NCBI GenBank assembly: GCA_965220065.1
Contig: OZ244804.1
Span: forward strand, 1,050,227-1,114,226
Source: Candidatus Poribacteria bacterium
GTDB lineage: Bacteria; Poribacteria; WGA-4E; WGA-3G
Reading direction: 5' to 3'
Length of the DNA stretch: 64,000 nt
This document shows, one piece after another, positions 1 to 64,000 of this stretch. The notes under the pieces were generated by a model, which did not search any database, was not told the origin of the DNA, and saw nothing but the letters and a program-made list of their open reading frames with translations. The position numbers were made by a program, and so were the translations under genes. Numbering within the stretch: the first letter of the stretch is position 1; the number at the start of each line of letters is the position of its first letter.

Positions 1-1
1 G

Positions 2-574
2 GTGTGGGTCTCCAACTACCTCGGGCAAACTGGGTCAATCGACCCACGCGTAGATGTCAACAGAGACGGTATCGTCACGATTGCCGATCTGGTGTGGGTC
101 GCACAATACCTTAGCCAGTCGACATCTTCGACAGCACCCGCCGCTGTTGTTGTTCCCGTAGGACTGCAGTATAGCACAGTTGCTGGATGGATAGACCAAG
201 CGCGCGTAGAAGATGACGGGTCGCTTGTTTTCCATCAAGGTATTGCGAAACTTGAATATCTGCTAACCCTGATAATCCCGGAAGAAACGGCACTGCTCAC
301 CAACTACCCAAATCCGTTCAATCCGGAGACATGGATACCGTATCACCTTACGATGCCAGCGGATGTGACACTGACGATCTATGCGATAGATGGCAAGGTC
401 GTGCGGCGGTTGGATTTGGGGCATCAAGCGGCTGGCTATTATCAGAGCAAGACGCGTGCGGCGTATTGGGATGGCAGAAACAGTGTCGGCGAGCGCGTCG
501 CCAGTGGGATTTATTTTTACACGTTGACTGTTGGCGATTTTTCTGCCACGAAGAAGATGTTAATAAGGAAGTAA
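2..574 (+). CDS. 3' part of a secreted protein: dockerin-like EF-hand repeat + C-terminal FlgD-Ig/T9SS-type-A-like sorting domain (5'-truncated by window)
   Basis: DVNRDGIVTIADLV dockerin motif; C-terminal NYPNPFNPETWIPY...YWDGRN..GERVASGIYFYTL...KKMLIRK. Confidence 0.85.
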   Translation: MWVSNYLGQTGSIDPRVDVNRDGIVTIADLVWVAQYLSQSTSSTAPAAVVVPVGLQYSTVAGWIDQARVEDDGSLVFHQGIAKLEYLLTLIIPEETALLTNYPNPFNPETWIPYHLTMPADVTLTIYAIDGKVVRRLDLGHQAAGYYQSKTRAAYWDGRNSVGERVASGIYFYTLTVGDFSATKKMLIRK

Positions 575-585
575 AATCGGATTTT

Positions 586-617
586 GTAAGGGCGGATCTC
601 TGGATTCGTTCTTTACA
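586..617. repeat. REP-like imperfect palindrome / possible terminator after CTD gene
   Basis: GTAAGGGCGGATC-TCTG-GATTCGTTCTTTAC; related GGGCGGA...TCCGCCC hairpin at 1662-1683 follows the next CTD gene. Confidence 0.5.
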
Positions 618-644
618 CCCATTCTTGATTGGGAGATGCTTTTC

Positions 645-1640
645 ATGAACAAGCCAAGGGTTTTCATCTTGGTGACTCTATTGGGCTCCATCTTTTGTCT
701 GATACATGACAGCGAATCTATGCCACAGGAAGGAGCGATACCTGCTATAAAGGTGCTGAAAACGACGGAGAGTTTCACTATTAGAAGTGTTGATCGACTC
801 GGGACTGGACGAAATGAGGTCCCCTGGGTGAAGGTTCTTGAATTCCCAGGCCCAGTGGTGCAGGCGAGAGCTATCTGGCATGAAAGGATTGGAAGGGGGG
901 CTGTAACAGACGTAACCGTGAGGGGCAACAGCGTTACAGTCTCAGGCAAGGTTCAGTATCTGTTAGGCCACACTGCTGTATTAGATGTGAGAGTCGAGGC
1001 AGCTTACCTTTCGATATCACTACCGGGCGCGGGGGATTTGAACCGCGATGGCGCTGTGAACATTCAGGATCTGGTGTTCATTGCCTCTCATTTCGGATGG
1101 ACAGGTAAGCATGTTGCGGATGTAAATAAGGATGGTATTGTCAATATCCAGGACCTTGTTTTAGTTGCTAACGCGCTGAGTGGGGTAGCCTCTGCCCCTA
1201 ACGTTCATGTGCAATCTTTAGGGATGTTGGGTGAGCGAGAGGTGCAGCAGTGGCTTTTACAAGCACAACAGTTAAACCCAATGGATATCAGGTCAAAACT
1301 CGGGATGGCTGTACTTGAACAACTCCTCGCGGTTTTGAGAACTCCGAAAAAGACAGTATTACTCCCCAACTTCCCGAACCCGTTTAACCCAGAAACATGG
1401 ATACCGTATCATCTCGCAGAATCAGCGAACGTGACACTGAGGATCTATTCCGCGGATGGGAAATTGGTTCGGACGCTGGCACTCGGACATCAACCTGCGG
1501 GTATCTATGAGAACAAGAGCCGCGCAGCATACTGGGACGGCAGGAATACTCACAGCGAGCGCGTCGCCAGCGGTCTGTATTTCTACACACTCACCGCTGG
1601 AGATTTCACAGCTACAAGAAAGATGTTGATAATGAAGTAA
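645..1640 (+). CDS. Secreted protein: signal peptide, ~90-aa unassigned beta-rich domain, dockerin pair, C-terminal FlgD-Ig/T9SS-like domain
   Basis: Hydrophobic N-terminus; GDLNRDGAVNIQDLV / ADVNKDGIVNIQDLV; NFPNPFNPETWIPY...RKMLIMK; start could be 636 or 645. Confidence 0.85.
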   Translation: MNKPRVFILVTLLGSIFCLIHDSESMPQEGAIPAIKVLKTTESFTIRSVDRLGTGRNEVPWVKVLEFPGPVVQARAIWHERIGRGAVTDVTVRGNSVTVSGKVQYLLGHTAVLDVRVEAAYLSISLPGAGDLNRDGAVNIQDLVFIASHFGWTGKHVADVNKDGIVNIQDLVLVANALSGVASAPNVHVQSLGMLGEREVQQWLLQAQQLNPMDIRSKLGMAVLEQLLAVLRTPKKTVLLPNFPNPFNPETWIPYHLAESANVTLRIYSADGKLVRTLALGHQPAGIYENKSRAAYWDGRNTHSERVASGLYFYTLTAGDFTATRKMLIMK

Positions 1641-1714
1641 TTTGTTAACCTACCCCAATACGGGCGGATTTCAAGGTCCGCCCATTTTCGTTGAAGATGT
1701 GTAGGAGGAATCCC

Positions 1715-2275
1715 ATGCAATTACAGAAGGTTCAACTTTACATCGCTTTGATGTTCGCGTTGTTCCCTAATTATGTGTTCGCGTCCTTTTCTCTAAAGAA
1801 AACTTATACTTTACGAGAATCCCAAAAGAACGAAAAGTGGCTGTTTGACCGCCGTGTTCTTAAACTTGACGCAGCGGATGCATACTATCTGCACGGCAGC
1901 CCCTGGAAGAAGACCTATACTTTCCGTGGTAGATATGGTGATTGTGAGGCAGATCATTCTGACAATTTCCGCGGTAGATACTTATGGTGTCCGGTAAATC
2001 ATTTCAGGTATACCCGCAACTATACCCAGTGTTTTGTCTGTAATTATAGCTTCAGGGAACATTTTCATTGGACGCAGCAGAAATTTTTTGTAGAGGGAAT
2101 CGGTCAATTTGACAGCAGCAAAAATACCGCGAGACCGTACGTCTCAAAAATCCTCGGAGAAGGTTTGGAACGGATGAGTCGATGGAAGACATCCACCGTG
2201 CGCTTGAACACGGATTTTAATCCTAAAATTAGTGTCCGCTGCCAGCACGGGGCGTGTGTAATTGGTTTTCCATAA
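1715..2275 (+). CDS. Secreted Cys-rich hypothetical protein (copy 1; paralogue at 15472-16032)
   Basis: AGGAGG RBS before ATG 1715; signal peptide ending VFA; six Cys; near-identical second copy. Confidence 0.8.
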   Translation: MQLQKVQLYIALMFALFPNYVFASFSLKKTYTLRESQKNEKWLFDRRVLKLDAADAYYLHGSPWKKTYTFRGRYGDCEADHSDNFRGRYLWCPVNHFRYTRNYTQCFVCNYSFREHFHWTQQKFFVEGIGQFDSSKNTARPYVSKILGEGLERMSRWKTSTVRLNTDFNPKISVRCQHGACVIGFP

Positions 2276-2356
2276 TCTGGGGTGTATAGGAACTCCTTGT
2301 AGCGTCCATTGTGAGTTTGCGCATGGACCGGCATAAAACAGAATCAGGAGAATCTC

Positions 2357-3193
2357 ATGATTTTACAACAAATGAAACCAAGAACAGTGGCGATCCTATG
2401 GTTTTACGGACCTTTTGTTCTACTGTTTGCTATCGTAGGCTTCCTTAACTGCGTAGCGGCAGAAAATGAAACCGAGTGGATGCCGGACGGGCATCTCAGA
2501 GCGGGAGTGCGAGAAGCTCTCAAGCTTGCCCCAGATGCCTCGCTTACACCGCAGGCGTTAGAGGCGTTGACAGAGTTGCAGGCTGCCCGGCAAGGGATCA
2601 CATCTCTCATAGGGTTAGAGTATGCCACGGGATTGGAGGTGTTAAATCTCTCTGAAAATCAAGTCAGTGATATAACACCCCTGGCAAATTTGACGGGATT
2701 GAAGACGTTAGAGATTCACAGTAATAACATAAGGGATCTCACGCCCCTGGTAGACCTAACCGGGTTGAAGGTGCTAAATATCTCCTATAATGAGATAAGG
2801 GATCTCACGCCACTAACAGACCTGACCCGATTGCAGGAATTAGGTCTCGCAGGGAATGCGATAAGTAATCACACGCCCTTATTAAACTTGACGGGACTGA
2901 AGAAACTAAATATCTCCAATAATTCAATAAGTGATCTTACGTTATTGTCGAATCTGACCCAATTGCAGGAATTAGACCTCAGGGGGAATGATGGGATAAG
3001 TAATCTCACGCCACTCGTAAATCTCACCGGATTGAAGCGGTTATATCTCAATAATAATCAGATCAGCGATATCAGTGTTCTCACGCAGTTGACAAACTTG
3101 GAAGCGTTAAAAATCCAGTCAAATCCGATTCAGGATGTAACACCTTTGCGGACACTCCGTAAAAACAATCCGAAAATAACGATAGATGAATAA
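2357..3193 (+). CDS. Secreted internalin-like leucine-rich repeat protein
   Basis: Signal peptide, WMPDxxLR N-cap, 22-aa LxxLxLxxNxIxDLTPL repeats, NPIQDVTPL C-cap. Confidence 0.9.
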   Translation: MILQQMKPRTVAILWFYGPFVLLFAIVGFLNCVAAENETEWMPDGHLRAGVREALKLAPDASLTPQALEALTELQAARQGITSLIGLEYATGLEVLNLSENQVSDITPLANLTGLKTLEIHSNNIRDLTPLVDLTGLKVLNISYNEIRDLTPLTDLTRLQELGLAGNAISNHTPLLNLTGLKKLNISNNSISDLTLLSNLTQLQELDLRGNDGISNLTPLVNLTGLKRLYLNNNQISDISVLTQLTNLEALKIQSNPIQDVTPLRTLRKNNPKITIDE

Positions 3194-3233
3194 CGATAAA
3201 CGAACAGATACTCTCAAACTTGGAAGGAATCCC

Positions 3234-5021
3234 ATGCAATTAATGAAAACGCGTGTAATCAGCCTAATCACCGCGCTGTGCGCCCTATTTTTCATGAGAG
3301 CCGCCCCTGCCGAAGTCGTCTCCATTTGGGATGAAAACCTCCGGGCAGTGATTCTCAAGAAACTCAACAAACCCAACCCCAAAGCCACCATCACGACATC
3401 GGACATGCTGCAACTGACGGAGTTGCGGCTTGAGGATGTCAACTTTTCCACGCTCAAGGGCCTGGAACACGCCACGAATCTGACAACACTTCATCTCAGC
3501 TGGGATGACGCAGTGTCGCCGATGCAACGGTCCGACCACACCTCGGATGTGTCGCCGCTCACAACCTTGACCCAACTGAAAACATTGGTTCTCAACGGTA
3601 GTAACATCAAAGATGTATCGCCGCTGGCAAACTTGACACAACTCACGGAACTGCGTCTGACTTTCAGTAACCTCAGAGATGTATCGCCGCTCGCAAAATT
3701 GAAAAACTTGAGGGTGCTGGACCTTCACAATTACCGCTATGACAATGACCGTAGCGTGGATATGTCGCCACTCGCACACTTGACACAACTCACAGAACTG
3801 AACCTCACCGGTAATGGGATATCAGATGTATCTTGGCTGACCGGCTTGATGAATCTAACAACGTTGAACCTAACTTACAACGCCATTGTAGATGTATCTC
3901 CGCTCACCGGATTGACGAACCTGACAGTGCTGGACCTTAGCAATAACAACATCGTAGATGTGGTGCCACTCACCAGCTTGATGAACCTGCCACAGCTAGA
4001 TTTGAGTAGCAACCGCATCGTAGATGTCTCGCCACTCGCAAAATTGACACAACTGGTGAAACTCGATCTTACGGGCAATCAAATAGATGTATCCTCGCTC
4101 ACCGGCTTCACAAACCTGACAGAGTTGGACCTGAGTGGCAACCGCATCGTAGATGTATCGCCACTCGCACACTTGACTAACCTCACAGAACTGGGGATTT
4201 CCGGCAACAAAATATCAGATGTATCCTCGCTGACCGGCTTGACGAACTTGGAAAGACTGAGCTTAGGTGGCAACTTTCCGCTCTCATTTTGTGCGCCGCT
4301 TGCGCACTTGACGAATTTGACAGAACTGAGCCTTGCGCACACCGTCATCTTTGACCTGTCCGCCGTCGGCAACTTGACGAATCTGGCACGCCTGCGTCTG
4401 AGCAACAGCCGCGTTTCAGATGTATCTTGGATCGCTAATTTAACACACCTCACGATGCTGGACCTTTCTTGGAACGATATCTCAGATATTTCAGGGCTTG
4501 CCAATTGCAGAAACCTGACGGAACTGTCTCTTGACAACAATCCACTCTCGGACCTGACCCCTCTCGCTGAACTCACGCACCTGAAACGGCTGCGGATTGA
4601 CAATCGCCACCACAACAATGCGATCGTAGACATGTCACCCCTTGCAAATCTAATACACCTGGAGGCGTTGTCTCTTGAAAGCAATGCGATCGTAGACGTG
4701 TCGCCACTTGCGAACCTAATACAACTAACAACGTTGTCTCTTGAAAGCAATGCGATTGTAGACGTGTCACCCCTTGCGAACCTAATACATCTGAAAGAGT
4801 TGTCTCTTGAAAGAAATGGGATCGTAGACGTGTCACCCCTTGCGAACCTAACACACCTGAGGTCCTTGAGGGCTGTGTACAACAACATTTCTGATATTTC
4901 ACCACTCACCGCGCTAACACAATTGAGAAGTCTGGGAATTGGGGGAAATCCGCTAAATGCGGATGCTTTCAGCGTACATATCCCGGCAATGAGGGCGAAT
5001 GGTACAAAGTGTTACCCGTAA
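3234..5021 (+). CDS. Secreted internalin-like LRR protein
   Basis: GGAAGGAATCCC-ATG start; signal peptide ...RAAPA; >20 LRR units; NPLNADAF C-cap. Confidence 0.9.
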   Translation: MQLMKTRVISLITALCALFFMRAAPAEVVSIWDENLRAVILKKLNKPNPKATITTSDMLQLTELRLEDVNFSTLKGLEHATNLTTLHLSWDDAVSPMQRSDHTSDVSPLTTLTQLKTLVLNGSNIKDVSPLANLTQLTELRLTFSNLRDVSPLAKLKNLRVLDLHNYRYDNDRSVDMSPLAHLTQLTELNLTGNGISDVSWLTGLMNLTTLNLTYNAIVDVSPLTGLTNLTVLDLSNNNIVDVVPLTSLMNLPQLDLSSNRIVDVSPLAKLTQLVKLDLTGNQIDVSSLTGFTNLTELDLSGNRIVDVSPLAHLTNLTELGISGNKISDVSSLTGLTNLERLSLGGNFPLSFCAPLAHLTNLTELSLAHTVIFDLSAVGNLTNLARLRLSNSRVSDVSWIANLTHLTMLDLSWNDISDISGLANCRNLTELSLDNNPLSDLTPLAELTHLKRLRIDNRHHNNAIVDMSPLANLIHLEALSLESNAIVDVSPLANLIQLTTLSLESNAIVDVSPLANLIHLKELSLERNGIVDVSPLANLTHLRSLRAVYNNISDISPLTALTQLRSLGIGGNPLNADAFSVHIPAMRANGTKCYP

Positions 5022-5092
5022 AGCTACTATCAAAATCCTTACCCTTTCGGCAGAACAGCAGAGCAATGATGTTCAAAGTAGGAGAATGTATT

Positions 5093-6022
5093 ATGAAAAT
5101 CTTTATCAACTTTTCTATATTCATAAGTCTTTGCGGCGTTGTCTTTTTCTTCACCACTCTGGTGAGCTATAGCCAGAAGAATGTAACAGAGAAAGCCTTA
5201 GGTGAGTCTGCTCCCGTCGAAGGTGTAGCTCCCGAAGGCATGGTGCTTATTCCCGCTGGCGAATTTGTGATGGGTAGCAACTACAAGCTGGCAAGCTCAG
5301 GCCCCGTGTTCTATACCGATGATATGTTCTATGCTGAAAAGCCGGTACACACCGTCCACGTTGATGCGTTCTATATGGATAAATACGAGGTGACCAATGT
5401 GCAGTATAAGGCGTTTGTAGATGCCAATCCACAGTGGCGGAAAGATGGGAAGCTGCACGGATCGTTTTACACTAAGTCTTATCTAAACGATTGGAATGAT
5501 AATAATTATCCGGAGGGCGAAGGCGACCATCCGGTGCATTATGTGACTTGGCATGCGGCGATGGCATATGCCGAGTGGACAGGTAAACGTTTGCCGACAG
5601 AGGCAGAGTGGGAGAAGGCCGCACGCGGCGGGTTGTTGGGTAAAATGTATCCGCATGGGGACACCATTGATAAGACCAAAGCGAACTATGACAGTAATGT
5701 TTTCGATACGACTCCCGTCGGGAGTTATCTCCCCAATGGGTATGGTTTATACGATATGGCAGGGAATGTCTGGGAATGGTGCCTTGATGCGTATGATGCA
5801 AGTTTCTATGCGAAGTCTCCGCGTGAGAATCCACTCTCAGGGGCGGACACGATACAGGAGATATTAGATAAATATACGGATGTTAAGGAGGCTCGCGTCA
5901 TACGCGGCGGCGACATGAACAGTAATCCACCTTGGGTGCGGGTCGCCTATCGCGGTCGCATGAGACCAGGGACCATACTCAGCGGCCCCGGTTTTCGGTG
6001 TGTGAAGGATGTAACCCCTTAA
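5093..6022 (+). CDS. Exported FGE-sulfatase (SUMF1 / C-type lectin fold) domain protein; candidate DGR target
   Basis: GGAG RBS; PEGMVLIPAGEF, RLPTEAEWEKAARGG, NGYGLYDMAGNVWEW, RVIRGG...GFRC motifs. Confidence 0.9.
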   Translation: MKIFINFSIFISLCGVVFFFTTLVSYSQKNVTEKALGESAPVEGVAPEGMVLIPAGEFVMGSNYKLASSGPVFYTDDMFYAEKPVHTVHVDAFYMDKYEVTNVQYKAFVDANPQWRKDGKLHGSFYTKSYLNDWNDNNYPEGEGDHPVHYVTWHAAMAYAEWTGKRLPTEAEWEKAARGGLLGKMYPHGDTIDKTKANYDSNVFDTTPVGSYLPNGYGLYDMAGNVWEWCLDAYDASFYAKSPRENPLSGADTIQEILDKYTDVKEARVIRGGDMNSNPPWVRVAYRGRMRPGTILSGPGFRCVKDVTP

Positions 6023-6049
6023 ATTTTTTTACCTTATAAGGAAAATCCC

Positions 6050-7744
6050 ATGATTTTACAGCAAGTGAAACGAAAAACAGTGGCAACCCTACAGTTTTAC
6101 GGACATTTTGTGGTGCTATTTGCTGTCGTAGGCCTACTTAACGCCGCGGCGGCAGAAAATGAAACCCAGTGGATGCCCGACGAGCATCTCAGGGCGGCAG
6201 TGCGAGAAACCCTCAGTATTGCACCAGACACCTCGCTCACGCCGCAGGCGTTAGAAGAGTTGACGGAGTTGCATATCGAGGATGTCAACTTTTCCACGCT
6301 CAAGGGTCTCGAACACGCCACAAATCTGACAATACTTCATCTCAGCTGGGATACCGCGGTGCATCCCAGAAACAGGTACAACTACGCCTCGGATGTCTCA
6401 CCGCTCACAAACTTGACACAACTGAAAATACTGGTTCTGCATCACAGTAGAATTAAAGATGTGTCCCCTCTCGCAAAATTGACGCAACTCACGGAACTGC
6501 ATCTTACTCCCGATAGTAACATCGTAGATGTATCGCCGCTCGCAAAATTGAAAAACTTGACTGTCCTGAACCTTAACTGGAACCAAATAAGAGATGTGTC
6601 CCCTCTCGCAAAATTGACGCAACTCATCGAACTGAATCTTGCCGGCAATCAGATATCAGATGTATCCTCGCTCACCGACTTGACGAATCTAACAGCGTTG
6701 AACCTAACTAACAATCGCATCGGAGATGTGTCCCCTCTCGCAAAATTGACAAATCTGCTAAGGCTGGACCTTACCAATAACCAAATAGGAGATGTGTCCC
6801 CTCTCGCAAAATTGACACAACTCATAGGGATGAACCTGAGTGGCAACCGCATCGGAGATGTATCCTCGCTCGCCGGCTTGACAAACCTGACTGAGCTGGA
6901 CTTGAGTGGCAATGACATCGTAGATGTGGCACCCCTCACAAAATTGAAAAACCTCCTGGAACTGCGTCTTGCTGGCAATGAAATATCTGATATATCCTCG
7001 CTCACCGGCTTGACGAATTTGACAGAACTCCACCTTGGAGGTAACGTCATCTTTGATCTGCCTGCCATCGGCGACTTGAGGAATCTGGTACATCTGCGTC
7101 TGAACAACAGCCGCATTTCAGATGTCTCTTGGATCGCCAGTCTAACACAACTGACAATACTGGACCTCTCCTCTAACAAGATCTCATATCTTTCACCACA
7201 ACTTGCCAATTGCAAAAACTTGACAGCATTGGATATTTCCTACAATCCACTTTCGGATCTGACATCTCTTGCTGAACTCACGCAACTGAAACGGCTACGG
7301 ATTGTAAACCCCTCCAACGACAATGTGATCGTAGATGTATCACCCCTTGCAAACCTAACACAACTGACAGAGTTGTTTCTTGAGGACAATGCGATCGTGG
7401 ACGTGTCGCCTCTTGCCAACCTAACACAATTGAAGAAGTTGTCCCTTGACAGAAACGCGATTGTAGATGTGTCGCCCTTGGGGAATCTCATACACCTGAA
7501 AGAGTTGTCTCTTGTAAGCAACGCGATCGTGGACGTGTCGCCTCTTGCCAACCTAACACAACTGACACTTTTGAGTGTTGAGGAAAACAGCATTTTTACT
7601 GTTTTACCGCTCACCGTACTAATACCAGCACAACTGAGAGGGCTGTCGATTCAAGGCAATCCGCTAAATGCTGATGCTTTCGTACATATCTCTGCAATGA
7701 AGGAGAAAGGGATATCGGTCCGTTCTGACTACAGAAAAGATTAA
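6050..7744 (+). CDS. Secreted LRR protein, chimera of the 2357-type N-terminus and 3234-type body
   Basis: LRR repeats; 5' ~210 nt match gene 2357, remainder matches gene 3234. Confidence 0.9.
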   Translation: MILQQVKRKTVATLQFYGHFVVLFAVVGLLNAAAAENETQWMPDEHLRAAVRETLSIAPDTSLTPQALEELTELHIEDVNFSTLKGLEHATNLTILHLSWDTAVHPRNRYNYASDVSPLTNLTQLKILVLHHSRIKDVSPLAKLTQLTELHLTPDSNIVDVSPLAKLKNLTVLNLNWNQIRDVSPLAKLTQLIELNLAGNQISDVSSLTDLTNLTALNLTNNRIGDVSPLAKLTNLLRLDLTNNQIGDVSPLAKLTQLIGMNLSGNRIGDVSSLAGLTNLTELDLSGNDIVDVAPLTKLKNLLELRLAGNEISDISSLTGLTNLTELHLGGNVIFDLPAIGDLRNLVHLRLNNSRISDVSWIASLTQLTILDLSSNKISYLSPQLANCKNLTALDISYNPLSDLTSLAELTQLKRLRIVNPSNDNVIVDVSPLANLTQLTELFLEDNAIVDVSPLANLTQLKKLSLDRNAIVDVSPLGNLIHLKELSLVSNAIVDVSPLANLTQLTLLSVEENSIFTVLPLTVLIPAQLRGLSIQGNPLNADAFVHISAMKEKGISVRSDYRKD

Positions 7745-8016
7745 AAGTTTGGACAATTGTCTCCAAACTGTAAGCAAGTTTAAGTATTAACATTCAAGGG
7801 CAGCTTTATTCCCTATGGCCGCCCAACAGGTTCAATAATTCCGTTAGGACACCTTTCAATCCACAAACATCTACAATCACAGAAATCACAGTTCAGACAA
7901 TGAGCTGTAGCATAGACTGTGAGTCTGTGCATAAGGGTACGCAACCGAACAGGATACGCTACAAAACCGTGCGGGTATCAGCGCTTTTCAATGAAAAAGG
8001 GAGCTGAGTTAAACCT

Positions 8017-8062
8017 GCCCTATCTCGTGCAGTGAATATGGCGTATGCCCTATTTCGTGCAG
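8017..8062 (+). promoter_or_regulatory. Tandem putative enhancer-binding-protein sites (UAS)
   Basis: GCCCTATCTCGTGCAG (8017) and GCCCTATTTCGTGCAG (8047), 30-bp period, upstream of a sigma-54 motif. Confidence 0.65.
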
Positions 8063-8122
8063 CTTTTTTCCGCATTCCACAGGAAATTCCACCGATTTCC
8101 ATTCGTATGCTATTGTCCAGAG

Positions 8123-8138
8123 TGGCACGGAATTTGCG
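8123..8138 (+). promoter_or_regulatory. Sigma-54 (-24/-12) promoter
   Basis: TGGCAC-GGAAT-TTGC matches TGGCAC-N5-TTGC with exact spacing. Confidence 0.75.
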
Positions 8139-8263
8139 CATTGCTACGGTAACATGCGTTCGGTTTTAGTACTTAAAAAGAACTCGCGTTTTTTGGTCTT
8201 GAAGATGTTATTCATATAAGTACCTCCAAAATCTACCATAAATAACCCGACAGGAGCATTTAT

Positions 8264-10345
8264 ATGTCCCGTCAAAATTACACCAAACGCATCAGGTTCT
8301 CAATCGGTTTTATTATCGGGATGTCGGTATGTATGTCTGCACCCGCTCTGGCGTTTATTACGTGCGCCCGGCATCACCCTGATTTCAACAGCATACTCGA
8401 CATGAACGTCTTGATGCATCGGATCCATGACACACATTGGGAAATTAATTACGGATTTCCTGAGACGTGTAATCACGACCACCACGCGGATCCCAGACAA
8501 CTAATAGAATTTGAAGAAGCGATGGAAACGGCTTTGCGAGTATGGTTACAACCCCTCCGTGAGATAGAAACCCAGCATCCTATCGTTGACAGTTTTAGTT
8601 TCAAACGCACCGAGTTAGACACTTGGGAGGAACTCACACCCGGACGCGTCGAGTTGATAGACATCAAGTTTGACTGTTCCTACGATGGTGTCATCTCGTA
8701 TGTGCGTTTCAAGAAAGATAGACGCGTAGGTGTCGTTATAGGTAATTTGAGATTCATGTCCCGTATCAACCCTAAGATGCCGATCCTCGTACATGAGTTG
8801 GGGCACGCTTTCGGTCTCGGAGATACCTACGTGCGTGATGGTGGTGCTTTCAAAAGCAGCGGTGGTCTTAAGGGTACCATCGGTATACAACCCGCTGCTA
8901 CCATGTGTATGGAATATAACACGCATCGTAAAAAATATCTTAGGGAAGACGACAAAAGGGGGATCGTGTGGCTCTATAAGGTCTTCTACGAAGACCTATC
9001 TATCACGGATCCTTATTTTTCAGACTACACCTTTGAAGAAGCCACTGGCGGGTTTCGACCGAAATATCCGATCCTCTTTGAACTCAAACAGGGATTTCAG
9101 GGTTATGCCATTGAAATCATAAAAGAGGATCCAAATATGGACATAAATGTTCGGGACGGCTCCGGACGCACGGCTCTTGATTATGCCGTTATAGACGAAT
9201 ACCTCGTTGTATTGTATACCTTATTATCACGTCCAGATCTCAAGGTTAACGCTACGAACAGTGACGGTTTCACCGCCCTGCATTTGGCGGTCAGTCATGG
9301 CTACGAAGCGGGGGTGGAGGCACTTTTGATCCACAAGAACATTAACGTCAACGCTGCAGACAAAGAAGGACGAACTCCACTCCACTTCGCCGCTGAGGCG
9401 GATGATTTGGCATTGACGAAAGCGTTATTACAGCATACCGAGATCAGGATACATATTCAAGATAACAGCGGATTCACGGCTTTAGATTATGCGGGCAAAT
9501 ATTTCGGCAATCACAACGGCACTCAGGTACTTGACGCGCTTTTCAACGGCGTAACGAACGCTAACGCAGACCCCGTCGCGGCTCCACCGCCTGAAGGCAT
9601 GGTGCGCATCCCCGCTGGCACGTTTCTGATGGGGAGCGAAGAAGGTCCCCTGCAACTGGTCTACGTCGACACGTTCTACATGGACGCGACCGAAGTCACC
9701 AACGCCCAGTTTAAGGCGTTCCTCATCGAGAACCCGGGCTGGCAAAAGGGGCGCGTTGGCTCACGGGTTGCGCACGCCGATTACCTGAAACACTGGACTG
9801 GAAATGACTACCCGAGCGAGAAGGCCGACCATCCTGTGACGCACGTCAGTTGGTATGCGGCGATGGCATACTCGCGGTGGGCAGGCAAACGTCTGCCGAC
9901 AGAGGCGGAGTGGGAGCGGGCGGCTCGAGGCGGTTTATGGTATGAAAAATATCCGTGGGGAGATACGATTACCCCCGAGGATGCCAACTACACTAAAAAT
10001 GTAAACGATACCACGGCAGTCGGACAGTATCCCGCGAACGGGTATGGTTTATATGATATGGCGGGTAACGCCTCGGAATGGTGTTTGGATGCATATGCCT
10101 CGAATTTCTACGACGATACTTTCTCCCGAAATGGGGTTGTCCGTAATCCCCTACGGAATGAGCACAGTATGAAGGGGTTAGTGAATAAATTTACAAATGT
10201 TGATTCTTGGTCTCGCCGCGTCGTGCGCGGCGGCTCCTGGACCCATTTTAAGTTGTTCTTGGAGGTTGGCGAACGCGACTCCAATCCGCCTTCGGTCTCG
10301 CCCAACAACACCGGATTCCGTTGTGTGAAGGATGTAACCCCTTAA
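8264..10345 (+). CDS. Secreted zinc metallopeptidase (metzincin-like) + ankyrin repeats + C-terminal FGE/CLec domain
   Basis: Signal peptide; HELGHAFGLGD zinc motif; GRTALDYA/GFTALHLA/GRTPLHFA ankyrins; RLPTEAEWERAARGG ... GFRCVKDVTP. Confidence 0.88.
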   Translation: MSRQNYTKRIRFSIGFIIGMSVCMSAPALAFITCARHHPDFNSILDMNVLMHRIHDTHWEINYGFPETCNHDHHADPRQLIEFEEAMETALRVWLQPLREIETQHPIVDSFSFKRTELDTWEELTPGRVELIDIKFDCSYDGVISYVRFKKDRRVGVVIGNLRFMSRINPKMPILVHELGHAFGLGDTYVRDGGAFKSSGGLKGTIGIQPAATMCMEYNTHRKKYLREDDKRGIVWLYKVFYEDLSITDPYFSDYTFEEATGGFRPKYPILFELKQGFQGYAIEIIKEDPNMDINVRDGSGRTALDYAVIDEYLVVLYTLLSRPDLKVNATNSDGFTALHLAVSHGYEAGVEALLIHKNINVNAADKEGRTPLHFAAEADDLALTKALLQHTEIRIHIQDNSGFTALDYAGKYFGNHNGTQVLDALFNGVTNANADPVAAPPPEGMVRIPAGTFLMGSEEGPLQLVYVDTFYMDATEVTNAQFKAFLIENPGWQKGRVGSRVAHADYLKHWTGNDYPSEKADHPVTHVSWYAAMAYSRWAGKRLPTEAEWERAARGGLWYEKYPWGDTITPEDANYTKNVNDTTAVGQYPANGYGLYDMAGNASEWCLDAYASNFYDDTFSRNGVVRNPLRNEHSMKGLVNKFTNVDSWSRRVVRGGSWTHFKLFLEVGERDSNPPSVSPNNTGFRCVKDVTP

Positions 10346-10437
10346 ATCTTTACCTCAACTTTAGAACATCTTCACAGCGGATGCAGCCGAAATTAGGAAG
10401 AATACCACGGTTATAGGCAGCTTAGGTTATTAAAAAC

Positions 10438-10483
10438 GCCCGATTTCGTGCAGTCGCGTCTAAAAAATGCCCAATTTTGTGCG
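10438..10483 (+). promoter_or_regulatory. Tandem putative enhancer-binding-protein sites (UAS)
   Basis: GCCCGATTTCGTGCAG (10438) and GCCCAATTTTGTGCG (10469), 31-bp period; same motif as 8017-8062. Confidence 0.65.
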
Positions 10484-10535
10484 ATGCGTTCTCTAAGTTT
10501 TGTAGAAAACGCCGTCAGTATAGGAGTGTTCAAAT

Positions 10536-10551
10536 TGGCACCGAACTTGCT
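10536..10551 (+). promoter_or_regulatory. Sigma-54 (-24/-12) promoter
   Basis: TGGCAC-CGAAC-TTGCT, exact consensus spacing, 54 nt before ATG 10606. Confidence 0.8.
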
Positions 10552-10605
10552 AAATCCAAATAGCGTGAGTTCAATATCAAACAGAAACACATAAGGAGCG
10601 TTCCC

Positions 10606-13530
10606 ATGAAAAAGCGTTTCGCGATCTTCTCAATAGTGCTCACCGGCTTACTTACGATTTCTCTCAACAGCTGCGAGAAGCGAGTGACACACCAAGAAAC
10701 AGTAGAAAATGAAACCGAGTGGATGCCCGACGAGCATCTCAGGGCGGCAGTGCGAAACGCCCTCGAACTCGATCCGGATGCCTCGCTCACGCCACAGGCG
10801 TTAGAGAAGTTGACGGAATTGTATGCTCCCCGGCGAGGGATAAGCTCCCTGAAAGGATTAGCGTATGCAACGAAATTGGAGGTGTTGGATCTCAGCACTA
10901 ATGTGATAAGTGATCTCACACCCTTGGCAAACTTAACGGAATTACAGAGGTTAGATCTCAGCGGTAATGATATAAGTGATCTCACACCCTTGGCAAACTT
11001 GACGGGATTACAAGAGTTAGATCTCATGATGAATCCAATTCAGGATGTAACGGTCCTGTACACGCTCCGTCATCCAAATTTAATCCTACATAGCCCGATT
11101 CTGCTACCTGAGCCAGGGTTAATGCCGGACGGTTTTTTAGCACAGAATGTGCGAAATGCTCTCGGTTTGGCTCCGGGGAGCCCCTTCACGTCGGAGGCAC
11201 TGCAAGGATTAACGAAGTTGTATATTTCTCCGGGTGTAACGGACCTCACAGGGTTGGAACACGCGACACGATTGCAGGCGTTATCTCTTGTTAGTAGTGA
11301 GATAAAGGATTTCACGCCGCTGGAAAGTTTGGCGGGATTGCAGGCGTTATCTCTTGGTGGTGAGATAAAGGATCTCACGCCGCTGGCGATTTTGACGGGA
11401 TTGCGGGAATTAGCTGTCCGGAGTAATGAGATAAGTGATTTCACGCCGCTGGCACACTTGACGAAATTACAGAAATTGAATCTCAACAGAAGTCAGTTTG
11501 TAGATATAACGCCGTTGGCACGTTTAACGGAATTGCAGGTGTTAATCCTCACTTCTAATGGGATGAAGGATATCACACCCTTGGCAAACTTGACGAAATT
11601 GCAGAAGTTAGATATCCGCTATAATGAGATCAATGACATCACACCGCTGGTGAACTTGACGGAATTGCAGGAGTTAAGTCTCGGCCGGAATCGGATCGAT
11701 GACATCACGGCGTTAGCAAACTTGACGAAATTGCGGGAGTTGAGTCTTCAGGAAAGTTCGGTGGTAAATATAACGCCCTTGGCAAACTTGACGGAATTGC
11801 AGGAATTATTTCTCCGCTATAGCGAGATCGATGACATCACGGCGTTAGCAAACTTGACGAAATTGCAGAGGTTGGGTCTTGAGGACAATCAGATTATAGA
11901 TATAACGCCACTGTCTAACTTGACAGAATTACAGTATCTAGATCTTGCGGATAATGAAATCGATGACATCACGGCGTTAGCAAACTTGATGGAATTACAG
12001 AAGTTAGAACTTGCGGATAATGAAATCGATGACATCACGATGTTAGCAAACTTGACGAAATTGCGGGAGTTAAATATCCGCTCTAATCGGATCGATGACA
12101 TCACGGCGTTAGCAAACTTGACGGGATTACAGAAGTTAAGCCCCCAAGGCAATCAGATTGTGGATATAACGCCACTCGCAAACTTGAGGGAGTTGCAGGA
12201 ATTAGAACTTTGGCGAAATCAGATACATGACATCACGCCACTATCAAATTTGAGGGGGTTGCAGAAGTTGGATCTGCAGGACAATCGGGTTGTAGATATA
12301 ACGCCACTATCAAACTTGACGAGATTGCGGGTGTTATCTCTCCACAACAATGAGATAAAGGATCTCACACCGCTATCAGACTTGAGAGGATTGCAAAGGT
12401 TATTTCTCGGTGGTAATGAGATACATGATCTCACACCCCTGTCTGACTTGACGGGATTGCAGAGGCTATCTCTCGGTGGTAATGAGATAAAGGATCTCAC
12501 ACCCCTATCAGATTTGAGGAGACTGCAGGAGTTGAGACTCCACGGCAATCAGGTTGTAGATATAACGCCATTGGCAAAATTGATGGAATTGCAGGAGTTA
12601 GAGCTGTGGGGCAATCAGATAAGCGATAGCAGTGTTCTTGCACAGCTGAAAAACTTGGAGGTGCTGCGTATCCAAGCGAATCCTATCCAAGATATAATAC
12701 CCCTCCGGACACTCCTTGAAAGCGATCCGAAAATGACGATAGATGTTGGATTCATAGGTGCGTCTCCGTGTCCACTAATGTATTGGATAGATACACGCAA
12801 TGGCACGCTTCATTGCCGCATCGGTGACACCGTAGTGAACCCCTTTCCAAACACCCAAAACGCAACAAACCTTGCCCTAAATGGTTTTGACTACTATTGG
12901 ACTGAAAAAACGGACGATCACACATGGAGGATCCGATACTCACATGGACGGGTCGGACATTATTGGGGAGTTCGTGGGGTGGAATTAACGGACACACCCA
13001 TGGGAATGGCGATCGCTGATCGTAAAGTTTATGTGTCAGTGGCATCGGGGAAGATTCAGCGGTTCGGTATTTACGGTTCTGACTTCGAACCCGATTTCAT
13101 CACGGGGTTGGCTTCACCGAAGCATCTGGTGGCGGATACAGGCAGAGAGAAACTCTATTGGACGGAGGAAACGACGGATGGCATATGGCAGATCCGATGT
13201 GCGGCACTTGACGGGTCAAACGTTCAATCGGTCAGGGCGTTAGAGAGTGCGCCGCTCGGACTTGCGATTGACGTTGTCGCAGGTCAGCTCTACGTATCAG
13301 TGGCTGCGGGTAAGATTCAGCAGCTCCGGGTTGATGGTTCCGACTTTCAACCCGATTTCATTACCGGCTTGGCTGCGCCGGGGAGCATTGATGTGGATGT
13401 CGGAGATGGTAAGTTATATTGGACAGACGGGGATAGCATCTGGCGTGCGTCCCTCACGGGTGAGCACATTGAGCGTGTCCTCACAGGCTTAGGCATGCCT
13501 ATCCACTTAGTTCTGAACGTATCACCCTAA
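10606..13530 (+). CDS. LRR lipoprotein with C-terminal LDL-receptor class B (YWTD-like) beta-propeller
   Basis: Lipobox-like LNSC; two N-caps; ~25 LRRs; MYWID, YYWTE, LYWTE, LYWTD repeats. Confidence 0.88.
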   Translation: MKKRFAIFSIVLTGLLTISLNSCEKRVTHQETVENETEWMPDEHLRAAVRNALELDPDASLTPQALEKLTELYAPRRGISSLKGLAYATKLEVLDLSTNVISDLTPLANLTELQRLDLSGNDISDLTPLANLTGLQELDLMMNPIQDVTVLYTLRHPNLILHSPILLPEPGLMPDGFLAQNVRNALGLAPGSPFTSEALQGLTKLYISPGVTDLTGLEHATRLQALSLVSSEIKDFTPLESLAGLQALSLGGEIKDLTPLAILTGLRELAVRSNEISDFTPLAHLTKLQKLNLNRSQFVDITPLARLTELQVLILTSNGMKDITPLANLTKLQKLDIRYNEINDITPLVNLTELQELSLGRNRIDDITALANLTKLRELSLQESSVVNITPLANLTELQELFLRYSEIDDITALANLTKLQRLGLEDNQIIDITPLSNLTELQYLDLADNEIDDITALANLMELQKLELADNEIDDITMLANLTKLRELNIRSNRIDDITALANLTGLQKLSPQGNQIVDITPLANLRELQELELWRNQIHDITPLSNLRGLQKLDLQDNRVVDITPLSNLTRLRVLSLHNNEIKDLTPLSDLRGLQRLFLGGNEIHDLTPLSDLTGLQRLSLGGNEIKDLTPLSDLRRLQELRLHGNQVVDITPLAKLMELQELELWGNQISDSSVLAQLKNLEVLRIQANPIQDIIPLRTLLESDPKMTIDVGFIGASPCPLMYWIDTRNGTLHCRIGDTVVNPFPNTQNATNLALNGFDYYWTEKTDDHTWRIRYSHGRVGHYWGVRGVELTDTPMGMAIADRKVYVSVASGKIQRFGIYGSDFEPDFITGLASPKHLVADTGREKLYWTEETTDGIWQIRCAALDGSNVQSVRALESAPLGLAIDVVAGQLYVSVAAGKIQQLRVDGSDFQPDFITGLAAPGSIDVDVGDGKLYWTDGDSIWRASLTGEHIERVLTGLGMPIHLVLNVSP

Positions 13531-13563
13531 GCAGACATTGCACCGGTAAACGACGGGTGTTTA

Positions 13564-13794
13564 TCAAACTTCCGAAAGCAGCCGAAGGTATTGCTCTCTG
13601 CTCATGCCAACAGTTCGCATATTATTTCTGATAACGGTAATCGGGATCTCATCATAACGCGGAATGACGACAGCGCGTTTGGCATCAGGATGGTGATAGA
13701 TAAGATGTGACCCTTTTTGCCTCACATAAAGACACCCAAATTTTTCAAAAATCCTAACTTGGGTGCGCCAGTCTGTCGGCGACAGTTTCGACAT
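13564..13794 (-). CDS. hicA: HicA-family mRNA interferase toxin
   Basis: 76 aa, RQKGSH motif, VVIPRY..I....IRN. Confidence 0.85.
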   Translation of the reverse strand: MSKLSPTDWRTQVRIFEKFGCLYVRQKGSHLIYHHPDAKRAVVIPRYDEIPITVIRNNMRTVGMSREQYLRLLSEV

Positions 13795-14078
13795 TAAAAC
13801 GCTCCGAGAGGGACGGTCCGCTGATTAAAGGCAACTACGTGTTTATCAAGTTGAAGCGTGGATTCTGACGTATTCAAATCGTAACCTGCATCTTCTAAAA
13901 ATGCCTTGAGTGTCCCGAGCGTCGCGGCTTCTTCCAGATGTATTTCGATGACTTCAAGGAGGTTTTTTCGTGCGTCTTCAATGTCCGTTCCGCAGCTCAC
14001 AACATCCAGTTCTGGACAGTAAGCGGTGTACATGTTACCCTCTTTCCAGATTTCTTCCGTTACCACAAGGTTCTTCAT
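13794..14078 (-). CDS. hicB: Short HicB-family antitoxin (no obvious DNA-binding domain)
   Basis: YTAYCPELDVVSCGTDIEDARKNLLEVIE; 1-nt overlap with hicA. Confidence 0.85.
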   Translation of the reverse strand: MKNLVVTEEIWKEGNMYTAYCPELDVVSCGTDIEDARKNLLEVIEIHLEEAATLGTLKAFLEDAGYDLNTSESTLQLDKHVVAFNQRTVPLGAF

Positions 14079-14209
14079 CCTAACCTCCAGATATAAGTTG
14101 GAATTGTTCAGAATATTAATAGAGTATACACGAAAAATTTTGAAAAAGCAAAAGATATTTGAGGAATTCTATTGATGCAAAGCAGGCAATTCAGAGAAAG
14201 GAGAACAAA

Positions 14210-14605
14210 ATGACACGAAAAACGCTTGTAATCAGCCTAATCCCTGCACTGTGCGCCCTATTTTTCATGAGAGCTGCCCCCGCCGAGGTCGTCTACATCC
14301 CGGATGCAGACCTCCGGGCAGCGATTCTCAAGAAACTCAATAAACCCAACCCCAAAGCCGCCATCACGAAAGCGGATATGCTACAACTGACGGAGTTACG
14401 GCTCAAGGATGTCAACTTTTCCACGCTCATGGGCCTGGAACACGCCACAAATCTGACAACACTTTATCTCAGCTGGGATGACGCAGTGTCTCCCATGGAA
14501 CGGTTCAACTACACCTCGGATGTGGCACCACTCACAAACTTGACACACAGGCGAAACACCACTATCAGGCAGTCAATAAAATGGGGCGTGAAGTCACTGA
14601 CTTAG
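14210..14605 (+). pseudogene. Truncated LRR gene (3234-type N-terminus) joined out of frame to a TPR gene
   Basis: Highly similar to gene 3234 up to ~14547, then similarity ends abruptly. Confidence 0.7.
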
Positions 14606-15453
14606 ATCCGGAGAATGCTTCGGGGTGGAGAACCCGCGGGGTCGCGACGTTGAGGCTTGGTGTATCGGCGGCTCACAAGGGCAATCAGGAACAGGCACAA
14701 CGCCACTATAACGACAGTCTTGAAGCCTATAGTCAAGCCATTGCTTTAGACGCAGAAAATCCCGCCGCCTACGCCTCGCGTGCAGACGTGCATATCTACG
14801 CCGGCATTTTGGAAATGACCAGAGCCAATTTCGAGCAGGCACACCACCACTATCAGGCAGCGATTCAGGATTCGAGTCAAGCCACGCGCATGGCACCAAC
14901 GATGGAGTATGCCCTCTTCTTTTCCCTTGGACTCAACGCGGCGTATATCAAGTTGGGGGACGCTGAAGTTGCCTTGGGAAATATTCAAGAGGCCCAAAGC
15001 CATTACCAGTTAGCTATTGAGAGCCTTGGGGCAATCACGTTCCTCGGTCAAGGGGCTATTGCAGGTGATGCTGCGTATGAGCATCTCGCCGCAGGGAAAC
15101 TCAAACTCGGTGAATCTCATGCACGCTTGGGAAATGTTCAGCAAGCCGAACAGCACTATCGTGAGGCACTCGAGGATTGTCGGCAAACGATTGCTTTATT
15201 TCCGAAGCAGGCGAAGGCTTTCTACATACAAGGTCGCGTAAAAGCGGCACTTTCGGACTACACGGGTGCTATTGCGGACTTCGAGCGTGTGATTGCCATC
15301 AAGCCTGACTATGCGCTTGCGTATTATGCCCAAGGGCTCGCAAAACAGGCATTAGGGCAAGACGATGCCGCAGAATTCGACTTTGCGAAAGCACGCGTGC
15401 TCAACCCGGATATCGATAAGTTATACCCTTTCAGTCACGGCGGAGAAGAATGA
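14548..15453 (+). CDS. TPR repeat protein, probably 5'-truncated (first ATG 14581)
   Basis: Repeated A..HY..A / AYY..G.A...LG....A..DF..A..L.P units; TPR frame continues upstream of the ATG as QAKHHYQAVNK. Confidence 0.75.
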   Translation, partial: QAKHHYQAVNKMGREVTDLDPENASGWRTRGVATLRLGVSAAHKGNQEQAQRHYNDSLEAYSQAIALDAENPAAYASRADVHIYAGILEMTRANFEQAHHHYQAAIQDSSQATRMAPTMEYALFFSLGLNAAYIKLGDAEVALGNIQEAQSHYQLAIESLGAITFLGQGAIAGDAAYEHLAAGKLKLGESHARLGNVQQAEQHYREALEDCRQTIALFPKQAKAFYIQGRVKAALSDYTGAIADFERVIAIKPDYALAYYAQGLAKQALGQDDAAEFDFAKARVLNPDIDKLYPFSHGGEE

Positions 15454-15471
15454 GATTGAAGGAGGAATCCC

Positions 15472-16032
15472 ATGCAACTAAAAAAGACCCAACTTTATAT
15501 CGTTCTGATGTTCGCGGTGGTCCCTAATTATGTGTTCGCGTCCTTCTCCCTAAAGAAAACCTATACCTTACGAGAATCCCAAAAGGACGTAAAGTGGCTG
15601 TTTGACCGCCGTGTTTTTAAACTTGACGCAGCGGAGGTATACTCTCTGCACGGCAACCCCTGGAAGAAGACCTATACTTTCCGTGGTAGATATAGTGATT
15701 GTGAGGCAGATCATTCTGACAATTTCCGCGGTAGATACTTATGGTGTCCGGTAAATCATTTCAAGTATACCCGCAACTACACTCAGTGTTTTGTTTGTAA
15801 TTATAGCTTCAGGGAACATTTTCATTGGACGCAGAAGAAATTTTTTGTAGAAGGGATCGGTCAATTTGACAGCAGCAAAAATGCCGCGAGACCGTACGTC
15901 TCAAAAATCCTCGGAGAAGGCTTAGAACGGATGGGTCGATGGAAGACATCCACCGTGCGCTTGCACACGGATTTTAATCCTAACTTTCGGGTCCAGTGTT
16001 ATCACAGCGGGTGTGTAATAGGTTTTCCATAA
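15472..16032 (+). CDS. Secreted Cys-rich hypothetical protein (copy 2)
   Basis: GGAGGAATCCC-ATG; near-identical to 1715-2275. Confidence 0.8.
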   Translation: MQLKKTQLYIVLMFAVVPNYVFASFSLKKTYTLRESQKDVKWLFDRRVFKLDAAEVYSLHGNPWKKTYTFRGRYSDCEADHSDNFRGRYLWCPVNHFKYTRNYTQCFVCNYSFREHFHWTQKKFFVEGIGQFDSSKNAARPYVSKILGEGLERMGRWKTSTVRLHTDFNPNFRVQCYHSGCVIGFP

Positions 16033-16153
16033 TCTGCGGCGTCGAGGAAACCCCTTGTAGCGTCCACTCTTCAGATGTCAACCCTCAACACTGCTATTCG
16101 GCGCGCATTTCAACCTTGTCTAAGTTCTGAAGAAATACATCAGGAGTATTTGT

Positions 16154-17032
16154 ATGAAAAAATGTTTAGTGTTCTTCTCAATAGTGATCATCGGTTTGCT
16201 GGTTTCCCTATCTCTCAGCGGCTACCACAGACCAGCAACAAACGGCGACAATTTACGGACATCCCCCGAAGGCATGGTACTGATTCCTGCCGGCGAGTTC
16301 TTGATGGGGAGCAACGATGCAGAGTCGAACAACAATGAACAGCCCGTGCGCACCGTTTACATTGATGCCTTCTATATGGATAAAACTGAAGTCACCAACG
16401 CACAATATAAGGCGTTCCTCATTGAGAACCCGCGCTGGCAGAAAGAACGCGTTCGTTCAACATTCGTCCATCCCAACTATCTGCAACATTGGAATGGGAA
16501 CAACTATCCGAGTGGGAAGGGCGACCATCCGGTGCATTATGTGAATTGGTATGCGGCGAGGGCGTATGCCAAATGGGCAGGGAAACGTTTACCAACCGAG
16601 GCACAATGGGAATACGCTGCCCGCGGGGGTTTAGCCGGTAAGAAGTACCCGAACGGGAATATGATCACAGCACAGGATGCAAACTACGATAGGAATATTA
16701 ACCATACAACGGCAGTGGGGCGATATCCATCGAACGGGTATGGTTTATACGATATGGCGGGTAACGTCTGGGAATGGTGTCTGGATGAATACGACGAGGA
16801 TTTCTACGATACCTTCCCGCGAAATGGGGTTGTTCGCAACCCGCTATCGCGTGCGAGCAGTCTGACGCGGTTAATAAGAAAAGTGGGTAATATTGAGGTT
16901 CCCCGCGTCTTGCGCGGCGGGTCCTGGCGCCCTGCAGCAGGAGGCGTGCGCGTCGCACTGCGCGTCGACGCCATGCCTTCGCACTGGGCCACCACCTTCG
17001 GTTTTCGGTGTGTGAAGGATGTAACCCCTTGA
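16154..17032 (+). CDS. Exported FGE-sulfatase/CLec domain protein; candidate DGR target
   Basis: PEGMVLIPAGEFLMGS, RLPTEAQWEYAARGG, RVLRGGSW...GFRCVKDVTP. Confidence 0.9.
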   Translation: MKKCLVFFSIVIIGLLVSLSLSGYHRPATNGDNLRTSPEGMVLIPAGEFLMGSNDAESNNNEQPVRTVYIDAFYMDKTEVTNAQYKAFLIENPRWQKERVRSTFVHPNYLQHWNGNNYPSGKGDHPVHYVNWYAARAYAKWAGKRLPTEAQWEYAARGGLAGKKYPNGNMITAQDANYDRNINHTTAVGRYPSNGYGLYDMAGNVWEWCLDEYDEDFYDTFPRNGVVRNPLSRASSLTRLIRKVGNIEVPRVLRGGSWRPAAGGVRVALRVDAMPSHWATTFGFRCVKDVTP

Positions 17033-17044
17033 GTCTTTGCGGCT

Positions 17045-17749
17045 TTAGTTGCCTGATCGTAAGCGTGCGAGTTGTTCTCGGAGGTGGACGACTTCCGCTT
17101 CCGCTCGTTCCGCACGGGCGGTTTCTCGTTCCGCACGGGCGGCTTCTTGTTCCGCAGATGTTTGAAGCCACGCCGCAGCGACAGGGTCATAAATACCTAA
17201 CCCCTCACCCCGTAAATGGAACGTTAACTCTAAGACTGGCGATAGCAATCCTCCATCCGTATTGGGTGGAATCGCAACATACGCACCCTCCACCAACTCA
17301 AACCCCATCAACGCAGATGGAAGGTATAGCCCCTCGGCATCATACAGAAAGTAGTTTTGCATCCCCAGTGCCGCATACAGCTCCCGTTTCTGACCTAAAT
17401 CGTTTCGATACGCGCCTTTACTCGAAAACTCCATAACAAACTCAGGGACTTTCCCCTCCTCCCATACGTTATACGTTCGACGAAACTTCTGACCTATTCC
17501 GAAAGTAACGAGAACATCCGGAGAAACGGACTTCCGAGCGGAACCTTCCTCGTAATACATCATGATATCGCCGGAGACATACACCCCTGGATCCGAGGCG
17601 AAATGGGTTTCAAGAGTTTGTAATATTCGGATAAGCCAGTATCTGTGCCGATCACTTACTGCCATGGGTTTCCCATCGGTATCTGGATATAGATCTGTCG
17701 CGTCTGCCGGCGCGTGAGGGATAGCGGCGTCTTTTGTGTAAGTTGCCAT
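17045..17749 (-). CDS. Uma2 (DUF820) family PD-(D/E)xK endonuclease-like protein
   Basis: YPDTDGKPMA, VSPDVLV, PEFVMEFSS, KRELYAALG; coiled-coil AERAE tail. Confidence 0.85.
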   Translation of the reverse strand: MATYTKDAAIPHAPADATDLYPDTDGKPMAVSDRHRYWLIRILQTLETHFASDPGVYVSGDIMMYYEEGSARKSVSPDVLVTFGIGQKFRRTYNVWEEGKVPEFVMEFSSKGAYRNDLGQKRELYAALGMQNYFLYDAEGLYLPSALMGFELVEGAYVAIPPNTDGGLLSPVLELTFHLRGEGLGIYDPVAAAWLQTSAEQEAARAERETARAERAEAEVVHLREQLARLRSGN

Positions 17750-17801
17750 CGGTGTTCCTCCTTTTCCGTGGGACGCATAAAAAACACTGGATACTACTGA
17801 T

Positions 17802-18452
17802 TCACATCAGGGGGTTCTTGAAATGACCCTTTTGAATAGGGACAATCGTTGATAGGATTTGATGAAGCACATCCACCGCAATCGTGTCAGCATCAATGAT
17901 TCGAATCAAATCTTGAGGGTAGTAATCAATTAAGGGTTCAGTCTCTCGTTTGTAAACGTCCCACCGGTAGCGAACCACAATTTCTTCGGAATCGTCGATC
18001 CGATTTTCTTTCAGCGAACGTCCTCGGATGCGTTTAAACATCACCTCCCGATCCTCACAGACCATATAGATCACCTTAAAGAGTTTTATATAAGGTGCCA
18101 TGAGACCGGCTTGTGCAATGTTCCGTGGGATGCCATCAAGGATGAGCAGATCGGTTTCTGGGGAGTAAACCTGCTCACGGACTTTCGCCGCCATGTAGTC
18201 TTGCCAGATTTTGATTGTGATGTGATCTGGGACTAATTTACCGATGCCTGCGTATTCTTGGAAAATCTGTCCACATTTGGAATTGACATCAAGTTCGCGG
18301 AACATATCTCCGCTGGAGACATGGAAAATGCCAGGAATTTGTGCCAGCAATTTCCCTTGTGTTCCCTTGCCAACACCAGGGGGACCCACAAGCATCACTG
18401 CTTGATAACACGATGTATCCGCCTCGTGTAGAGGGCTCATATCCATTGTCAT
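17802..18452 (-). CDS. adk: Adenylate kinase family protein
   Basis: GPPGVGKGTQ P-loop, HVSSGDMFR, LDGIPRN, R.DD lid remnant. Confidence 0.85.
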   Translation of the reverse strand: MTMDMSPLHEADTSCYQAVMLVGPPGVGKGTQGKLLAQIPGIFHVSSGDMFRELDVNSKCGQIFQEYAGIGKLVPDHITIKIWQDYMAAKVREQVYSPETDLLILDGIPRNIAQAGLMAPYIKLFKVIYMVCEDREVMFKRIRGRSLKENRIDDSEEIVVRYRWDVYKRETEPLIDYYPQDLIRIIDADTIAVDVLHQILSTIVPIQKGHFKNPLM

Positions 18453-18528
18453 GTCTGTTTTTGTCCTCTGCCGCCTTTATGACTCATCGTCGAGTTAGCG
18501 CATTTCAGACGCATGTCTATAGTAAATC

Positions 18529-19584
18529 TTACGCGCCAAGAAGGTGTTCAAGAATGTAGAAGTCCAAACCTTCATAATCTCGGGCTGTGATAAATTCCTG
18601 TTCGACCTCTTTGTCAAACGTTCGGACCTTCTCAAGTAGGTTAAGAAAGGTTCTACGACTACTCAATAGGTGTTTTGTTGAGATGTCACGGGGTTGGGTT
18701 CGCATGACCTTCACATCTAATCCGATAAATTCGCCGTTTCTACCGTATCCGTTTTCTTCCAGGACCCGTACCTGATTAAACGCACGCCGCAAATTGACCG
18801 AACCGAACGCCTTATCTTGGTCGAATTTTAACCCATTTTGGTCGTTAAGATGGACGCTCCAAAGTTTTTTATGATAGAGCGCATACCCCATCTCGTCCGA
18901 TGGTTCCAGACCTGCGAGAATAGCATGCGCGCTTTCGATTAACCCGCCAACGCGCGCCGGTGCGTCACTGGCATAGGCTAAACCGATAGCATGTCCGATG
19001 GTCGGAACGTAAGCGATGTCCATCGGTTCGTTCGGTTTTGGTTCTATAAGGATTCGGACTTCTGGATCGTATTCGAGCAAGGCGTTAATTGCATCCAAAA
19101 TTTGCCCAACCGCCCCTGCTGAATCTTTCGTTTCCCGGATGTAGGTACCTTCACGTGCAAGCCACAACACGAGATTTTTGCACCCAATCTCGTTAGCTAT
19201 ATCCACACACCGTTTTGAACGTTCCAGGGCATAGTGTCTTTCTTTTGGGGAATTAGAAGTGTAGGCTCCATCAATCGTCTGTGGAGATTCCCACAACCGA
19301 GGGGCTACGACTTCTGCTGTCAATCCGTGGTCGTCGAGTTGTTTTTTGACAGATTTTGTCTGCGCTATCAGTTGCGCATGTGTTTTCTCGTCAATATCCG
19401 GCACAATGTCATCGTCGTGAAACTGAATTCCAACAAAACCGAGATCGCGATAAAATCCAACCTTTTCATCGAAACTGAACGCCTCCCGAACAGGGGGTCC
19501 AAAAGGGTCTGTTCCTTCGTGTATATTCCATGGTCCGAAAGAGAAACAATATTCAGTTGTTCCTTTAGCGGGTTCGCTCATCAT
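18529..19584 (-). CDS. xylA: Xylose isomerase-like protein
   Basis: FHDDD, WLAREG, EPKPNEP, HLNDQ..KFDQD motifs. Confidence 0.75.
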   Translation of the reverse strand: MMSEPAKGTTEYCFSFGPWNIHEGTDPFGPPVREAFSFDEKVGFYRDLGFVGIQFHDDDIVPDIDEKTHAQLIAQTKSVKKQLDDHGLTAEVVAPRLWESPQTIDGAYTSNSPKERHYALERSKRCVDIANEIGCKNLVLWLAREGTYIRETKDSAGAVGQILDAINALLEYDPEVRILIEPKPNEPMDIAYVPTIGHAIGLAYASDAPARVGGLIESAHAILAGLEPSDEMGYALYHKKLWSVHLNDQNGLKFDQDKAFGSVNLRRAFNQVRVLEENGYGRNGEFIGLDVKVMRTQPRDISTKHLLSSRRTFLNLLEKVRTFDKEVEQEFITARDYEGLDFYILEHLLGA

Positions 19585-19807
19585 CTTCTCCTGTAGGGAA
19601 CGTTTTTTCTTTCATTTCGTTACAAAAATTGCCTCAATCGCTTTGTTTTCAAAACGCTACGTTAACGATAAAGGATACGAAAAAACTGCTTGACTTTTCT
19701 AATCAGTATACAGTATTATTTAAAATGTGTCAAGCAATTTTGTCGTCACGGTTTGCAAACCGATACTGCAAATCAGGGATGCTGGATGAAAAAGGAACCT
19801 CCCCGGA

Positions 19808-22800
19808 ATGTTACCCATATCTCGTGCGATTTTCTCTTATTCATATCTATTTTATTTTTTCATGCTCACGCTGTATCTACCTATCCAGCATATAGAGGCA
19901 GCGGATCACGAAGGCAAAGGAAGCACACCGCCTCCAACTGTCAACGACACAATTAGTAAAGCGCGGACACTGATATTAGGGACACCATCAACAGAAACCT
20001 TCAGTTTTACAGATGTTTATCATATAGAATTCAGCCTAAATATACCGGGTAATATCGAACTGATCGCCACAGAAAGCGATGTCATCACCGTTACGCTTGA
20101 GAAACAGGCACCGGAAACCACAAACACAAAACAGGACGATCTAATCCGCGACTATCTTAATAACATCACCTTCACAGGAACACAAAGCGATGATACGCTC
20201 CAGTTGAGGATACGACTACCGGGTAATTCTCCTGAAGCACAGCCGGGTCCGCCACCTAACCCAGAAAATCTACAAGCTGTGCGCTATGATGGGATCCAAC
20301 TGAAATGCACAATTAAAACGCCAGCAGATGTCTCTGTTAAACTCCATACCAAAACCGGAGATATATCCGTTCAACGTATCCGTGGAAAGATAGAAACCTC
20401 GACAGAGAATGGAAACGTCCATTTAAATGAGACCTCAGGCAATTATAACATCAGTGTGACCAAGGGCAATATTGACGGACAAATTTTGCTAACCCAAGGA
20501 CAAAATAAGTTAGAAACCCAAAACGGCTCAATTGGATTGGTGGTACTTGACCCCGTTGCGGCACCAATGGACATAACCGCGCAAGGCGGTAGCATCCGTT
20601 TACGACTCCCTGAAAATTATGGCGCAGATGTCGAGTTTGAGAGTCAAAAACAGCAAATTGTTGTCAATTTGCCCGCACACTTTGATGAGGAAACAGGATT
20701 CACCCTTATTAACGACGGAGGACCGTTGTTTCGGTTGAAAGCCACCAACACAATTTCACTGCTACCCAGTTCACCAAGCGGCGAAAAAGCACCCACAGAG
20801 GCTGAAACGAATCCATTCGCGGATGCCGCTCAACCTGTTCCGCAAATCGTCAAAGCACCCGTTATCGACGGCAATTTATCTGAAATCGAGTGGCAAGCAG
20901 CTACGCTGCTCTCTCCGTTCCAAAATCCAGATGGCACCGATGTTCCAAGCAATCCAACTGAAACTTTTTTAATGTGGGATGCCGAGAATTTCTATGTCGG
21001 TGTAAAGGCGTATGTGTCTGATACGTTTCTTCCCTACGTTTCACAGACCCAGCATGATTCACCAATTTGGGAGGACGAGTGTATTGAAATCCTGATTGAC
21101 CCTAACCCGAAAACTGATATCTATTATCATTTTGTTATCAACCCACTTAGTGCCTATTTCGATCAGCGTGTGAATACACCCGGAGAACCCAGTTTTCAGT
21201 TTGCCCCTCGTGATGTTCAAGCTACTTTGAACCGAAGAACGATGCAAACAGCGTTCGATGCAGATAGCACATGGAACTCAGAAGCGAAAGTTGCCAGTCA
21301 AATTAACACGACCTTTTGGAGTCTTGAAGTCGCTCTCCCGCGTAAAATGTTGGAGCCTTCCCCTGAGATGGATTCTCAGTCTGCCCCTTCTGTTGAAAGC
21401 AGATGGCTTTTTAACGTCCATCGTAAGCTGTATAGCAGCAATATGAAGAGTCTTATTCCCGCTAAGTCCAGGGAATATAGTTATTGGCAGCCGACTTACG
21501 ATAACGAGTTTCCATGGTGGTTCCACTCACCGCATGAGTATGTAGGAGCACTTTCGGGACGTTATGGTCCGGCGATGGGGATTTTGGAATTCGTTACGAT
21601 ACCATCCACTTCTGAAGACTTTGCATCTGAAACGAAGGTGCGGGTTGCGACTATTGAAATTGAAGGTAACACCAAAATTCCAACAGAGGCTGTTCAACAG
21701 TCCCTCCCCATTCAGCCTGAAGATATTATCACAAGCCCACAACTTTCTTGGCTCATCACAGAGTTGGGGGAACAGGGTCTATTTCAAGATGTGCGATTGG
21801 AAACGAAACAGGTCAACGTTGGCGATGAAGAAGCAGTCAGCAGTCAGCAACCAGAAGGTCTTGTTTCACCAGATACCGCTTTACCGACAACCGACAACCG
21901 AAAGGATTTTCGTAGACGGGGAAGCCCACACGGGCTTCATACCGTTGATTCATCCGAACCGAGAACCATTCCAAGTATCAGTTTGCATATCCGAGTTACC
22001 GAAGCTCCTGTGCTTTTTGCTCGGGAAATTAAAATCGAAGGGAACAGGAGTTTCCCCTCACGATTCATCATGGAGTGGTTTCAGTTAGAATCTGGCTACC
22101 TCGCTGTCGCGGCTGTTAGACTGAAACAACAATTAATTGCCGATTTTTATTTAAATCGTGGATATGAATTCGCCACGGTTGCCTATCAATCTGCCAATGA
22201 TGTCCTGGCATTTAGCATTGATGAGGGGACATTGCACGAAATTCGCTTCACTGGAAACAGTCGAATCCTGCGGGCAGAACTGTTGTCAGCACTTGACCTG
22301 AAGACAGTGGATAGTGATGGAGAACAAGGTTCACAAACCTCAGATATCTACCATCATTCTCTTGGTCAGTCAAAGATAAACAGCATGCGTAAAAAGCTCA
22401 GTGAAAACAACGAGCATTTCAAATCCGTGCGGGATTGGCGTGTCCAACGCGAGGGCGGGAAAAATGTCATGATTGTTGACATTGAAGAGCAACCTTTAGC
22501 GAGACCCGGTGGTTTCCCGATTCTTCAATTCAATCGTGTTCACGGACTCATACTTGGCGCGGGTGGAACGCTCTCAACGCGCCTCACGGGTACGGAACAG
22601 GTTTTCGGTTCAATCAGTCGTGGGTTTTCGAGCAAAATATGGAACTATCACGCGGGGATCGAAAAGGGGTTCTTTAAACGGCAACTCCTCAAATTCGGAG
22701 GGAGTTTCTATAAACTCACCGATGTCAGTTCTAATCTCTATCTACATCAAGGTGATGCTACCCTGAGTGCCACCTATTATGGTTCAGCACTTCAGGATTA

Positions 22801-23629
22801 TTATCAACGTCAGGGTTCTCAGGGGTGGATAACTTACGCGCCATCAGAATGGTCATATCTTAGACTGGAATTCACTGGGGAAAGGCACGACAATCTCTCC
22901 AAATCGACGGATTGGAGTTACTTAAATCGAAATCTGATTAAGCGAGGAAATTCACGGATTAATCGTGGACAATTGAGAAGTCTTTCTCTCGTTTATGCAT
23001 TTGATACACGGGATCACAGATCGACTATCACACGACATTTCCACACGCTGTTTTCTGCAAATCAGCGAACTCGGCGTGGCTGGCGCGGCCAATTCGCAGT
23101 TGAAATAGTAGGGCAGGGATTTGGAGGAGATTACGACTTCAATTTCTATCGGTTTGAGTTGGCACGTTACACGCCTTTATCCGGTCCGCACCAGCTGAAC
23201 ATTAGAGTCGCAGGTGATTTTTCTGATGCCCCCTTGCCAAGGCAACGGCTCCTTCACCTTGGGGGTGGTAATACCCTGCGCGGCCACAATTTTAATGTAT
23301 TCGCTGGGGATAACCGGCTTCTACTTAACCTTGAGTATCGGCTCATCAAAGAGACAATCCCCAGCGGACAAGATGCCGTGTTAGGGTGGACACTCAGTTG
23401 TTTCTTGGATGCAGGCAGTGTGTGGTGGCATGATGATGCCCCTTTTTCCGATCTTGAAAATTTTACGACACGGCTGAAAACATCCATCGGTGTCGGATGC
23501 TCTGTTTTCGTAGATCCATTCGGGAATCCCTCACCCTGGAGCCTTGCTCTTGAGGTAGCAGAACCACTCAATGCATCATTTTCTTTACGAAATCCGATCA
23601 TCATTTTGCGCTTGGATCGCATGTTTTAA
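19808..23629 (+). CDS. Omp85/BamA-TamA family protein with N-terminal DUF4097-like and CBM9-like domains and POTRA domains
   Basis: Adhesin-type beta repeats (KTGDISV..IRGKIE); PVIDGNLSEIEW...WDAENFY...DECIEILIDP; IEIEGNTKI POTRA; LGGGNTLRGH; terminal Phe. Confidence 0.75.
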   Translation: MLPISRAIFSYSYLFYFFMLTLYLPIQHIEAADHEGKGSTPPPTVNDTISKARTLILGTPSTETFSFTDVYHIEFSLNIPGNIELIATESDVITVTLEKQAPETTNTKQDDLIRDYLNNITFTGTQSDDTLQLRIRLPGNSPEAQPGPPPNPENLQAVRYDGIQLKCTIKTPADVSVKLHTKTGDISVQRIRGKIETSTENGNVHLNETSGNYNISVTKGNIDGQILLTQGQNKLETQNGSIGLVVLDPVAAPMDITAQGGSIRLRLPENYGADVEFESQKQQIVVNLPAHFDEETGFTLINDGGPLFRLKATNTISLLPSSPSGEKAPTEAETNPFADAAQPVPQIVKAPVIDGNLSEIEWQAATLLSPFQNPDGTDVPSNPTETFLMWDAENFYVGVKAYVSDTFLPYVSQTQHDSPIWEDECIEILIDPNPKTDIYYHFVINPLSAYFDQRVNTPGEPSFQFAPRDVQATLNRRTMQTAFDADSTWNSEAKVASQINTTFWSLEVALPRKMLEPSPEMDSQSAPSVESRWLFNVHRKLYSSNMKSLIPAKSREYSYWQPTYDNEFPWWFHSPHEYVGALSGRYGPAMGILEFVTIPSTSEDFASETKVRVATIEIEGNTKIPTEAVQQSLPIQPEDIITSPQLSWLITELGEQGLFQDVRLETKQVNVGDEEAVSSQQPEGLVSPDTALPTTDNRKDFRRRGSPHGLHTVDSSEPRTIPSISLHIRVTEAPVLFAREIKIEGNRSFPSRFIMEWFQLESGYLAVAAVRLKQQLIADFYLNRGYEFATVAYQSANDVLAFSIDEGTLHEIRFTGNSRILRAELLSALDLKTVDSDGEQGSQTSDIYHHSLGQSKINSMRKKLSENNEHFKSVRDWRVQREGGKNVMIVDIEEQPLARPGGFPILQFNRVHGLILGAGGTLSTRLTGTEQVFGSISRGFSSKIWNYHAGIEKGFFKRQLLKFGGSFYKLTDVSSNLYLHQGDATLSATYYGSALQDYYQRQGSQGWITYAPSEWSYLRLEFTGERHDNLSKSTDWSYLNRNLIKRGNSRINRGQLRSLSLVYAFDTRDHRSTITRHFHTLFSANQRTRRGWRGQFAVEIVGQGFGGDYDFNFYRFELARYTPLSGPHQLNIRVAGDFSDAPLPRQRLLHLGGGNTLRGHNFNVFAGDNRLLLNLEYRLIKETIPSGQDAVLGWTLSCFLDAGSVWWHDDAPFSDLENFTTRLKTSIGVGCSVFVDPFGNPSPWSLALEVAEPLNASFSLRNPIIILRLDRMF

Positions 23630-23713
23630 GAGTTATCAGTACGGGTTGCTACGCAACCCTTTCAATTATCAGTCGTCGGTTATCAGTTAAGAGGTCTTCT
23701 TAAACCCAAAGAT

Positions 23714-23825
23714 GTAGTCTGCAACAACGGCGCAGGGTTTTTGCTGGGGTGTTTCCCCTAGATATACGTAAAGGAACGTGATGTATCCAAACCCACCTGA
23801 CCGAACCGCAAGGTATAATTAAAAT
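23714..23825 (+). repeat. Full copy of the REP-hairpin...CCGCAAGG element (family A)
   Basis: GTAGTCTGCAACAACGGCGCAGG...GCTGGGGTGTTTCC...ACCGAACCGCAAGGTATAATTAAAAT directly before ATG 23826; similar to reverse copy 59710-59833. Confidence 0.8.
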
Positions 23826-24938
23826 ATGAAGACAACACCACTTTATCCCATCCATGAACAACTCGGTGCAGCATTCGAGAAACAGCATTTGGAATGGAAT
23901 ATTGCTACCGAATTCACCGATGCTGTCTCCGAACATCATGCGGTCAGAAACAACATCGGTATTACTGACGTGTCCTATCGAGGTAGGCATCGATTAACGG
24001 GTGAAGACCGAGCGAAATTTCTACATCGTATCATCTCCAACGATGTTGAAAGTCTCTCAACCGGACAGGGCACTTACGCCACGATCTTAACGCACCGTGG
24101 CAAAATTATAGCCGACATGAATATCTCTGTTCTCGAAGACGCAATCAGTATCGACACCGCGCCTGAGACAACAGAAAGCCTTTTTAACGAATTGGATAAG
24201 TACATCATTGCTGACGATGTCGAATTTTCTGACGTAACCGTCGAAACCGGGGAGATTGCTGTCCACGGTCCAAAGTCAACAGATCTTGTTCAATCTGTGC
24301 TCAGTATAAATGAACTCGCTGCGTTGCCAGAACGGTATAATTGCTTTCGTGAAGCAGATTCGCTTTTTAAGCACACAATTGTCTGTGTAAGAACAGATGG
24401 TACTGGAGAGATGGGTTGGACGCTTTATACTGCTGCCGAGGAATTAGTTTTGCTTTGGGAGACATTAATGACTGAGGGAGCACGCTTTAACGCTCAACCG
24501 ATCGGTTGGAATGCTCTTGAGTCACTCCGTATCGAAACAGGCGTACCGAGATATGGAGCAGAATTGACAGATTCTGTTATCCCGCTTGAGGCTGAATTAG
24601 AACACGCTATCGATTTTGAGAAGGGATGTTATATCGGACAAGAAATTGTAGCGCGTATGAAGTATCGAGGTCACCCAAATCGCCTCTTGCGCGGTATTGA
24701 AATTGATACAAACTTAACATCACAAGACTGCCATCGGCATCTTCTGGGGGCGAGGGTTTTCAAAGAAGACAAAGAAGTCGGTTGGATTACGAGTGCTACC
24801 TTTGCCCCGACTCTCGAAAAGTCGATTGCCCTCGGTTACGTTCGGATGCAAGTTACCGAAGCAGGTAGCCGTGTCCGCATTGAAACACCAGAAGGATCCA
24901 TCGATGGCACGGTTGCGCTTCTGCCCTTTTTAGCATAG
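23826..24938 (+). CDS. ygfZ: GcvT/YgfZ-family folate-binding protein
   Basis: KTTPLYPIH, DVSYRG, KGCYIGQE YgfZ signature. Confidence 0.75.
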   Translation: MKTTPLYPIHEQLGAAFEKQHLEWNIATEFTDAVSEHHAVRNNIGITDVSYRGRHRLTGEDRAKFLHRIISNDVESLSTGQGTYATILTHRGKIIADMNISVLEDAISIDTAPETTESLFNELDKYIIADDVEFSDVTVETGEIAVHGPKSTDLVQSVLSINELAALPERYNCFREADSLFKHTIVCVRTDGTGEMGWTLYTAAEELVLLWETLMTEGARFNAQPIGWNALESLRIETGVPRYGAELTDSVIPLEAELEHAIDFEKGCYIGQEIVARMKYRGHPNRLLRGIEIDTNLTSQDCHRHLLGARVFKEDKEVGWITSATFAPTLEKSIALGYVRMQVTEAGSRVRIETPEGSIDGTVALLPFLA

Positions 24939-25125
24939 CCTAATCGCTAAAAACTTATATGGCTATCGGCGGTCAGCAGTCAGTCGGGCATCGGAGTTCA
25001 ACCCTACAAAATCCAAAGACAGTTTGGATTAACCAAAACCACCGCGGATTGTCCCGTAGGTTTCCTCTATAGGTTTGCGCCAGGAGCGGTGACCAGATTT
25101 AATAGTTAAAAAAAGGAATCATATA

Positions 25126-25965
25126 ATGGAACACTCAAGCTTTTCTAAAATTCTACTCGGTTTAGATGGCTCTGCCCACACACAAGCGGCGATTGAATAC
25201 GCCTGTCAACTCGCTCACAGCTATAGTGCAACAATTACAGGTGTCGCTATCATCGATCAACCCGGCATTCAATCTTCAAGTGGACCCGTGCCAATCGGTG
25301 CGACGCGTTATGATATACAACTTGAAGAACAACAGCTAAAGGAAACACAAGAGAAGGCAGGAGCGATACTTGATGGTTTTTCACGTATTTGCGATGCTCG
25401 CAACATAAATGCCATTTTACACGCCGATACTGGCAGTCCTGTCTCCGAACTTATTGAGGAGTCCAAATTTCACGATTTCATTGTCATTGGAAAACAAACC
25501 GCTTTTGAATATAATGCCAATGAAACTTATGAGACGCTTCAACACGTTTTAAGGAACGGACTTATCCCTGTGTTGGCTGTGCCAGATTCGGTCCGAGAAA
25601 TTAAGAAGGTCCTGGTCGCCTATGACAATAGTATTCCCGCTTCTAAAGCAGTACACATGTTCCTACTGCTCGGTATATGGAACGCCTGTGATATAACGCT
25701 GCTTACTGTTAATGACGATGCTGAAGCCGCACAAGGGTTATTAGACAATCTTGGGGAATTCTTTGAGAGTTACGGGATTCAACCGAATCTCGTTACGCAA
25801 AGCGGGCATCCAGATACCGCCGTCAAATCCTATATTGCTGAGAACGACATTGATATGTTGGTGATGGGGGCTTACGGCAGAAAAAGCGTCCGTGAGTTTT
25901 TCGTCGGCAGCGTTACACAGCACTTAATTCAAGAGACAACGATTCCACTTTTCCTTTACCATTGA
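25126..25965 (+). CDS. Universal stress protein (tandem USP domains)
   Basis: ILLGLDGS, VLVAYDNS, DMLVMGAYG...FVGSVT. Confidence 0.9.
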   Translation: MEHSSFSKILLGLDGSAHTQAAIEYACQLAHSYSATITGVAIIDQPGIQSSSGPVPIGATRYDIQLEEQQLKETQEKAGAILDGFSRICDARNINAILHADTGSPVSELIEESKFHDFIVIGKQTAFEYNANETYETLQHVLRNGLIPVLAVPDSVREIKKVLVAYDNSIPASKAVHMFLLLGIWNACDITLLTVNDDAEAAQGLLDNLGEFFESYGIQPNLVTQSGHPDTAVKSYIAENDIDMLVMGAYGRKSVREFFVGSVTQHLIQETTIPLFLYH

Positions 25966-25971
25966 AGAATA

Positions 25972-26043
25972 GTCATCAGTTGTCAGCGATCAGCAAAGAG
26001 ACCCCCGTTAGACGAAAACCTCTTAACTGATGACTGACAGCCA
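25972..26043. repeat. Heptamer-armed palindromic element (family B)
   Basis: (ATCAGTT/GTCAGCG)n AAGAG ... CCTCTTAACTGATGACTGACAGCC; relatives near 23630, 35610-35790, 37700, 41471, 41634, 42468, 56331. Confidence 0.7.
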
Positions 26044-26067
26044 ATACAAGGAGGTAAATTTAAACCG

Positions 26068-26976
26068 ATGATATACAGCAAATTCTATTTTCGTATATCT
26101 CTTCTACTGTTCCTCCCTATGCTCTTAGGCGGATGCGGTCTTGCGAAACTGGCAAGAATTCAAGGGGAAGGCGACCTCGCTGTGGTAGAAGCCACCCTTG
26201 AGGGGAACATCGGCACGCTTGAAAACTTATCTAAAATTGGGAGCAAGAATCTCATCGTTAAGACGGCTCGCGCGTATTCATCCTACGCCGGCTTTATTGA
26301 GGATAAGATGGAGGAGGCTGAAATAGCAGGCGACTATGAGACTGCAGAGGACATGCGCGCACGGGCCATTGACCTCTATATACGTTCGGAGGGATACGCG
26401 CTCAAGGCTTTAGCGAAATCCGATAAAACCTTCAGTGAGGTAAGAACCGTTGATATGACTGTGTTTCAAAAGGCACTTCAGAAGCTAAAAAAGAAGGATG
26501 TTGAACCCCTGTTCTGGACGGCTTATTCGATAGCACGCGGTATTAGTCTCCAGAAAGATGATCCGATGCAAGTGATTGACTTGGCTCGGGTGGAACTAAT
26601 GATGAAGCGTGTGCTTGAACTGGATGAAACCTTCTACTTCGGCAGCGCGCATCTGTTTTATGCTGTCTATTACGGCGATCGAGCGATATCCATCGGCGGA
26701 GATCCAGAGAAGGCAAAGGAACATATTGCGCATGTAGAGCAGATCAATGCTGGCAAATTTTTGATGAGCAAACTCTATCTCGCACGTTACTATGCTTACC
26801 CGAAACAGGATGTGACACTTTTCAAACAGTCGTTACAAGAAGTCCTTGATGCACCATCGGACATTTATCCTGGGGAGGAAGCCGCGACTTCGTTGGCGAA
26901 ATCGCGTGCGAAACGCTTGCTCGACCAGGCTGATGACCTTTTTGATCCAGAAATGGAAGAAGGAGACACTGAATAA
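26068..26976 (+). CDS. TRAP-T (TPAT) TatT lipoprotein component
   Basis: LGGC lipobox; RVLELDETFYFGSAH, GGDPEKAKEH; adjacent dctP. Confidence 0.8.
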   Translation: MIYSKFYFRISLLLFLPMLLGGCGLAKLARIQGEGDLAVVEATLEGNIGTLENLSKIGSKNLIVKTARAYSSYAGFIEDKMEEAEIAGDYETAEDMRARAIDLYIRSEGYALKALAKSDKTFSEVRTVDMTVFQKALQKLKKKDVEPLFWTAYSIARGISLQKDDPMQVIDLARVELMMKRVLELDETFYFGSAHLFYAVYYGDRAISIGGDPEKAKEHIAHVEQINAGKFLMSKLYLARYYAYPKQDVTLFKQSLQEVLDAPSDIYPGEEAATSLAKSRAKRLLDQADDLFDPEMEEGDTE

Positions 26977-28058
26977 TGAAGAACGAAAAAACAGACCTTG
27001 TAGGAGGGGTTTTTGGGGAAACACCCAAGCAAAAACACCCCGATTCCTTTTTTAAATTAGCGAGCGTGTTTCTACTGATTTTCGGAATGTTTTGTCTACC
27101 CTTAGCGCATCTTGATGCCGACTCGATTAAGTTCGCAACACTCGCGCCAAAGGGTTCCACATGGATGAATAATTTCGAAGCAATGGGGAAAGAAATTCGC
27201 GCCAAAACAGATGGTGATCTTCGACTCCGTATCTATCCAAATGGGGTCCAGGGAGATGAACTTGACGTTATTCGCAAGATGCGCGCAGGATTGATCCACG
27301 CCGGTGCTATGACCGCTACGGGTCTCGGCGAGATACAGGAAGAGGTACTGATTTTCCAACTGCCTCGCATGTTCAGAACCTACGAAGAACTTGATTATGT
27401 CCGAGACTATCTCCGTGAAGATCTCGACAAAGCCTTTATGGATGCGGGGTATGTTCTACTCGGTATGGGAGACATCGGCTTTTATTATATATTCAGTAAC
27501 CAACCTATCCGCACTATTGCCGACCTTCAATCCCCAAACGTCAAGATGTGGGCACGTACAGCCGACAGAATTGGACTTACGTTCTACAAAAACGCTGATA
27601 TCGCAACTGTGCCGAGAGAGGTTACACAAGTACTATCTTCGCTTTACTCAGGGCACATCAACACCCTAACTGCGTCTCCTTATGTCACCATTGCCCTGCA
27701 ATGGTACGACAAATTCAAATATATGACGAACCTTCCCGTCAGTGTTGGTGTCGGTGCAACAGTCATAACAAAGGAGAAATTTGATGAGCTTTCTCCGGAG
27801 CAACAGAAGGTTGTGCGTGAAGTTGCGAACGCGCATCAGAGCGATTTAATTCAGGCGATTCGCAAGGATAATGAAAGGGCACTTGAGGCACTGCAAAAGA
27901 AGGCAGGCATTGAAGTGATTGAATTCGAGGACGATTCCCGAGAGGCATGGGATGTCATCGCTATGGAAACCCACAAAGCACTCGTCGGCGAGATCTACTC
28001 GCAAGAGTTTCTTGACAAGATTAACGCCCTTTTGCAAGCGTATCGAGAGAAAAATTAA
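26976..28058 (+). CDS. dctP: TRAP transporter substrate-binding protein DctP/TatP
   Basis: IKFATLAPKGSTW, YPNGVQGDE.DVIRKMRAG. Confidence 0.88.
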   Translation: MKNEKTDLVGGVFGETPKQKHPDSFFKLASVFLLIFGMFCLPLAHLDADSIKFATLAPKGSTWMNNFEAMGKEIRAKTDGDLRLRIYPNGVQGDELDVIRKMRAGLIHAGAMTATGLGEIQEEVLIFQLPRMFRTYEELDYVRDYLREDLDKAFMDAGYVLLGMGDIGFYYIFSNQPIRTIADLQSPNVKMWARTADRIGLTFYKNADIATVPREVTQVLSSLYSGHINTLTASPYVTIALQWYDKFKYMTNLPVSVGVGATVITKEKFDELSPEQQKVVREVANAHQSDLIQAIRKDNERALEALQKKAGIEVIEFEDDSREAWDVIAMETHKALVGEIYSQEFLDKINALLQAYREKN

Positions 28059-28094
28059 GGGACACTGATCCAATACGCCAGTAACCTTTCGTTA

Positions 28095-28128
28095 ATAGGC
28101 GCGCCTCCAAAGCGCGCCTATCAATTTT
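28095..28128 (+). terminator. Probable intrinsic terminator
   Basis: ATAGGCGCGC-ctccaaa-GCGCGCCTAT perfect 10-bp stem followed by T-rich tract. Confidence 0.6.
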
Positions 28129-28346
28129 GTGTAAGTCCTATTTTGCTAAACTCTGGCAATTCCCCTTGCAATTGTCCTTCACACCCGTGTATAATTGGAC
28201 TTATCCTAACCCAAGTTGCTACTAACAAATTCTGAACCTTTTAAGAAGATTTTTAGGTGTTTCTCCACCCCGTAGGGGTGATATGTCTGTAGAAAACGGC
28301 GTATCTAAGCAACCGCACCCCATAGGGGTGCCATGTTTATAAATAT

Positions 28347-31300
28347 ATGGCAACTCTCAACATCAAACCGACGCATAAACCCATCAAAAACTATTATACC
28401 GAACTTGCGGAATACGCAAAAGTCGGCGCAGAACACGAAGGCGCAGTCCGAACGGCATTCCAAAATCTACTCCAACACTACTGCCGACAAGCAGACCTCA
28501 TCCTCGTCTGTGAAAAGATACGTTACACCCGAGAAAAAAAGCGGATTCGGATAGATGGCGAAGTCACTGACGCATTCGACTTGTCACACGGACACTGGGA
28601 AGCTAAAGATACACACGACGACCTGCCTACAGAAGCACGGAAGAAATCGGAAGCGGGCTATCCGTTTAAAAATATCATTGTTCAATCACCGACCCAGGCA
28701 CTCCTCTATCAAAACGGACACCTCCGACTTGATGTAGACCTCACGGATCCGAGCAACCTTATCAATCTGTTGAACACCTTCTTTGCGTATCGAGAAGAAA
28801 ACATCGTCGATTGGTATGCCGCCGTTGAAGAATTCAAAGAAAAGGTCCCGGTGTTAGGGCACGGTGTCGCAAAGCGCATTGAGACCGAAATGCAGGATAA
28901 TCCCCAGTTCGGACAAGCCTTCGAGAACTTCCATCGGCAATGCCGAGCCTCTATTGATCCGAACCTCACCGAGGCACAGGTTGAAGAGATGCTCATTCAA
29001 CACCTCCTCACCGAGCGAATTTTCCGCACCGTCTTTGACAATCCCGATTTTACCAACAGAAACATCATCGCCCAAGAAATTGAGAAGGTGATCCAGATCC
29101 TCACCCGTCGTTCTCCAAGCCGTTCCGAGTTCCTCCGCCCTCTGGATCCGTTCTACGTTGCGATTGAGAAAACCGCCGCCACCATCACCGATTTCTCACA
29201 GAAACAGGCTTTTCTAAACACCGTCTACGAGCAGTTCTTTCAAGGCTTCTCTGTCGATATCGCTGATACGCACGGTATCGTCTACACGCCACAACCAATC
29301 GTCGATTTCATGGTGAAAAGCGTTGAACACGTTCTCGTGACCGAATTCGGACGCTCGTTGTCGAATATGGGTGTTCATATTATCGATCCATTTGTCGGCA
29401 CTGGCAACTTTATCGTCCGCCTCATGCAGGAGATTCGGGGGCGACGATTGCCACAGAAATATCGTGAGGAACTTCACTGCAATGAGGTGATGTTGCTCCC
29501 TTACTACATCGCCAGTCTGAATATTGAACACGCCTATTACGAGAGGACCGGCAACTATGAACCTTTCCCACATATCTGCTTCGTGGATACGTTTGATACG
29601 TTCGGTCTGATGGACGCTCCTCACCAAACTGGAGAGTTCACCTATTTTACGCCGGATAACACCTTGCGGGTTGAAGAGCAGCGAGAGATTCCGATGTTCG
29701 TTGTTATAGGGAATCCACCCTACAATGCGGGGCAGAAGAATGAGAACGATAATAACAAAAATCGGCCGCATGTGGGTGTTGATGCGAGGGTACGGGATAC
29801 TTTTGCTGCTGACTCCAGTGCACAACTGAAAAATTCGCTTTATGACCCGTATGTCAAAGCTTTTCGATGGGCAATAGATAAACTCGGTGATACAGGGATC
29901 ACCGCATTCGTAACGAACAACAGTTTTATTGACGGACAAGCATTTGATGGCATGCGGAAACACCTTTCCGAAGAGTTTGACATACTCTATATTCTGGACT
30001 TGGGAGGGAATGTACGAAAGGGACAATCGGGGGACGCTAACGTGTTCGGCATTCAGGTCGGCGTGAGCATCAACATCCTTGTGAAATCAAAACGGGAGGG
30101 CGGGAGTTTTCCTGCGCGAATCCGCTATAACGACGAGGTTGCGGATTTGAATAAGACACGGACCTTTGCGTTTCTGGACGAGAACCAGCACATTGGGAAC
30201 CTGGAGTGGCAAGAGTTGACTCCAGATAAACGGTCTACGTGGCTCACTGGAGGACTTCACGCTGATTTTGATACCTTCGTCCCAATCGGAAGTAAAGAAG
30301 GAAAGTCAGGAACATTAAAAGAGGTGATGTTTAGAGTTTATAGTAACGGTGTCCAAACGAATCGGGATGCTTGGGCCCGCAACTTCAACCGAGACGCGCT
30401 CGCCGAAAATATGCAAGCGATGATGGAATTTTATAACTCAGAAGCATCTAAGTGGGAACGGCGTGTTGAACGGACACAAAATGTTGATACATTTGTCTCA
30501 ACCGATAATACGAAAATAAAATGGACAGATCGACTGAAATCGGAACTAACAAAGGGCAGGTTAGTCACCTTTGCACCGGAACGAATAAGGAATTCTCTTT
30601 ATCGTCCATTTACAAAATCTAACCTCTACTTTGATAAATTGATGAACCAGCGGACTTACTTGTTCCCATCCATCTTTCCAACACCTGAGACCGAATTGGA
30701 TAATCGCGTGATATGGATCAAGGTTGGACAAGAGTGGCCAATGTTCGCGCTAATGGTAAACCAAATTCCTGATAATTTACCACAAGGCGGTTCTCAATGT
30801 TTCCCCTTCTACACCTACGATGAAAATGGTGGAAATCGCAGCGAAAACATTACCGATTGGATGTTGACACAGTTCCGAATGCATCACCAGGATCATACTA
30901 TCACAAAATGGGATATCTTCCACTATACATACGGTCTCCTGCATCATCCTGATTATCGCGATCGGTATCAGGAAAACCTCAAGCGGGATTTACCCCATAT
31001 CTCTTTTGCCGAAGACTTCTGGGGATTTGCGAAAGCAGGCGCGCGATTGGCAGATCTCCACATCAACTACGAATCACAACCTGAATACGATAAACTCAAT
31101 CCAATCGAAACCCCGGGAATGCAAGTGGATTTGTCTGTGGAGCGGATGAAATTCTCCAAAGATAAGACGGAGTTGAAATACAACGATTTTCTCACATTAG
31201 AGGGCATTCCTCTGGAGGTGTTTGATTATCGGTTAGGGAATCGCTCGGCGTTGGAATGGGTCGTGGATCAGTATCGTGTCAAGATAGACAAACGGAGCGG

Positions 31301-31472
31301 CATCAAAAACGATCCCAACCGCGAAGAAGATCCAGAATATATCCTCCGTCTCATCGGTCAGGTGATCACCGTCAGTTTAGAAACGATGACTATTGTTAAC
31401 GCACTTTCCGAATCTCGATTTTCTGATGCCATCGTAGAAGACGTGGTAAACACTCGAACAAACATGGTATAA
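28347..31472 (+). CDS. Single-polypeptide restriction-modification enzyme (N6-adenine MTase + Type ISP-like C-terminal TRD, no helicase)
   Basis: N-terminal RIDG...WEAKD nuclease-like motif; GIVYTPQPIVDF, IDPFVGTGNF (motif I), GNPPY (motif IV); YRPF, SALEWVVDQY, NDPN C-terminus. Confidence 0.85.
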   Translation: MATLNIKPTHKPIKNYYTELAEYAKVGAEHEGAVRTAFQNLLQHYCRQADLILVCEKIRYTREKKRIRIDGEVTDAFDLSHGHWEAKDTHDDLPTEARKKSEAGYPFKNIIVQSPTQALLYQNGHLRLDVDLTDPSNLINLLNTFFAYREENIVDWYAAVEEFKEKVPVLGHGVAKRIETEMQDNPQFGQAFENFHRQCRASIDPNLTEAQVEEMLIQHLLTERIFRTVFDNPDFTNRNIIAQEIEKVIQILTRRSPSRSEFLRPLDPFYVAIEKTAATITDFSQKQAFLNTVYEQFFQGFSVDIADTHGIVYTPQPIVDFMVKSVEHVLVTEFGRSLSNMGVHIIDPFVGTGNFIVRLMQEIRGRRLPQKYREELHCNEVMLLPYYIASLNIEHAYYERTGNYEPFPHICFVDTFDTFGLMDAPHQTGEFTYFTPDNTLRVEEQREIPMFVVIGNPPYNAGQKNENDNNKNRPHVGVDARVRDTFAADSSAQLKNSLYDPYVKAFRWAIDKLGDTGITAFVTNNSFIDGQAFDGMRKHLSEEFDILYILDLGGNVRKGQSGDANVFGIQVGVSINILVKSKREGGSFPARIRYNDEVADLNKTRTFAFLDENQHIGNLEWQELTPDKRSTWLTGGLHADFDTFVPIGSKEGKSGTLKEVMFRVYSNGVQTNRDAWARNFNRDALAENMQAMMEFYNSEASKWERRVERTQNVDTFVSTDNTKIKWTDRLKSELTKGRLVTFAPERIRNSLYRPFTKSNLYFDKLMNQRTYLFPSIFPTPETELDNRVIWIKVGQEWPMFALMVNQIPDNLPQGGSQCFPFYTYDENGGNRSENITDWMLTQFRMHHQDHTITKWDIFHYTYGLLHHPDYRDRYQENLKRDLPHISFAEDFWGFAKAGARLADLHINYESQPEYDKLNPIETPGMQVDLSVERMKFSKDKTELKYNDFLTLEGIPLEVFDYRLGNRSALEWVVDQYRVKIDKRSGIKNDPNREEDPEYILRLIGQVITVSLETMTIVNALSESRFSDAIVEDVVNTRTNMV

Positions 31473-31510
31473 TAAAAATTCAAGATGCTACTTCAAAAGG
31501 AGATACCCAC

Positions 31511-31930
31511 ATGAACAAAACGATTTCATTGGAACAACTTCCACCTCAAATTGAGAACTTGCTTCGAACAAATTGGGAAACTCAGGAAAGCCTTGTCCTT
31601 GAACACAATGGAAAACCTGTGGCAGCGATTGTCCCGATGGATGAATATCGCAAATGGCATCCTGATAAAGATGAAAACGCCCTTGATTACGAGCTCCCCG
31701 CGGACCTACTTGAGGCTTATCACACGTTGCTTGATAAGAAATTCTCTACAGGTTTAACGTCCGAGGAAGAGGTTAAGTTAGCAGAGTTGGACCAGCAGCT
31801 TAACGACGCTGAAGCAGCACAACCACTCATACAGTCAATGCAGAAGCATGCCGCCTTGCGAGATGAAAATTGGAAGCAGAGATTTGAAGAAGTTGTTACT
31901 AAACTGCGCGAATTGAAGGAATTGGTGTGA
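31511..31930 (+). CDS. Phd/YefM-like N-terminal domain protein (putative antitoxin)
   Basis: ESLVLEHNGKPVAAIVPMDEY; helical C-terminus; GTGA overlap with HNH gene. Confidence 0.6.
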   Translation: MNKTISLEQLPPQIENLLRTNWETQESLVLEHNGKPVAAIVPMDEYRKWHPDKDENALDYELPADLLEAYHTLLDKKFSTGLTSEEEVKLAELDQQLNDAEAAQPLIQSMQKHAALRDENWKQRFEEVVTKLRELKELV

Positions 31931-32565
31931 ATCAAAAAACATCACCGCGTATCCGCCGACGAGAATTCCCACCTGTGATGCAAGGCAGGACTGGGTATCG
32001 GAACGCTGTGCCTTATCTACGCAGAGACTTTGATTTCCGTTGTGCTTATTGTGGTATTCACGAACAAATGAAAGGCGGCCCCCAGGCCTTTTGCATTGAC
32101 CATTTCAAACCGAGAAGCAGAGGCGGACCTATTAATGACTACACCAATCTTTATTGGGTTTGCATTCCGTGCAATATGATAAAACATGACAGATGGCCGA
32201 CAAGCGAACAACTTCGTCAGGGATATCGCTTCGCAGATCCGTGTCGCGAACAGGACGTTGGAATTCATTTCGTTGAATCTGACGATGGTTTACTTCAGCC
32301 GCTTACAACTTGTGGTGAATACCATGTTTCCACACTGCGTCTGAACCGTGCATGGCTGCGGCAACACCGTCGTGATCGGACCCAAAAGTGGGCACGATTC
32401 AATGAAGCCTATCAATTGCGAAAGGAACTTGAGCGTGCAGTTGAGGCGCGCCCAGTTGACGATGCCACTCGGATAATGCAACGCTTGCTCTTTTTCCTAT
32501 CTGAAGAGATCGAAGCGTTACGAAACGAACTTGCAGTGGCTATCCCGATGTGGCAAAATTTCTAA
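31927..32565 (+). CDS. HNH endonuclease
   Basis: RCAYCG, IDHFKP, YTNLYWVCIPCNMIK. Confidence 0.88.
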   Translation: MNQKTSPRIRRREFPPVMQGRTGYRNAVPYLRRDFDFRCAYCGIHEQMKGGPQAFCIDHFKPRSRGGPINDYTNLYWVCIPCNMIKHDRWPTSEQLRQGYRFADPCREQDVGIHFVESDDGLLQPLTTCGEYHVSTLRLNRAWLRQHRRDRTQKWARFNEAYQLRKELERAVEARPVDDATRIMQRLLFFLSEEIEALRNELAVAIPMWQNF

Positions 32566-32616
32566 AGAACATGGTATAACACTGCCTGAAAATAGCACTG
32601 AGAACAAACATAGAAG

Positions 32617-33378
32617 ATGAGTTGGTTAAAATTAAAAAATCTTATCCAATCACTGGACCAACAACACAAAGGACGCAAAACAGGCGAACCTTTTGAAGAA
32701 CTCGTTGCCAAACTACTGGAATTGCTACTTGAAATTCCTTTTGTACTTGCAAAATCCGGCACTCAACCCAGTGGCGATGCAAGGAGTTTAACGGGTGAAA
32801 TATCTGTTCAAGCCAAAAATTATAGTGACGGAAGTACTCCTAGCGATACAGAAATTGAGGGAGATATCCGTCGAGCGTACCGAACTTTACGGGATCTTGA
32901 TGTCTACATCCTAGCAATCTCCCGCGATACAGCACAACTGCGTGATACATTAGATGCTATTGTAGAGGACACTGGTTTGGATATTGTTGCCCTTGAATTG
33001 ACGGATAAATTATCAGATCTCGGAGCGTTGTGTGCTACCTTCTGGGAGGATATCTCCTATTTCTTTAATTCTTCGGACACTGATCAAGAATTCTCAGATT
33101 GGATTCAAATAGCATCAGCGGATTTAAAGACAAAGGAGCGGTTGAAGCAAGTCCATCTCAAATTGGAAGAGGGGATTCAAACTCGACATCAAGTTTATAA
33201 AGATACACGGAAATATCCCCATAAGCGTTTTGGTTATGACACGGATCACACCTTGCGTTTTAAATATCCAATTGACTTATCCAAAGCAATAGATAGAGAA
33301 TCACTAGAATCGCAAATCACAAATTGGTGGGACACCCCAGGTAAACCTATCTGTTATCTTGAAAGAGAGGAAAGGTGA
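32617..33378 (+). pseudogene. Restriction-endonuclease-like N-terminus of a larger protein, truncated by IS3
   Basis: GEPFEELV...SGDA...VQAKNY PD-(D/E)xK-like motif; stop TGA is the first 3 nt of the IS end. Confidence 0.7.
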
Positions 33379-33414
33379 AGTGCCACCGTTTATTCAGACC
33401 AAAATTTATCAAAG

Positions 33415-34237
33415 TTAAGACAAGTTTTGTCTTTGAAAATCGAGAGGTGTCAGATACCCTAACGCTGAATGCGGACGTTTCTGATGATATACCTGCGTAA
33501 TAAAATGACCGATACGTGCTCTCGCTTCGTGGATGTCGTGATAGGCGTTGAGATAAACTTCTTCCTCCTTGAGGGTGCGGATGAGGCGTTCAGCAGATCC
33601 GTTCTCCCAAGGTCTGCCTCTGTGTGCCACCGAAATCTCAATGCCATGATGCCAGCGCATTGAGAGATACGCATTTGCAAGATACTGCACGCCTTGATCG
33701 GAGTGATGGATCTCACAAACGCTCTGCTCTAACGCTTGCTCTAAGGGTTTCAAGGTCAGAGATTGCGTCAAGTGCTGACTCAGAGGTTCTCCACGCTCTT
33801 ATCATGCGAGTGAAGACATCCATGAGCAGAGCGACATAGATGAAGCGTCTGTTGAGTTGAACGTAGGTAATATCACCGACCCAGACCTGATCGCATCGAC
33901 AGACCTCAACGTCTTTGAGGCGATGCATCCACGGACGCGTTCTGTCAACGGAAATCGTCGTTTGACAGACGCGTTTGACAGAAACCGAGAGGTTCGCAGC
34001 TTTCATCAAGCGGGAGACCACACGTTTATACCCAACGCTGTATCCCATACGCAGCAGCAGTTTTGTGATACACCTATATCCGTATGTCGGATACCGCAAG
34101 GCCAACGTCTCTATTTCATCGCCGAGCCTCGCTTCAGACGGGTCCTGCTTCGGGTGATAATAGAGATTGCTCCGGGTGAAACCCAGCACCTCACAGATCT
34201 GTCGCACGGAATACTCCGTCCGCAAGGCGTCAACCAT
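33415..34237 (-). pseudogene. IS3 OrfB DDE transposase, frameshifted near 33775
   Basis: YGYR, WVGDITY, DVFTR in one frame; HHSDQGVQY, ENGSAER, RPHSALGYLTP in another. Confidence 0.85.
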
Positions 34238-34251
34238 TGCTCGCTGCTCCG

Positions 34252-34548
34252 TCAGGTTTGGTTCAACCCCGTCGAGGCTTTTTTTTGGATGTCAAGTGCT
34301 ACGGTCAACCGCCCAACGAGCTGCTCAAGATGCGCAATACGCTCCGCCGCCTCGTTGGAGTGTTGATCCGTCGAGGTAAACAGAGTGCCTACATTTTCAA
34401 TGACTTGCTGCTTCCACTTCGAGAGTTGGTCTTCGCTGAGGTTATACCGCCGACACAGTTCTGCTTGGGAAGTTTCACCGCGGAGGGCCTCAAGCACGAC
34501 TTTCCCTTTAAACTCGGGAGTGAAGGTTCTTCGTTTGCGTTTCGCCAT
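34252..34548 (-). CDS. IS3 OrfA (HTH) transposase subunit
   Basis: RRTFTPEFKGKVVLEAL...LCRRY...LSKWK; LEQLVGRLT. Confidence 0.85.
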   Translation of the reverse strand: MAKRKRRTFTPEFKGKVVLEALRGETSQAELCRRYNLSEDQLSKWKQQVIENVGTLFTSTDQHSNEAAERIAHLEQLVGRLTVALDIQKKASTGLNQT

Positions 34549-34844
34549 CGGAATGCTCCTTTCAGTAAGATTGTATTCTACCACAATCTTGGTTTAGAGA
34601 GTGACCCGAATTTCCGGTGGCAGTACAATTACCCAAATATTTTATTAAACTTCATACGGGGTGCGGTTGCTTAAATACGCCGTTTTCCATAGACATAGCA
34701 CCCCTACAGGGTGATATCACATCTGGAAAACCTCGCTGAGTACCCAAAATTTGTGAGTAGCAACTCGGGTTATACCATGAAATTCATTTGCTATTTTCTC
34801 GCGGGCGTGGTATTATTATATCTTTGAGGAGGGCTTCAACATCC

Positions 34845-35603
34845 GTGGCATCTATTAATGACATCGCAAACGAATTCATCCGGGAAGAGATCGAAGAATT
34901 CTTGGAAGAACCCGACGAAATAGCACGCACCATTGATATTTTTGCGCACGCGACTCCTGCTATGCAAACCATCTCTGCTGCCCTCATTGACGGCGACCAT
35001 CACACTGTCGATGAATTGACAGAAGCAGCCCTGGAAGAAGGCACAGAGGCATTGGAGATTATGGATGATGGACTCATTGCTGGGATGGGAATCGTTGGCA
35101 TCAAGTTCCGAGAAAACTTCATCTTTGTGCCAGAAGTTTTGGCGTGTGCCCGTGCAATGAAGGCAGGGATGGTACATATCGAACCGATTCTTTCGGAGTC
35201 AGGTATTGATCCTGTCGGGACAGTGATTATGGGAACCGTCAAGGGTGATCTACACGATATTGGCAAGAATTTGTGCATCATGATGTTGCGTGGCGCGGGT
35301 TTTGTGGTCCACGATTTAGGGGTGGATACCTCTGAAGATGAGTTCATTGATGCCGTTGAGGAACATGAGGCACCGATCCTCGGGATGTCGGCACTCCTAA
35401 CGACGACAATGCCGAACATGGGGAAAACGATCGATGCCTTTATTGATGAAGACTTGCGGGAAGAAGTCAAGATTATGGTAGGGGGTGCTCCAGTTACACA
35501 AACATTCGCCGATGATATGGGTGCTGACGGGTATGGCAAAGATGCCCTGGCATGTGTCGCACTCGCCAAGCAATTTCTTGAGGAACCGGAGGAAGAGTGG
35601 TAG
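34845..35603 (+). CDS. Corrinoid (B12-binding) protein, MttC/MetH cap + B12 domain
   Basis: GAGGAGG RBS + GTG 34845; FVPEVL, GTVKGDLHDIGKNL, SALLTTT, VGGAP. Confidence 0.9.
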   Translation: MASINDIANEFIREEIEEFLEEPDEIARTIDIFAHATPAMQTISAALIDGDHHTVDELTEAALEEGTEALEIMDDGLIAGMGIVGIKFRENFIFVPEVLACARAMKAGMVHIEPILSESGIDPVGTVIMGTVKGDLHDIGKNLCIMMLRGAGFVVHDLGVDTSEDEFIDAVEEHEAPILGMSALLTTTMPNMGKTIDAFIDEDLREEVKIMVGGAPVTQTFADDMGADGYGKDALACVALAKQFLEEPEEEW

Positions 35604-35800
35604 GTAGTTACGGGTTGTCAGTGCGGTTTTTCTGCGAAAAACCTTTAGGTTGTAAGTTAAGAGGTTATTGTTTAGCGAGAGACTTTTAACTTATAACCAA
35701 TAACTTAAAGTGAGCGCAGCGAACGTACCTACAACCGAAAGTGGAGCGAAGCCGAACGAACCGAAAACCGTTCCTCTGATAACTGATAACCGCTAAAAAT

Positions 35801-37696
35801 ATGAAGAAAATAGACAAAGCCGAATACGAGAAACGACTCAATAAAATCACACAAATTTTTGAAGATTTGGTTGTTCACGCCGATGAGCAAGCCACTTACC
35901 GGTGTCCCTACAAAAATCGCTTTGACCATTGTACAGCGAAGTTCGGTTGCCGAAACCAGCGAAAGATTGATGAAGGGACCGGACTTTTGTGCGTCGGAGA
36001 CGACAAATTAGATTATCGCAGCGCATGGGAGACCGACGCGCCTGACTTGACCGGAGGAACACACAACACCGGCACAATTATGTGTGACGGACAGGCACAT
36101 CAACTCACCCCTGGAAAAACTATTTTTGACTACGCAGACGACTTAACCGTCCAAGTACCCACCTCCTGTTTCCGAACTGGACAGTGCCACGAATGTATCG
36201 TTGAGATTAAGCGTGGTATGGACAGTCTTCGCCCCCCAAATGAAGCAGAAGCCTTCCTTCGAGACAACTACCGTCTCGCCTGCCAAGCAATTGTTCTTGA
36301 TATTGACAAAGACATCGAGTTCACACCACTGCGACGCTCACCAAGGATCCTGACACACGCTACCACGACGGACAGCAGTGGGCCCGAATTGGATCCACGC
36401 GTTACGCATCGCGATGGCGTTGTCTACTACAACAATGAGTCTATTGACCGTTACCGCGGGCATCTTTATGGACTTGCTTTGGATATCGGAACAACGACAG
36501 TGGTGGCAAATCTGGTGGATTTAGAGAGCGGAAAAACGGTTTCTGTCAGTTCCTTTGAAAACCCGCAGCGCTTTGGCGGTAGCGATATTATGAATCGCAT
36601 CAGTTACGACGGTGAATTCGAAGGTGAACTGCGTCGCTCGTTGATTGCCGCACTCAACAGCGAAATCATGGAGATGTGTGAACGCCACAACTTCGCCCGC
36701 CAAGAGATTTATGAAATCGTCGTTGCTGGGAACACAACAATGCGCGATATCTTCTTCAAACATGACGTTCAGAGTATTGGACAGAAGCCGTATAAATCAC
36801 TGATTGAACATGAGTATCGGGAAGGGACCCGTTCAACCACTTCGCTCACTGAAAAAGTGCGTCGTTTAGGTCTCCGTGCGAATCCGAAGGCGATGGTCTA
36901 TAGCCTGCCGTTGATCGCCAGTCATGTTGGGGCAGATGTTGCCGCGGATTTAGTCTCTATCGACATCCCCGCACAAGATGAGATCATTATGTTAGTTGAT
37001 GTCGGGACGAACACAGAAGTGGTCGTCGGAAACGCGAAACGGATGGTCGCGGCGTCATGTCCGGCGGGTCCTGCTTTTGAAGGGGGCGGCATTGAATACG
37101 GAATGCCTGCTTACCCGGGTGCTATTGAGTCTGTGAAGTGGAACGACGGTCAATTCGATTATGAGACGATTGGTGGTGAGACACCAGAGGGGTTATGCGG
37201 TTCTGGGTTGATTTCGCTTCTCGCTGAGCTACGTCGGAACGATCAGATGAGTCCAAAGGGCGTTTTTGCGGACAGAAAACAACGCGTTATGTCTCTCTTG
37301 CCGGAACACGGTATCACCTTCTCACGTGATGATGCAAGTAACTTGGCACAAGCAAAGGCGGCAAATTACTGTGGACAATATATCGTTCTGCGGCACTTCG
37401 GCTGCGTTCCAAAAGACATTACGAAACTATTTCTGGCAGGTGGTTTCGCCAATTATGTTAACCTACAGGATGCCATTGAAATCGGATTTCTCGCACCCGT
37501 TCCAGAAGCAAATGTCGTCAAGATTGGTAACGCCGCGGTCGCAGGTGCGACAGCTGTCCTGCTTTCTGAGAAAAAACGCGCAGATATTGAAGCGTTTGTC
37601 AACAATATCGAGCATATTGAGTTGGAGACGACCCCCGATTTCTTTGAGGTATTCGTGGAAGGTTGTCAATTCAAGCCAATGCCAGCAACCTTGTAA
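35801..37696 (+). CDS. ATP-dependent corrinoid reductive activator (RACE/DUF4445, ASKHA) with 2Fe-2S domain and extra Cys-rich N-terminus
   Basis: C...G.C..C ... RLACQ ferredoxin; DIGTTT, DVGTNTE, AGPAFEG, GLCGSG, LAGGF. Confidence 0.88.
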   Translation: MKKIDKAEYEKRLNKITQIFEDLVVHADEQATYRCPYKNRFDHCTAKFGCRNQRKIDEGTGLLCVGDDKLDYRSAWETDAPDLTGGTHNTGTIMCDGQAHQLTPGKTIFDYADDLTVQVPTSCFRTGQCHECIVEIKRGMDSLRPPNEAEAFLRDNYRLACQAIVLDIDKDIEFTPLRRSPRILTHATTTDSSGPELDPRVTHRDGVVYYNNESIDRYRGHLYGLALDIGTTTVVANLVDLESGKTVSVSSFENPQRFGGSDIMNRISYDGEFEGELRRSLIAALNSEIMEMCERHNFARQEIYEIVVAGNTTMRDIFFKHDVQSIGQKPYKSLIEHEYREGTRSTTSLTEKVRRLGLRANPKAMVYSLPLIASHVGADVAADLVSIDIPAQDEIIMLVDVGTNTEVVVGNAKRMVAASCPAGPAFEGGGIEYGMPAYPGAIESVKWNDGQFDYETIGGETPEGLCGSGLISLLAELRRNDQMSPKGVFADRKQRVMSLLPEHGITFSRDDASNLAQAKAANYCGQYIVLRHFGCVPKDITKLFLAGGFANYVNLQDAIEIGFLAPVPEANVVKIGNAAVAGATAVLLSEKKRADIEAFVNNIEHIELETTPDFFEVFVEGCQFKPMPATL

Positions 37697-37867
37697 TTGG
37701 CAGTCGGTTGTCAGTTGTCAATTCTCGGTTAAGAGACTTTCGGCTCACAATAAAGGGATCTTCTTGAGATAGCCTCAAAACCCATAGCCTATAATGAAAT
37801 TAGGTTTCCTTAAATGGCATAATTTGTCTTTGCTTTACATTTGGAGGGCGGACATACGGAGAGGAAC

Positions 37868-38917
37868 GTGAAACCATCAGCACACCTCACCGAACCGCAA
37901 GGTAAAATTAAAATATTTCGAGAACGTTTGAGGTCCGAGGAACCGATTTTATACGACGGCGGATTCGGTTCGCAGTTATTCGCACGGGATATAGAGCTCG
38001 CCAACAGTGCCCTTGCCAACGACCTACATCCCACTGCCGTTACCGACATTCATTCGGATTATATCAAGGCGGGTGCTGAGGCGATCGGGACAAACACGTT
38101 CGTGGCATCTCCGCTTCACTTGGAGATGGCAGGTCAAGACCTATCCGATGCCAAACGGCTCACCCGACTCGCAGTCCAACACGCAAAAGCAGCTGTCGAA
38201 CAGAACGGACGAGATGTCTACATTGCTGGCTCTGTGGGACCCTCTCCCGGCGCGATTGAAGCCGATAGCGGCGATACCACTTTCGGCATTCCAAATGAAG
38301 ATGCGAAAGAGGCGCATAAATTGGTTATCCACACCCTCGCAGAAGAAGGCGTGGATTTCCTCTGCCTCGAAACGATGTTCTCTGCGAAAGAAGCCGCGAT
38401 GGCTGTAGACGTTGCCCGCGAGACAGGAATCCCTATTGCTGTGAATATGACTTACAAATGGACAAAGGAACGGCGCACCGACAAGGTTATCTACCGAACG
38501 GACTGGGGAAATTCACCAGCGGATCTGCTCGATATTCTCATGAACAACGAACTTTCGGATGGAGATTCGCTGTTGGAATCCGTTAGTATCCTCGGCGTGA
38601 ACTGCGGTGCTGAATCCAGACGTGATGAACATACTGGGATGCCTTATGCGATTGCTGGAACCCAGCAGTTGCACACAGCACTCACCGAAGTAGGCATTGA
38701 TGGTAAACAGATGATGGCATATCCCAACGCTGGCATGCCGAAGCTTGATGAAAACCATCAAACTGTCTATACGCAGACCCCAACAGAAATGGCAAGCTAT
38801 GTTCCCACACTCCTTGAGGCGGGGGCTTACTTAATAGGTGGCTGTTGTGGAACAACGCCAGCACATATCAAAGCCCTCCGCGAAGCAATCGCGTCGTATC
38901 GTTCAACAGAAGCGTAA
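37868..38917 (+). CDS. Homocysteine S-methyltransferase domain protein (stand-alone MetH N-terminal module)
   Basis: DGGFGSQL, TNTF, LETM, GVNC, YPNAG, GGCCGTTPAHI; GTG start lies in a family A repeat. Confidence 0.85.
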   Translation: MKPSAHLTEPQGKIKIFRERLRSEEPILYDGGFGSQLFARDIELANSALANDLHPTAVTDIHSDYIKAGAEAIGTNTFVASPLHLEMAGQDLSDAKRLTRLAVQHAKAAVEQNGRDVYIAGSVGPSPGAIEADSGDTTFGIPNEDAKEAHKLVIHTLAEEGVDFLCLETMFSAKEAAMAVDVARETGIPIAVNMTYKWTKERRTDKVIYRTDWGNSPADLLDILMNNELSDGDSLLESVSILGVNCGAESRRDEHTGMPYAIAGTQQLHTALTEVGIDGKQMMAYPNAGMPKLDENHQTVYTQTPTEMASYVPTLLEAGAYLIGGCCGTTPAHIKALREAIASYRSTEA

Positions 38918-39102
38918 TTGTTGGAAGAAGTAGAACAATGTCTGGAAAAAAATTAAAGAGCGCGTAACTTGGATTGTCCTCGGATGCCACACGCGCATCC
39001 GTTCTGTGGAAAACGGGTAGATAGAGAGGAACTTTCAGGAATCCTGGGGAAACACCCAAGCAAAAACACCCACCTGAGCGAACCGCAAGGAAAATTAGAA
39101 AA

Positions 39103-39657
39103 ATGGAAACTGTAACACTTACCTATAAAAGACTGCCGAATCGAGTCAACCACTTTCAACAAGAACTACTCTACCTCGATGACGAGGTCATTGTTACGTC
39201 TCAACGGGTTAAGCCGTCCTCACCTATAGTTCAGAACGGCGAGACGGTTTTAGCGGACAACTTCGCCGCGGTCTGGTTTGTGTTTACAGGTTTATGGTAT
39301 GATGTCGGAAAGGTCTATAATCTGAATAACGAATGGACCGGTTACTACTGCGATGTCCTGAAACCGGTTAGACGGAGCCTGGATGTAAACGGGAAACTGA
39401 ATCGTTTTGAAATAACGGACTTATTCCTGGATCTTTGGATAAATCCAGATGGCACCTACGAGATTCAGGATGAAGATGAGTTTGAAGATGCGGTTCAGAA
39501 TGGAGCAATTGACGCTGAACTGGAAAGAAAAGCACTGGAGGTCCTAAAGGCATTAATTATTGAAACTGAGTCTGGACACGTGGAACGTCGCTTGCAGACG
39601 GTAATCAGTAGAGCGGGGTTCCCAAATTTGCAGGATTATATAAAAACGTTACCTTAG
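39103..39657 (+). CDS. DUF402 family protein (copy 1)
   Basis: WTGYYCDV, TDLFLDLW, DEDEFEDA. Confidence 0.8.
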   Translation: METVTLTYKRLPNRVNHFQQELLYLDDEVIVTSQRVKPSSPIVQNGETVLADNFAAVWFVFTGLWYDVGKVYNLNNEWTGYYCDVLKPVRRSLDVNGKLNRFEITDLFLDLWINPDGTYEIQDEDEFEDAVQNGAIDAELERKALEVLKALIIETESGHVERRLQTVISRAGFPNLQDYIKTLP

Positions 39658-39684
39658 ACAGCAAACGAAGATAAAGAGATTACG

Positions 39685-40245
39685 GTGGAAACGATAACAC
39701 TCATCTATAAATGGCCTCCCGACCGGGTACATCACTCCCAACAACAATTGCTTTACGTGGATGAGAATGTCATTGTTACATTTCAACGGATTAAACCATC
39801 CTCGCCTATAGTTCAAAAAGGTGAGATAGTTTTAGGGGATAACTTCACTGTCATCTGGTTTGTATTTACAGATTTATGGTATGGTGTCGCTAAAGTGTAT
39901 AATCTGAATAACCAGTGGACCGGTTATTACTGCGACATTATGAAACCGGTCAAGCGCGATGTAGATGTAACAGGAAAGCTTAATTGCTTTGAAATAACAG
40001 ACTTATTCTTGGATCTTTGGATAAATCCAGATGGTACCTACGAGATTCAGGATGAAGATGAGCTTGAAGATGCGGTTCAAGAAGGCATAATTAACACTGA
40101 ATTGGAAACAGAGACTCGGAGTGTCCTGAAGTCATTAATCGCTGAGGTTGAATCCGGGCATTTGGAGTATCGCTTACAAGAAGTAATGAATAGAGCAAAA
40201 CTTACAGATTTTCCGGACTGTGTAGAACACATTAACGGGGGATGA
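39685..40245 (+). CDS. DUF402 family protein (copy 2, tandem duplicate)
   Basis: Same motifs; colinear with copy 1. Confidence 0.8.
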   Translation: METITLIYKWPPDRVHHSQQQLLYVDENVIVTFQRIKPSSPIVQKGEIVLGDNFTVIWFVFTDLWYGVAKVYNLNNQWTGYYCDIMKPVKRDVDVTGKLNCFEITDLFLDLWINPDGTYEIQDEDELEDAVQEGIINTELETETRSVLKSLIAEVESGHLEYRLQEVMNRAKLTDFPDCVEHINGG

Positions 40246-40249
40246 AGAG

Positions 40250-41464
40250 ATGGCGACATTGGCAATAAACGGCGGTGAACCTGTCCGCACAAATTCTTAT
40301 CCGACATGGCCCACGCAGGATCCTGCTGATATCGAAGCATTTGAAAATATCTACAAAAGTGGACAATGGGGTGTAGGTGGACCGAAGGTTCCAGAATTCG
40401 CACAGCAGTTCGCTACATTCCAAGGTGCGAACTATGGCGTCTGCGTCAATAGCGGCACCTCGGCACTCTATATCGCTCTAAAAGCCGCTGGCGTTTGCCC
40501 CGGCGACGAAGTTATTACCACACCGTATACCTTCCAAGCGACCGTTGTCGCTATTTTGATGACACACGCCGTGCCGGTCTTTGTGGATACTGCACCGGAC
40601 AGTTTCCTGTTAGATGCCTCGAAGGTCGAAGCCGCAATAACGGAAAAAACGAAGGCGATTTTGCCGGTTCATATTGCCGGGTATCCAGCGGATATGGACG
40701 CGCTTGTTGACATCGCGAATCGACATAACCTGGGGATTGTCGAAGATTGTGCCCAGGCACACGGCGCGGAATGGCGTGGACGCGGGGTCGGCAGTTGGGG
40801 GCATTTCGGATGCTTCAGTTTCCAGTCGTCAAAAAACCTTTGTGCAGGTGAAGGTGGCATTGTCCTCATGAACGACAGAGAACTCTACGAACGTGCTTAC
40901 GCGCTTCATAACTGCGGTCGCACGCTACCTGATGCTGAGTTCGGAGAGGCAGAACCTTTTGGAGGGAACTTCCGAATGACGGAATGGCAAGCTGGGTTAC
41001 TCCTGTCCCGCTTGACTCGACTCGAAGCCGAAACCAACTACCGACATAAGAACATGCGGTGGTTAGATGGTTGGCTTGGCGAGATTCCGGGCATTATCGT
41101 CACACCGCTTGACCCGCGCGCGACGCGTGGTGGATGCCACGGCTATAAGGCGATCTTTGATTCCGAGGAGTTTGAAGGCATATCACGTGAGACGTTTCTC
41201 CGTGCAATGCGCGCCGAAGGGATACCGATGGGATATTGGTATACTACCCCCATGTATAGAGCCGCCTTTCTCGCCTCTAATCTTTTCGGTCAGGATCTCA
41301 ATTATGAGGGTGTGCAGTGCCCTGAAACTGAGAAGATATGTCAAACGGGTCTTTCCTTAAGTCAAAATGTGTTGATGGCGAGTGAAGAGGACATAGAGGA
41401 TATTGTTAAGGCGGCGATTAAAATTCGTCGGAACGTCGCTGAGCTAAAGTCGGAAACCTCGTAG
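40250..41464 (+). CDS. DegT/DnrJ/EryC1/StrS PLP-dependent aminotransferase
   Basis: NSGTSAL, EDCAQAHG, SFQSSKNL, GEGG, NFRMTE. Confidence 0.92.
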   Translation: MATLAINGGEPVRTNSYPTWPTQDPADIEAFENIYKSGQWGVGGPKVPEFAQQFATFQGANYGVCVNSGTSALYIALKAAGVCPGDEVITTPYTFQATVVAILMTHAVPVFVDTAPDSFLLDASKVEAAITEKTKAILPVHIAGYPADMDALVDIANRHNLGIVEDCAQAHGAEWRGRGVGSWGHFGCFSFQSSKNLCAGEGGIVLMNDRELYERAYALHNCGRTLPDAEFGEAEPFGGNFRMTEWQAGLLLSRLTRLEAETNYRHKNMRWLDGWLGEIPGIIVTPLDPRATRGGCHGYKAIFDSEEFEGISRETFLRAMRAEGIPMGYWYTTPMYRAAFLASNLFGQDLNYEGVQCPETEKICQTGLSLSQNVLMASEEDIEDIVKAAIKIRRNVAELKSETS

Positions 41465-41871
41465 TGGAATAGTTATCAGTTGTCAGTCACAAGAAGTGTT
41501 AGGGCAACCACAAGCGGTAGATAACCACAAGGATAGTCTTTACTGATGGCTGATGGCTGACAGCCATTTTTTTCCTATCCTTTTGGTCTGTGGTGACTCT
41601 ATATAGACAACCCGATTTTTTAACTATTAAATCTATCAGCGGTTAGCACTCAGTTAAAGAGGGATAGGTACAAGACCAGCCTTACTGATGACTGCACATC
41701 CTCCAAAATCAGCTTAAAATTAACCGAGAACCATCGTGAAACGAAGTGGAACGATGATAAGAAACTTAATAGTTAAAAAATTTTACTATCCTTTTCAGTC
41801 TTAAGGGACTCTATACAGGTAAATCCATAAGCGTGAGCCTATAGAGGCTCGCGGGACAATAGGAGAAAATC

Positions 41872-42456
41872 ATGTCTAACGAACGTGAAGCCCAGAAAGA
41901 AATCCGTCGGCAAAAGGAAATCCGTCAGATTCTGAGGCTCTTAGAAATGACTGCACGCATCATAGAAACTTCAGCGATTACAGACCAGTTTTCAGGGAGT
42001 GAGGAGCGCTGCGCTCGACAATTTAACAACGCACTTGAACTCCTGACCGATCTCGGTGCAGTGCCCGAGGATCTGTTTGAACCTTTGGAAGACCATGATG
42101 CCTCTTTTGGCGATATTTGCTTTGCCTGTCACCAAGTCGCCGCTTACGTTAAAGAAAGTTGTGCCGATGATTTTGTTGACTTCGCACAAGTCAAGCAAAC
42201 GATTGGTAATGAGTTGAAGGATGTCAGTGAAGTAGTGCGGCAATCAATGCCCTCCTTCCTCAAAGATATTTGGGGCAGTCAGACACAAGAAGGTAACGCT
42301 GGAGCTCCTGAAACCGTTGAGGTGGTCTCAGACGAGGATGAGGACGTGACGTCTGTCGAACAGCGTATCGCCAAACTTGAAGGGCAAATGGAAACCGTTG
42401 TCGAGATACTTCAAGAGATTCGGACACAACAGGTCGAACAGAACAAAGAACTTTAG
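41872..42456 (+). CDS. Hypothetical helical protein with C-terminal coiled coil
   Basis: AGGAG RBS; 194-aa ORF co-oriented with DUF4097 gene. Confidence 0.7.
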   Translation: MSNEREAQKEIRRQKEIRQILRLLEMTARIIETSAITDQFSGSEERCARQFNNALELLTDLGAVPEDLFEPLEDHDASFGDICFACHQVAAYVKESCADDFVDFAQVKQTIGNELKDVSEVVRQSMPSFLKDIWGSQTQEGNAGAPETVEVVSDEDEDVTSVEQRIAKLEGQMETVVEILQEIRTQQVEQNKEL

Positions 42457-42507
42457 AATAGGAGACAGCCATCAGCGATCAGCAATCAGCAAAAGAGTTA
42501 CCTCACA

Positions 42508-43713
42508 GTGAGAGTTCACGAAAAAACCGCTTGCCTGAAAGTCGATCGTCGATGGCTGATAGTCAATTTGATGAAACTACTTATCGTGTTGACCCTTTTT
42601 TTTTCGGCACTGTTTCTATTCTGCAGTGCTGGTTGCCAATTTACATCACTGGCAGCAGAGGAATCTATCTTGGAAAAGATTGAAAAAACATATAACGTCA
42701 AGGCTGGTGGAAGTTTAACAATTGTGTCAGAGTTCGGGGCAATTGAAATTCAAACCGCTGAACAAGATAAGGTTGAGATTGTGGTCACAAAAGCAGCAAA
42801 GTCCTTGAAGCGATCGGCGAAAGAAGCACTTGCTGATTTTGAGGTAGCATTCTCGCCCGAAAATATCGGAGCCCCTACATTTGGACAGGAGAATGATACT
42901 CCTGATTATTTGTCAGTTGTGCCCGAGGATGCCGATGTTTATATTCAAGGGAAGTTCAAACATGGGCGAGAACGCTGGCGGAAAATACTCAATCGCTTGG
43001 AAATTCGTTTTCACGTAACGGTCCCCAAAAACTATAACGTTGATTTGAGTACCCAAGGCGGTAGCATCAAAGTCGGCGATCTTGATGGTACGGTTCGCGC
43101 CCACACTTCGGGAGGAAGTTTACGTTTCGGGAACATTACAGGAACGGTGTGGGGACGGACATCCGGTGGCAGCATCAAACTCACATCGTGTGGCAGTCCA
43201 GTCGATCTGAAAACGTCTGGTGGTAGTATTGAAGTCGTTGACGTGGCCGGGGATGTTCAAGCACAAACTTCTGGAGGCAGTCTCCGCTTTGGTGCAATTC
43301 AGGGTTCTATTTGGGGCAAAACTTCAGGTGGGAGCATCAAGGTTGCGAGTTGTAGTGGAGGTGCAGATGTTCAAACCTCGGGCGGTAGTATTAGACTGGA
43401 GAGCGTTGGCGGGAATGTAAACGCGAAAACCTCAGGAGGTACCATCCGTGCCACTATGACAACACAACCGCAGGATGAGTGTAGTTTGCGCACATCGGGA
43501 GGCGGAATAACTCTCACGCTTATTCCAGATATCGCCGTTGACGTAGAAGCAGAGACCAGCGGTGGACGCGTTTCGACGGATTTCGCAGTCGAATCGGCCA
43601 TCCAGGGGAAGGTTCCCAGAAATAGATTGAAAGGTAGCATAAATGGCGGCGGACCCCTGCTAAAATTACGCACTTCTGGTGGTAGCATTCGCTTGCAGAA
43701 AGCGGCAGATTAA
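42508..43713 (+). CDS. DUF4097 (putative adhesin beta-repeat) lipoprotein
   Basis: Multiple TSGGSI repeats, INGGGPLLKLRTSGGSI end; SAGC lipobox; real start probably 42571. Confidence 0.85.
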   Translation: MRVHEKTACLKVDRRWLIVNLMKLLIVLTLFFSALFLFCSAGCQFTSLAAEESILEKIEKTYNVKAGGSLTIVSEFGAIEIQTAEQDKVEIVVTKAAKSLKRSAKEALADFEVAFSPENIGAPTFGQENDTPDYLSVVPEDADVYIQGKFKHGRERWRKILNRLEIRFHVTVPKNYNVDLSTQGGSIKVGDLDGTVRAHTSGGSLRFGNITGTVWGRTSGGSIKLTSCGSPVDLKTSGGSIEVVDVAGDVQAQTSGGSLRFGAIQGSIWGKTSGGSIKVASCSGGADVQTSGGSIRLESVGGNVNAKTSGGTIRATMTTQPQDECSLRTSGGGITLTLIPDIAVDVEAETSGGRVSTDFAVESAIQGKVPRNRLKGSINGGGPLLKLRTSGGSIRLQKAAD

Positions 43714-43740
43714 GCGCGTTTCGGGATCGGCAGATAGAAC

Positions 43741-45672
43741 CTACCAGTGCTTAAACGAGTACATCCGTTGTCCAAGAAACAGACCTAAAATTGCCCATAG
43801 ACTTCCCATCACGAATTCGCCGAGCATTGTCCCTAAAAACAGTGGCAGTGTTCGGCGATACGCGCCGATCCCACCGTGGCGAATCAGTATAGATTTTAGC
43901 ACCCACGCCAAGAATACAGGAAACCAAAGCCGACCGAAGTTCCAATTGCCCGCAAGCGGATAGGCAAGCGGATGCAGCTGCCACCAAATAAATCGCAGGC
44001 GCATAAAGAGCGTCGTAAGCGTTAGGGTAATACCGAAGCCAAAAAATCCCATGCGTCCCCAGTCTGTGTCGTTCGGGAGCGTTAGCCAGCGTTGTAGATC
44101 ACTGAAAGCCTCTTGTCCACGCCATGTTCCGAGATTACCGTGTAGGTAGCCCGCATGAAGGAACGCAACGAACCCAATCATCAGGCCAATAACCGTCGCA
44201 CCCCACATCACCCAAAGAATCTGACGAACGTTGATTCCACCTCTGTCAGCGAGTTTAAATCCTTCCAATTGATTCGGCATCGGTTGCGAACGGTAATTAC
44301 GGGTAAATCCATAGAGGAAAGCGAACCCCGTTAGCGTCGGGGCACCAATCTTTCTGGACCCAAAGAGTGAGGTGAGAAAAAGTCCAGGACCGGCACGATA
44401 GAAATCCATCGTCGGTGTTCCGAGTTCGGCACGCATCCGGGTGAACGCTAAAACAAGTATAAATTGTATGCTGAAGAACCCAAGTACACCCCACCAAGAC
44501 ATCCCTGCCTTCAGGCAAAATCCAAACACAACTGCGATACCAATCAGGAACCCAACAAACGCACTGCGGTATCCCATCGGTTCGTTTGTTGTAGCAAGGT
44601 TCGTTTTCAAACCTAAGATATTGCGTGTAACCTGCCAGAGGTGCTTGTGTGTTATCCAAAGGGCAAAGAAACAGAGACCAAAATACGCACCCGTCGACTG
44701 CATATCAATGTGCGGATAACCCGGTGTCTGATTCATCCCTGTCATTGCGCCAAAGACGAGTTGTACCTTCCAGAAAAGGTAGAACAGCCAGCAAGAGAGC
44801 GACAAATCCAGCGGCATTAAGAAACCAATTCCGATGGCATAGGGATTTAGATGAATAGGCGTTGAACCGATAGCATTTAGCGGTTTTTCTGTGAACAAGA
44901 TCCCAATATCGTGGCGGATGGGGATGCTCGGCACGTAAGGATAAAGAAAACTAATTCCATTGAGCAAATCGATCCCGCATCCGATAGCAAAACCTATCCA
45001 GAGGAGCCGGTTTCGGTAGAAACCCGCATCCTTCGTCATTTCATAAGGGAGTAGGATAATCGGGTAACTCAGTTTTTCGTGTTCAATCCACTGTTTACGG
45101 AGGATGACACTGAGCATCATCATAGAGAACGCCAACGCAGAGAAGAACACAAGCCACGCTAATACCGGTGTGAGCCATGCCTGAATATGCTCTATCTCGA
45201 ATAGATTTGAAGTGCCTTCATAGTAGCCGGTTAAGGCACGCCGATTCATGACAGCAATCCAATCCGGGATGTAGCGGAAGAAGAGCGTTTGCCATTCATT
45301 CTCTGGCGTAGCGAACCATGCCGCGTGCCCCAAAACACACATTGTCGCCTGCAAAAGGTCATGCCCGCAGACGACGCATGCAAGCGTTACCATGAGATAC
45401 ACCGTCAGCATTTCCGCTTGTGTGAGCTGCCATTTCGGGAGATGGCGTGTTAAGAATAGATTGAATATTGCAACGAGGAAAAGCGTAAAGACGGCGTTGA
45501 AGAAAATCGCCATCGTGGTGGGATACTGTGTTGTCCACACCGTTTCCGTTTGAACAACGAGATAGATATTAAGTGGAAGCGATAATAATCCTAACAGAAT
45601 GGCTCGCCAGGTGATATTCTCGGTTTTTTTAATTATACCTTGCGGTTCGATCAGGTCGGTTGATAGTTTCAC
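43741..45672 (-). CDS. Polytopic membrane protein (DUF6785/DUF6784-like, OPT-like)
   Basis: LRKQWIEHEKLSYP, RMRAELG, WWQLHPLAY, many TM helices. Confidence 0.7.
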   Translation of the reverse strand: MKLSTDLIEPQGIIKKTENITWRAILLGLLSLPLNIYLVVQTETVWTTQYPTTMAIFFNAVFTLFLVAIFNLFLTRHLPKWQLTQAEMLTVYLMVTLACVVCGHDLLQATMCVLGHAAWFATPENEWQTLFFRYIPDWIAVMNRRALTGYYEGTSNLFEIEHIQAWLTPVLAWLVFFSALAFSMMMLSVILRKQWIEHEKLSYPIILLPYEMTKDAGFYRNRLLWIGFAIGCGIDLLNGISFLYPYVPSIPIRHDIGILFTEKPLNAIGSTPIHLNPYAIGIGFLMPLDLSLSCWLFYLFWKVQLVFGAMTGMNQTPGYPHIDMQSTGAYFGLCFFALWITHKHLWQVTRNILGLKTNLATTNEPMGYRSAFVGFLIGIAVVFGFCLKAGMSWWGVLGFFSIQFILVLAFTRMRAELGTPTMDFYRAGPGLFLTSLFGSRKIGAPTLTGFAFLYGFTRNYRSQPMPNQLEGFKLADRGGINVRQILWVMWGATVIGLMIGFVAFLHAGYLHGNLGTWRGQEAFSDLQRWLTLPNDTDWGRMGFFGFGITLTLTTLFMRLRFIWWQLHPLAYPLAGNWNFGRLWFPVFLAWVLKSILIRHGGIGAYRRTLPLFLGTMLGEFVMGSLWAILGLFLGQRMYSFKHW

Positions 45673-45876
45673 ATTCTTTTCCGTTTTTTAATTATACCTT
45701 GCAGTTCGGTCAGATAGATTTAAAGTTTGACGTTCCTTTCCGTATATCCGTTCTCCATTTCATTACGAACTATGCACTTTAGTTTACCCAAGACAGTAGC
45801 CTGCAACAACGGCGCAGGCGGATTTGAGAAACGCACGTCAAAGTCCAAACGGACATCGTTTCTCCGCAAGGAAAAA

Positions 45877-47922
45877 TTAAAAAGTTCGCTCCTGACCGTA
45901 GAAAATCCGCGGTTTGAACGAAGGTGAAAAGGGTGGATCAAGCGGGAAGGCGAATTCTACCCGAAGAATACCTGTACCACTAAACTGCGAGAGACTCCCA
46001 CGCAACCCAAATCCAACACTCCGCTTGGGCCTCGTTAAATTGAAGGTGTGGTTGCCGTTCCAAATGTACCCAATATCTGCGAACACGATCCCGCTCAACA
46101 TGACTCCGAGATGTACCCGCCTGTCGCTAAATGGACGCGCCACAGCCGTCGCGACTGCAGCCAGTGCTTCATCTACTTTTCGGAAAACCGTTCCACCGAA
46201 TATGGTTCGGCTTTCGAGACTCACTAACATCATCTTCTCTCCACTAAACTGTCTATAGGCGTAGCCGCGTAACCCATCGAACGCTCCTAAGAGAACCTGA
46301 CTGTGTCCACTCCATCCAAACTGCATCTCTGTTTTAAACTGAGCGACAAATGTCTGATGAAAATCAAAGAGCCCGTTCTCTCTAAAACCGGTTTCAAGGG
46401 TATAAATATCACCTGTGTTGAATACATCGGTATAAAACCAAGCAGTTTGCGCTTGGAGGAGGGAGCGTTCAATCCGAGTCGTGAAATTCGTGCTAAATGC
46501 GAACGTTGTGAGGTTGAAAAACCTATCTCCGCTCATCCATCCCGATCCGAGAGCCAATTCGGCGTAAGATTCTGAACGGTCTGAGGCGTATAATGGTGAA
46601 GCGTATCCAAGAGAAAGTGCGTATTGAGAGCCAACGAGGAAATTTTCCTCTTGCCCCATCCGTCGGAGGAACCGGGCTTTTTGATAGGCAATGCGTTGCC
46701 TCCCTAAGGTGAAGCCGATCCGCTTTATGTCTCGGTTCTCTAACATGGCATCGGATGCACTTGATTTTTCAAGTAGCACGTATTTTGAACGCCGCGATGC
46801 CGCCCACAACCCTATATAATTTTGTTGTTGCCTGTCCCCGAAATAGCGTCGGACGTTTGCAAAAGTTCCCTGTAGATTTTGTTCAAACGTATCGGTTTTC
46901 TTCGCGTTTTCATACCAATATATCGGATTAACCGATTCAGAAAAACGCACATTCGCGCTCCATCGACTTTTCAGCGTATATTGGGGACGTTCCAATAGCA
47001 CAAGCAAGGAATCGCCATCGCGTTTCTGGATATATTCACCATCAAAGTTCCAGTGTGAATTGAAGAGCCGCGGGTTATTATACCGTCCTCTCACAAGGCT
47101 CCGCGTCTTTTCGCCTACTTCGCTAATCCTTTCGTAGCGCCACAGGGTGCTTTGACCCGATCCGAACAAGTTCGGATCTCGAAATTGTAGCAACCAATAC
47201 CGCTTCTGGTTGTTTAGGTTCAGATCTCCTCCAAGTGGAAAGGATAGGAGTTCCCGAATCGTCACGTGAATCGTAACTGATTTCGACCGCTCGTCCCATT
47301 GTGCGTCAACCTTTGCGGCACCAATATAAGTTTTCCGCCGGAGAATCTGTTCGCTTTCCTCTCTATCCGCTTCTGTATAGATATCGCCTTCCATAAACAG
47401 GAGTTCTCGGCGGATAACGTCTTCTTTCGTCTGTATATTGCCAGTTACGATGATGTTGCCAACACGACCTTCGTCAACTTCAATGGCAAGATAAACACCA
47501 TCTACAAATTTCTTCACAGAGAGTTGCTCTTCATCCACGCGCGCGAAACGGTATCCGTTCTCACGATAAAAACGCGTAATCGCTTCAAGATCGGATTTCA
47601 GAACCGTCTCATTATAAACACCCCACACATCTGTCCGCATCAGCGAGCGGATTTGCTGTTCAGAGAACGATTCATTCCCATCGATTACGAGGCTCCGTAC
47701 AACGCTCACTTCACCTTCTAAAGATGTGTTTTCATTCTGTGTAATGCCTACCGTTTCTGAAGAGTCGCTTTCGGTTAAGAGGTTTTCGTCTAACAAAACT
47801 TCCTTGCTGATTGCCGACTGCTGACCGCCAATAGAAACCATCTCGCTGATACTCAGTAAAACGATTAAGCACATTTTTAATTTTACCTTGCGGATGAATA
47901 ACGAGCGTTTCAAATTCAACAT
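45877..47922 (-). CDS. Omp85/BamA-family outer-membrane protein with POTRA domains
   Basis: IDGNESFS / VTGNIQTKEDVIRREL POTRAs; LGAFDGLRGY, FADIG, terminal Phe; start 47922 or 47874 rather than 48117. Confidence 0.8.
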   Translation of the reverse strand: MLNLKRSLFIRKVKLKMCLIVLLSISEMVSIGGQQSAISKEVLLDENLLTESDSSETVGITQNENTSLEGEVSVVRSLVIDGNESFSEQQIRSLMRTDVWGVYNETVLKSDLEAITRFYRENGYRFARVDEEQLSVKKFVDGVYLAIEVDEGRVGNIIVTGNIQTKEDVIRRELLFMEGDIYTEADREESEQILRRKTYIGAAKVDAQWDERSKSVTIHVTIRELLSFPLGGDLNLNNQKRYWLLQFRDPNLFGSGQSTLWRYERISEVGEKTRSLVRGRYNNPRLFNSHWNFDGEYIQKRDGDSLLVLLERPQYTLKSRWSANVRFSESVNPIYWYENAKKTDTFEQNLQGTFANVRRYFGDRQQQNYIGLWAASRRSKYVLLEKSSASDAMLENRDIKRIGFTLGRQRIAYQKARFLRRMGQEENFLVGSQYALSLGYASPLYASDRSESYAELALGSGWMSGDRFFNLTTFAFSTNFTTRIERSLLQAQTAWFYTDVFNTGDIYTLETGFRENGLFDFHQTFVAQFKTEMQFGWSGHSQVLLGAFDGLRGYAYRQFSGEKMMLVSLESRTIFGGTVFRKVDEALAAVATAVARPFSDRRVHLGVMLSGIVFADIGYIWNGNHTFNLTRPKRSVGFGLRGSLSQFSGTGILRVEFAFPLDPPFSPSFKPRIFYGQERTF

Positions 47923-48001
47923 ATTTTTCTCTAAAGTCGTCTGCGCCGTTATTGCAGGCTTCGGCTCCGATCTTAAGAAGCACCTACAGAATAAGCGAAA
48001 A

Positions 48002-50338
48002 CTAATTAGGGTTAGAAAGGCGGTTTGAGAGAAAACTTTCAAGAAGCATGAAACAGACAACCAAAACGAGCAGTTCACCCCAAATTTCCCTACCGTGTCG
48101 CTTAACGTTGTAGGCATCAGCGACTACCGTTGTTTCGTTGATTTCCGGATCGGCTGTTGATTGTGCTCCAATCCGTGCCGCCGCCTGTGCCAGTGGAATC
48201 TCCATTAAGTCAGCTTCGGTCGTATCGACATTAACCGCAAAAAAGTCGCGTTGGATGCTGCCTTGTGTTCGCACCTCGACCTGATAAATACCAGGACGTT
48301 CTGTACCCTGAAATCGCAGGGTACCATCTTCGGCAATCGGAAAAATGGCTACCGGCTGTCGGTTATCGATTTCCCGTAGGGGCTGGGTAACCCAGCCCGT
48401 ATGAGAGGTTTCTGGTGAACCCATCCCCTCTTGCTGACGACTGACTGCTGACCGCCGACCGCTGACCGCCATTAAATGAATAGATGCTTTCCCACCGGCA
48501 CTCCGAGGATAATGCGCAGTATAGGTGTCCCCGACATGTCCACCCCATGTTAAAAGATGATTGCTGGCTATTGTCGTGTAAAGTACGCTCTGTTGGAGCA
48601 TCGGAAGGAAATATGGATTAACGAGCAGATCGTTTGTGTAATTGGCTTTCAGCGGTCGGCGGTCAGCAGTCAGTAAATTGTTACGACGGTTGCTATCGTT
48701 TTCACCTGCCACACGGTTCTCTTGGCTGATGGAGACTGATGGCTGACGACTGGCTGCCATTAAACCACAATTATAAAGTAGCACGGTACTTGCTCCTTGA
48801 CTTCGTTCAACGAGAAATGGCGTATCGTCACCGAAGCGTGCGATAACATTGGATTCCGACGAAGGCTGTAATGCTATACCGTTGTAAAACTGTGGAGCGT
48901 ATTGCATAGAAAACCCTTCACTTGGAAAGATGTCGAAGATAGGATGTGTTTCCTCATACGCCTGCACTCGCTGTGGCGGTATCCACTTCAGGGAACTACC
49001 AAGCCGGGCAGGCAACCACACATTACCAGATTCGTTGTAGCTTGCTGCGTCACTGCGGTTGCTCACGAAAACAATGATACTTTTGCCCTGGCGGGTGAAT
49101 TCTTGGAGTTGCGCACTCATCTGGCGCGACATCGTCAGCACGTCAGCGAGTACAATAACGTCATAATCTTCCAACGGAAAGCTTACAAATTCATCAGGTG
49201 TACATTGCGTTGGCAGAATCATTACGCCGGTGCTGTTTTCTGTATCTTGATATGTGTTTCCAGACGGAAAGGGTAGAGTCGCGGGGTTATGTGGATTTAA
49301 CGCCAATGTTAGATATTCCGTTTCTTCTCCCACACAAAGCACACGCACTTCACCGAGGGCATCCAAGGCGAAATAACGCTGATTGTCAATATTAAGGCGA
49401 TCGTCTGTCAGTGTGAGATAACCGATATGCGTGCCCGGCGTAGAAAAGTTGTATGTTAAAGTGGTGTTCAGCGACTCGTTCGCTGCCACAGAAAAACTCA
49501 TCGTTTTCTGTTTCTCGCCTCCAATAAACAGGGTCAGTATATTTTGATCCAAAGGTGCTACTGAATGATTCACAGTCGTCACATTCAATTGAAACGGTAA
49601 ATCTACGCCTATTAGTTGATTAGACGGACGAATTTCTTTAATACTTATGTTATGCGCTTCACCCTCTGCAACCGGAATCAGAGAAATACGAGCACCGGAA
49701 CGATTTGGAAGCCTATTCCAGTTATCCCATCCGTTTTGAGCGAAGTCTGAAATTAAATAGATTTCTTTGTTCAATTGCTCTGATTCAGTAAGGATTTCGT
49801 GGGCGAGTTCGAGGCTGGGTTGAACATTTGTGGTACGGTAGGAAGTTTCTGTATCTTTAATCGCTGCGATAACGCTCTCAATGTCGGGGGTGAGTTGTCG
49901 AAAGACGGGCTTCGGGATATCTGACATGAGTATGAGGGTTGCGCTATCGCCATGTCGCAGGGTATCAATGATGTCGGCTGCCAGAGTTTTCGCCTTATCG
50001 AGCCTGACACCATTAATGTCCTGATACGCCATACTGTAAGAGTTGTCCAAGACAATAACCACATCTGTCTTTGCGCGCACGGACGCTACTGGCAATCCGA
50101 GCGTCAAAAAGGGACGTGCCAAGGCGAGTGCAATGAGCGCGATAATTGCCATACGTAGGAGCAAAATGAGAAGTTGACGGAGTTGGAATCGACGTGCATT
50201 TTCGCGGTGCGCCGCCGTGATGAATATCAGACTGCTAAAATCAATTGTCACAACACGACGACGGTTCCAGAGATGAATGACTAATGGGATGCCAGTGGCG
50301 AGGAGTCCAAAGAGAAAAAGTGGGTTGAGAAATGCCAA
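48002..50338 (-). CDS. BatA-like N-terminal double-TM + vWA domain membrane protein
   Basis: MAFLNPLFLFGL..PLVIHL, LALARP, DNSYSM MIDAS, ISDF, FAVNVD..E.DL, C-terminal TM. Confidence 0.85.
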   Translation of the reverse strand: MAFLNPLFLFGLLATGIPLVIHLWNRRRVVTIDFSSLIFITAAHRENARRFQLRQLLILLLRMAIIALIALALARPFLTLGLPVASVRAKTDVVIVLDNSYSMAYQDINGVRLDKAKTLAADIIDTLRHGDSATLILMSDIPKPVFRQLTPDIESVIAAIKDTETSYRTTNVQPSLELAHEILTESEQLNKEIYLISDFAQNGWDNWNRLPNRSGARISLIPVAEGEAHNISIKEIRPSNQLIGVDLPFQLNVTTVNHSVAPLDQNILTLFIGGEKQKTMSFSVAANESLNTTLTYNFSTPGTHIGYLTLTDDRLNIDNQRYFALDALGEVRVLCVGEETEYLTLALNPHNPATLPFPSGNTYQDTENSTGVMILPTQCTPDEFVSFPLEDYDVIVLADVLTMSRQMSAQLQEFTRQGKSIIVFVSNRSDAASYNESGNVWLPARLGSSLKWIPPQRVQAYEETHPIFDIFPSEGFSMQYAPQFYNGIALQPSSESNVIARFGDDTPFLVERSQGASTVLLYNCGLMAASRQPSVSISQENRVAGENDSNRRNNLLTADRRPLKANYTNDLLVNPYFLPMLQQSVLYTTIASNHLLTWGGHVGDTYTAHYPRSAGGKASIHLMAVSGRRSAVSRQQEGMGSPETSHTGWVTQPLREIDNRQPVAIFPIAEDGTLRFQGTERPGIYQVEVRTQGSIQRDFFAVNVDTTEADLMEIPLAQAAARIGAQSTADPEINETTVVADAYNVKRHGREIWGELLVLVVCFMLLESFLSNRLSNPN

Positions 50339-50596
50339 TTTTTAATTATGGCCTCCTGGGCCGCTGCGTCCGTTGTCCTTGCGGGTTTCCGATTAAATCG
50401 TGACTGGAGCTGGGAATTTGCACAATTTTTGATCCGTGCATCCGTGAGACATTCCTTTTGTTGACGATCTCTCAGTCCGAAAAGCCTTAAATCCTGAGTT
50501 AGACACTATCGAAACCCAAGCCTGCAACAGCGGCGCAGGCGACCCGAGATTGGGAACTCTTAAAGTTTTTACGGCGAAACTTATCCGCAAGGTAAA

Positions 50597-52201
50597 TTAG
50601 AAAATGGTAATTTCAAGTTGATTGAGAGTATGGAAAACATCTTCCGCGTACTCCACAAGATTGTCCGACTCCAAGGTGCTTCCACCGAGTTGAATGTGGT
50701 TCGCATCAGCAATAACCTGGTCCAACGTTGGGTCCATTTGCACCCATTTACCGATGTAGACTTCGGGCCAGAAATGGTAATAGAAAGCATCCTTTGCGAA
50801 TACGATACCAGAGCAGATGCGTGCTGGAATGCCAGCGGCACGCGCCAGAGCGATAAACAACACTGTGTGCTCCGTGCAATCTCCAGAGAGCGACTGTAGC
50901 ACTGTTAATGACGAAGCAAAGCCCCCACTCATTTTTTTCTCCTTAATGGAGGCATAAACCCATCGACACAATTTTTCCGCCGCATGCCATGAATTAACCT
51001 CGTTCTCCAAGATCTCCTTAGCCTTCGCCCGAATGTCAGGGTGATTGGCTTGGATATAGGCACTCGCAGTCAGGAATTCCTCTTCTGCATTCTGGATAGG
51101 GAGATTCGGGCAGTCTTCGGCAACAATTACCGGAACCTGAATGGAAAGTTTGTAGGAGGGGTGTTTCTGCTGGGGTGTTTCCCCGATTCCATTATAGCTT
51201 GGCTCAAGTTTCTGTCGACAGGTGGACATAACAACTTCAGCAATATTCCCTGTTAAGAGTTTCACTTCTGCCTCAAGGTGTTCTGCTTTTGGGATCGGGA
51301 GTTTGCCAGAGGGAAGGATACGAGTCTTTAAAATAACATCAACTTCTTCGATACCACCAACGGCAGTTTCCTTATCGGTTTTCGTCGTTACCATGGAAAG
51401 CCCCATCAAGGGCACCTCTGTCCGATAGTTCACGCCATCGGTGTCAATCCACAATTTTGCGGTAACGCCATTCATCATGTCCATTGTCTGTTTCAAAACA
51501 TAGACCTGTTTTTCATCCGACTGATAGGTTAAAGTCTCCTCCCCTAAAACCTCAATCTCCGTCTTCACAGGTTTCAAAAGATCGAAAACGAACATGTGAA
51601 AAGTCTGCTTATCGCCTGTTTTAAGTCCTTTCTGGGTTAAAAGTGACGCTACGCCTGTATGCTCAGAAACAGTGTCGGGTGGCACTGAGATTTCTGACTC
51701 GGTGATTTCACCGTTGAGTGTTGTTCTCACGTGGGCGATTCCATCTGCAATCCGTCCTTCGATCTGTTTTAAGCCGGATTCATTAGAGGTCGAGAAGAAG
51801 TGAAGCGGCATTAAGTCGGGACCTATGTATTCAACGCGGGTAATTTCAACCGTTATGTCAGTCCCAAGTGCCTTAAAGTTCATCACTATATCGGTTTTGT
51901 TCCGAGCCACCTGTTGTCCTTGATACTCAGCTTCGTAGAGGCTGGGGGATTTAGTCTTTAAATAGACTAAATCCGTTCCTTGTATTACATTCCCAGCCCG
52001 TACAGACGTGTGCATATAGCCGATCTTCGTATTCATCAAGGTAAGGTTATACCAATGCTCTTGGGGATGGTTTAGCATGTTCTGGAATGTATCTTGTTTT
52101 TCGTCGTCGGTGTCTGCTGATGTAGCGACTTGCAAGCCAATATTAAGAAGTATCGCTGCCATACATACAAACATAAGGCAGCGTAGATGATAAAACTTCA
52201 A
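50597..52201 (-). CDS. Secreted transglutaminase-like domain protein
   Basis: GDCTEH..LFIALARAAGIPAR, HFWPEVY, MDPT catalytic triad. Confidence 0.88.
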   Translation of the reverse strand: MKFYHLRCLMFVCMAAILLNIGLQVATSADTDDEKQDTFQNMLNHPQEHWYNLTLMNTKIGYMHTSVRAGNVIQGTDLVYLKTKSPSLYEAEYQGQQVARNKTDIVMNFKALGTDITVEITRVEYIGPDLMPLHFFSTSNESGLKQIEGRIADGIAHVRTTLNGEITESEISVPPDTVSEHTGVASLLTQKGLKTGDKQTFHMFVFDLLKPVKTEIEVLGEETLTYQSDEKQVYVLKQTMDMMNGVTAKLWIDTDGVNYRTEVPLMGLSMVTTKTDKETAVGGIEEVDVILKTRILPSGKLPIPKAEHLEAEVKLLTGNIAEVVMSTCRQKLEPSYNGIGETPQQKHPSYKLSIQVPVIVAEDCPNLPIQNAEEEFLTASAYIQANHPDIRAKAKEILENEVNSWHAAEKLCRWVYASIKEKKMSGGFASSLTVLQSLSGDCTEHTVLFIALARAAGIPARICSGIVFAKDAFYYHFWPEVYIGKWVQMDPTLDQVIADANHIQLGGSTLESDNLVEYAEDVFHTLNQLEITIF

Positions 52202-52315
52202 TTTTTGGTTCTTCCTTGCGAGTACATGAAGGGATATCTAAAAATTTTTAATCAAGATACGTTAATTATACCTGATGGGTGTGCTTATGTCAAGTCCACT
52301 GCGGAAGGAATACAG

Positions 52316-52891
52316 TCATACACGAGTTGCCATAGCGACCGTATGGGTGTGTCGCTGTTTGACCTTCTGATAGTTCCCAAATACGTTCAGAAAATTACGC
52401 TTGATGAACGCTCGAAGTCCTGAAATCGTAACAACGTAAAGTCGTCCATTCGGTTTGAGATACTGCTGCGCATCAGCAAGAAAGATCTGTAGGAGTTCCT
52501 TACCGACATTGGCGGGTAGATTAGAGGCAATTAGGTCGAATTGAATATCAGGGAGATGGCTAAAACCGTTGCTCAGAAGGACATGACAATTCTGGAGTTG
52601 ATTCTGTTTTACATTTTTACACGCGTAGTCAACTGCTACGAAATCCTTATCGACCATATAGACGGTTGCCGTTTGTGTGCATTTGGCGAGAGTGATGCCG
52701 ATCGCACCATATCCACATCCGAGGTCAAGACAGATGTCGCCCTCTTGAATATTCAGGTGTTCAATCAACAGGTGTGTTCCTGCATCAATCGCTTTTGGCG
52801 AGAAAAGCCCCCACGTTGCGGAAAATGCAATGGACGCACCGCGCAATTCCGTCCGGAAGTTGACTTCTCGTGGAAGGGAATCTACTGCCAT
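52316..52891 (-). CDS. Small class I SAM methyltransferase (RsmC/MTS-like)
   Basis: GLFSPKAIDAGT, LDLGCGYGAIG, SNLP. Confidence 0.85.
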   Translation of the reverse strand: MAVDSLPREVNFRTELRGASIAFSATWGLFSPKAIDAGTHLLIEHLNIQEGDICLDLGCGYGAIGITLAKCTQTATVYMVDKDFVAVDYACKNVKQNQLQNCHVLLSNGFSHLPDIQFDLIASNLPANVGKELLQIFLADAQQYLKPNGRLYVVTISGLRAFIKRNFLNVFGNYQKVKQRHTHTVAMATRV

Positions 52892-53844
52892 TTTATTAGG
52901 ACTCCGAGTGCATCACCAGGAGTATTCCAGAGAAGGTCAAACGCATCTTTCGCCTCCGTGTAGTGGAAGCGATGGGTAACCATTTCAGATGCTCGAATTT
53001 CGTTGTTCCGTATTTTTTGCAAAGCCCGCACCGCAATCTGAGAACGGGGTTCATCGGTCAAGATACCCGCCACGAGACGTTTGCTCATCATCTTCGAGGA
53101 ATGTAAAGGTAAGGGGGCCTGCTGGTAGAGGGCAATGAGTTGGATAATACCGAACCGACGTGTCATATCTTGTGCCTGTTCAAACGATTTAACCCCAGCG
53201 TATCCACCGACACAATCTATCACCAGATCCGCACCTTTGCCATCTGTGAGACCCAAAACTGCTTCCACCGGATCCACTTCTTCAGCATTGATGACTGCAT
53301 CAGCACCGAGTTTTGTCGACAATTCGCATCGTAGCGGCAGCGCGTCCACGGTTATAATCCGTTCAGGATTGTAACCCCGCAGCACCTGCATCATGAGGCT
53401 TCCGACCAAGCCTTGTCCCAGAACAACGATGGTATCTCCAGCCTTAACACCAGACGAGTCTGACCAAGCGACAGCACTAGTCGCAAGTGGGAGGAACGTT
53501 CCCTCTTCAAAACTGACGCCTTCAAGGAGTGGGACGATGCGTCCCTCAGTTGCGTTCGGTTCAGCAACGACGTATTCCGCGTGTGGTGCTACAACCATGA
53601 CGCGTTCACCGACCTCATAACCTTCGACCTCTGCCCCAACTGCATCCACAATGCCTGTAAGGGAGTAGCCCATAATTGAGGGGGAAACAGCCTCTTCTCG
53701 GATATAGCGTCGAAATAGTTCGGAACCTCGGCTGATTAACGTCGTGTCAGTCTGTACCCGAACCTGTTGCGCATTGATTTCCGGTATCGGCACTTCCTCT
53801 AATTGGATGTTGCCGAACCCTTCTGGTTTGGTTACTCGAATCAT
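52882..53844 (-). CDS. MDR-family (zinc-binding-type) dehydrogenase
   Basis: ISRGSE, GYS..G, GQGLVG, GADLVIDCVG. Confidence 0.85.
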   Translation of the reverse strand: MIRVTKPEGFGNIQLEEVPIPEINAQQVRVQTDTTLISRGSELFRRYIREEAVSPSIMGYSLTGIVDAVGAEVEGYEVGERVMVVAPHAEYVVAEPNATEGRIVPLLEGVSFEEGTFLPLATSAVAWSDSSGVKAGDTIVVLGQGLVGSLMMQVLRGYNPERIITVDALPLRCELSTKLGADAVINAEEVDPVEAVLGLTDGKGADLVIDCVGGYAGVKSFEQAQDMTRRFGIIQLIALYQQAPLPLHSSKMMSKRLVAGILTDEPRSQIAVRALQKIRNNEIRASEMVTHRFHYTEAKDAFDLLWNTPGDALGVLIKWQ

Positions 53845-53982
53845 TTTTTAACTTTCCTTACGGCTCGTTGAGGTGAGTTGAGGATTGAAAGCCCTTTCCG
53901 TAGATCCTGCTTCGCAGTGAGAACCACTTCGTTACGGACTACGCGCTTGGGTTTCATGGAACACCGCGCGAAAACCTAATAA

Positions 53983-55353
53983 TTAAAAATCTTGTAAGCG
54001 ACTGGCTAAATCCTGACGAGTGACGGGTTTGTCAAGAGACATCAGATAGATATGGAACGTATCACTTCTGTCGGAAACATACGCGAGATGCCGTCCATCG
54101 GGCGAAAAGGCGGGTTGAATAGATCTGCCGATGTCGCTGGTGATCCGCCGTTCGTTTTTTCCATCTACATCAATGAGATAAATCTCCCAGTCGCCTTCCC
54201 GCGCGGAGACATACGCAATCGTTTTTCCGTCAGGCGACACTGTCGGGTTGTAACAACCATAGCGATTCGGGTTGAAGTGTTTTTCGTTTCTTCCGTCAAT
54301 GTCTATTGTATAAAGCTGGTTCAACTCGTTTCGCGAGGAGACAAATACAAGCGTATTTCCGTCCGGAAAGAATGCGGGACTCCCGTCATCGGTTTCGTTA
54401 AAGGTAATACGTTTCGGTTCTACGTCTTCTGGGGTGAGTTGTGCCAAATCAAGTTCCGCCAAATTGAGGAGATACAATTCCAGATTCCCATCTACGTTGG
54501 ATTCATAAACAACCTGATCTCCAGCAGGCGATGTACGAGGCACACGGGCACCGAAACTCACAGGTAAAACGGTTCGCGTTATTTTGCTATGAATATGTGT
54601 TACATGGAACCCAGCGTAAATCGGAGTAGAGCCGCTGCTTTGGATGACAACTTTCACTTCGCGAGATGACTTCGGTTCGCTGCTATAAAACAGATAGTTT
54701 GGGGTTTTGAGGAACGCTGGTGAACTATCGTTGAAATCTGTCGTGAAGGTTACACGCCGTTGAATACGCCCATTTAAGTCCATTAAATAGATTTCGCCAT
54801 TGTCGAGTCGAAATGAGGCGAAGGCTATTTGTGTACCATCTGGTGAGAAAGTTGGCGAATAATTATCTGAATCGCCACGGGTCAACCGCTTTGTATGATA
54901 ACTGTCCCCTACAAGTTCGATAATCTGGCGCAAGACCTCAGGATCCAGTGTACTCCGCTGAACGAGTCGGAGCACACGAAAGGCGGAACTTCTATCACCG
55001 AATCTTAAATAGGTACGTGCCAATTCAATTCGTGCGGCAATCCGCTCTTCCGGCTGTGCGGCATACAGTTGTGAAGCCTTTTGCAATTCGATAACTGCGT
55101 CGTTGTAACGCCCCAAGTCATTGTAGGCTTTCCCTAATAACATCCGTGCCTTCGGATCCTCAGGTGCCGTTTCGATAAAAGTCTCCAGTGCTTCCATCGC
55201 GGCTTGCGGCGTTCCAGCGTTCAGAAGTTCTTCACTCTTTTTGAGAACCGACGTGTCATCCTGGCACGCGGTCATCAAGACAACAAGAAGTATACCACAT
55301 TGAACTATTTTTTTTAACGATCGGGTTCTGTGCATCGCTCCACTACGTTCCAC
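53983..55353 (-). CDS. TPR + TolB-like (PD40) beta-propeller lipoprotein
   Basis: MTAC lipobox; TPRs; PTFSPDG/PAFSPDG repeats. Confidence 0.85.
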   Translation of the reverse strand: MERSGAMHRTRSLKKIVQCGILLVVLMTACQDDTSVLKKSEELLNAGTPQAAMEALETFIETAPEDPKARMLLGKAYNDLGRYNDAVIELQKASQLYAAQPEERIAARIELARTYLRFGDRSSAFRVLRLVQRSTLDPEVLRQIIELVGDSYHTKRLTRGDSDNYSPTFSPDGTQIAFASFRLDNGEIYLMDLNGRIQRRVTFTTDFNDSSPAFLKTPNYLFYSSEPKSSREVKVVIQSSGSTPIYAGFHVTHIHSKITRTVLPVSFGARVPRTSPAGDQVVYESNVDGNLELYLLNLAELDLAQLTPEDVEPKRITFNETDDGSPAFFPDGNTLVFVSSRNELNQLYTIDIDGRNEKHFNPNRYGCYNPTVSPDGKTIAYVSAREGDWEIYLIDVDGKNERRITSDIGRSIQPAFSPDGRHLAYVSDRSDTFHIYLMSLDKPVTRQDLASRLQDF

Positions 55354-55470
55354 ACTCGCCCCAGTAATGGGCGGAGACCCAGTTTCTGACGAAGTTAGTT
55401 GTTAATCATCATCAAGATAGCAGTTAATAATCAAGAGTCGGGAGTCGGAGTTCCCTCCTACAGAAAATAA

Positions 55471-55896
55471 TTATTGGGACCTTCTGGTTCTACGTCTGCC
55501 TCTCCATCCATCGCCAACTGCGTAGAGCCAACATAAAACACCTTGGACGGAAGCACTGATTTTCAGTTTCCAAGAAGGTCGGTACATCAACTTTTCGCCA
55601 TCATCGAACGTCCAGATGTGAAATGAATAAGGCTCCTGCGCTTCAGAGCCATCAGCCTCGGCTGTTGATGTGCTATCTGTCGCCGCAGGTTTGAACCGCA
55701 TCAAATCGTCCCACCCTGTTACTGGCAGCGAATTCAGGTAGAAAATACCAATTGCAGAAGCGAAAATGGCAAAAAGAATAATCGCTTTTGGAAATTGCCC
55801 TAAGTACAGTTGACCGAGTCCTGGAAGAATTGCGGATAAGACCATCGCGACGAAAGAATTGCTGGAGGTGCCACGCGCGTTTGCAGGGTCTACCAT
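55471..55896 (-). CDS. Small membrane protein
   Basis: LSAILPGLGQLYLG motif, TM helices. Confidence 0.7.
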   Translation of the reverse strand: MVDPANARGTSSNSFVAMVLSAILPGLGQLYLGQFPKAIILFAIFASAIGIFYLNSLPVTGWDDLMRFKPAATDSTSTAEADGSEAQEPYSFHIWTFDDGEKLMYRPSWKLKISASVQGVLCWLYAVGDGWRGRRRTRRSQ

Positions 55897-55899
55897 TAA

Positions 55900-56268
55900 T
55901 TAAGACTCTCCTTGTGCCACAAGGTAGACCCCGATACAGATGATCAGAGCACCTATGATACGAATCTTAGGAACAGACTCCTTGAAAAACATCCAAGAAA
56001 ACAGGATTGACAGTACATACCCAGAACTTAGCATCGGATACGCAATGCTCAGCTTAACACGCGACAGGATAATCAGCCAGACGAGCGTCGTGAAACCATA
56101 TATCGCAATTCCACTGAGAATATAAGGATTCAGGAATGCCTGTACCAATTTATCCATAGCGTCTCGTAGACTATTGATACGACCGATTGTGTTCATACCG
56201 TGTTTAAACAAAATCTGTCCGATGACCGTTAGTAAAACGTTGAAGAATAGCAGTAAAAAATCTTTCAT
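55900..56268 (-). CDS. EamA/SMR-like (ArnE/ArnF-type) small transporter or flippase
   Basis: GQILFKHG, LSRVKLSIAYP, FFKE; 4 TMs. Confidence 0.8.
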   Translation of the reverse strand: MKDFLLLFFNVLLTVIGQILFKHGMNTIGRINSLRDAMDKLVQAFLNPYILSGIAIYGFTTLVWLIILSRVKLSIAYPMLSSGYVLSILFSWMFFKESVPKIRIIGALIICIGVYLVAQGES

Positions 56269-56415
56269 AACTTTATTATATCACACCTCTACTTTTATCA
56301 CAATTTTTAAGCGGTGCATTTCAGAGGAAATAGTTATCAGTTATCGGTTGCCGGTTACAAGAGGGTGTTATTAAAGGAACCTCTTAACAGATTACTGAAG
56401 GTTGAAAGCTAATTG

Positions 56416-58665
56416 CTATAGGTTATAGAGATACGTTACTTTAATGACAACGACACGGTTTTCCAGTTGTAACTCGCGACTGGAGGTTGTCCCAACAACC
56501 GCATTGCCCCAAGCCTCGTTATATGCAACGAACAGGTGGCTCTTTGGGCTATATTCCCATCCAAATAGAAGACTTAGCAAATAGGTCTGATGGATTTCCA
56601 TAGAAAATGGACGTTCCCTATTCGCTTGTGCGAACAGCCGGAGAAACGACTCTCGCGTGAATAAGTAAGTCGTACGCAATGAACTGACGAAAAACCTGCC
56701 ATCAATTGCCCCCTCCAAATCAAAACTCTGGGCGTAGCCGCTGTCTAATTCTATGGACAAATTGCTCTGTGGACGAATGGTAGATTCAAGCGTGAGGCTC
56801 CGCTGTTTACCCGCTTGCTGTCGTCGAAAATTAAAATAGTCTGCGAAATCTATAGCGATACCCATAGCAATCGGGTATGTGGAGTTGGTGTCCATCTCAA
56901 ACCCATATCTATCTGCTGTAAATACCTCAGTGAGTTCAACTTCCCGACTTCGAGTATAGTAGACATTGATGTCATCTAAGAGGATTTCCCTGAAGTCCAT
57001 CCCGACGTCCACACCAGCACTCCATCTGAGCAAATCTTCATCGAATTCAGGCGAAAGGGACAATTCTGGGTTCCGCAATCCCCATTCCGTAAAATACAAT
57101 GGTGTATACAGGCTTTGAGAAAGACGCGCGAGTATCCGAGAAAAAAATTGGTGCTTTCCCCAGTGTGGAGAATAAGAACTTCGCATAGAGACACGTTGCC
57201 AGCCACGGTTTCGTTCCTTTCGTAGAAACCCCGTCTGATTAATTTCAAAGTTCGGACCGACCCGTTCAAATCCAATGTCGCTGCTCCAGAGGTAGTTGCG
57301 CTGCGCGAAGTCAACCGTATACGCAAAGTTATCACTATCTTCGCCCGGATGGAAACTCCCTGCGTATTGTCCCGTGAGGTGATAAGTTCTGCCCAGAGCG
57401 AGGTTCATATCAATGCCACCTACTCGGCTGTGACTCCATCTTTCACTGCCGGGCTGTTCCTTGTTCACGAATAGAACCCCAATGTTCGAACGTTTGAGGA
57501 TGTCACGTTTAACACGGATAGCGGAGAACCATGCCTCTTCCTTTTCGGGGGGTGTACTCTCAGAAAACCTGAATTCACCGGTCTGATTCCCCAAAACCCC
57601 GATAGAGTAATCGCCGACTTTACCGGTAAGTTTACTGCCCCAGAGGATATTACCGCGACTCCCAATACGGCGGCTGAACATTAAGTCATAAGGCGTTTCA
57701 AAGAAACTGTTTCCTTCAACAAAAAACGGGCGTTTTTCAGGAAAACGTGTCGGGAATCGGGTCAGATTAATTTCCAGTTGATCTGCTTCAACTTGTGCGA
57801 AGTCGGGATTAACGGTAACGTTCGCCTTTAGCGCACTCGTGAGGCTGTATTGTACATCCAATCCCGTCCCGAACTGGCGCGTTAAATTGGCATCAGTAGC
57901 ACTCATACCCCCACCTAAAAGATAAGGTGAGATTTCAAAATTTTTGCCGGTCTCAATGCCTTGAATGCCTACGATATGCCCCAAATCGGACATTCGCGTG
58001 ACAACACCAGCTTGTGTCAATTGTTTCCATACCGTGACTTCGCTTTTCCTGCGGTTTACGCGCTCGATGTCAAAACCCCAGATTTGCGTCGGTCCGGATT
58101 TATGTGAGAAGTCGGTAAATCGGAAGTTTGAGAATGGGATTTTGAACTCGGCACTCCACCCCAATTCATCAATATTGCTCTCAACCCACCAAATCCCTTT
58201 CCAGTTGCTGTCGCGTTGGGTGTCCTCATATCGATAATTATCACTCTGGACACCAGCTGGGTTTGTTGCAAATTTATAGCCTGTGCGATGATCGTGATGT
58301 GGGTCAATAAAGAAAGAGATAACATCTGAGGCATAGATATCGCCGCGTCGCGTCATCCGATTGATAATCTTGTTGGGTTCAGCGTCGTAACATCGGAATG
58401 CGATGTAGAGGTTATGCACATCATAAGCGATGCGGAATTCTGTGTCGTCAGTTGCGGGATTCCCGCGTGCCGGTTCGAGTTGAATAAAACCGCTACGTGG
58501 TTCTGCCTGCCGCCATACAGCATCGTCCAGTATCCCGTCAATTTGCGGAGGTTCGCCTACGATTCGGTGGGCTTCGATAACATGCTCACCCATACCTTCT
58601 GGGTGCGCAAAAAGGAGGAGTGGATAGGCAATGAATAGCAGTAGGACAACTACGATTTTTGACAT
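56416..58665 (-). CDS. CBM9-like + DUF5916 outer-membrane protein
   Basis: PQIDGILDDAVW, GWSAEFKIPF, NPDFAQVEAD, FPEKRPFF.EG, KVTYLYNL end. Confidence 0.8.
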   Translation of the reverse strand: MSKIVVVLLLFIAYPLLLFAHPEGMGEHVIEAHRIVGEPPQIDGILDDAVWRQAEPRSGFIQLEPARGNPATDDTEFRIAYDVHNLYIAFRCYDAEPNKIINRMTRRGDIYASDVISFFIDPHHDHRTGYKFATNPAGVQSDNYRYEDTQRDSNWKGIWWVESNIDELGWSAEFKIPFSNFRFTDFSHKSGPTQIWGFDIERVNRRKSEVTVWKQLTQAGVVTRMSDLGHIVGIQGIETGKNFEISPYLLGGGMSATDANLTRQFGTGLDVQYSLTSALKANVTVNPDFAQVEADQLEINLTRFPTRFPEKRPFFVEGNSFFETPYDLMFSRRIGSRGNILWGSKLTGKVGDYSIGVLGNQTGEFRFSESTPPEKEEAWFSAIRVKRDILKRSNIGVLFVNKEQPGSERWSHSRVGGIDMNLALGRTYHLTGQYAGSFHPGEDSDNFAYTVDFAQRNYLWSSDIGFERVGPNFEINQTGFLRKERNRGWQRVSMRSSYSPHWGKHQFFSRILARLSQSLYTPLYFTEWGLRNPELSLSPEFDEDLLRWSAGVDVGMDFREILLDDINVYYTRSREVELTEVFTADRYGFEMDTNSTYPIAMGIAIDFADYFNFRRQQAGKQRSLTLESTIRPQSNLSIELDSGYAQSFDLEGAIDGRFFVSSLRTTYLFTRESFLRLFAQANRERPFSMEIHQTYLLSLLFGWEYSPKSHLFVAYNEAWGNAVVGTTSSRELQLENRVVVIKVTYLYNL

Positions 58666-58923
58666 GCGTTAATTATAGTTGAAACACTGCATGTTGTCAA
58701 ATTTTGCTGTTCTGTGTGAGGTTCTCACCCTACCCTTTCCAGCCTTATGATAGAGCTGAATCATAACAATTGTTGCTTTTTCTTGAAAAAATCGTTAAAT
58801 TCCTTTAAAATTCTTGAAACGTGGTTAGAACAATGTGCCTGTTTCTTTTTCGGTATAGCGGATTCGAGCAAAGAACGTTAAAGCACAAACTCACCTCATT
58901 TAACCGCAAGGAATACTAAAAAA

Positions 58924-59712
58924 ATGGTTGAACTTACACGGGAAGACATTGAATTTTTCAGAGATGAAGGGTACCTGGTGAAACGGAATGTTCTTAATCC
59001 AGAGTTAATGGAAAGGGCACGGACAAGACTCTGGGATGGTGCGCCTGAAGGACGCAGACGCGAGGATCCTGAAACATGGGTCGGTCCCTTCACACCAGAA
59101 GAAGAAAACCCCGATGGAAATAATCACCGACGCGGATTTCGATGGAATTTCCGTGAACCCGGTGGCGAAGATTGGATGGTTCAGCTGCTTGCTACCGATC
59201 CAAACGTTTGGCGGATGGCAGAGCAATTTTTGGGTGAGGGAAATTTGACGCAACCCGACCGTGTGCGTGGTATCTATTGTACTCTACCTTACGGTGATAT
59301 CCCGAAGAAATCGATCGGGTGTCACGTAGACGCGCATCCGTTTCATCTCGGTGCCGTCGGTTATATTGACGATGTGCCGCCGGAGGGTGGCGGATTTACG
59401 GTCTGGCCCAAGAGCCATAAAATCTTCTATTACGATTACCATTCCCAATACAAGAACGAACCGACACCGCAATACGAAATCGACCGCGAGCGTCTCAGCA
59501 AAGAGCAGGGCGTTGAATGCTACGGGAACGCAGGGGATGTCGTCTTCTGGCACCATCGGATCGGTCACGCTGCGGGGCATAACTACTCGCGGCAGATCCG
59601 GCAAGCCGTGCTATACGACTTTCGGAAAACGGAGTTAGAGCATACCCAAGAGGAACCGCCAAACGAGGATATGTGGCGGGATTGGCCCGGCATCAAGGCA
59701 TTGGATTTTTAA
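58924..59712 (+). CDS. Phytanoyl-CoA dioxygenase (PhyH) family protein
   Basis: FRDEGYLV, HVD, GFTVWPKSH, AGDVVFWHHRIGH. Confidence 0.85.
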   Translation: MVELTREDIEFFRDEGYLVKRNVLNPELMERARTRLWDGAPEGRRREDPETWVGPFTPEEENPDGNNHRRGFRWNFREPGGEDWMVQLLATDPNVWRMAEQFLGEGNLTQPDRVRGIYCTLPYGDIPKKSIGCHVDAHPFHLGAVGYIDDVPPEGGGFTVWPKSHKIFYYDYHSQYKNEPTPQYEIDRERLSKEQGVECYGNAGDVVFWHHRIGHAAGHNYSRQIRQAVLYDFRKTELEHTQEEPPNEDMWRDWPGIKALDF

Positions 59713-59833
59713 TTATACCTTGCGGGTCGGTCAAGTGGGTTGATAGTTTCACGTTCTTTTCCGTAGACCTGAAGAAATTGAGGAAATTGAGGAAACACCC
59801 CAGCAAAAACCCTGCGCCGATGTTGCAGGCTAC
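59710..59833 (-). repeat. Full copy of family A element
   Basis: Reverse strand: GTAGCCTGCAACATCGGCGCAGG...GACCCGCAAGGTATAATTA; its end overlaps the TAA of the PhyH gene. Confidence 0.8.
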
Positions 59834-59840
59834 GTTTATT

Positions 59841-60662
59841 TCACCGTAGACCTAACGCTTTCAATGTGCTCGCCATCATGTCGTGAGCGATTTGTGCCTT
59901 CTCCATCCGCATGTGTGGGAACGTTTCCACCGAAATGTACTTATCGTAACCGACTTTCCCTAAACTCTCGGCAAAGGTTCGGAAATCCAACTCATCTCCC
60001 TCCTCTCCTGGAATTAGGAAGGTGCTATAGGGATACATTCCTGTCACGCCTTTTACATGGCAATGCGTAGTGAGCGGTCCCAGTTTTTCGGTGACTTCGG
60101 CGATGTCTTCACCAAGATGGTAGAAATTGGTAATGTCGTTGAGGGATCTTAAGGCATCAGAGCCGACGTGTTCAATCAGAAGCGTGACTTTTGAAGAGGT
60201 ATCGATTGTCGTTGCTTCGTGATTGTGAATGTTCATCGTGATACCGAGTTTCTCGGCGCGTCGGCAGATTGGCTTCAAGACATCAACAAGGAGTCGCCAT
60301 GCGAAAGCGTCGCCTTTCTCGCTGCCATACCCAGTGAGGAAATTAACGCCACCCGCCCCAAGTGCAACCGCCACGTCTTGAAGCAGCGCGTAATGGTCAA
60401 CCGCGCCCTGCTGGTCTTCTGCTGCCAGTTGGTATAGACCTCCTCCAGTAAACGGATTAATAACAGAAACTTTTAATCCGCTATCGGTTACCATTGTTTT
60501 GACCTCTTTGAGCAGACCATCGGTAACCTCATCAGAGCGGATATGCGCTTCTGGTCCGCACATCATCTCAATTGCATCATAGCCTGCATCGGCGAGAATC
60601 GTGATAACTTCTTGTAGAGGGATGTCTTTCATCCCACCAGCATGATAAGAGATACCAATCAC
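59841..60662 (-). CDS. Sugar phosphate isomerase/epimerase (AP endonuclease 2 TIM barrel)
   Basis: AGYDAIE, IHNHE, DITN, HCHVKG, ISVE. Confidence 0.85.
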   Translation of the reverse strand: MIGISYHAGGMKDIPLQEVITILADAGYDAIEMMCGPEAHIRSDEVTDGLLKEVKTMVTDSGLKVSVINPFTGGGLYQLAAEDQQGAVDHYALLQDVAVALGAGGVNFLTGYGSEKGDAFAWRLLVDVLKPICRRAEKLGITMNIHNHEATTIDTSSKVTLLIEHVGSDALRSLNDITNFYHLGEDIAEVTEKLGPLTTHCHVKGVTGMYPYSTFLIPGEEGDELDFRTFAESLGKVGYDKYISVETFPHMRMEKAQIAHDMMASTLKALGLR

Positions 60663-60728
60663 TGTTTCAGCTCCTTCTGTCTTTTACTCTTTTTAATGCG
60701 GTTTGTTTGAGCGCGACTGTTTTTCTAA

Positions 60729-61673
60729 TCATCGCTCTCTTATGAAGAGTGAACCATCCTGCGTGGCGCATATCAGTTTTTCACCATCTGCTGAAAAAGT
60801 CAATTCCCGAATGGGACCCTCCTGCACAGGAAACACAGATATAGGAGTGCCACCACTCGTTTCCCACAACTGAACATAGTTATCCCTCCCTCCGCTCACG
60901 AGCAACGCACCGTCGGTAGAAAATGCCAACGCACTGACCGAGTCGGTATGTCCCCGTAATATAGTGAGCAAGTGCTTGTTTTCCAAATTCCACAGCCGAA
61001 CAAGTGTGTCCGAACCACCACTCACCAGCGTCTCACCCTCAGGTGCAAAAGCCAAAGCCAAGACAAGTCCGTCATGTGCCGAAAAGGTGGACAGCAGACC
61101 ACCCGTTTCGACTTCCCACAAGCGAATCTTGCCATCCGCACTTCCACTGGCGAGCGTTGTTCCATCCGGTGAAAACGACAGACTTCTAATTCGTCCTGGT
61201 GCTTCAGTGGAAGCAGCAAGTAATCGCTCTGTGCGTGGATCCCATCCAGGAAGCGGAACACCATCAGGTGAAGATGATGCTAATGCGTTCACCAGATTAG
61301 AATCCCCAGCCAGTGTTAGAACTTCGCGAGCCGTGGCAGTATCCCAGATCCTGAGCGTATTGTCTTCGCTCCCACTGGCGAGCAGAGAATTATCTGGAGC
61401 AAATGCCAATGCCCGCATGTGCTCCGTGTAACCTGAGAGCATTGCGAATTGGGCTCCAGTGGCGGTGTCGTATATCCAGATACGCCCATCGCCGCCTGCG
61501 GCGAGCCGCGTGCCATCTGGCGAGAATGTGATAGCCATTACTTGCTTTTTATCGAACCTTGTTTTGAGTCCCGGAGGTAACTCCGATTGGATGCAGTTCC
61601 GAAATATTTCTGTTTTTTCCATTTTTCTAATCACTACTGAAAGTAATGTCCAAATTTTGGTTAAAAGTGGCAA
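60729..61673 (-). CDS. WD40 repeat protein
   Basis: FSPDGTTLASGSADGKIRLWE-type repeats; start may be 61622. Confidence 0.9.
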   Translation of the reverse strand: MPLLTKIWTLLSVVIRKMEKTEIFRNCIQSELPPGLKTRFDKKQVMAITFSPDGTRLAAGGDGRIWIYDTATGAQFAMLSGYTEHMRALAFAPDNSLLASGSEDNTLRIWDTATAREVLTLAGDSNLVNALASSSPDGVPLPGWDPRTERLLAASTEAPGRIRSLSFSPDGTTLASGSADGKIRLWEVETGGLLSTFSAHDGLVLALAFAPEGETLVSGGSDTLVRLWNLENKHLLTILRGHTDSVSALAFSTDGALLVSGGRDNYVQLWETSGGTPISVFPVQEGPIRELTFSADGEKLICATQDGSLFIRER

Positions 61674-61812
61674 CTGGTGTTATCGTATAACACCAAACAC
61701 CAAGCTCGTAACATTGTCCCGTAAGCCTCTATAGGAAACCTGCGCTAGGAGAGCGACTCGAATACAAAAAACACCAAAAACTCAAACCCCACTACCTATC
61801 CGCAAGGTAAAA

Positions 61813-62835
61813 TCAAAGAATCCAATCTAAAACGACACCTGTATACACATTCGGTTCGTTGAGGAGTCCGTCATAAGCCTGCTTAATCTGTTCCGGTTTG
61901 AGACGGTGAGAGATTAAAGGCTCAACGTGCAATTGTCCGCGTGCCATCCAGTCAAAGATAGTTTGCTGTTTGCTCCATTGAGAGGTACGATTTCCGATGT
62001 CCGGGTACATCGGCACACACCATTCCAATGCGCCACGGATGGTAATCCATCGCAGATGGGTTTCGGAGAGCAGATCGGTTAGGTTCCCTTGGACTTCGAC
62101 GCGCGGCGAACCGAGGATGATGAGTTGTCCGTGGTTAGCCGTGGCGCGAAGTGCTTGCATAACAACGCCACTATGTCCAACAGCATCGACCGTAATATCA
62201 CCAAGTTCACCACCGGTAATTTCCTCAACTTGTGCTTGTGCCTTGTCAGCAGCACCACCGACGGTATGGCGAATCCCACACCGCTGTGCAAGTTCCCGTC
62301 TTTCTTTCACCGGATCGACACCAATCACGCGACATCCGTGAATCTGAAACATCTGTGATGCTAAATTCCCAACAAGCCCCAATCCAAAGACAACGACCCA
62401 TGGGTTCGCCCCGATTTCTCCGACAACTATTGCGGTCATTGCAACGCCTGCCATTCGTGAGGCTGCAACCACGCCCGGATCCACTGCCTCCCTAACAGGC
62501 GTGACCAACCGATCTTGTGAATACTGAATCGTTGAAGCGTGCCGCCCGTATGTGAAAACCCGATCACCGGGTGCAACACGGGTAACACCAGTACCGACTT
62601 CACGCACAATGCCAACATTCGCGTAACCAGAACGCCACGGGTATTCACACCATTCTCCCTTCTGGAAAACTTTAGGTTCTCTTCCCGTATAGTTTGCCAG
62701 TTCCGTACCGCTACTGATAAAGGTGTATTCTGTGTCTATCAATAATTCGTTGGAACCGAGCACCGGTGCATCTATATCAGCAGTCTGGAGCTCCACTTGG
62801 TTCTGACCTGTTACAACAACCTCTCTGATTTTCAT
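61813..62835 (-). CDS. MDR-family (zinc-binding-type) dehydrogenase
   Basis: ISSGTE, GYANVG, GLGLVG, DAVG. Confidence 0.85.
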   Translation of the reverse strand: MKIREVVVTGQNQVELQTADIDAPVLGSNELLIDTEYTFISSGTELANYTGREPKVFQKGEWCEYPWRSGYANVGIVREVGTGVTRVAPGDRVFTYGRHASTIQYSQDRLVTPVREAVDPGVVAASRMAGVAMTAIVVGEIGANPWVVVFGLGLVGNLASQMFQIHGCRVIGVDPVKERRELAQRCGIRHTVGGAADKAQAQVEEITGGELGDITVDAVGHSGVVMQALRATANHGQLIILGSPRVEVQGNLTDLLSETHLRWITIRGALEWCVPMYPDIGNRTSQWSKQQTIFDWMARGQLHVEPLISHRLKPEQIKQAYDGLLNEPNVYTGVVLDWIL

Positions 62836-63173
62836 TGTGAATTTTGCTCTCCTAATTGCTTTAATTCTTCTGACTTAATCTTGCGGATCAGGGCTTGCAT
62901 CCGTTTGTATCTGAAAAGCCCGACGAAGAAGGTCGCAATGCCGAGCAAAATAAAGATGATACCGATCACCTCAACGATATATGAACTAAAAATTTCTTTG
63001 AGATGTACAAAGGATAAGCCCGCAACGAACAACGTTAACGCCGTGCGGATATAGGCGAGAAAGGTTCGCTCATTAGCGAGGATAGTCCGATCCGCGGCGA
63101 GATGGTCTCGCAAGATAAGTTGGTCTTCCAGTCCTGTGTAAGGTGTTGGTTTCTCTGGCATTGGCTTGTTCAT
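62832..63173 (-). CDS. DUF202 (YidH-like) membrane protein
   Basis: RDHLAADRTILANERTFLAYIRT. Confidence 0.88.
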   Translation of the reverse strand: MNKPMPEKPTPYTGLEDQLILRDHLAADRTILANERTFLAYIRTALTLFVAGLSFVHLKEIFSSYIVEVIGIIFILLGIATFFVGLFRYKRMQALIRKIKSEELKQLGEQNSQ

Positions 63174-63296
63174 TTTTTGTTCCTTGCGGTTAAACAACAC
63201 GAGATTGGCGTTTGACTTACCTTTTCGTTTCAGGCTTGGGGTTCGGTTTTAAGATCTCACTGCGAAACCAGTACAGCATGATCGGAAACCTAAAAG

Positions 63297-63629
63297 TTAA
63301 AAAAAGAGATTCAATACAATGACACCGGCAAGCCATCCGTAGAAAGTCCAAAGACCCCGTAACCTTTTTGCTGTACGCTGGTATTCCACCGTGTAACATG
63401 CGGGATCTTGGAAATAGATCGTCAGTCGTTTTGGCGTGGACAAGTCAATTTTGGGTGCGAATGTGCCCATCACAACGATACTTATACCAAGTAGCACAAT
63501 ATTGATTGTGGGCAGGATACTGAGAACCGCGCCAAATACTGTCCAACGCCATCTTGAAACCTTACGGGACGCATCACCCCGTGCGACGCGAATCAGCGAT
63601 GCGGATGGTATCCTTGTTTCTGGAGCCAT
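63297..63629 (-). CDS. Small hypothetical membrane protein
   Basis: Two hydrophobic segments; co-oriented with neighbours. Confidence 0.5.
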   Translation of the reverse strand: MAPETRIPSASLIRVARGDASRKVSRWRWTVFGAVLSILPTINIVLLGISIVVMGTFAPKIDLSTPKRLTIYFQDPACYTVEYQRTAKRLRGLWTFYGWLAGVIVLNLFF

Positions 63630-63710
63630 GCGTGAGGTCCGGATTGGAACGCGAGACTTGTTTGTTCCGCTCTCTTATCTTGTAGAGACGTTTTCTGCGC
63701 ACAACACGCA

Positions 63711-63998
63711 TCAGTCCTCATAACGTAGATTTTTCCCGTTATCGGGACCGCCTTGATGCCAAACCCAGACGTTGCGAAAATATGCCTGTTTCTCCGGAGG
63801 CAATCCTTCAATCACGTGCTTTGGCACCGATGGTTTATGAAATTGACAGCCGACGAAGTTATAACAATTAAAAATAGCTATCCGCGGTCGATTTGGATTT
63901 TGCCACGCAACCCCAGAATGACAAAGGTTTTCCGTGAAGATAATGACGGAACCTGGAGGACAACTGTACGTTTCAAAGAGCGGCGAATCTGTCTGTCG
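63711..63998 (-). CDS. C-terminal part of a PhyH-family dioxygenase (runs off window; absent from ORF track)
   Basis: Manual translation: ...YSCPPGSVIIFTENLCHSGVAWQNPNRPRIAIFNCY...RYED*. Confidence 0.75.
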   Translation of the reverse strand, partial: RQTDSPLFETYSCPPGSVIIFTENLCHSGVAWQNPNRPRIAIFNCYNFVGCQFHKPSVPKHVIEGLPPEKQAYFRNVWVWHQGGPDNGKNLRYED

Positions 63999-64000
63999 AT

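What the first reader, a model, noticed from the sequence alone, without database searches (positions are those of the whole stretch)
1700..17032. Combinatorially shuffled array of exported binding proteins
Seen: genes are mosaics of a few nucleotide-level modules. Gene 6050 matches gene 2357 up to TGACGGAGTTGC (6261-6272; same 12-mer at 3415-3426) and gene 3234 afterwards. Gene 10606 shares its RBS/leader with FGE gene 16154, then switches at AGAAAATGAAACC (10704; cf. 2461, 6154) to the 2357/6050 cap, and extends the 2357-type C-cap into a YWTD propeller. Gene 14210 repeats the 3234 N-terminus. Unrelated genes 1715, 3234 and 15472 all start with GGAATCCCATGCAA (6050: AAATCCCATG). FGE domains appear behind three different N-termini. 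Inference: a locus that builds a repertoire of surface receptors or effectors by recombining leader, cap, repeat and lectin modules, plausibly for host or phage interaction.
Basis: partly seen in the sequence, partly recalled or inferred. Interest (0 to 1): 0.75.

Follow-up and report, generated by a model that had tools for sequence, protein, structure and literature searches.

The report
Mosaic surface-protein gene island in Poribacteria
A sponge-symbiont-type bacterium carries a strain-specific island of exported binding-protein genes that were patched together from each other by old duplications, crossovers, fusions and deletions, which is the ordinary way such surface-protein families evolve and not a dedicated shuffling machine.

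Summary
Gene 6050 is a real chimera: 2357-type head, 3234-type body, with the switch at 6273/6276 (0 of 2000 permutations as strong). Gene 10606 carries an FGE-gene-type lipoprotein leader on a 2357-type cap (switch at 10699/10700), and its tail folds as a YWTD propeller. 14210 is the stump of an LRR-TPR gene with an out-of-frame internal deletion.

The array lies in a ~31.9 kb island. In 4 of 4 complete same-genus genomes examined, the two flanking genes are adjacent and the island is missing.

Other Poribacteria hold the same module families in other orders and fusions.

The events are old. Shared segments are 66-91% identical, with dS 0.2-1.3, about the distance to the nearest sampled species or more. 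I found no reverse transcriptase, tRNA or flanking repeats. There were no recombinase or transposase hits among the larger ORFs scanned, and only one weak inverted repeat. Two independent studies hold 95-98% of the sampled words.

This is a new member of a known kind; the closest analogue is the Listeria internalin clusters. This scan reported a similar mosaic LRR pair in another genome (e1-2221195).

The parts
1..17801 (+). Right-hand 17.8 kb of a ~31.9 kb island (it begins about 14.1 kb before the window start) lying between two convergent core genes: a PMT_2 glycosyltransferase on the left and adenylate kinase at 17802-18452(-).
   Evidence: in G023, G013, G024 and G017 the DNA just beyond ADK matches window -14092 and below. 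The G023 empty site is a ~56-nt spacer. There is no flanking direct repeat of 10 nt or more and no tRNA.
2..1640 (+). Two genes (2-574, open at the 5' end, and 636-1640) with a dockerin and a FlgD_ig/Por_Secre_tail-like C-terminal domain. A strong terminator-like hairpin follows at 1662-1683.
   Evidence: The tail domain has 42 loci in the genome.
1715..2275 (+). Cys-rich orphan secreted protein, copy 1 (186 aa, six conserved Cys).
   Evidence: No Pfam hit. Only 15 relatives among 5.8 billion clusters. 91% nt identical to 15453-16066.
2357..3193 (+). Short internalin-like LRR protein: leader A, cap A, 22-residue LRRs, then a C-cap that ends ...KITIDE.
   Evidence: LRR_4 E=5.7e-34. Best PDB matches are Listeria internalins.
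3234..5021 (+). Long LRR protein: leader B, cap B, about 20 LRRs.
   Evidence: Tandem 66-nt units, for example 4616-4860 at 86%.
5093..6022 (+). FGE-fold protein with its own leader. The ORF is open from GTG 5009; ATG 5093 (MKIF...) is the likely start.
   Evidence: FGE-sulfatase E=2e-60. The start is inferred from the G066 paralogue, which begins MKIF.
6050..7744 (+). Chimeric LRR gene: leader A and cap A joined to a B-type LRR body.
6260..6272 (+). Crossover motif TTGACGGAGTTGC (codes L-T-E-L), a variant of the LRR consensus word.
   Evidence: 18 matches with up to 2 mismatches in the window against 1.75 expected; 17 of the 18 lie in the LRR genes of this locus. Breakpoint at 6273/6276.
8264..10345 (+). 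Metzincin-like (HELGHAFGLGD) domain, then ankyrin repeats, then an FGE-fold domain.
   Evidence: Peptidase_M10 only E=0.0015, below its cut-off. 16 loci of the N-domain in the genome, most at 69-92 kb.
10606..13530 (+). Lipoprotein-type leader C (..LNSC), cap A, a 3-LRR mini-domain with C-cap, a second cap, about 22 LRRs, a 2357-type C-cap, then a six-bladed YWTD propeller (12703-13527).
   Evidence: The leader/cap switch is at 10699/10700.
13564..14078 (-). hicB-like (13794-14078) and hicA (13564-13794) toxin-antitoxin pair inside the array.
   Evidence: HicA_toxin E=5.3e-14. HicB_lk/UPF0150 hits are only weak. 78-87% nt copies stand at other places in many relatives.
14210..15453 (+). Remnant of an LRR-TPR fusion gene. 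A leader B/cap B stump (14210-14605) and a TPR piece (ORF 14581-15453) lie in different frames. The junction is near 14547/14548.
   Evidence: Intact 780-aa LRR-TPR genes exist in G004 and G066. G000 aligns to residues 1-107 and 410-780 of the G004 protein, in two frames.
15472..16032 (+). Cys-rich orphan protein, copy 2.
   Evidence: dS 0.20 against copy 1.
16154..17032 (+). FGE-fold protein with leader C. The lipobox Cys is replaced by Tyr (..LSLSGY), and the two catalytic Cys of true FGE are absent.
   Evidence: Relatives carry ..LSGC or ..LNSC at this point.
17045..17749 (-). Uma2-family (putative endonuclease) gene at the right edge of the island.
   Evidence: Four further copies in the genome.

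Best explanation
The region is the right half of a ~32 kb flexible genomic island in a Poribacteria genome. It encodes a multigene family of exported 'eukaryote-like' binding proteins: internalin-type LRR proteins, an LRR-YWTD-propeller lipoprotein, FGE-fold proteins without catalytic cysteines, a metzincin-like/ankyrin/FGE protein, a TPR remnant, and a lineage-restricted Cys-rich protein.

The mosaic pattern is the historical record of ordinary processes. These are tandem duplication, unequal or non-allelic homologous crossover at the conserved LRR word (L-T-E-L, TTGACGGAGTTGC), leader replacement at the signal-peptide/mature-protein boundary, gene fusion, and out-of-frame deletion. Divergence followed under relaxed, surface-focused selection.

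Shown: the chimeric junctions, their age, the absence of the island from close relatives, and alternative architectures in other species.

Inferred: export and lipid anchoring (read from the leaders by eye), binding of sponge-host or matrix ligands, and crossover as the event that made each junction.
For: - Breakpoints: 6050 at 6273/6276 (88:14 then 22:155) and 10606 at 10699/10700 (50:16 then 32:130), each reached by 0 of 2000 permutations.
- The junction word belongs to the LRR consensus: 18 matches against 1.75 expected.
- Age: paralogous segments have dS 0.20-0.76 and the FGE domains 1.0-1.3. Two core genes differ from the nearest species G023 by dS 0.14-0.34, and from eight other species by 0.30-1.38.
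- Selection: dN/dS is 0.26-0.64 for the array segments and 0.08 for the CTD tails; the two core genes work out at roughly 0.02-0.13 from the dN and dS. Between 3234 and 6050, dN/dS is 0.83 at the variable LRR positions and 0.15 at scaffold positions.
- Island: ADK lies next to the PMT_2 gene in 4 of 4 complete same-genus genomes fetched. G004 has a different island at the same site, with AAA_35, LRR-TPR, CTD genes and an FGE fragment.
- Other architectures: G018 has leader C + cap A on an LRR-YWTD protein and a 663-aa LRR-FGE fusion. G021 and G066 have leader A on the LRR-YWTD protein. G004 and G066 have a 780-aa LRR-TPR protein. G011 has the order Cys-rich, LRR, FGE. G066 holds the same families in another order.
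- The 6050-type chimera was not found in 64 other species genomes of the genus. The best match was 62% over residues 1-135, no better than paralogue 2357.
- Leaders A, B and C and the Cys-rich gene occur only in this locus of G000.
- Real DNA: runs from two studies hold 0.98 and 0.95 of the sampled words. Zero-difference contigs cover 2134-5332, 8259-9810, 10726-11718 and 12094-13174, and one with 2 differences covers 13471-15475.
- Family identity: Pfam, internalins as best PDB matches, YWTD fold, FGE alignment lacking the Cys pair.
- A same-genus record is titled Candidatus Poribacteria.
Against: - No contig piece bridging the 6273 junction was among the pieces printed (2774 pieces were not shown). 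Direct read support for that one junction therefore rests on the word share and the even depth.
- One search lists short joints at about half depth in both X1 and X2 (1701>3233 and 3258>14207, sides of 26 letters). It also lists two in-frame LRR-length variants in X2 (4225>4308, 4599>4748). These could be co-existing structural variants, that is, some ongoing change. The tool warns that such short-sided joints at under 95% likeness often come from repeats or other organisms.
- The 18-nt identity around the start codons of the unrelated genes 1715 and 3234 is not explained by simple descent. In G011 and G066 the LRR-B gene has another SD spacer.
- Export and ligand binding are not tested, and no RNA run was listed.
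- The variable and scaffold position classes were defined from the same repeats, so that contrast is partly circular.
Confidence: 0.82

Rival explanations
1. A dedicated, currently active diversification system (cassette gene conversion as in pilE/pilS or vlsE, LRR-cassette assembly as in lamprey VLR, a shufflon, or a diversity-generating retroelement acting on the FGE-fold genes) reshuffles the modules within populations.
For: - Breakpoints fall at functional module borders.
- FGE/C-type-lectin folds are known DGR targets; a Treponema variable protein appears among the PDB hits (2y3c).
- The last ~40 nt of the three FGE genes are 90-92% identical, against about 70% for the rest of the domains.
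- Half-depth short joints and LRR-length variants appear in public runs.
Against: - No RVT_1 match in the 96%-complete single-contig genome, while the control search rang in 3 of 14 genomes.
- No template-repeat-like extra copy of any FGE 3' end.
- Only one inverted repeat in 1-17800, 35 nt at 74%.
- No recombinase or transposase among the Pfam hits of the 17+6 ORFs scanned.
- Maximal module identity is 91% and the longest exact repeat is 69 nt.
- There are no silent cassettes: each full copy has an SD, a start and a leader, and dN/dS is below 1.
- Two studies hold 95-98% of the same words.
Confidence: 0.05
2. The mosaics arose elsewhere. The island was imported en bloc, or piecemeal, by horizontal transfer from another Poribacteria lineage into a recombination hotspot, so the G000 locus is a recipient and not the place where the shuffling happened.
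For: - The island is absent in the four closest complete genomes examined.
- The closest copies of several genes are in less related species: G018 at 74-76% nt for 10606, and G066 at 88% for the Cys-rich gene.
- A hicAB pair that sits at different places in many genomes lies inside it.
- AAA_35 ATPase genes flank such arrays in G000, G004 and G011.
- G+C is the same as the genome, 47-49% against 48%, as expected for a donor from the same phylum.
Against: - No integrase, tRNA or flanking direct repeats.
- The parents of chimera 6050 (2357-type and 3234-type) lie next to it, and the chimera was not found in 64 other species. That argues at least this event was local.
- G004 has a partly homologous island at the same site, which fits old residence with losses as well as it fits import.
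Confidence: 0.12
3. The chimeric genes are assembly artefacts: repeats collapsed or mis-joined in a metagenome-assembled genome.
For: The region is rich in 66-nt repeats and paralogues. The genome is a MAG-like single contig.
Against: - A mis-join would leave each side about 100% identical to its source. Here the sides are 83% and 71-81% identical to their 'parents'.
- The reading frames stay open across the junctions.
- The leader C/cap A junction is also present in G018.
- Runs of two studies hold 0.98 and 0.95 of the words, with even depth across 5887-6540.
Confidence: 0.01

Closest known systems
Listeria internalin multigene clusters (inlG / inlC2 / inlD / inlE; inlH)
   Same: - Exported proteins with an N-cap and 22-residue LRRs; internalins A, C2, B and H are the best PDB sequence matches of gene 2357.
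- Genes sit in tandem clusters.
[quoted passage not shown]
- Gene content differs between strains.
   Different: - No LRR_adjacent (inter-repeat Ig) or Internalin_N Pfam hit at E<=0.001, and no LPXTG/GW anchor module seen.
- Anchoring, if any, is by a lipoprotein leader.
- Partner domains here are a YWTD propeller, TPR and an FGE fold.
- The organism is an uncultivated Poribacteria, not a Firmicute pathogen.
Eukaryote-like repeat proteins of Poribacteria and other sponge symbionts (Kamke et al. 2014, PMC3909097)
   Same: That paper reports two-copy LRR (pfam12799), TPR, ANK and LDL-receptor repeats on poribacterial genomes. They often carry signal peptides or TM helices and Por-type C-terminal domains, and a role in host interaction is proposed (passages read).
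   Different: 'Recombination' and 'sulfatase' each occur 0 times in that text. The island context, the chimeric junctions, the leader swap and the LRR-FGE and LRR-TPR fusions are not described there. Its supplementary tables are PDFs that I did not open.
Programmed LRR or cassette diversification (lamprey VLR assembly; Neisseria pilE/pilS; Borrelia vlsE; DGR targets such as Treponema TvpA). The systems other than TvpA are named from memory.
   Same: Combinatorial use of leader, cap, LRR and C-cap modules. An FGE/C-type-lectin fold is present; TvpA (2y3c) is a PDB hit of 16154.
   Different: There are no silent donor cassettes, no near-identical tracts and no reverse transcriptase, and no recombinase was found among the ORFs scanned. 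The arrangement is stable in two independent data sets.
Flexible genomic islands / hypervariable regions between conserved core genes in marine bacteria (concept recalled, not checked in a paper here)
   Same: Same chromosomal site, different cargo of surface-related genes in different species (G000 against G004), and empty in others. No integrase or att repeats.
   Different: The cargo here is eukaryote-like binding proteins, not glycosylation or O-antigen genes.

Membership tests
Internalin-type LRR proteins | Tandem 22-residue LRRs (LxxLxLxxNxIxDIxxLxxLxx) | tested here: met
   66-nt period. Consensus LTELDLSGNEIVDVTPLANLTN from 53 repeats. LRR_4 E from 5.7e-34 to 9.7e-97.
Internalin-type LRR proteins | N-terminal cap homologous to the internalin cap | tested here: inconclusive
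   PDB alignments to InlC2 (query 43-249) and InlH (61-257) reach into the cap region. No Internalin_N Pfam hit at E<=0.001.
Internalin-type LRR proteins | Inter-repeat Ig-like domain and an LPXTG/GW/WxL wall anchor | tested here: not met
   No such Pfam family among the hits of the four LRR proteins at E<=0.001. 2357 ends straight after the C-cap.
Formylglycine-generating enzyme (FGE/SUMF1) | FGE-sulfatase fold (PF03781) | tested here: met
   E=2e-60, 3e-57 and 3.5e-62 for the three genes.
Formylglycine-generating enzyme (FGE/SUMF1) | Catalytic cysteine pair (..GGSYLCHDSYCNRYR.. in Streptomyces FGE 6muj/2q17) | tested here: not met
   16154 aligns GGSWR---PAAGGVRVALR at this point. 5093 and 8264 read by eye also have no Cys between RGG and GFRC. 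They are FGE-fold proteins, not FGE enzymes.
YWTD (LDL-receptor class B) beta-propeller | Six-bladed propeller fold with YWTD-type repeats | tested here: met
   AF2 pLDDT 85.4, pTM 0.84. Foldseek best hits are megalin, LRP4, ApoER2, LRP6 and nidogen, TMq 0.70-0.79. Ldl_recept_b scores 21.4 bits against a cut-off of 21. YWTE/YWTD occurs three times.
Diversity-generating retroelement target | Reverse transcriptase and a template repeat matching the 3' variable region | tested here: not met
   0 RVT_1 matches in the genome, with a positive control in 3 of 14 genomes. The 3' ends match only each other.
Cassette-based programmed recombination (antigenic-variation type) | Silent partial cassettes with near-identical tracts to an expression site | tested here: not met
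   Best module identity is 91% and the longest exact match 69 nt. The only partial copy (14210) is a deletion remnant of an LRR-TPR gene.
Classical integrative genomic island | Absent from close relatives at the same site | tested here: met
   4 of 4 complete same-genus genomes have the two flanking genes adjacent.
Classical integrative genomic island | Integrase, tRNA target, flanking direct repeats, deviant composition | tested here: not met
   No integrase among the Pfam hits. No tRNA in G000:C1:1030227-1070026. No shared word of 10 nt or more at the borders. G+C 47-49% against 48% for the genome.
HicAB toxin-antitoxin | HicA toxin domain with an adjacent HicB-like antitoxin | tested here: met
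   HicA_toxin 52.5 bits (cut-off 27). The adjacent ORF has only weak UPF0150/HicB_lk hits, E=0.0013 and 0.01.

The most novel reading that the evidence does not exclude
The recurring trio of orphan Cys-rich secreted protein, internalin-like LRR protein and cysteine-less FGE-fold lipoprotein is a functional host-recognition cassette special to this Poribacteria genus. It sits in hotspots marked by AAA_35 ATPase genes and is still being re-dealt within sponge populations, as hinted by the half-depth joints and in-frame LRR-length variants in public runs. Leader swaps toggle its members between secreted and lipid-anchored states.
Probability: 0.1. Interest if true: 0.6.

Novelty: new member of a known kind. 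Interest (0 to 1): 0.3.

Why it matters
It gives a clean, base-resolved example of how the eukaryote-like protein repertoires of sponge symbionts diversify. Crossovers happen at the conserved LRR word, signal or lipoprotein leaders are exchanged, LRRs are fused to YWTD, TPR or FGE-fold domains, and genes decay, all inside a strain-specific island between two core genes. For people studying sponge-microbe recognition, it nominates concrete candidate ligand-binding proteins and an orphan Cys-rich partner. It does not reveal a new mechanism.

Tried and rejected
- **DGR:** no RVT_1 in the genome and no template-like copy of the FGE 3' ends.
- **Invertible or shufflon-type DNA:** one weak inverted repeat only.
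- **RNA elements:** no Rfam family at gathering score in 1-20000.
- **Promoter and terminator scans:** not above shuffles, 18 against 22.8 and 18 against 15.9, so operon structure is left open.
- **Cys-rich protein:** no Pfam hit. The AF2 model from 15 sequences had pLDDT 34.7, which is not usable, so no fold search was made.
- **Extra breakpoint inside cap A:** rejected. The three caps are equidistant at 99-102 of 120 nt. In the same script the 6275 offset was one base out of register, so its two 'post-junction' figures for 6050 are void.
- **14210 as a 3234/6050 mosaic:** max chi-square 11.6, reached in 42 of 2000 permutations, so not pursued.
- **Metagenome scan with 6050:** 4 loci, best 42% identity, no close strain to compare.
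- **Expression:** no RNA holder was listed among the sequencing runs.
- **Reads:** runs X3 and X4 hold only 0.38 and 0.14 of the words at low depth, and parts without cover there are not interpreted.
- **AAA_35 ATPase as an array marker:** of 5 genome copies, 2 lie within 20 kb of 8 and 21 family genes, 2 near one FGE gene, and 1 near none. About 5% of random sites have 5 or more. Suggestive only.
- **Literature:** three full-text searches found no paper describing mosaic or recombinant LRR arrays in Poribacteria. These were Poribacteria + leucine-rich repeat + eukaryotic-like; Poribacteria + LRR + repeat proteins + single-cell genomics; and sponge symbiont + eukaryotic-like proteins + gene duplication + recombination + leucine-rich repeat. 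I saw listings only, apart from PMC3909097, where I read passages.

Full report
**What is there.** Between 1700 and 17032 all large genes lie on the + strand. Pfam gives the following:
- Four LRR proteins: 2357-3193, 3234-5021, 6050-7744 and 10606-13530, with LRR_4 E from 5.7e-34 to 9.7e-97.
- Three FGE-sulfatase-domain proteins: 5009/5093-6022, 8264-10345 (which also has ankyrin repeats) and 16154-17032.
- A TPR protein at 14581-15453.
- Three ORFs without any family: 1715-2275, 14159/14210-14605 and 15472-16032.

The LRRs are 22 residues long (66-nt period). Their best solved relatives are the Listeria internalins A, C2, B and H.

The FGE domains align to true formylglycine-generating enzymes but lack the catalytic cysteine pair. 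They are FGE-fold proteins, not FGE enzymes; PorK/GldK and a Treponema variable protein are also among the hits.

The last 275 residues of 10606 fold confidently (pLDDT 85.4). They match LDL-receptor-family YWTD propellers (TMq 0.70-0.79).

In gene 6050, informative sites favour 2357 by 88:14 up to 6273 and favour 3234 by 155:22 from 6276. In gene 10606, they favour FGE gene 16154 by 50:16 up to 10699 and favour 2357 by 130:32 afterwards. Neither split was reached in 2000 permutations.

The 6050 crossover lies in TTGACGGAGTTGC (L-T-E-L). This word belongs to the most conserved nucleotide motif of the LRR units: 18 matches with up to 2 mismatches in the window against 1.75 expected, and 17 of them lie in these LRR genes. 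That makes non-allelic homologous crossover at a shared word the simplest origin.

The 10606 switch falls at the border between leader and mature protein. By eye, leader C ends in a lipobox-like LNSC and leader A in an AxA-type site. The swap would therefore change a secreted protein into a lipoprotein; this is inference.

The 14-mer GGAATCCCATGCAA is exact at three starts and nowhere else in the genome. But two of the three starts are duplicates of each other, and the word includes the Shine-Dalgarno end and the ATG. The extra identity between 1715 and 3234 (18 nt) remains a small unexplained point, because the LRR-B genes of G011 and G066 have other spacers.

- 14210 is not a free-standing module. 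G004 and G066 carry intact 780-residue LRR-TPR proteins. G000 aligns to residues 1-107 and 410-780 of the G004 protein in two different frames. So 14210-15453 is that gene after an out-of-frame internal deletion of roughly 0.9 kb. Contigs of public runs cover this junction (13471-15475, 2 differences).
- 10606 has two LRR domains: a mini-domain (cap, 3 LRRs, C-cap) in front of the main one.
- A hicA/hicB-like pair sits at 13564-14078(-).

**Context.** The window is part of a 5.54 Mb single contig. A same-genus genome is titled Candidatus Poribacteria, which agrees with earlier notes of this scan.

In four of four complete same-genus genomes fetched (G023, G013, G024, G017), adenylate kinase (window 17802-18452) lies directly beside a PMT_2 glycosyltransferase. 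In G000 that gene ends about 14.1 kb before the window. The empty site in G023 is a ~56-nt spacer. G000 therefore has a ~31.9 kb island between two convergent core genes.

The left half of the island holds an AAA_35 ATPase and Ig-like/C39-like proteins with Por-type tails. G004 has another, partly related island at the same site. I found no integrase, tRNA, flanking repeat or compositional deviation.

**Relatives re-deal the same modules.**
- G011 has the order Cys-rich gene, LRR(B), FGE(C).
- G018 has leader C + cap A on an LRR-YWTD protein, so that junction predates the split of these species. It also has a 663-residue LRR-FGE fusion.
- G021 and G066 have leader A on the LRR-YWTD protein.
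- G066 has an array in the order FGE, LRR-YWTD, Cys-rich, LRR-TPR, LRR(B), FGE(C), LRR(A), FGE, Cys-rich.
- The 6050-type chimera was not found in 64 other species genomes of the genus. The best match was 62%, no better than paralogue 2357.
- Within G000, the leaders, caps A and B and the Cys-rich gene occur only here. The broader families are large: 22 LRR, 20 FGE, 16 metzincin-like and 42 Por-tail loci.

**Age and selection.** Synonymous divergence between shared modules is as follows:

| Module pair | dS |
|---|---|
| Cys-rich duplicates | 0.20 |
| 3234 / 14210 | 0.28 |
| 6050 / 10606 cap | 0.30 |
| 2357 / 6050 head | 0.39 |
| 3234 / 6050 body | 0.51 |
| 2357 / 10606 cap | 0.76 |
| FGE domains | 1.0-1.3 |

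Two flanking core genes differ from the nearest sampled species by dS 0.14-0.34, and from eight others by 0.30-1.38. The exchanges are therefore as old as, or older than, species splits in the genus.

No tract is near-identical; the longest exact match is 69 nt. dN/dS is 0.26-0.64 in the array segments; for the core genes it works out at roughly 0.02-0.13 from the figures. Between 3234 and 6050 it is 0.83 at the variable LRR positions and 0.15 at scaffold positions (the position classes come from the same repeats).

**Mechanism tests.** There is no reverse transcriptase in the genome and no template repeat for the FGE 3' ends. Only one weak inverted repeat was found.

Public runs from two studies hold 0.98 and 0.95 of the sampled words of 1700-11600. 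Their contigs match 1-2 kb stretches with zero differences.

Against a fully static picture, one search lists short half-depth joints (1701>3233, 3258>14207) and two in-frame LRR-length variants in X2. The tool itself warns about such short-sided joints, and I treat them as leads. No printed piece bridges 6273.

**Verdict.** The sequence observation is confirmed and the evolutionary module shuffling is real. It is the ordinary birth-and-death and recombination dynamics of a surface LRR family, best paralleled by the Listeria internalin clusters, where inlH is a 5' inlC2 / 3' inlD recombinant (PMC3977354, passages). LRR, TPR, ANK and LDL-receptor repeat proteins are already known as a hallmark of Poribacteria (PMC3909097, passages). 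The island context, the junctions and the leader swap are new details, so this is a new member of a known kind.

Noticed in passing
window 13564-14078 (-): A hicA toxin gene (HicA_toxin 52.5 bits) with a hicB-like gene upstream. The 0.5 kb stretch is 78-87% identical to single copies at unrelated places in many same-genus genomes and even other-family genomes, so it looks like a mobile TA module.
   Followed up: partly
G000:C1:1036263-1037867 (about 14 kb before the window start); also L022:93-1685 and L017:477-1835: A ~530-aa AAA_35/AAA_16 ATPase with a weak NERD-like C-terminus sits at the left edge of the island. It has 4 more full copies in the genome, one inside the metzincin-like array at 69-92 kb. 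55-67% identical copies lie beside the arrays of G004 and G011. It may be a marker or agent of variable regions.
   Followed up: partly
window 1715-2275 and 15472-16032: An orphan secreted protein with six conserved Cys and a CFVCNY...HFHW motif. It has only 15 relatives in 5.8 billion protein clusters, all at 54% identity or more, and it lies next to LRR/FGE genes in G000, G011 and G066. AF2 gave no usable model.
   Followed up: partly
window 8264-9133; G000:C1:69000-92000: The N-terminal domain of 8264 carries HELGHAFGLGD (metzincin-like; Peptidase_M10 only E=0.0015). It has about 16 paralogues, most in one array interleaved with ankyrin repeats near 69-92 kb of the genome.
   Followed up: no
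window 5989-6020, 10537-10577 and 16999-17030: The three FGE-fold genes end in the same peptide, GFRCVKDVTP. Two of them share an exact 32-mer, and all three are 90-92% identical over about 40 nt, far more conserved than the rest of the domains (about 70%). The reason is unknown.
   Followed up: partly
window 16154-16230: The leader of 16154 reads ..LSLSGY where relatives have ..LSGC or ..LNSC. The lipobox cysteine appears lost (TGC to TAC type change), so this copy may no longer be lipid-anchored.
   Followed up: no
L023:3191-3506 (G066): In G066 the LRR-YWTD gene seems broken between its leader A/cap and the rest. The search reports one TAG inside, and the long ORF starts only at 3488.
   Followed up: no
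window 17104-17156: A 21-nt tandem repeat (2.5 copies, 93% matches) with terminator-like hairpins lies just after FGE gene 16154, overlapping the 3' end of the Uma2 gene on the other strand.
   Followed up: no

Follow-up and report, generated by a model that had tools for sequence, protein, structure and literature searches.

Three FGE-sulfatase genes in a Candidatus Poribacteria genome end in probable fossil variable regions of a lost diversity-generating retroelement

Three neighboring genes of a Candidatus Poribacteria bacterium, here termed g1, g2, and g3, encode FGE-sulfatase proteins and end in C-terminal segments that are probably fossil variable regions (VRs), i.e., former targets of a diversity-generating retroelement (DGR) that are now frozen. 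Live DGRs are found in relatives of this organism, and the ends of the three genes carry a scar pattern in their codons. The parts that would act in trans are absent from the genome, the hairpin that follows most live targets is missing, and the changes accumulated since the genome, G000, split from genome G156 are not A-biased. Because relatives keep the DGR and this genome does not, g1 to g3 look like frozen leftovers and not like a working system; that a DGR once acted on these three genes themselves is what we infer from their sequences.

Three candidate binding-protein genes in an island of repeat proteins

The stretch that we analyzed, hereafter called the window, is 64,000 nucleotides long and corresponds to positions 1050227 to 1114226 of contig C1 of G000, a single-contig genome of 5.54 Mb with 48% G+C and an estimated completeness of 96%. 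g1 (5093 to 6022, forward strand) encodes a 309-residue secreted or anchored FGE-sulfatase protein with a C-type-lectin (CLec) fold (PF03781, E = 1.5e-60). g2 (8264 to 10345, forward strand) encodes a protein of 693 residues with an HExxH-containing N-terminal region, ankyrin repeats that match Pfam Ank families, and a C-terminal FGE-sulfatase domain (PF03781, E = 3e-57); a further match to Peptidase_M10 is weak and lies under the cutoff (E = 1e-3). g3 (16154 to 17032, forward strand) encodes a 292-residue FGE-sulfatase protein (PF03781, E = 3.5e-62). The PF03781 scores for g1, g2, and g3 are 205.5, 194.6, and 210.8 bits, against a cutoff of 23.3, and each match reaches to 4 to 5 residues from the C terminus, so that the VR occupies the C-terminal end of the CLec/FGE-fold domain. 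The N terminus of g1 is hydrophobic in translation, as are those of g2 and g3. Relatives of g3 in the PDB are FGE enzymes (best E = 1.2e-34) and TvpA from Treponema denticola (2y3c; E = 7e-15).

Eukaryote-like repeat proteins surround the three genes in an island that comprises four LRR proteins, one ankyrin protein, one TPR protein, and one Dockerin/FlgD_ig protein. FGE-sulfatase domains number 21 genome-wide. Only g2 has a close ortholog, which is found in G156 and is 80% identical; among the other genomes of the genus, 64 in all, a search gave no close ortholog of g3, the best match being 69% identical at the amino acid level. The sequencing runs that contain parts of the window are mostly labeled as sponge metagenomes, with one from a coral reef; three additional runs, filed under coded organism names, contain at least half of the window. 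True FGEs carry two catalytic cysteines in the segment that follows RGGS (position taken from human FGE), and cysteine is absent from the corresponding 26-codon segment of g1, g2, and g3. We therefore take them to be binding proteins and not enzymes; they would be secreted or surface proteins, with a binding face that may once have been randomized.

The variable segments have an inverted codon-position profile

Each of the three genes terminates in R-V-x-R-G-G, 26 codons, GFRCVKDVTP, and a stop codon, together 129 nt (5894 to 6022, 10217 to 10345, and 16904 to 17032). A first-pass annotation of the window, made from the sequence alone, had described ends of this length with 26 codons between RGG and GFR and an identical 22-mer, and the alignment confirmed all of this. 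We delimit the putative relics as RGG, 26 codons, and GFRC, giving VR1 at 5903 to 6001 (codons at 5912 to 5989), VR2 at 10226 to 10324 (codons at 10235 to 10312), and VR3 at 16913 to 17011 (codons at 16922 to 16999), all on the forward strand.

An unbiased scan of the alignment for columns that combine three unlike residues with an identical third base returned codons 3, 4, 16, 21, 23, 24, 25, and 26, exactly the eight that had been singled out beforehand. The pairwise differences among the VRs at codon positions 1, 2, and 3 are 16/20/10, 17/18/11, and 14/18/8 over the 26 codons. Upstream of RGG the same counts are 65/58/107 (210 codons), 62/48/111 (217 codons), and 52/39/89 (214 codons), so that third positions differ most, as expected of old paralogs; the profile is inverted in the VR. 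The third-base pattern in the VRs is moderately above chance, since the third base is constant in 8 of the 17 columns where the residues all differ, compared with 6 of 35 such columns upstream (Fisher p = 0.027).

Related species carry live DGR cassettes with the same target subfamily

We searched 112 genomes of the same family with the RVT_1 profile, which also matched ORFs of group-II-intron size. RTs of a 356- to 372-residue class occur in at least 8 of the 112, of which at least 6 belong to the genus itself, represented by 64 genomes besides G000. Nine such loci (L042 to L050) were examined, and consist of one or more FGE genes followed by a 115-residue bAvd, the RT, and a noncoding template (TR). 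RTs from congeners contain the motifs IGNLTSQ and YVDD. bAvd lies upstream of the RT in all nine cassettes (tblastn) and matches PF22296 with an E value of 5e-21. Beyond the RT, the TR would encode the N-rich peptide RGGSWNNTAQNVRVANRNNNTPTNTNNNNGFRC, and across the nine loci the product takes the form RGGSWNNTAQNVRVANRNNNTPTNTNNNNGFRCAKTL. In congeners its letters run TCC TGG AAC AAT ... CCA ACG AAC ACG AAC AAC AAC AAC GGT TTT CG, a near-exact form, in other species of the genus and family, of the AAC-rich template that the first-pass annotation had predicted beside an RT and avd.

Known TRs contain 30 to 34 A per 99 nt. VRs in the cassettes differ from the TR at 13 to 23 of these 30 to 34 adenines and at 0 to 1 of the 66 to 68 other positions, and this confinement of TR-VR mismatches to adenines is the defining signature of a DGR. 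The cassette targets belong to the same subfamily as g3 (57 to 65% amino acid identity), and likewise have a 26-codon VR and GFRC, followed by a tail peptide of related sequence (ARAVTP, ARSVSP, or VKDVSP). The cassettes have a bAvd, an RT, a TR, A-only mismatches, and a downstream hairpin, whereas the window has none of these. In genome G130, the cassette includes a second FGE gene, ending in GFRCVKDVSP, and then a hicB-like gene that is 87% identical in DNA sequence to window positions 13807 to 14157. We considered this as possible synteny with the window, but beyond the hicB-like gene there are just generic family-level matches, too little to place a former RT or TR.

The shared tail marks the subfamily

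Alignment of the three gene ends shows an invariant 22-mer, TGTGTGAAGGATGTAACCCCTT, whose copies lie on the forward strand at 5999 to 6020, 10322 to 10343, and 17009 to 17030. It comprises the codons for C-V-K-D-V-T-P plus the T of the stop codon, which in g3 is TGA and not TAA. A 14-mer from within it has exactly three occurrences in the whole 5.54-Mb genome, all at these sites. The ends of g1 and g3 share 31 identical coding bases, or the 32 nt reported earlier when the T of the stop codon is counted; g2 differs in the GFR codons. Seven consecutive tail codons are identical in g1, g2, and g3, whereas the baseline among conserved-residue codons is 35 of 98 (p about 7e-4); this rises to about 0.07 once some 90 possible windows are allowed for, so the identity is suggestive at most.

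Live cassettes show how the tail relates to a DGR target. TR-VR identity there extends about 7 nt into the sequence that corresponds to the 22-mer and stops, with TGTGCGA, just before the stop codon; the remainder of the live-target tail, GGGCTGTAACCCCTTAA and variants, is target-specific and kept between genomes. The proposal that the invariant tail is an IMH stands to the extent that live TR-VR homology ends within it, but the homology enters it by only about 7 nt, and the peptide is widely conserved in the family. The peptide encoded by the 22-mer is found, with synonymous changes, in 28 of 159 genomes of the order. In a sister genus, 5 species share an identical copy of one gene ending in GFRCVKDVTP, so the tail is no sign of diversification. 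What it marks is the subfamily and perhaps a site once used for recognition; it is no indicator of present activity.

The identical tail might also have arisen without any recognition by a DGR, through recent gene conversion or because the last 30 nt or so were inherited in common. The three copies lie within 11 kb, the patchiness of the identity (31 nt shared by g1 and g3, with g2 differing in the GFR codons) is typical of conversion tracts, the run of identical codons is of marginal significance after correction, and the same peptide has synonymous differences elsewhere in the family. In live targets, however, the homologous stretch (TGTGCGAGGGCTGTAACCCCTTAA and variants) is kept from genome to genome, which suggests that it has a function there; the window tail is this stretch with three changes. 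As a full account of the tail we regard conversion or shared descent as rather doubtful, although conversion may be partly behind the complete identity of the three neighbors. This explanation concerns the tail alone and is compatible with the reading of the segments as fossil VRs.

Copies of the tail were also sought in metagenome contigs, where the exact 22-mer gave 0 matches. A degenerate 20-mer matched 28 stretches, of which one is FGE-like but not close and the others are chance matches.

The window VRs match the templates of relatives at conserved third bases

The window VRs were compared with 7 congener TRs. All eight columns that keep the third base fall on AAY codons of the nearest TR, in which 12 of the 26 codons are AAY (p = 3e-4), and all carry its third base, C seven times and T once. 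The single T column is AAT in all seven TRs and reads AGT, CAT, and CCT in the window. When AAY is required in at least six of the seven TRs, the overlap is 6 of 8 (p = 0.017). Third bases are identical in 8 of the 12 AAY columns, compared with 6 of 35 equally divergent upstream columns (p = 0.003).

A check proposed in the annotation was whether mismatches fall on template adenines, and a large share of them do: against the nearest congener TR, VR1 differs at 21 of 33 A positions, VR2 at 22, and VR3 at 25. The mismatches are not confined to adenines, however, with 15, 12, and 9 differences, respectively, at the 66 non-A positions; VR3 is the closest of the three. Live VRs have 0 to 2 non-A mismatches of 66, and nine other 26-codon FGE paralogs of this genome, used as controls, have 20 to 33. 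The control paralogs are also A-biased relative to the TR (p = 0.001 to 0.26), and the A-bias test is incompletely discriminating because TR adenines occupy structurally variable positions. Likewise, the resemblance to the TR at non-A positions may reflect ancestry alone, since the TR is itself copied from a target. VRs of congeners, including VRs on contigs without an RT, run continuously from 1 to 17 non-A mismatches. An ortholog group conserved over about 10 species has 8 to 15 of 66, the same range as the window VRs, so the DGR events on g1 to g3, if real, are old. Of the claim that the three genes are current or former targets, the second half survives: the TR exists in relatives and the eight codons fall on its AAY codons. 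The first half is not supported, given 9 to 15 non-A mismatches and the absence of RT, bAvd, TR, and hairpin that is documented below.

A tree was built from the 228 residues that precede the VR, with VR columns excluded and 16 cassette targets included. A clade of 26 rows (SH-aLRT 98) unites g2 and g3 with two remote VRs that have 1 to 2 non-A mismatches; the rows L052 to L080 were picked as best matches of g3, and the clustering of g3 with them is partly by construction. g1 belongs to the next larger clade, of 42 rows (SH-aLRT 97), which contains 10 of the 16 cassette targets.

These comparisons bear on the possibility that no DGR was ever involved, and that g1 to g3 are paralogs that diverged in the ordinary way. 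The ligand-binding loop between RGGSW and GFRC would then simply be the most variable part of the protein, diversifying selection together with a preference for C-ending codons would mimic NNC codons, and the likeness to the TR would be shared ancestry. All 21 FGE domains of the genome are strongly variable in this segment, and an excess of mismatches at TR-A positions is shared by the control paralogs. Within the VR, the contrast in third-base identity between AAY columns (8 of 12) and non-AAY columns (5 of 14) is not significant alone (p = 0.12), and the GFRCVKDVTP gene that is identical across five sister-genus species shows that the tail does not signal diversification. Against this, the inverted codon-position profile is confined to the VR, the eight columns coincide with TR AAY codons and carry the TR base, the lone T column included, g1 to g3 resemble the TRs at non-A positions more closely than any other paralog of the genome does, and they nest among near-perfect VRs in the tree. 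We consider divergence without a DGR unlikely on this evidence.

The genome lacks DGR machinery, target hairpins, and A-biased change

A search of the genome with the RVT_1 profile gave 0 matches, and tblastn with four congener RTs as queries found no DGR RT, with a best E value of 0.42. A scan for RT motifs gave one match, at 3358617 on the reverse strand, which does not have the DGR-RT motif pair. No TR was found in the genome by blastn, so the predicted template is confined to relatives. For bAvd, the best tblastn match with the G130 protein as the query had an E value of 6.9, and the best PF22296 score was 22.4 bits, against a cutoff of 40.

Two candidate remnants were rejected. The sole Avd-like gene (2327979 to 2328293 of G000), which gave this best PF22296 score, belongs to the 23S_rRNA_IVP family and adjoins an ORF that reads in translation as ECF sigma-like, with no RT nearby. 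Positions 1179830 to 1179960 of G000 match the region past the TR of genome G110 over 133 nt (86%), but they are intergenic, with neither an FGE ORF nor an Rfam match. Many other short matches to the TR flanks represent a dispersed repeat.

In the cassettes and other near-perfect targets, a perfect hairpin of 8 to 13 bp with the form CTGC-NNN-GCAG lies 43 to 51 nt past GFRC in 8 of the 11 VRs that have at most 2 non-A mismatches. The three exceptions, with 0 to 2 non-A mismatches, are all in a tandem array in genome G140. Among VRs with at least 7 non-A mismatches the hairpin is found in none, including the G130 gene that ends in GFRCVKDVSP and g1 to g3 themselves. Within the 260 nt past the GFRC codons of g1, g2, and g3 there is no CTGC-NNN-GCAG hairpin, and the longest stems are 6, 5, and 4 bp. 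The fold z-scores of the window tails are -0.1, -1.05, and -0.9, compared with -2.4 to -5.1 for five of six live VRs and -0.71 for the sixth, L047. Since three near-perfect VRs in G140 also have no hairpin, its loss is no proof of incompetence.

Variation at the VRs was assessed from assembled contigs and from the g2 ortholog. VR2 is covered with 0 other letters by contigs from three runs (X6, X7, and X8) of two studies, and VR3 by one X8 contig, also with 0 other letters; these contigs are unitigs, which drop rare variants. Among the differences listed relative to the unitigs none falls inside a VR, and VR1 lies within none of the pieces listed. Some contigs join distant positions of the window, for example 5796 to 10313, the simplest explanation being that they derive from other FGE paralogs or organisms. 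The VRs of g2 and its ortholog in G156 have most residues in common. Of their 99 nt, 20 differ; 8 of the differences fall on TR-A and 12 on non-A positions, and they are distributed as 8/4/8 over the codon positions. This is ordinary drift without A bias, and no A-biased change has occurred in this VR since G000 and G156 split.

That the system is still active in trans, from a DGR on an unassembled plasmid, a phage, or the missing 4% or so of the genome and with the tail as the IMH, would be consistent with the known use of remote targets by chromosomal DGRs (PMC5758913), with a VR in genome G103 that lies on another contig and has 1 of 66 non-A mismatches to the G110 TR, its best match, and 4 to its own, with the completeness estimate of 96%, and with three tails that are identical at every synonymous site; it is nonetheless highly improbable, because the hairpin is missing, unitigs of three runs from two studies carry the same VR2, the g2/G156 differences are not A-biased, 2.9 million viral contigs gave a best RT relative only 43% identical and 0 copies of the tail, and 59 of the 99 VR positions vary, 28 of them non-A in the nearest TR. 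A single template cannot serve VR1 to VR3, given 59 varying positions and only 30 to 34 A in known TRs; the synonymous differences noted in the first-pass annotation as a poor fit to one template (GGA TTC CGT versus GGT TTT CGG) are indeed present.

Discussion

The reading that we favor, in which the ends of g1 to g3 are fossil VRs, can be put as a sequence of events. The three genes would descend from an FGE/CLec subfamily that is diversified by DGRs in other species of the genus, where a cassette of target, bAvd, RT, and TR would produce cDNA from the TR, with adenines misread, that replaces the last 100 nt or so of the target and turns templated AAC and AAT codons into NNC and NNT. To judge from the scar pattern, the same process may have written different residues into three paralogs in this lineage. 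The RT, bAvd, TR, and target hairpin would then have been lost, after which the VRs would have changed through ordinary substitution, each a fixed allele of a secreted binding protein. The shared tail would be the conserved C-terminal peptide of the subfamily, at which the TR homology of live targets ends; it gives no evidence of current homing. Because the predicted template exists in sister species only, g1 to g3 would record a lost, and not a working, hypermutation system.

The VRs of congeners suggest a graded series, from live VRs with 0 to 2 non-A mismatches and a hairpin, through recently orphaned ones, to old fossils such as g1 to g3. If this is true, hairpin loss and the count of non-A mismatches could date each loss of a DGR. 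More tentatively, DGRs may come and go in sponge symbionts of the Poribacteria type, each visit leaving permanently diversified FGE/CLec binding proteins, so that transient hypermutation would be a major source of the FGE repertoire; we hold this to be possible, although somewhat short of an even chance. That repertoire amounts to about 10 strong FGE paralog matches per genome, located in host-interaction islands alongside LRR, ankyrin, and TPR proteins. For the biology of sponge symbionts, DGRs would then be a past source of diversity for surface binding proteins among eukaryote-like repeat proteins.

There is also a warning for annotation. C termini rich in NNC codons and a shared tail do not by themselves imply an active DGR; to call one active, the RT, bAvd, TR, A-only mismatches, and target hairpin need to be checked.

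Our literature search found no paper describing DGRs in Poribacteria, although the supplements of large DGR surveys may list them; Poribacteria are not named in the main text of one large metagenome survey (PMC8144416). Remote targets and FGE-type targets of DGRs are well known (PMC5758913). Leftover DGR targets are likewise already known, from T. denticola. The present case makes two small additions, a lineage-specific target hairpin whose loss tracks the decay of the VR, and a graded series of VR decay across one genus.

Several known systems can be set beside the window genes. TvpA (PDB 2y3c), like other FGE-subclass C-type-lectin variable proteins of DGRs, belongs to the same Pfam family as g1 to g3 and also has its VR at the C-terminal end of the fold, but the genome that encodes TvpA supplies its cognate RT and TR, whereas the window proteins have neither. 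In the Mtd DGR of Bordetella phage BPP-1, homing requires the IMH and a downstream hairpin/cruciform. The Poribacteria cassettes resemble it in that TR-VR homology ends before the stop codon and is followed by a GC-rich hairpin with a short loop; the sequences are unrelated, the hairpin may or may not be required in this lineage, and the window genes keep the tail without the hairpin.

The closest parallel is in T. denticola, for which Nimkulrat et al. (2016; PMC4891356) describe isolates without RT and TR that retain FGE/CLec-type DGR targets, read as remnants of DGR loss; most differences between the leftover VRs and the TR found in related strains lie at adenines. g1 to g3 are like these leftovers in that FGE/CLec targets persist in a genome lacking RT and TR. 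The T. denticola comparison is between strains of one species and the differences are mostly A-only, whereas the window is compared with other species of a genus and has 9 to 15 non-A changes; and the window differs further in holding three relics in one 12-kb island of eukaryote-like repeat proteins, in a setting where loss of the hairpin can be scored.

Modular change and conservation among the VKDVTP-tailed FGE proteins

The FGE-sulfatase gene g2 (window 8264-10345), one of three in the window read as relic targets of a diversity-generating retroelement (DGR), has an ortholog with 80% amino acid identity in the related genome G156 (L163 1480-3996). The G156 protein continues for about 140 further residues beyond GFRCVQDV, with a hydrophobic stretch at its end, so the FGE domain is internal in G156 and terminal in window g2; a module has been gained or lost exactly at the tail of the variable region (VR). 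In sister genus g6, one FGE gene contains a segment of 27 codons, RSGSRVCSATVIRVALRNSEVATTTYYNDFGFRCVKDVTP, whose protein sequence is identical in five species (L005, L006, L008, L011, and L012), which shows that the subfamily ending in VKDVTP includes strongly conserved members too.

Atypical template repeats and remote variable regions

Two cassettes of related genomes have unusual sequences at the site of the template repeat (TR). G140 has two DGR copies, and in one of them a segment that is half TR and half VR-like, RGGSWNNTAQNVRVASRNFNAPTSSYDFYGFRC, occupies the expected TR position just downstream of the reverse transcriptase (RT) gene (contig C4, L049 8299-8397) and is joined in frame to an FGE ORF. 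Compared with the TR of the other G140 copy, it has no mismatches away from TR adenines (non-A mismatches), and it may be a TR that has recombined with, or been overwritten by, a VR. The TR-like segment past the RT gene in G104 (contig C112, L044 7484 onward) has 25 codons, not 26, and its first half (SPSVRLVRVAF...) is not N-rich; the adjoining FGE gene has a 24-codon VR and ends in VKSVSP. The cassette may be decaying.

Remote VRs with an intact downstream hairpin were found on two contigs that carry no RT gene, one in G103 (contig C276, L052; one non-A mismatch) and one in G112 (contig C92, L053; two non-A mismatches). Among the RT matches listed for G112, none was the RT of about 370 residues, so the L053 VR either was orphaned very recently or belongs to a cassette that was not assembled.

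Noncoding repeats

A noncoding element of about 130 to 165 nt lies 3' of the TR in some congener cassettes; L045 has it twice, a few kilobases apart (4638-4804 and 6408-6573), and the genome of the window (G000) has a single intergenic site matching it at 86% (1179830-1179960). L044 contains a separate 140-nt repeat pair (9883-10022 and 11820-11959). An Rfam search covering four loci gave no match. With blastn, sequence flanking the G110 TR matched a dispersed repeat of about 25 to 40 nt, with well over 100 copies across G000 (e.g., at 285283, 708833, and 1089269), that looks REP/MITE-like.

Genomic setting of the FGE genes

Eukaryote-like repeat proteins alternate with the FGE genes to form an island (window 636-13530 and 14581-15453), comprising a dockerin and FlgD_ig protein (636-1640), leucine-rich repeat (LRR) proteins (2357-3193, 3186-5021, 6050-7744, and 10606-13530), and a TPR protein (14581-15453). 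On the minus strand are a HicA toxin gene (13564-13794; PF07927, E = 5e-14) and, paired with it, a UPF0150/HicB-like gene (13794-14078), for which the E value of 1e-3 is below the cut-off. The hicB member of this pair is 87% identical at the DNA level to the gene that comes immediately after the second FGE target of the G130 DGR cassette (L042 7429-7781), possibly a trace of shared locus ancestry or else a mobile toxin-antitoxin module. Genes preceding the DGR targets in congener cassettes match the FlgD_ig tail of the window gene at 66 to 74% nucleotide identity.
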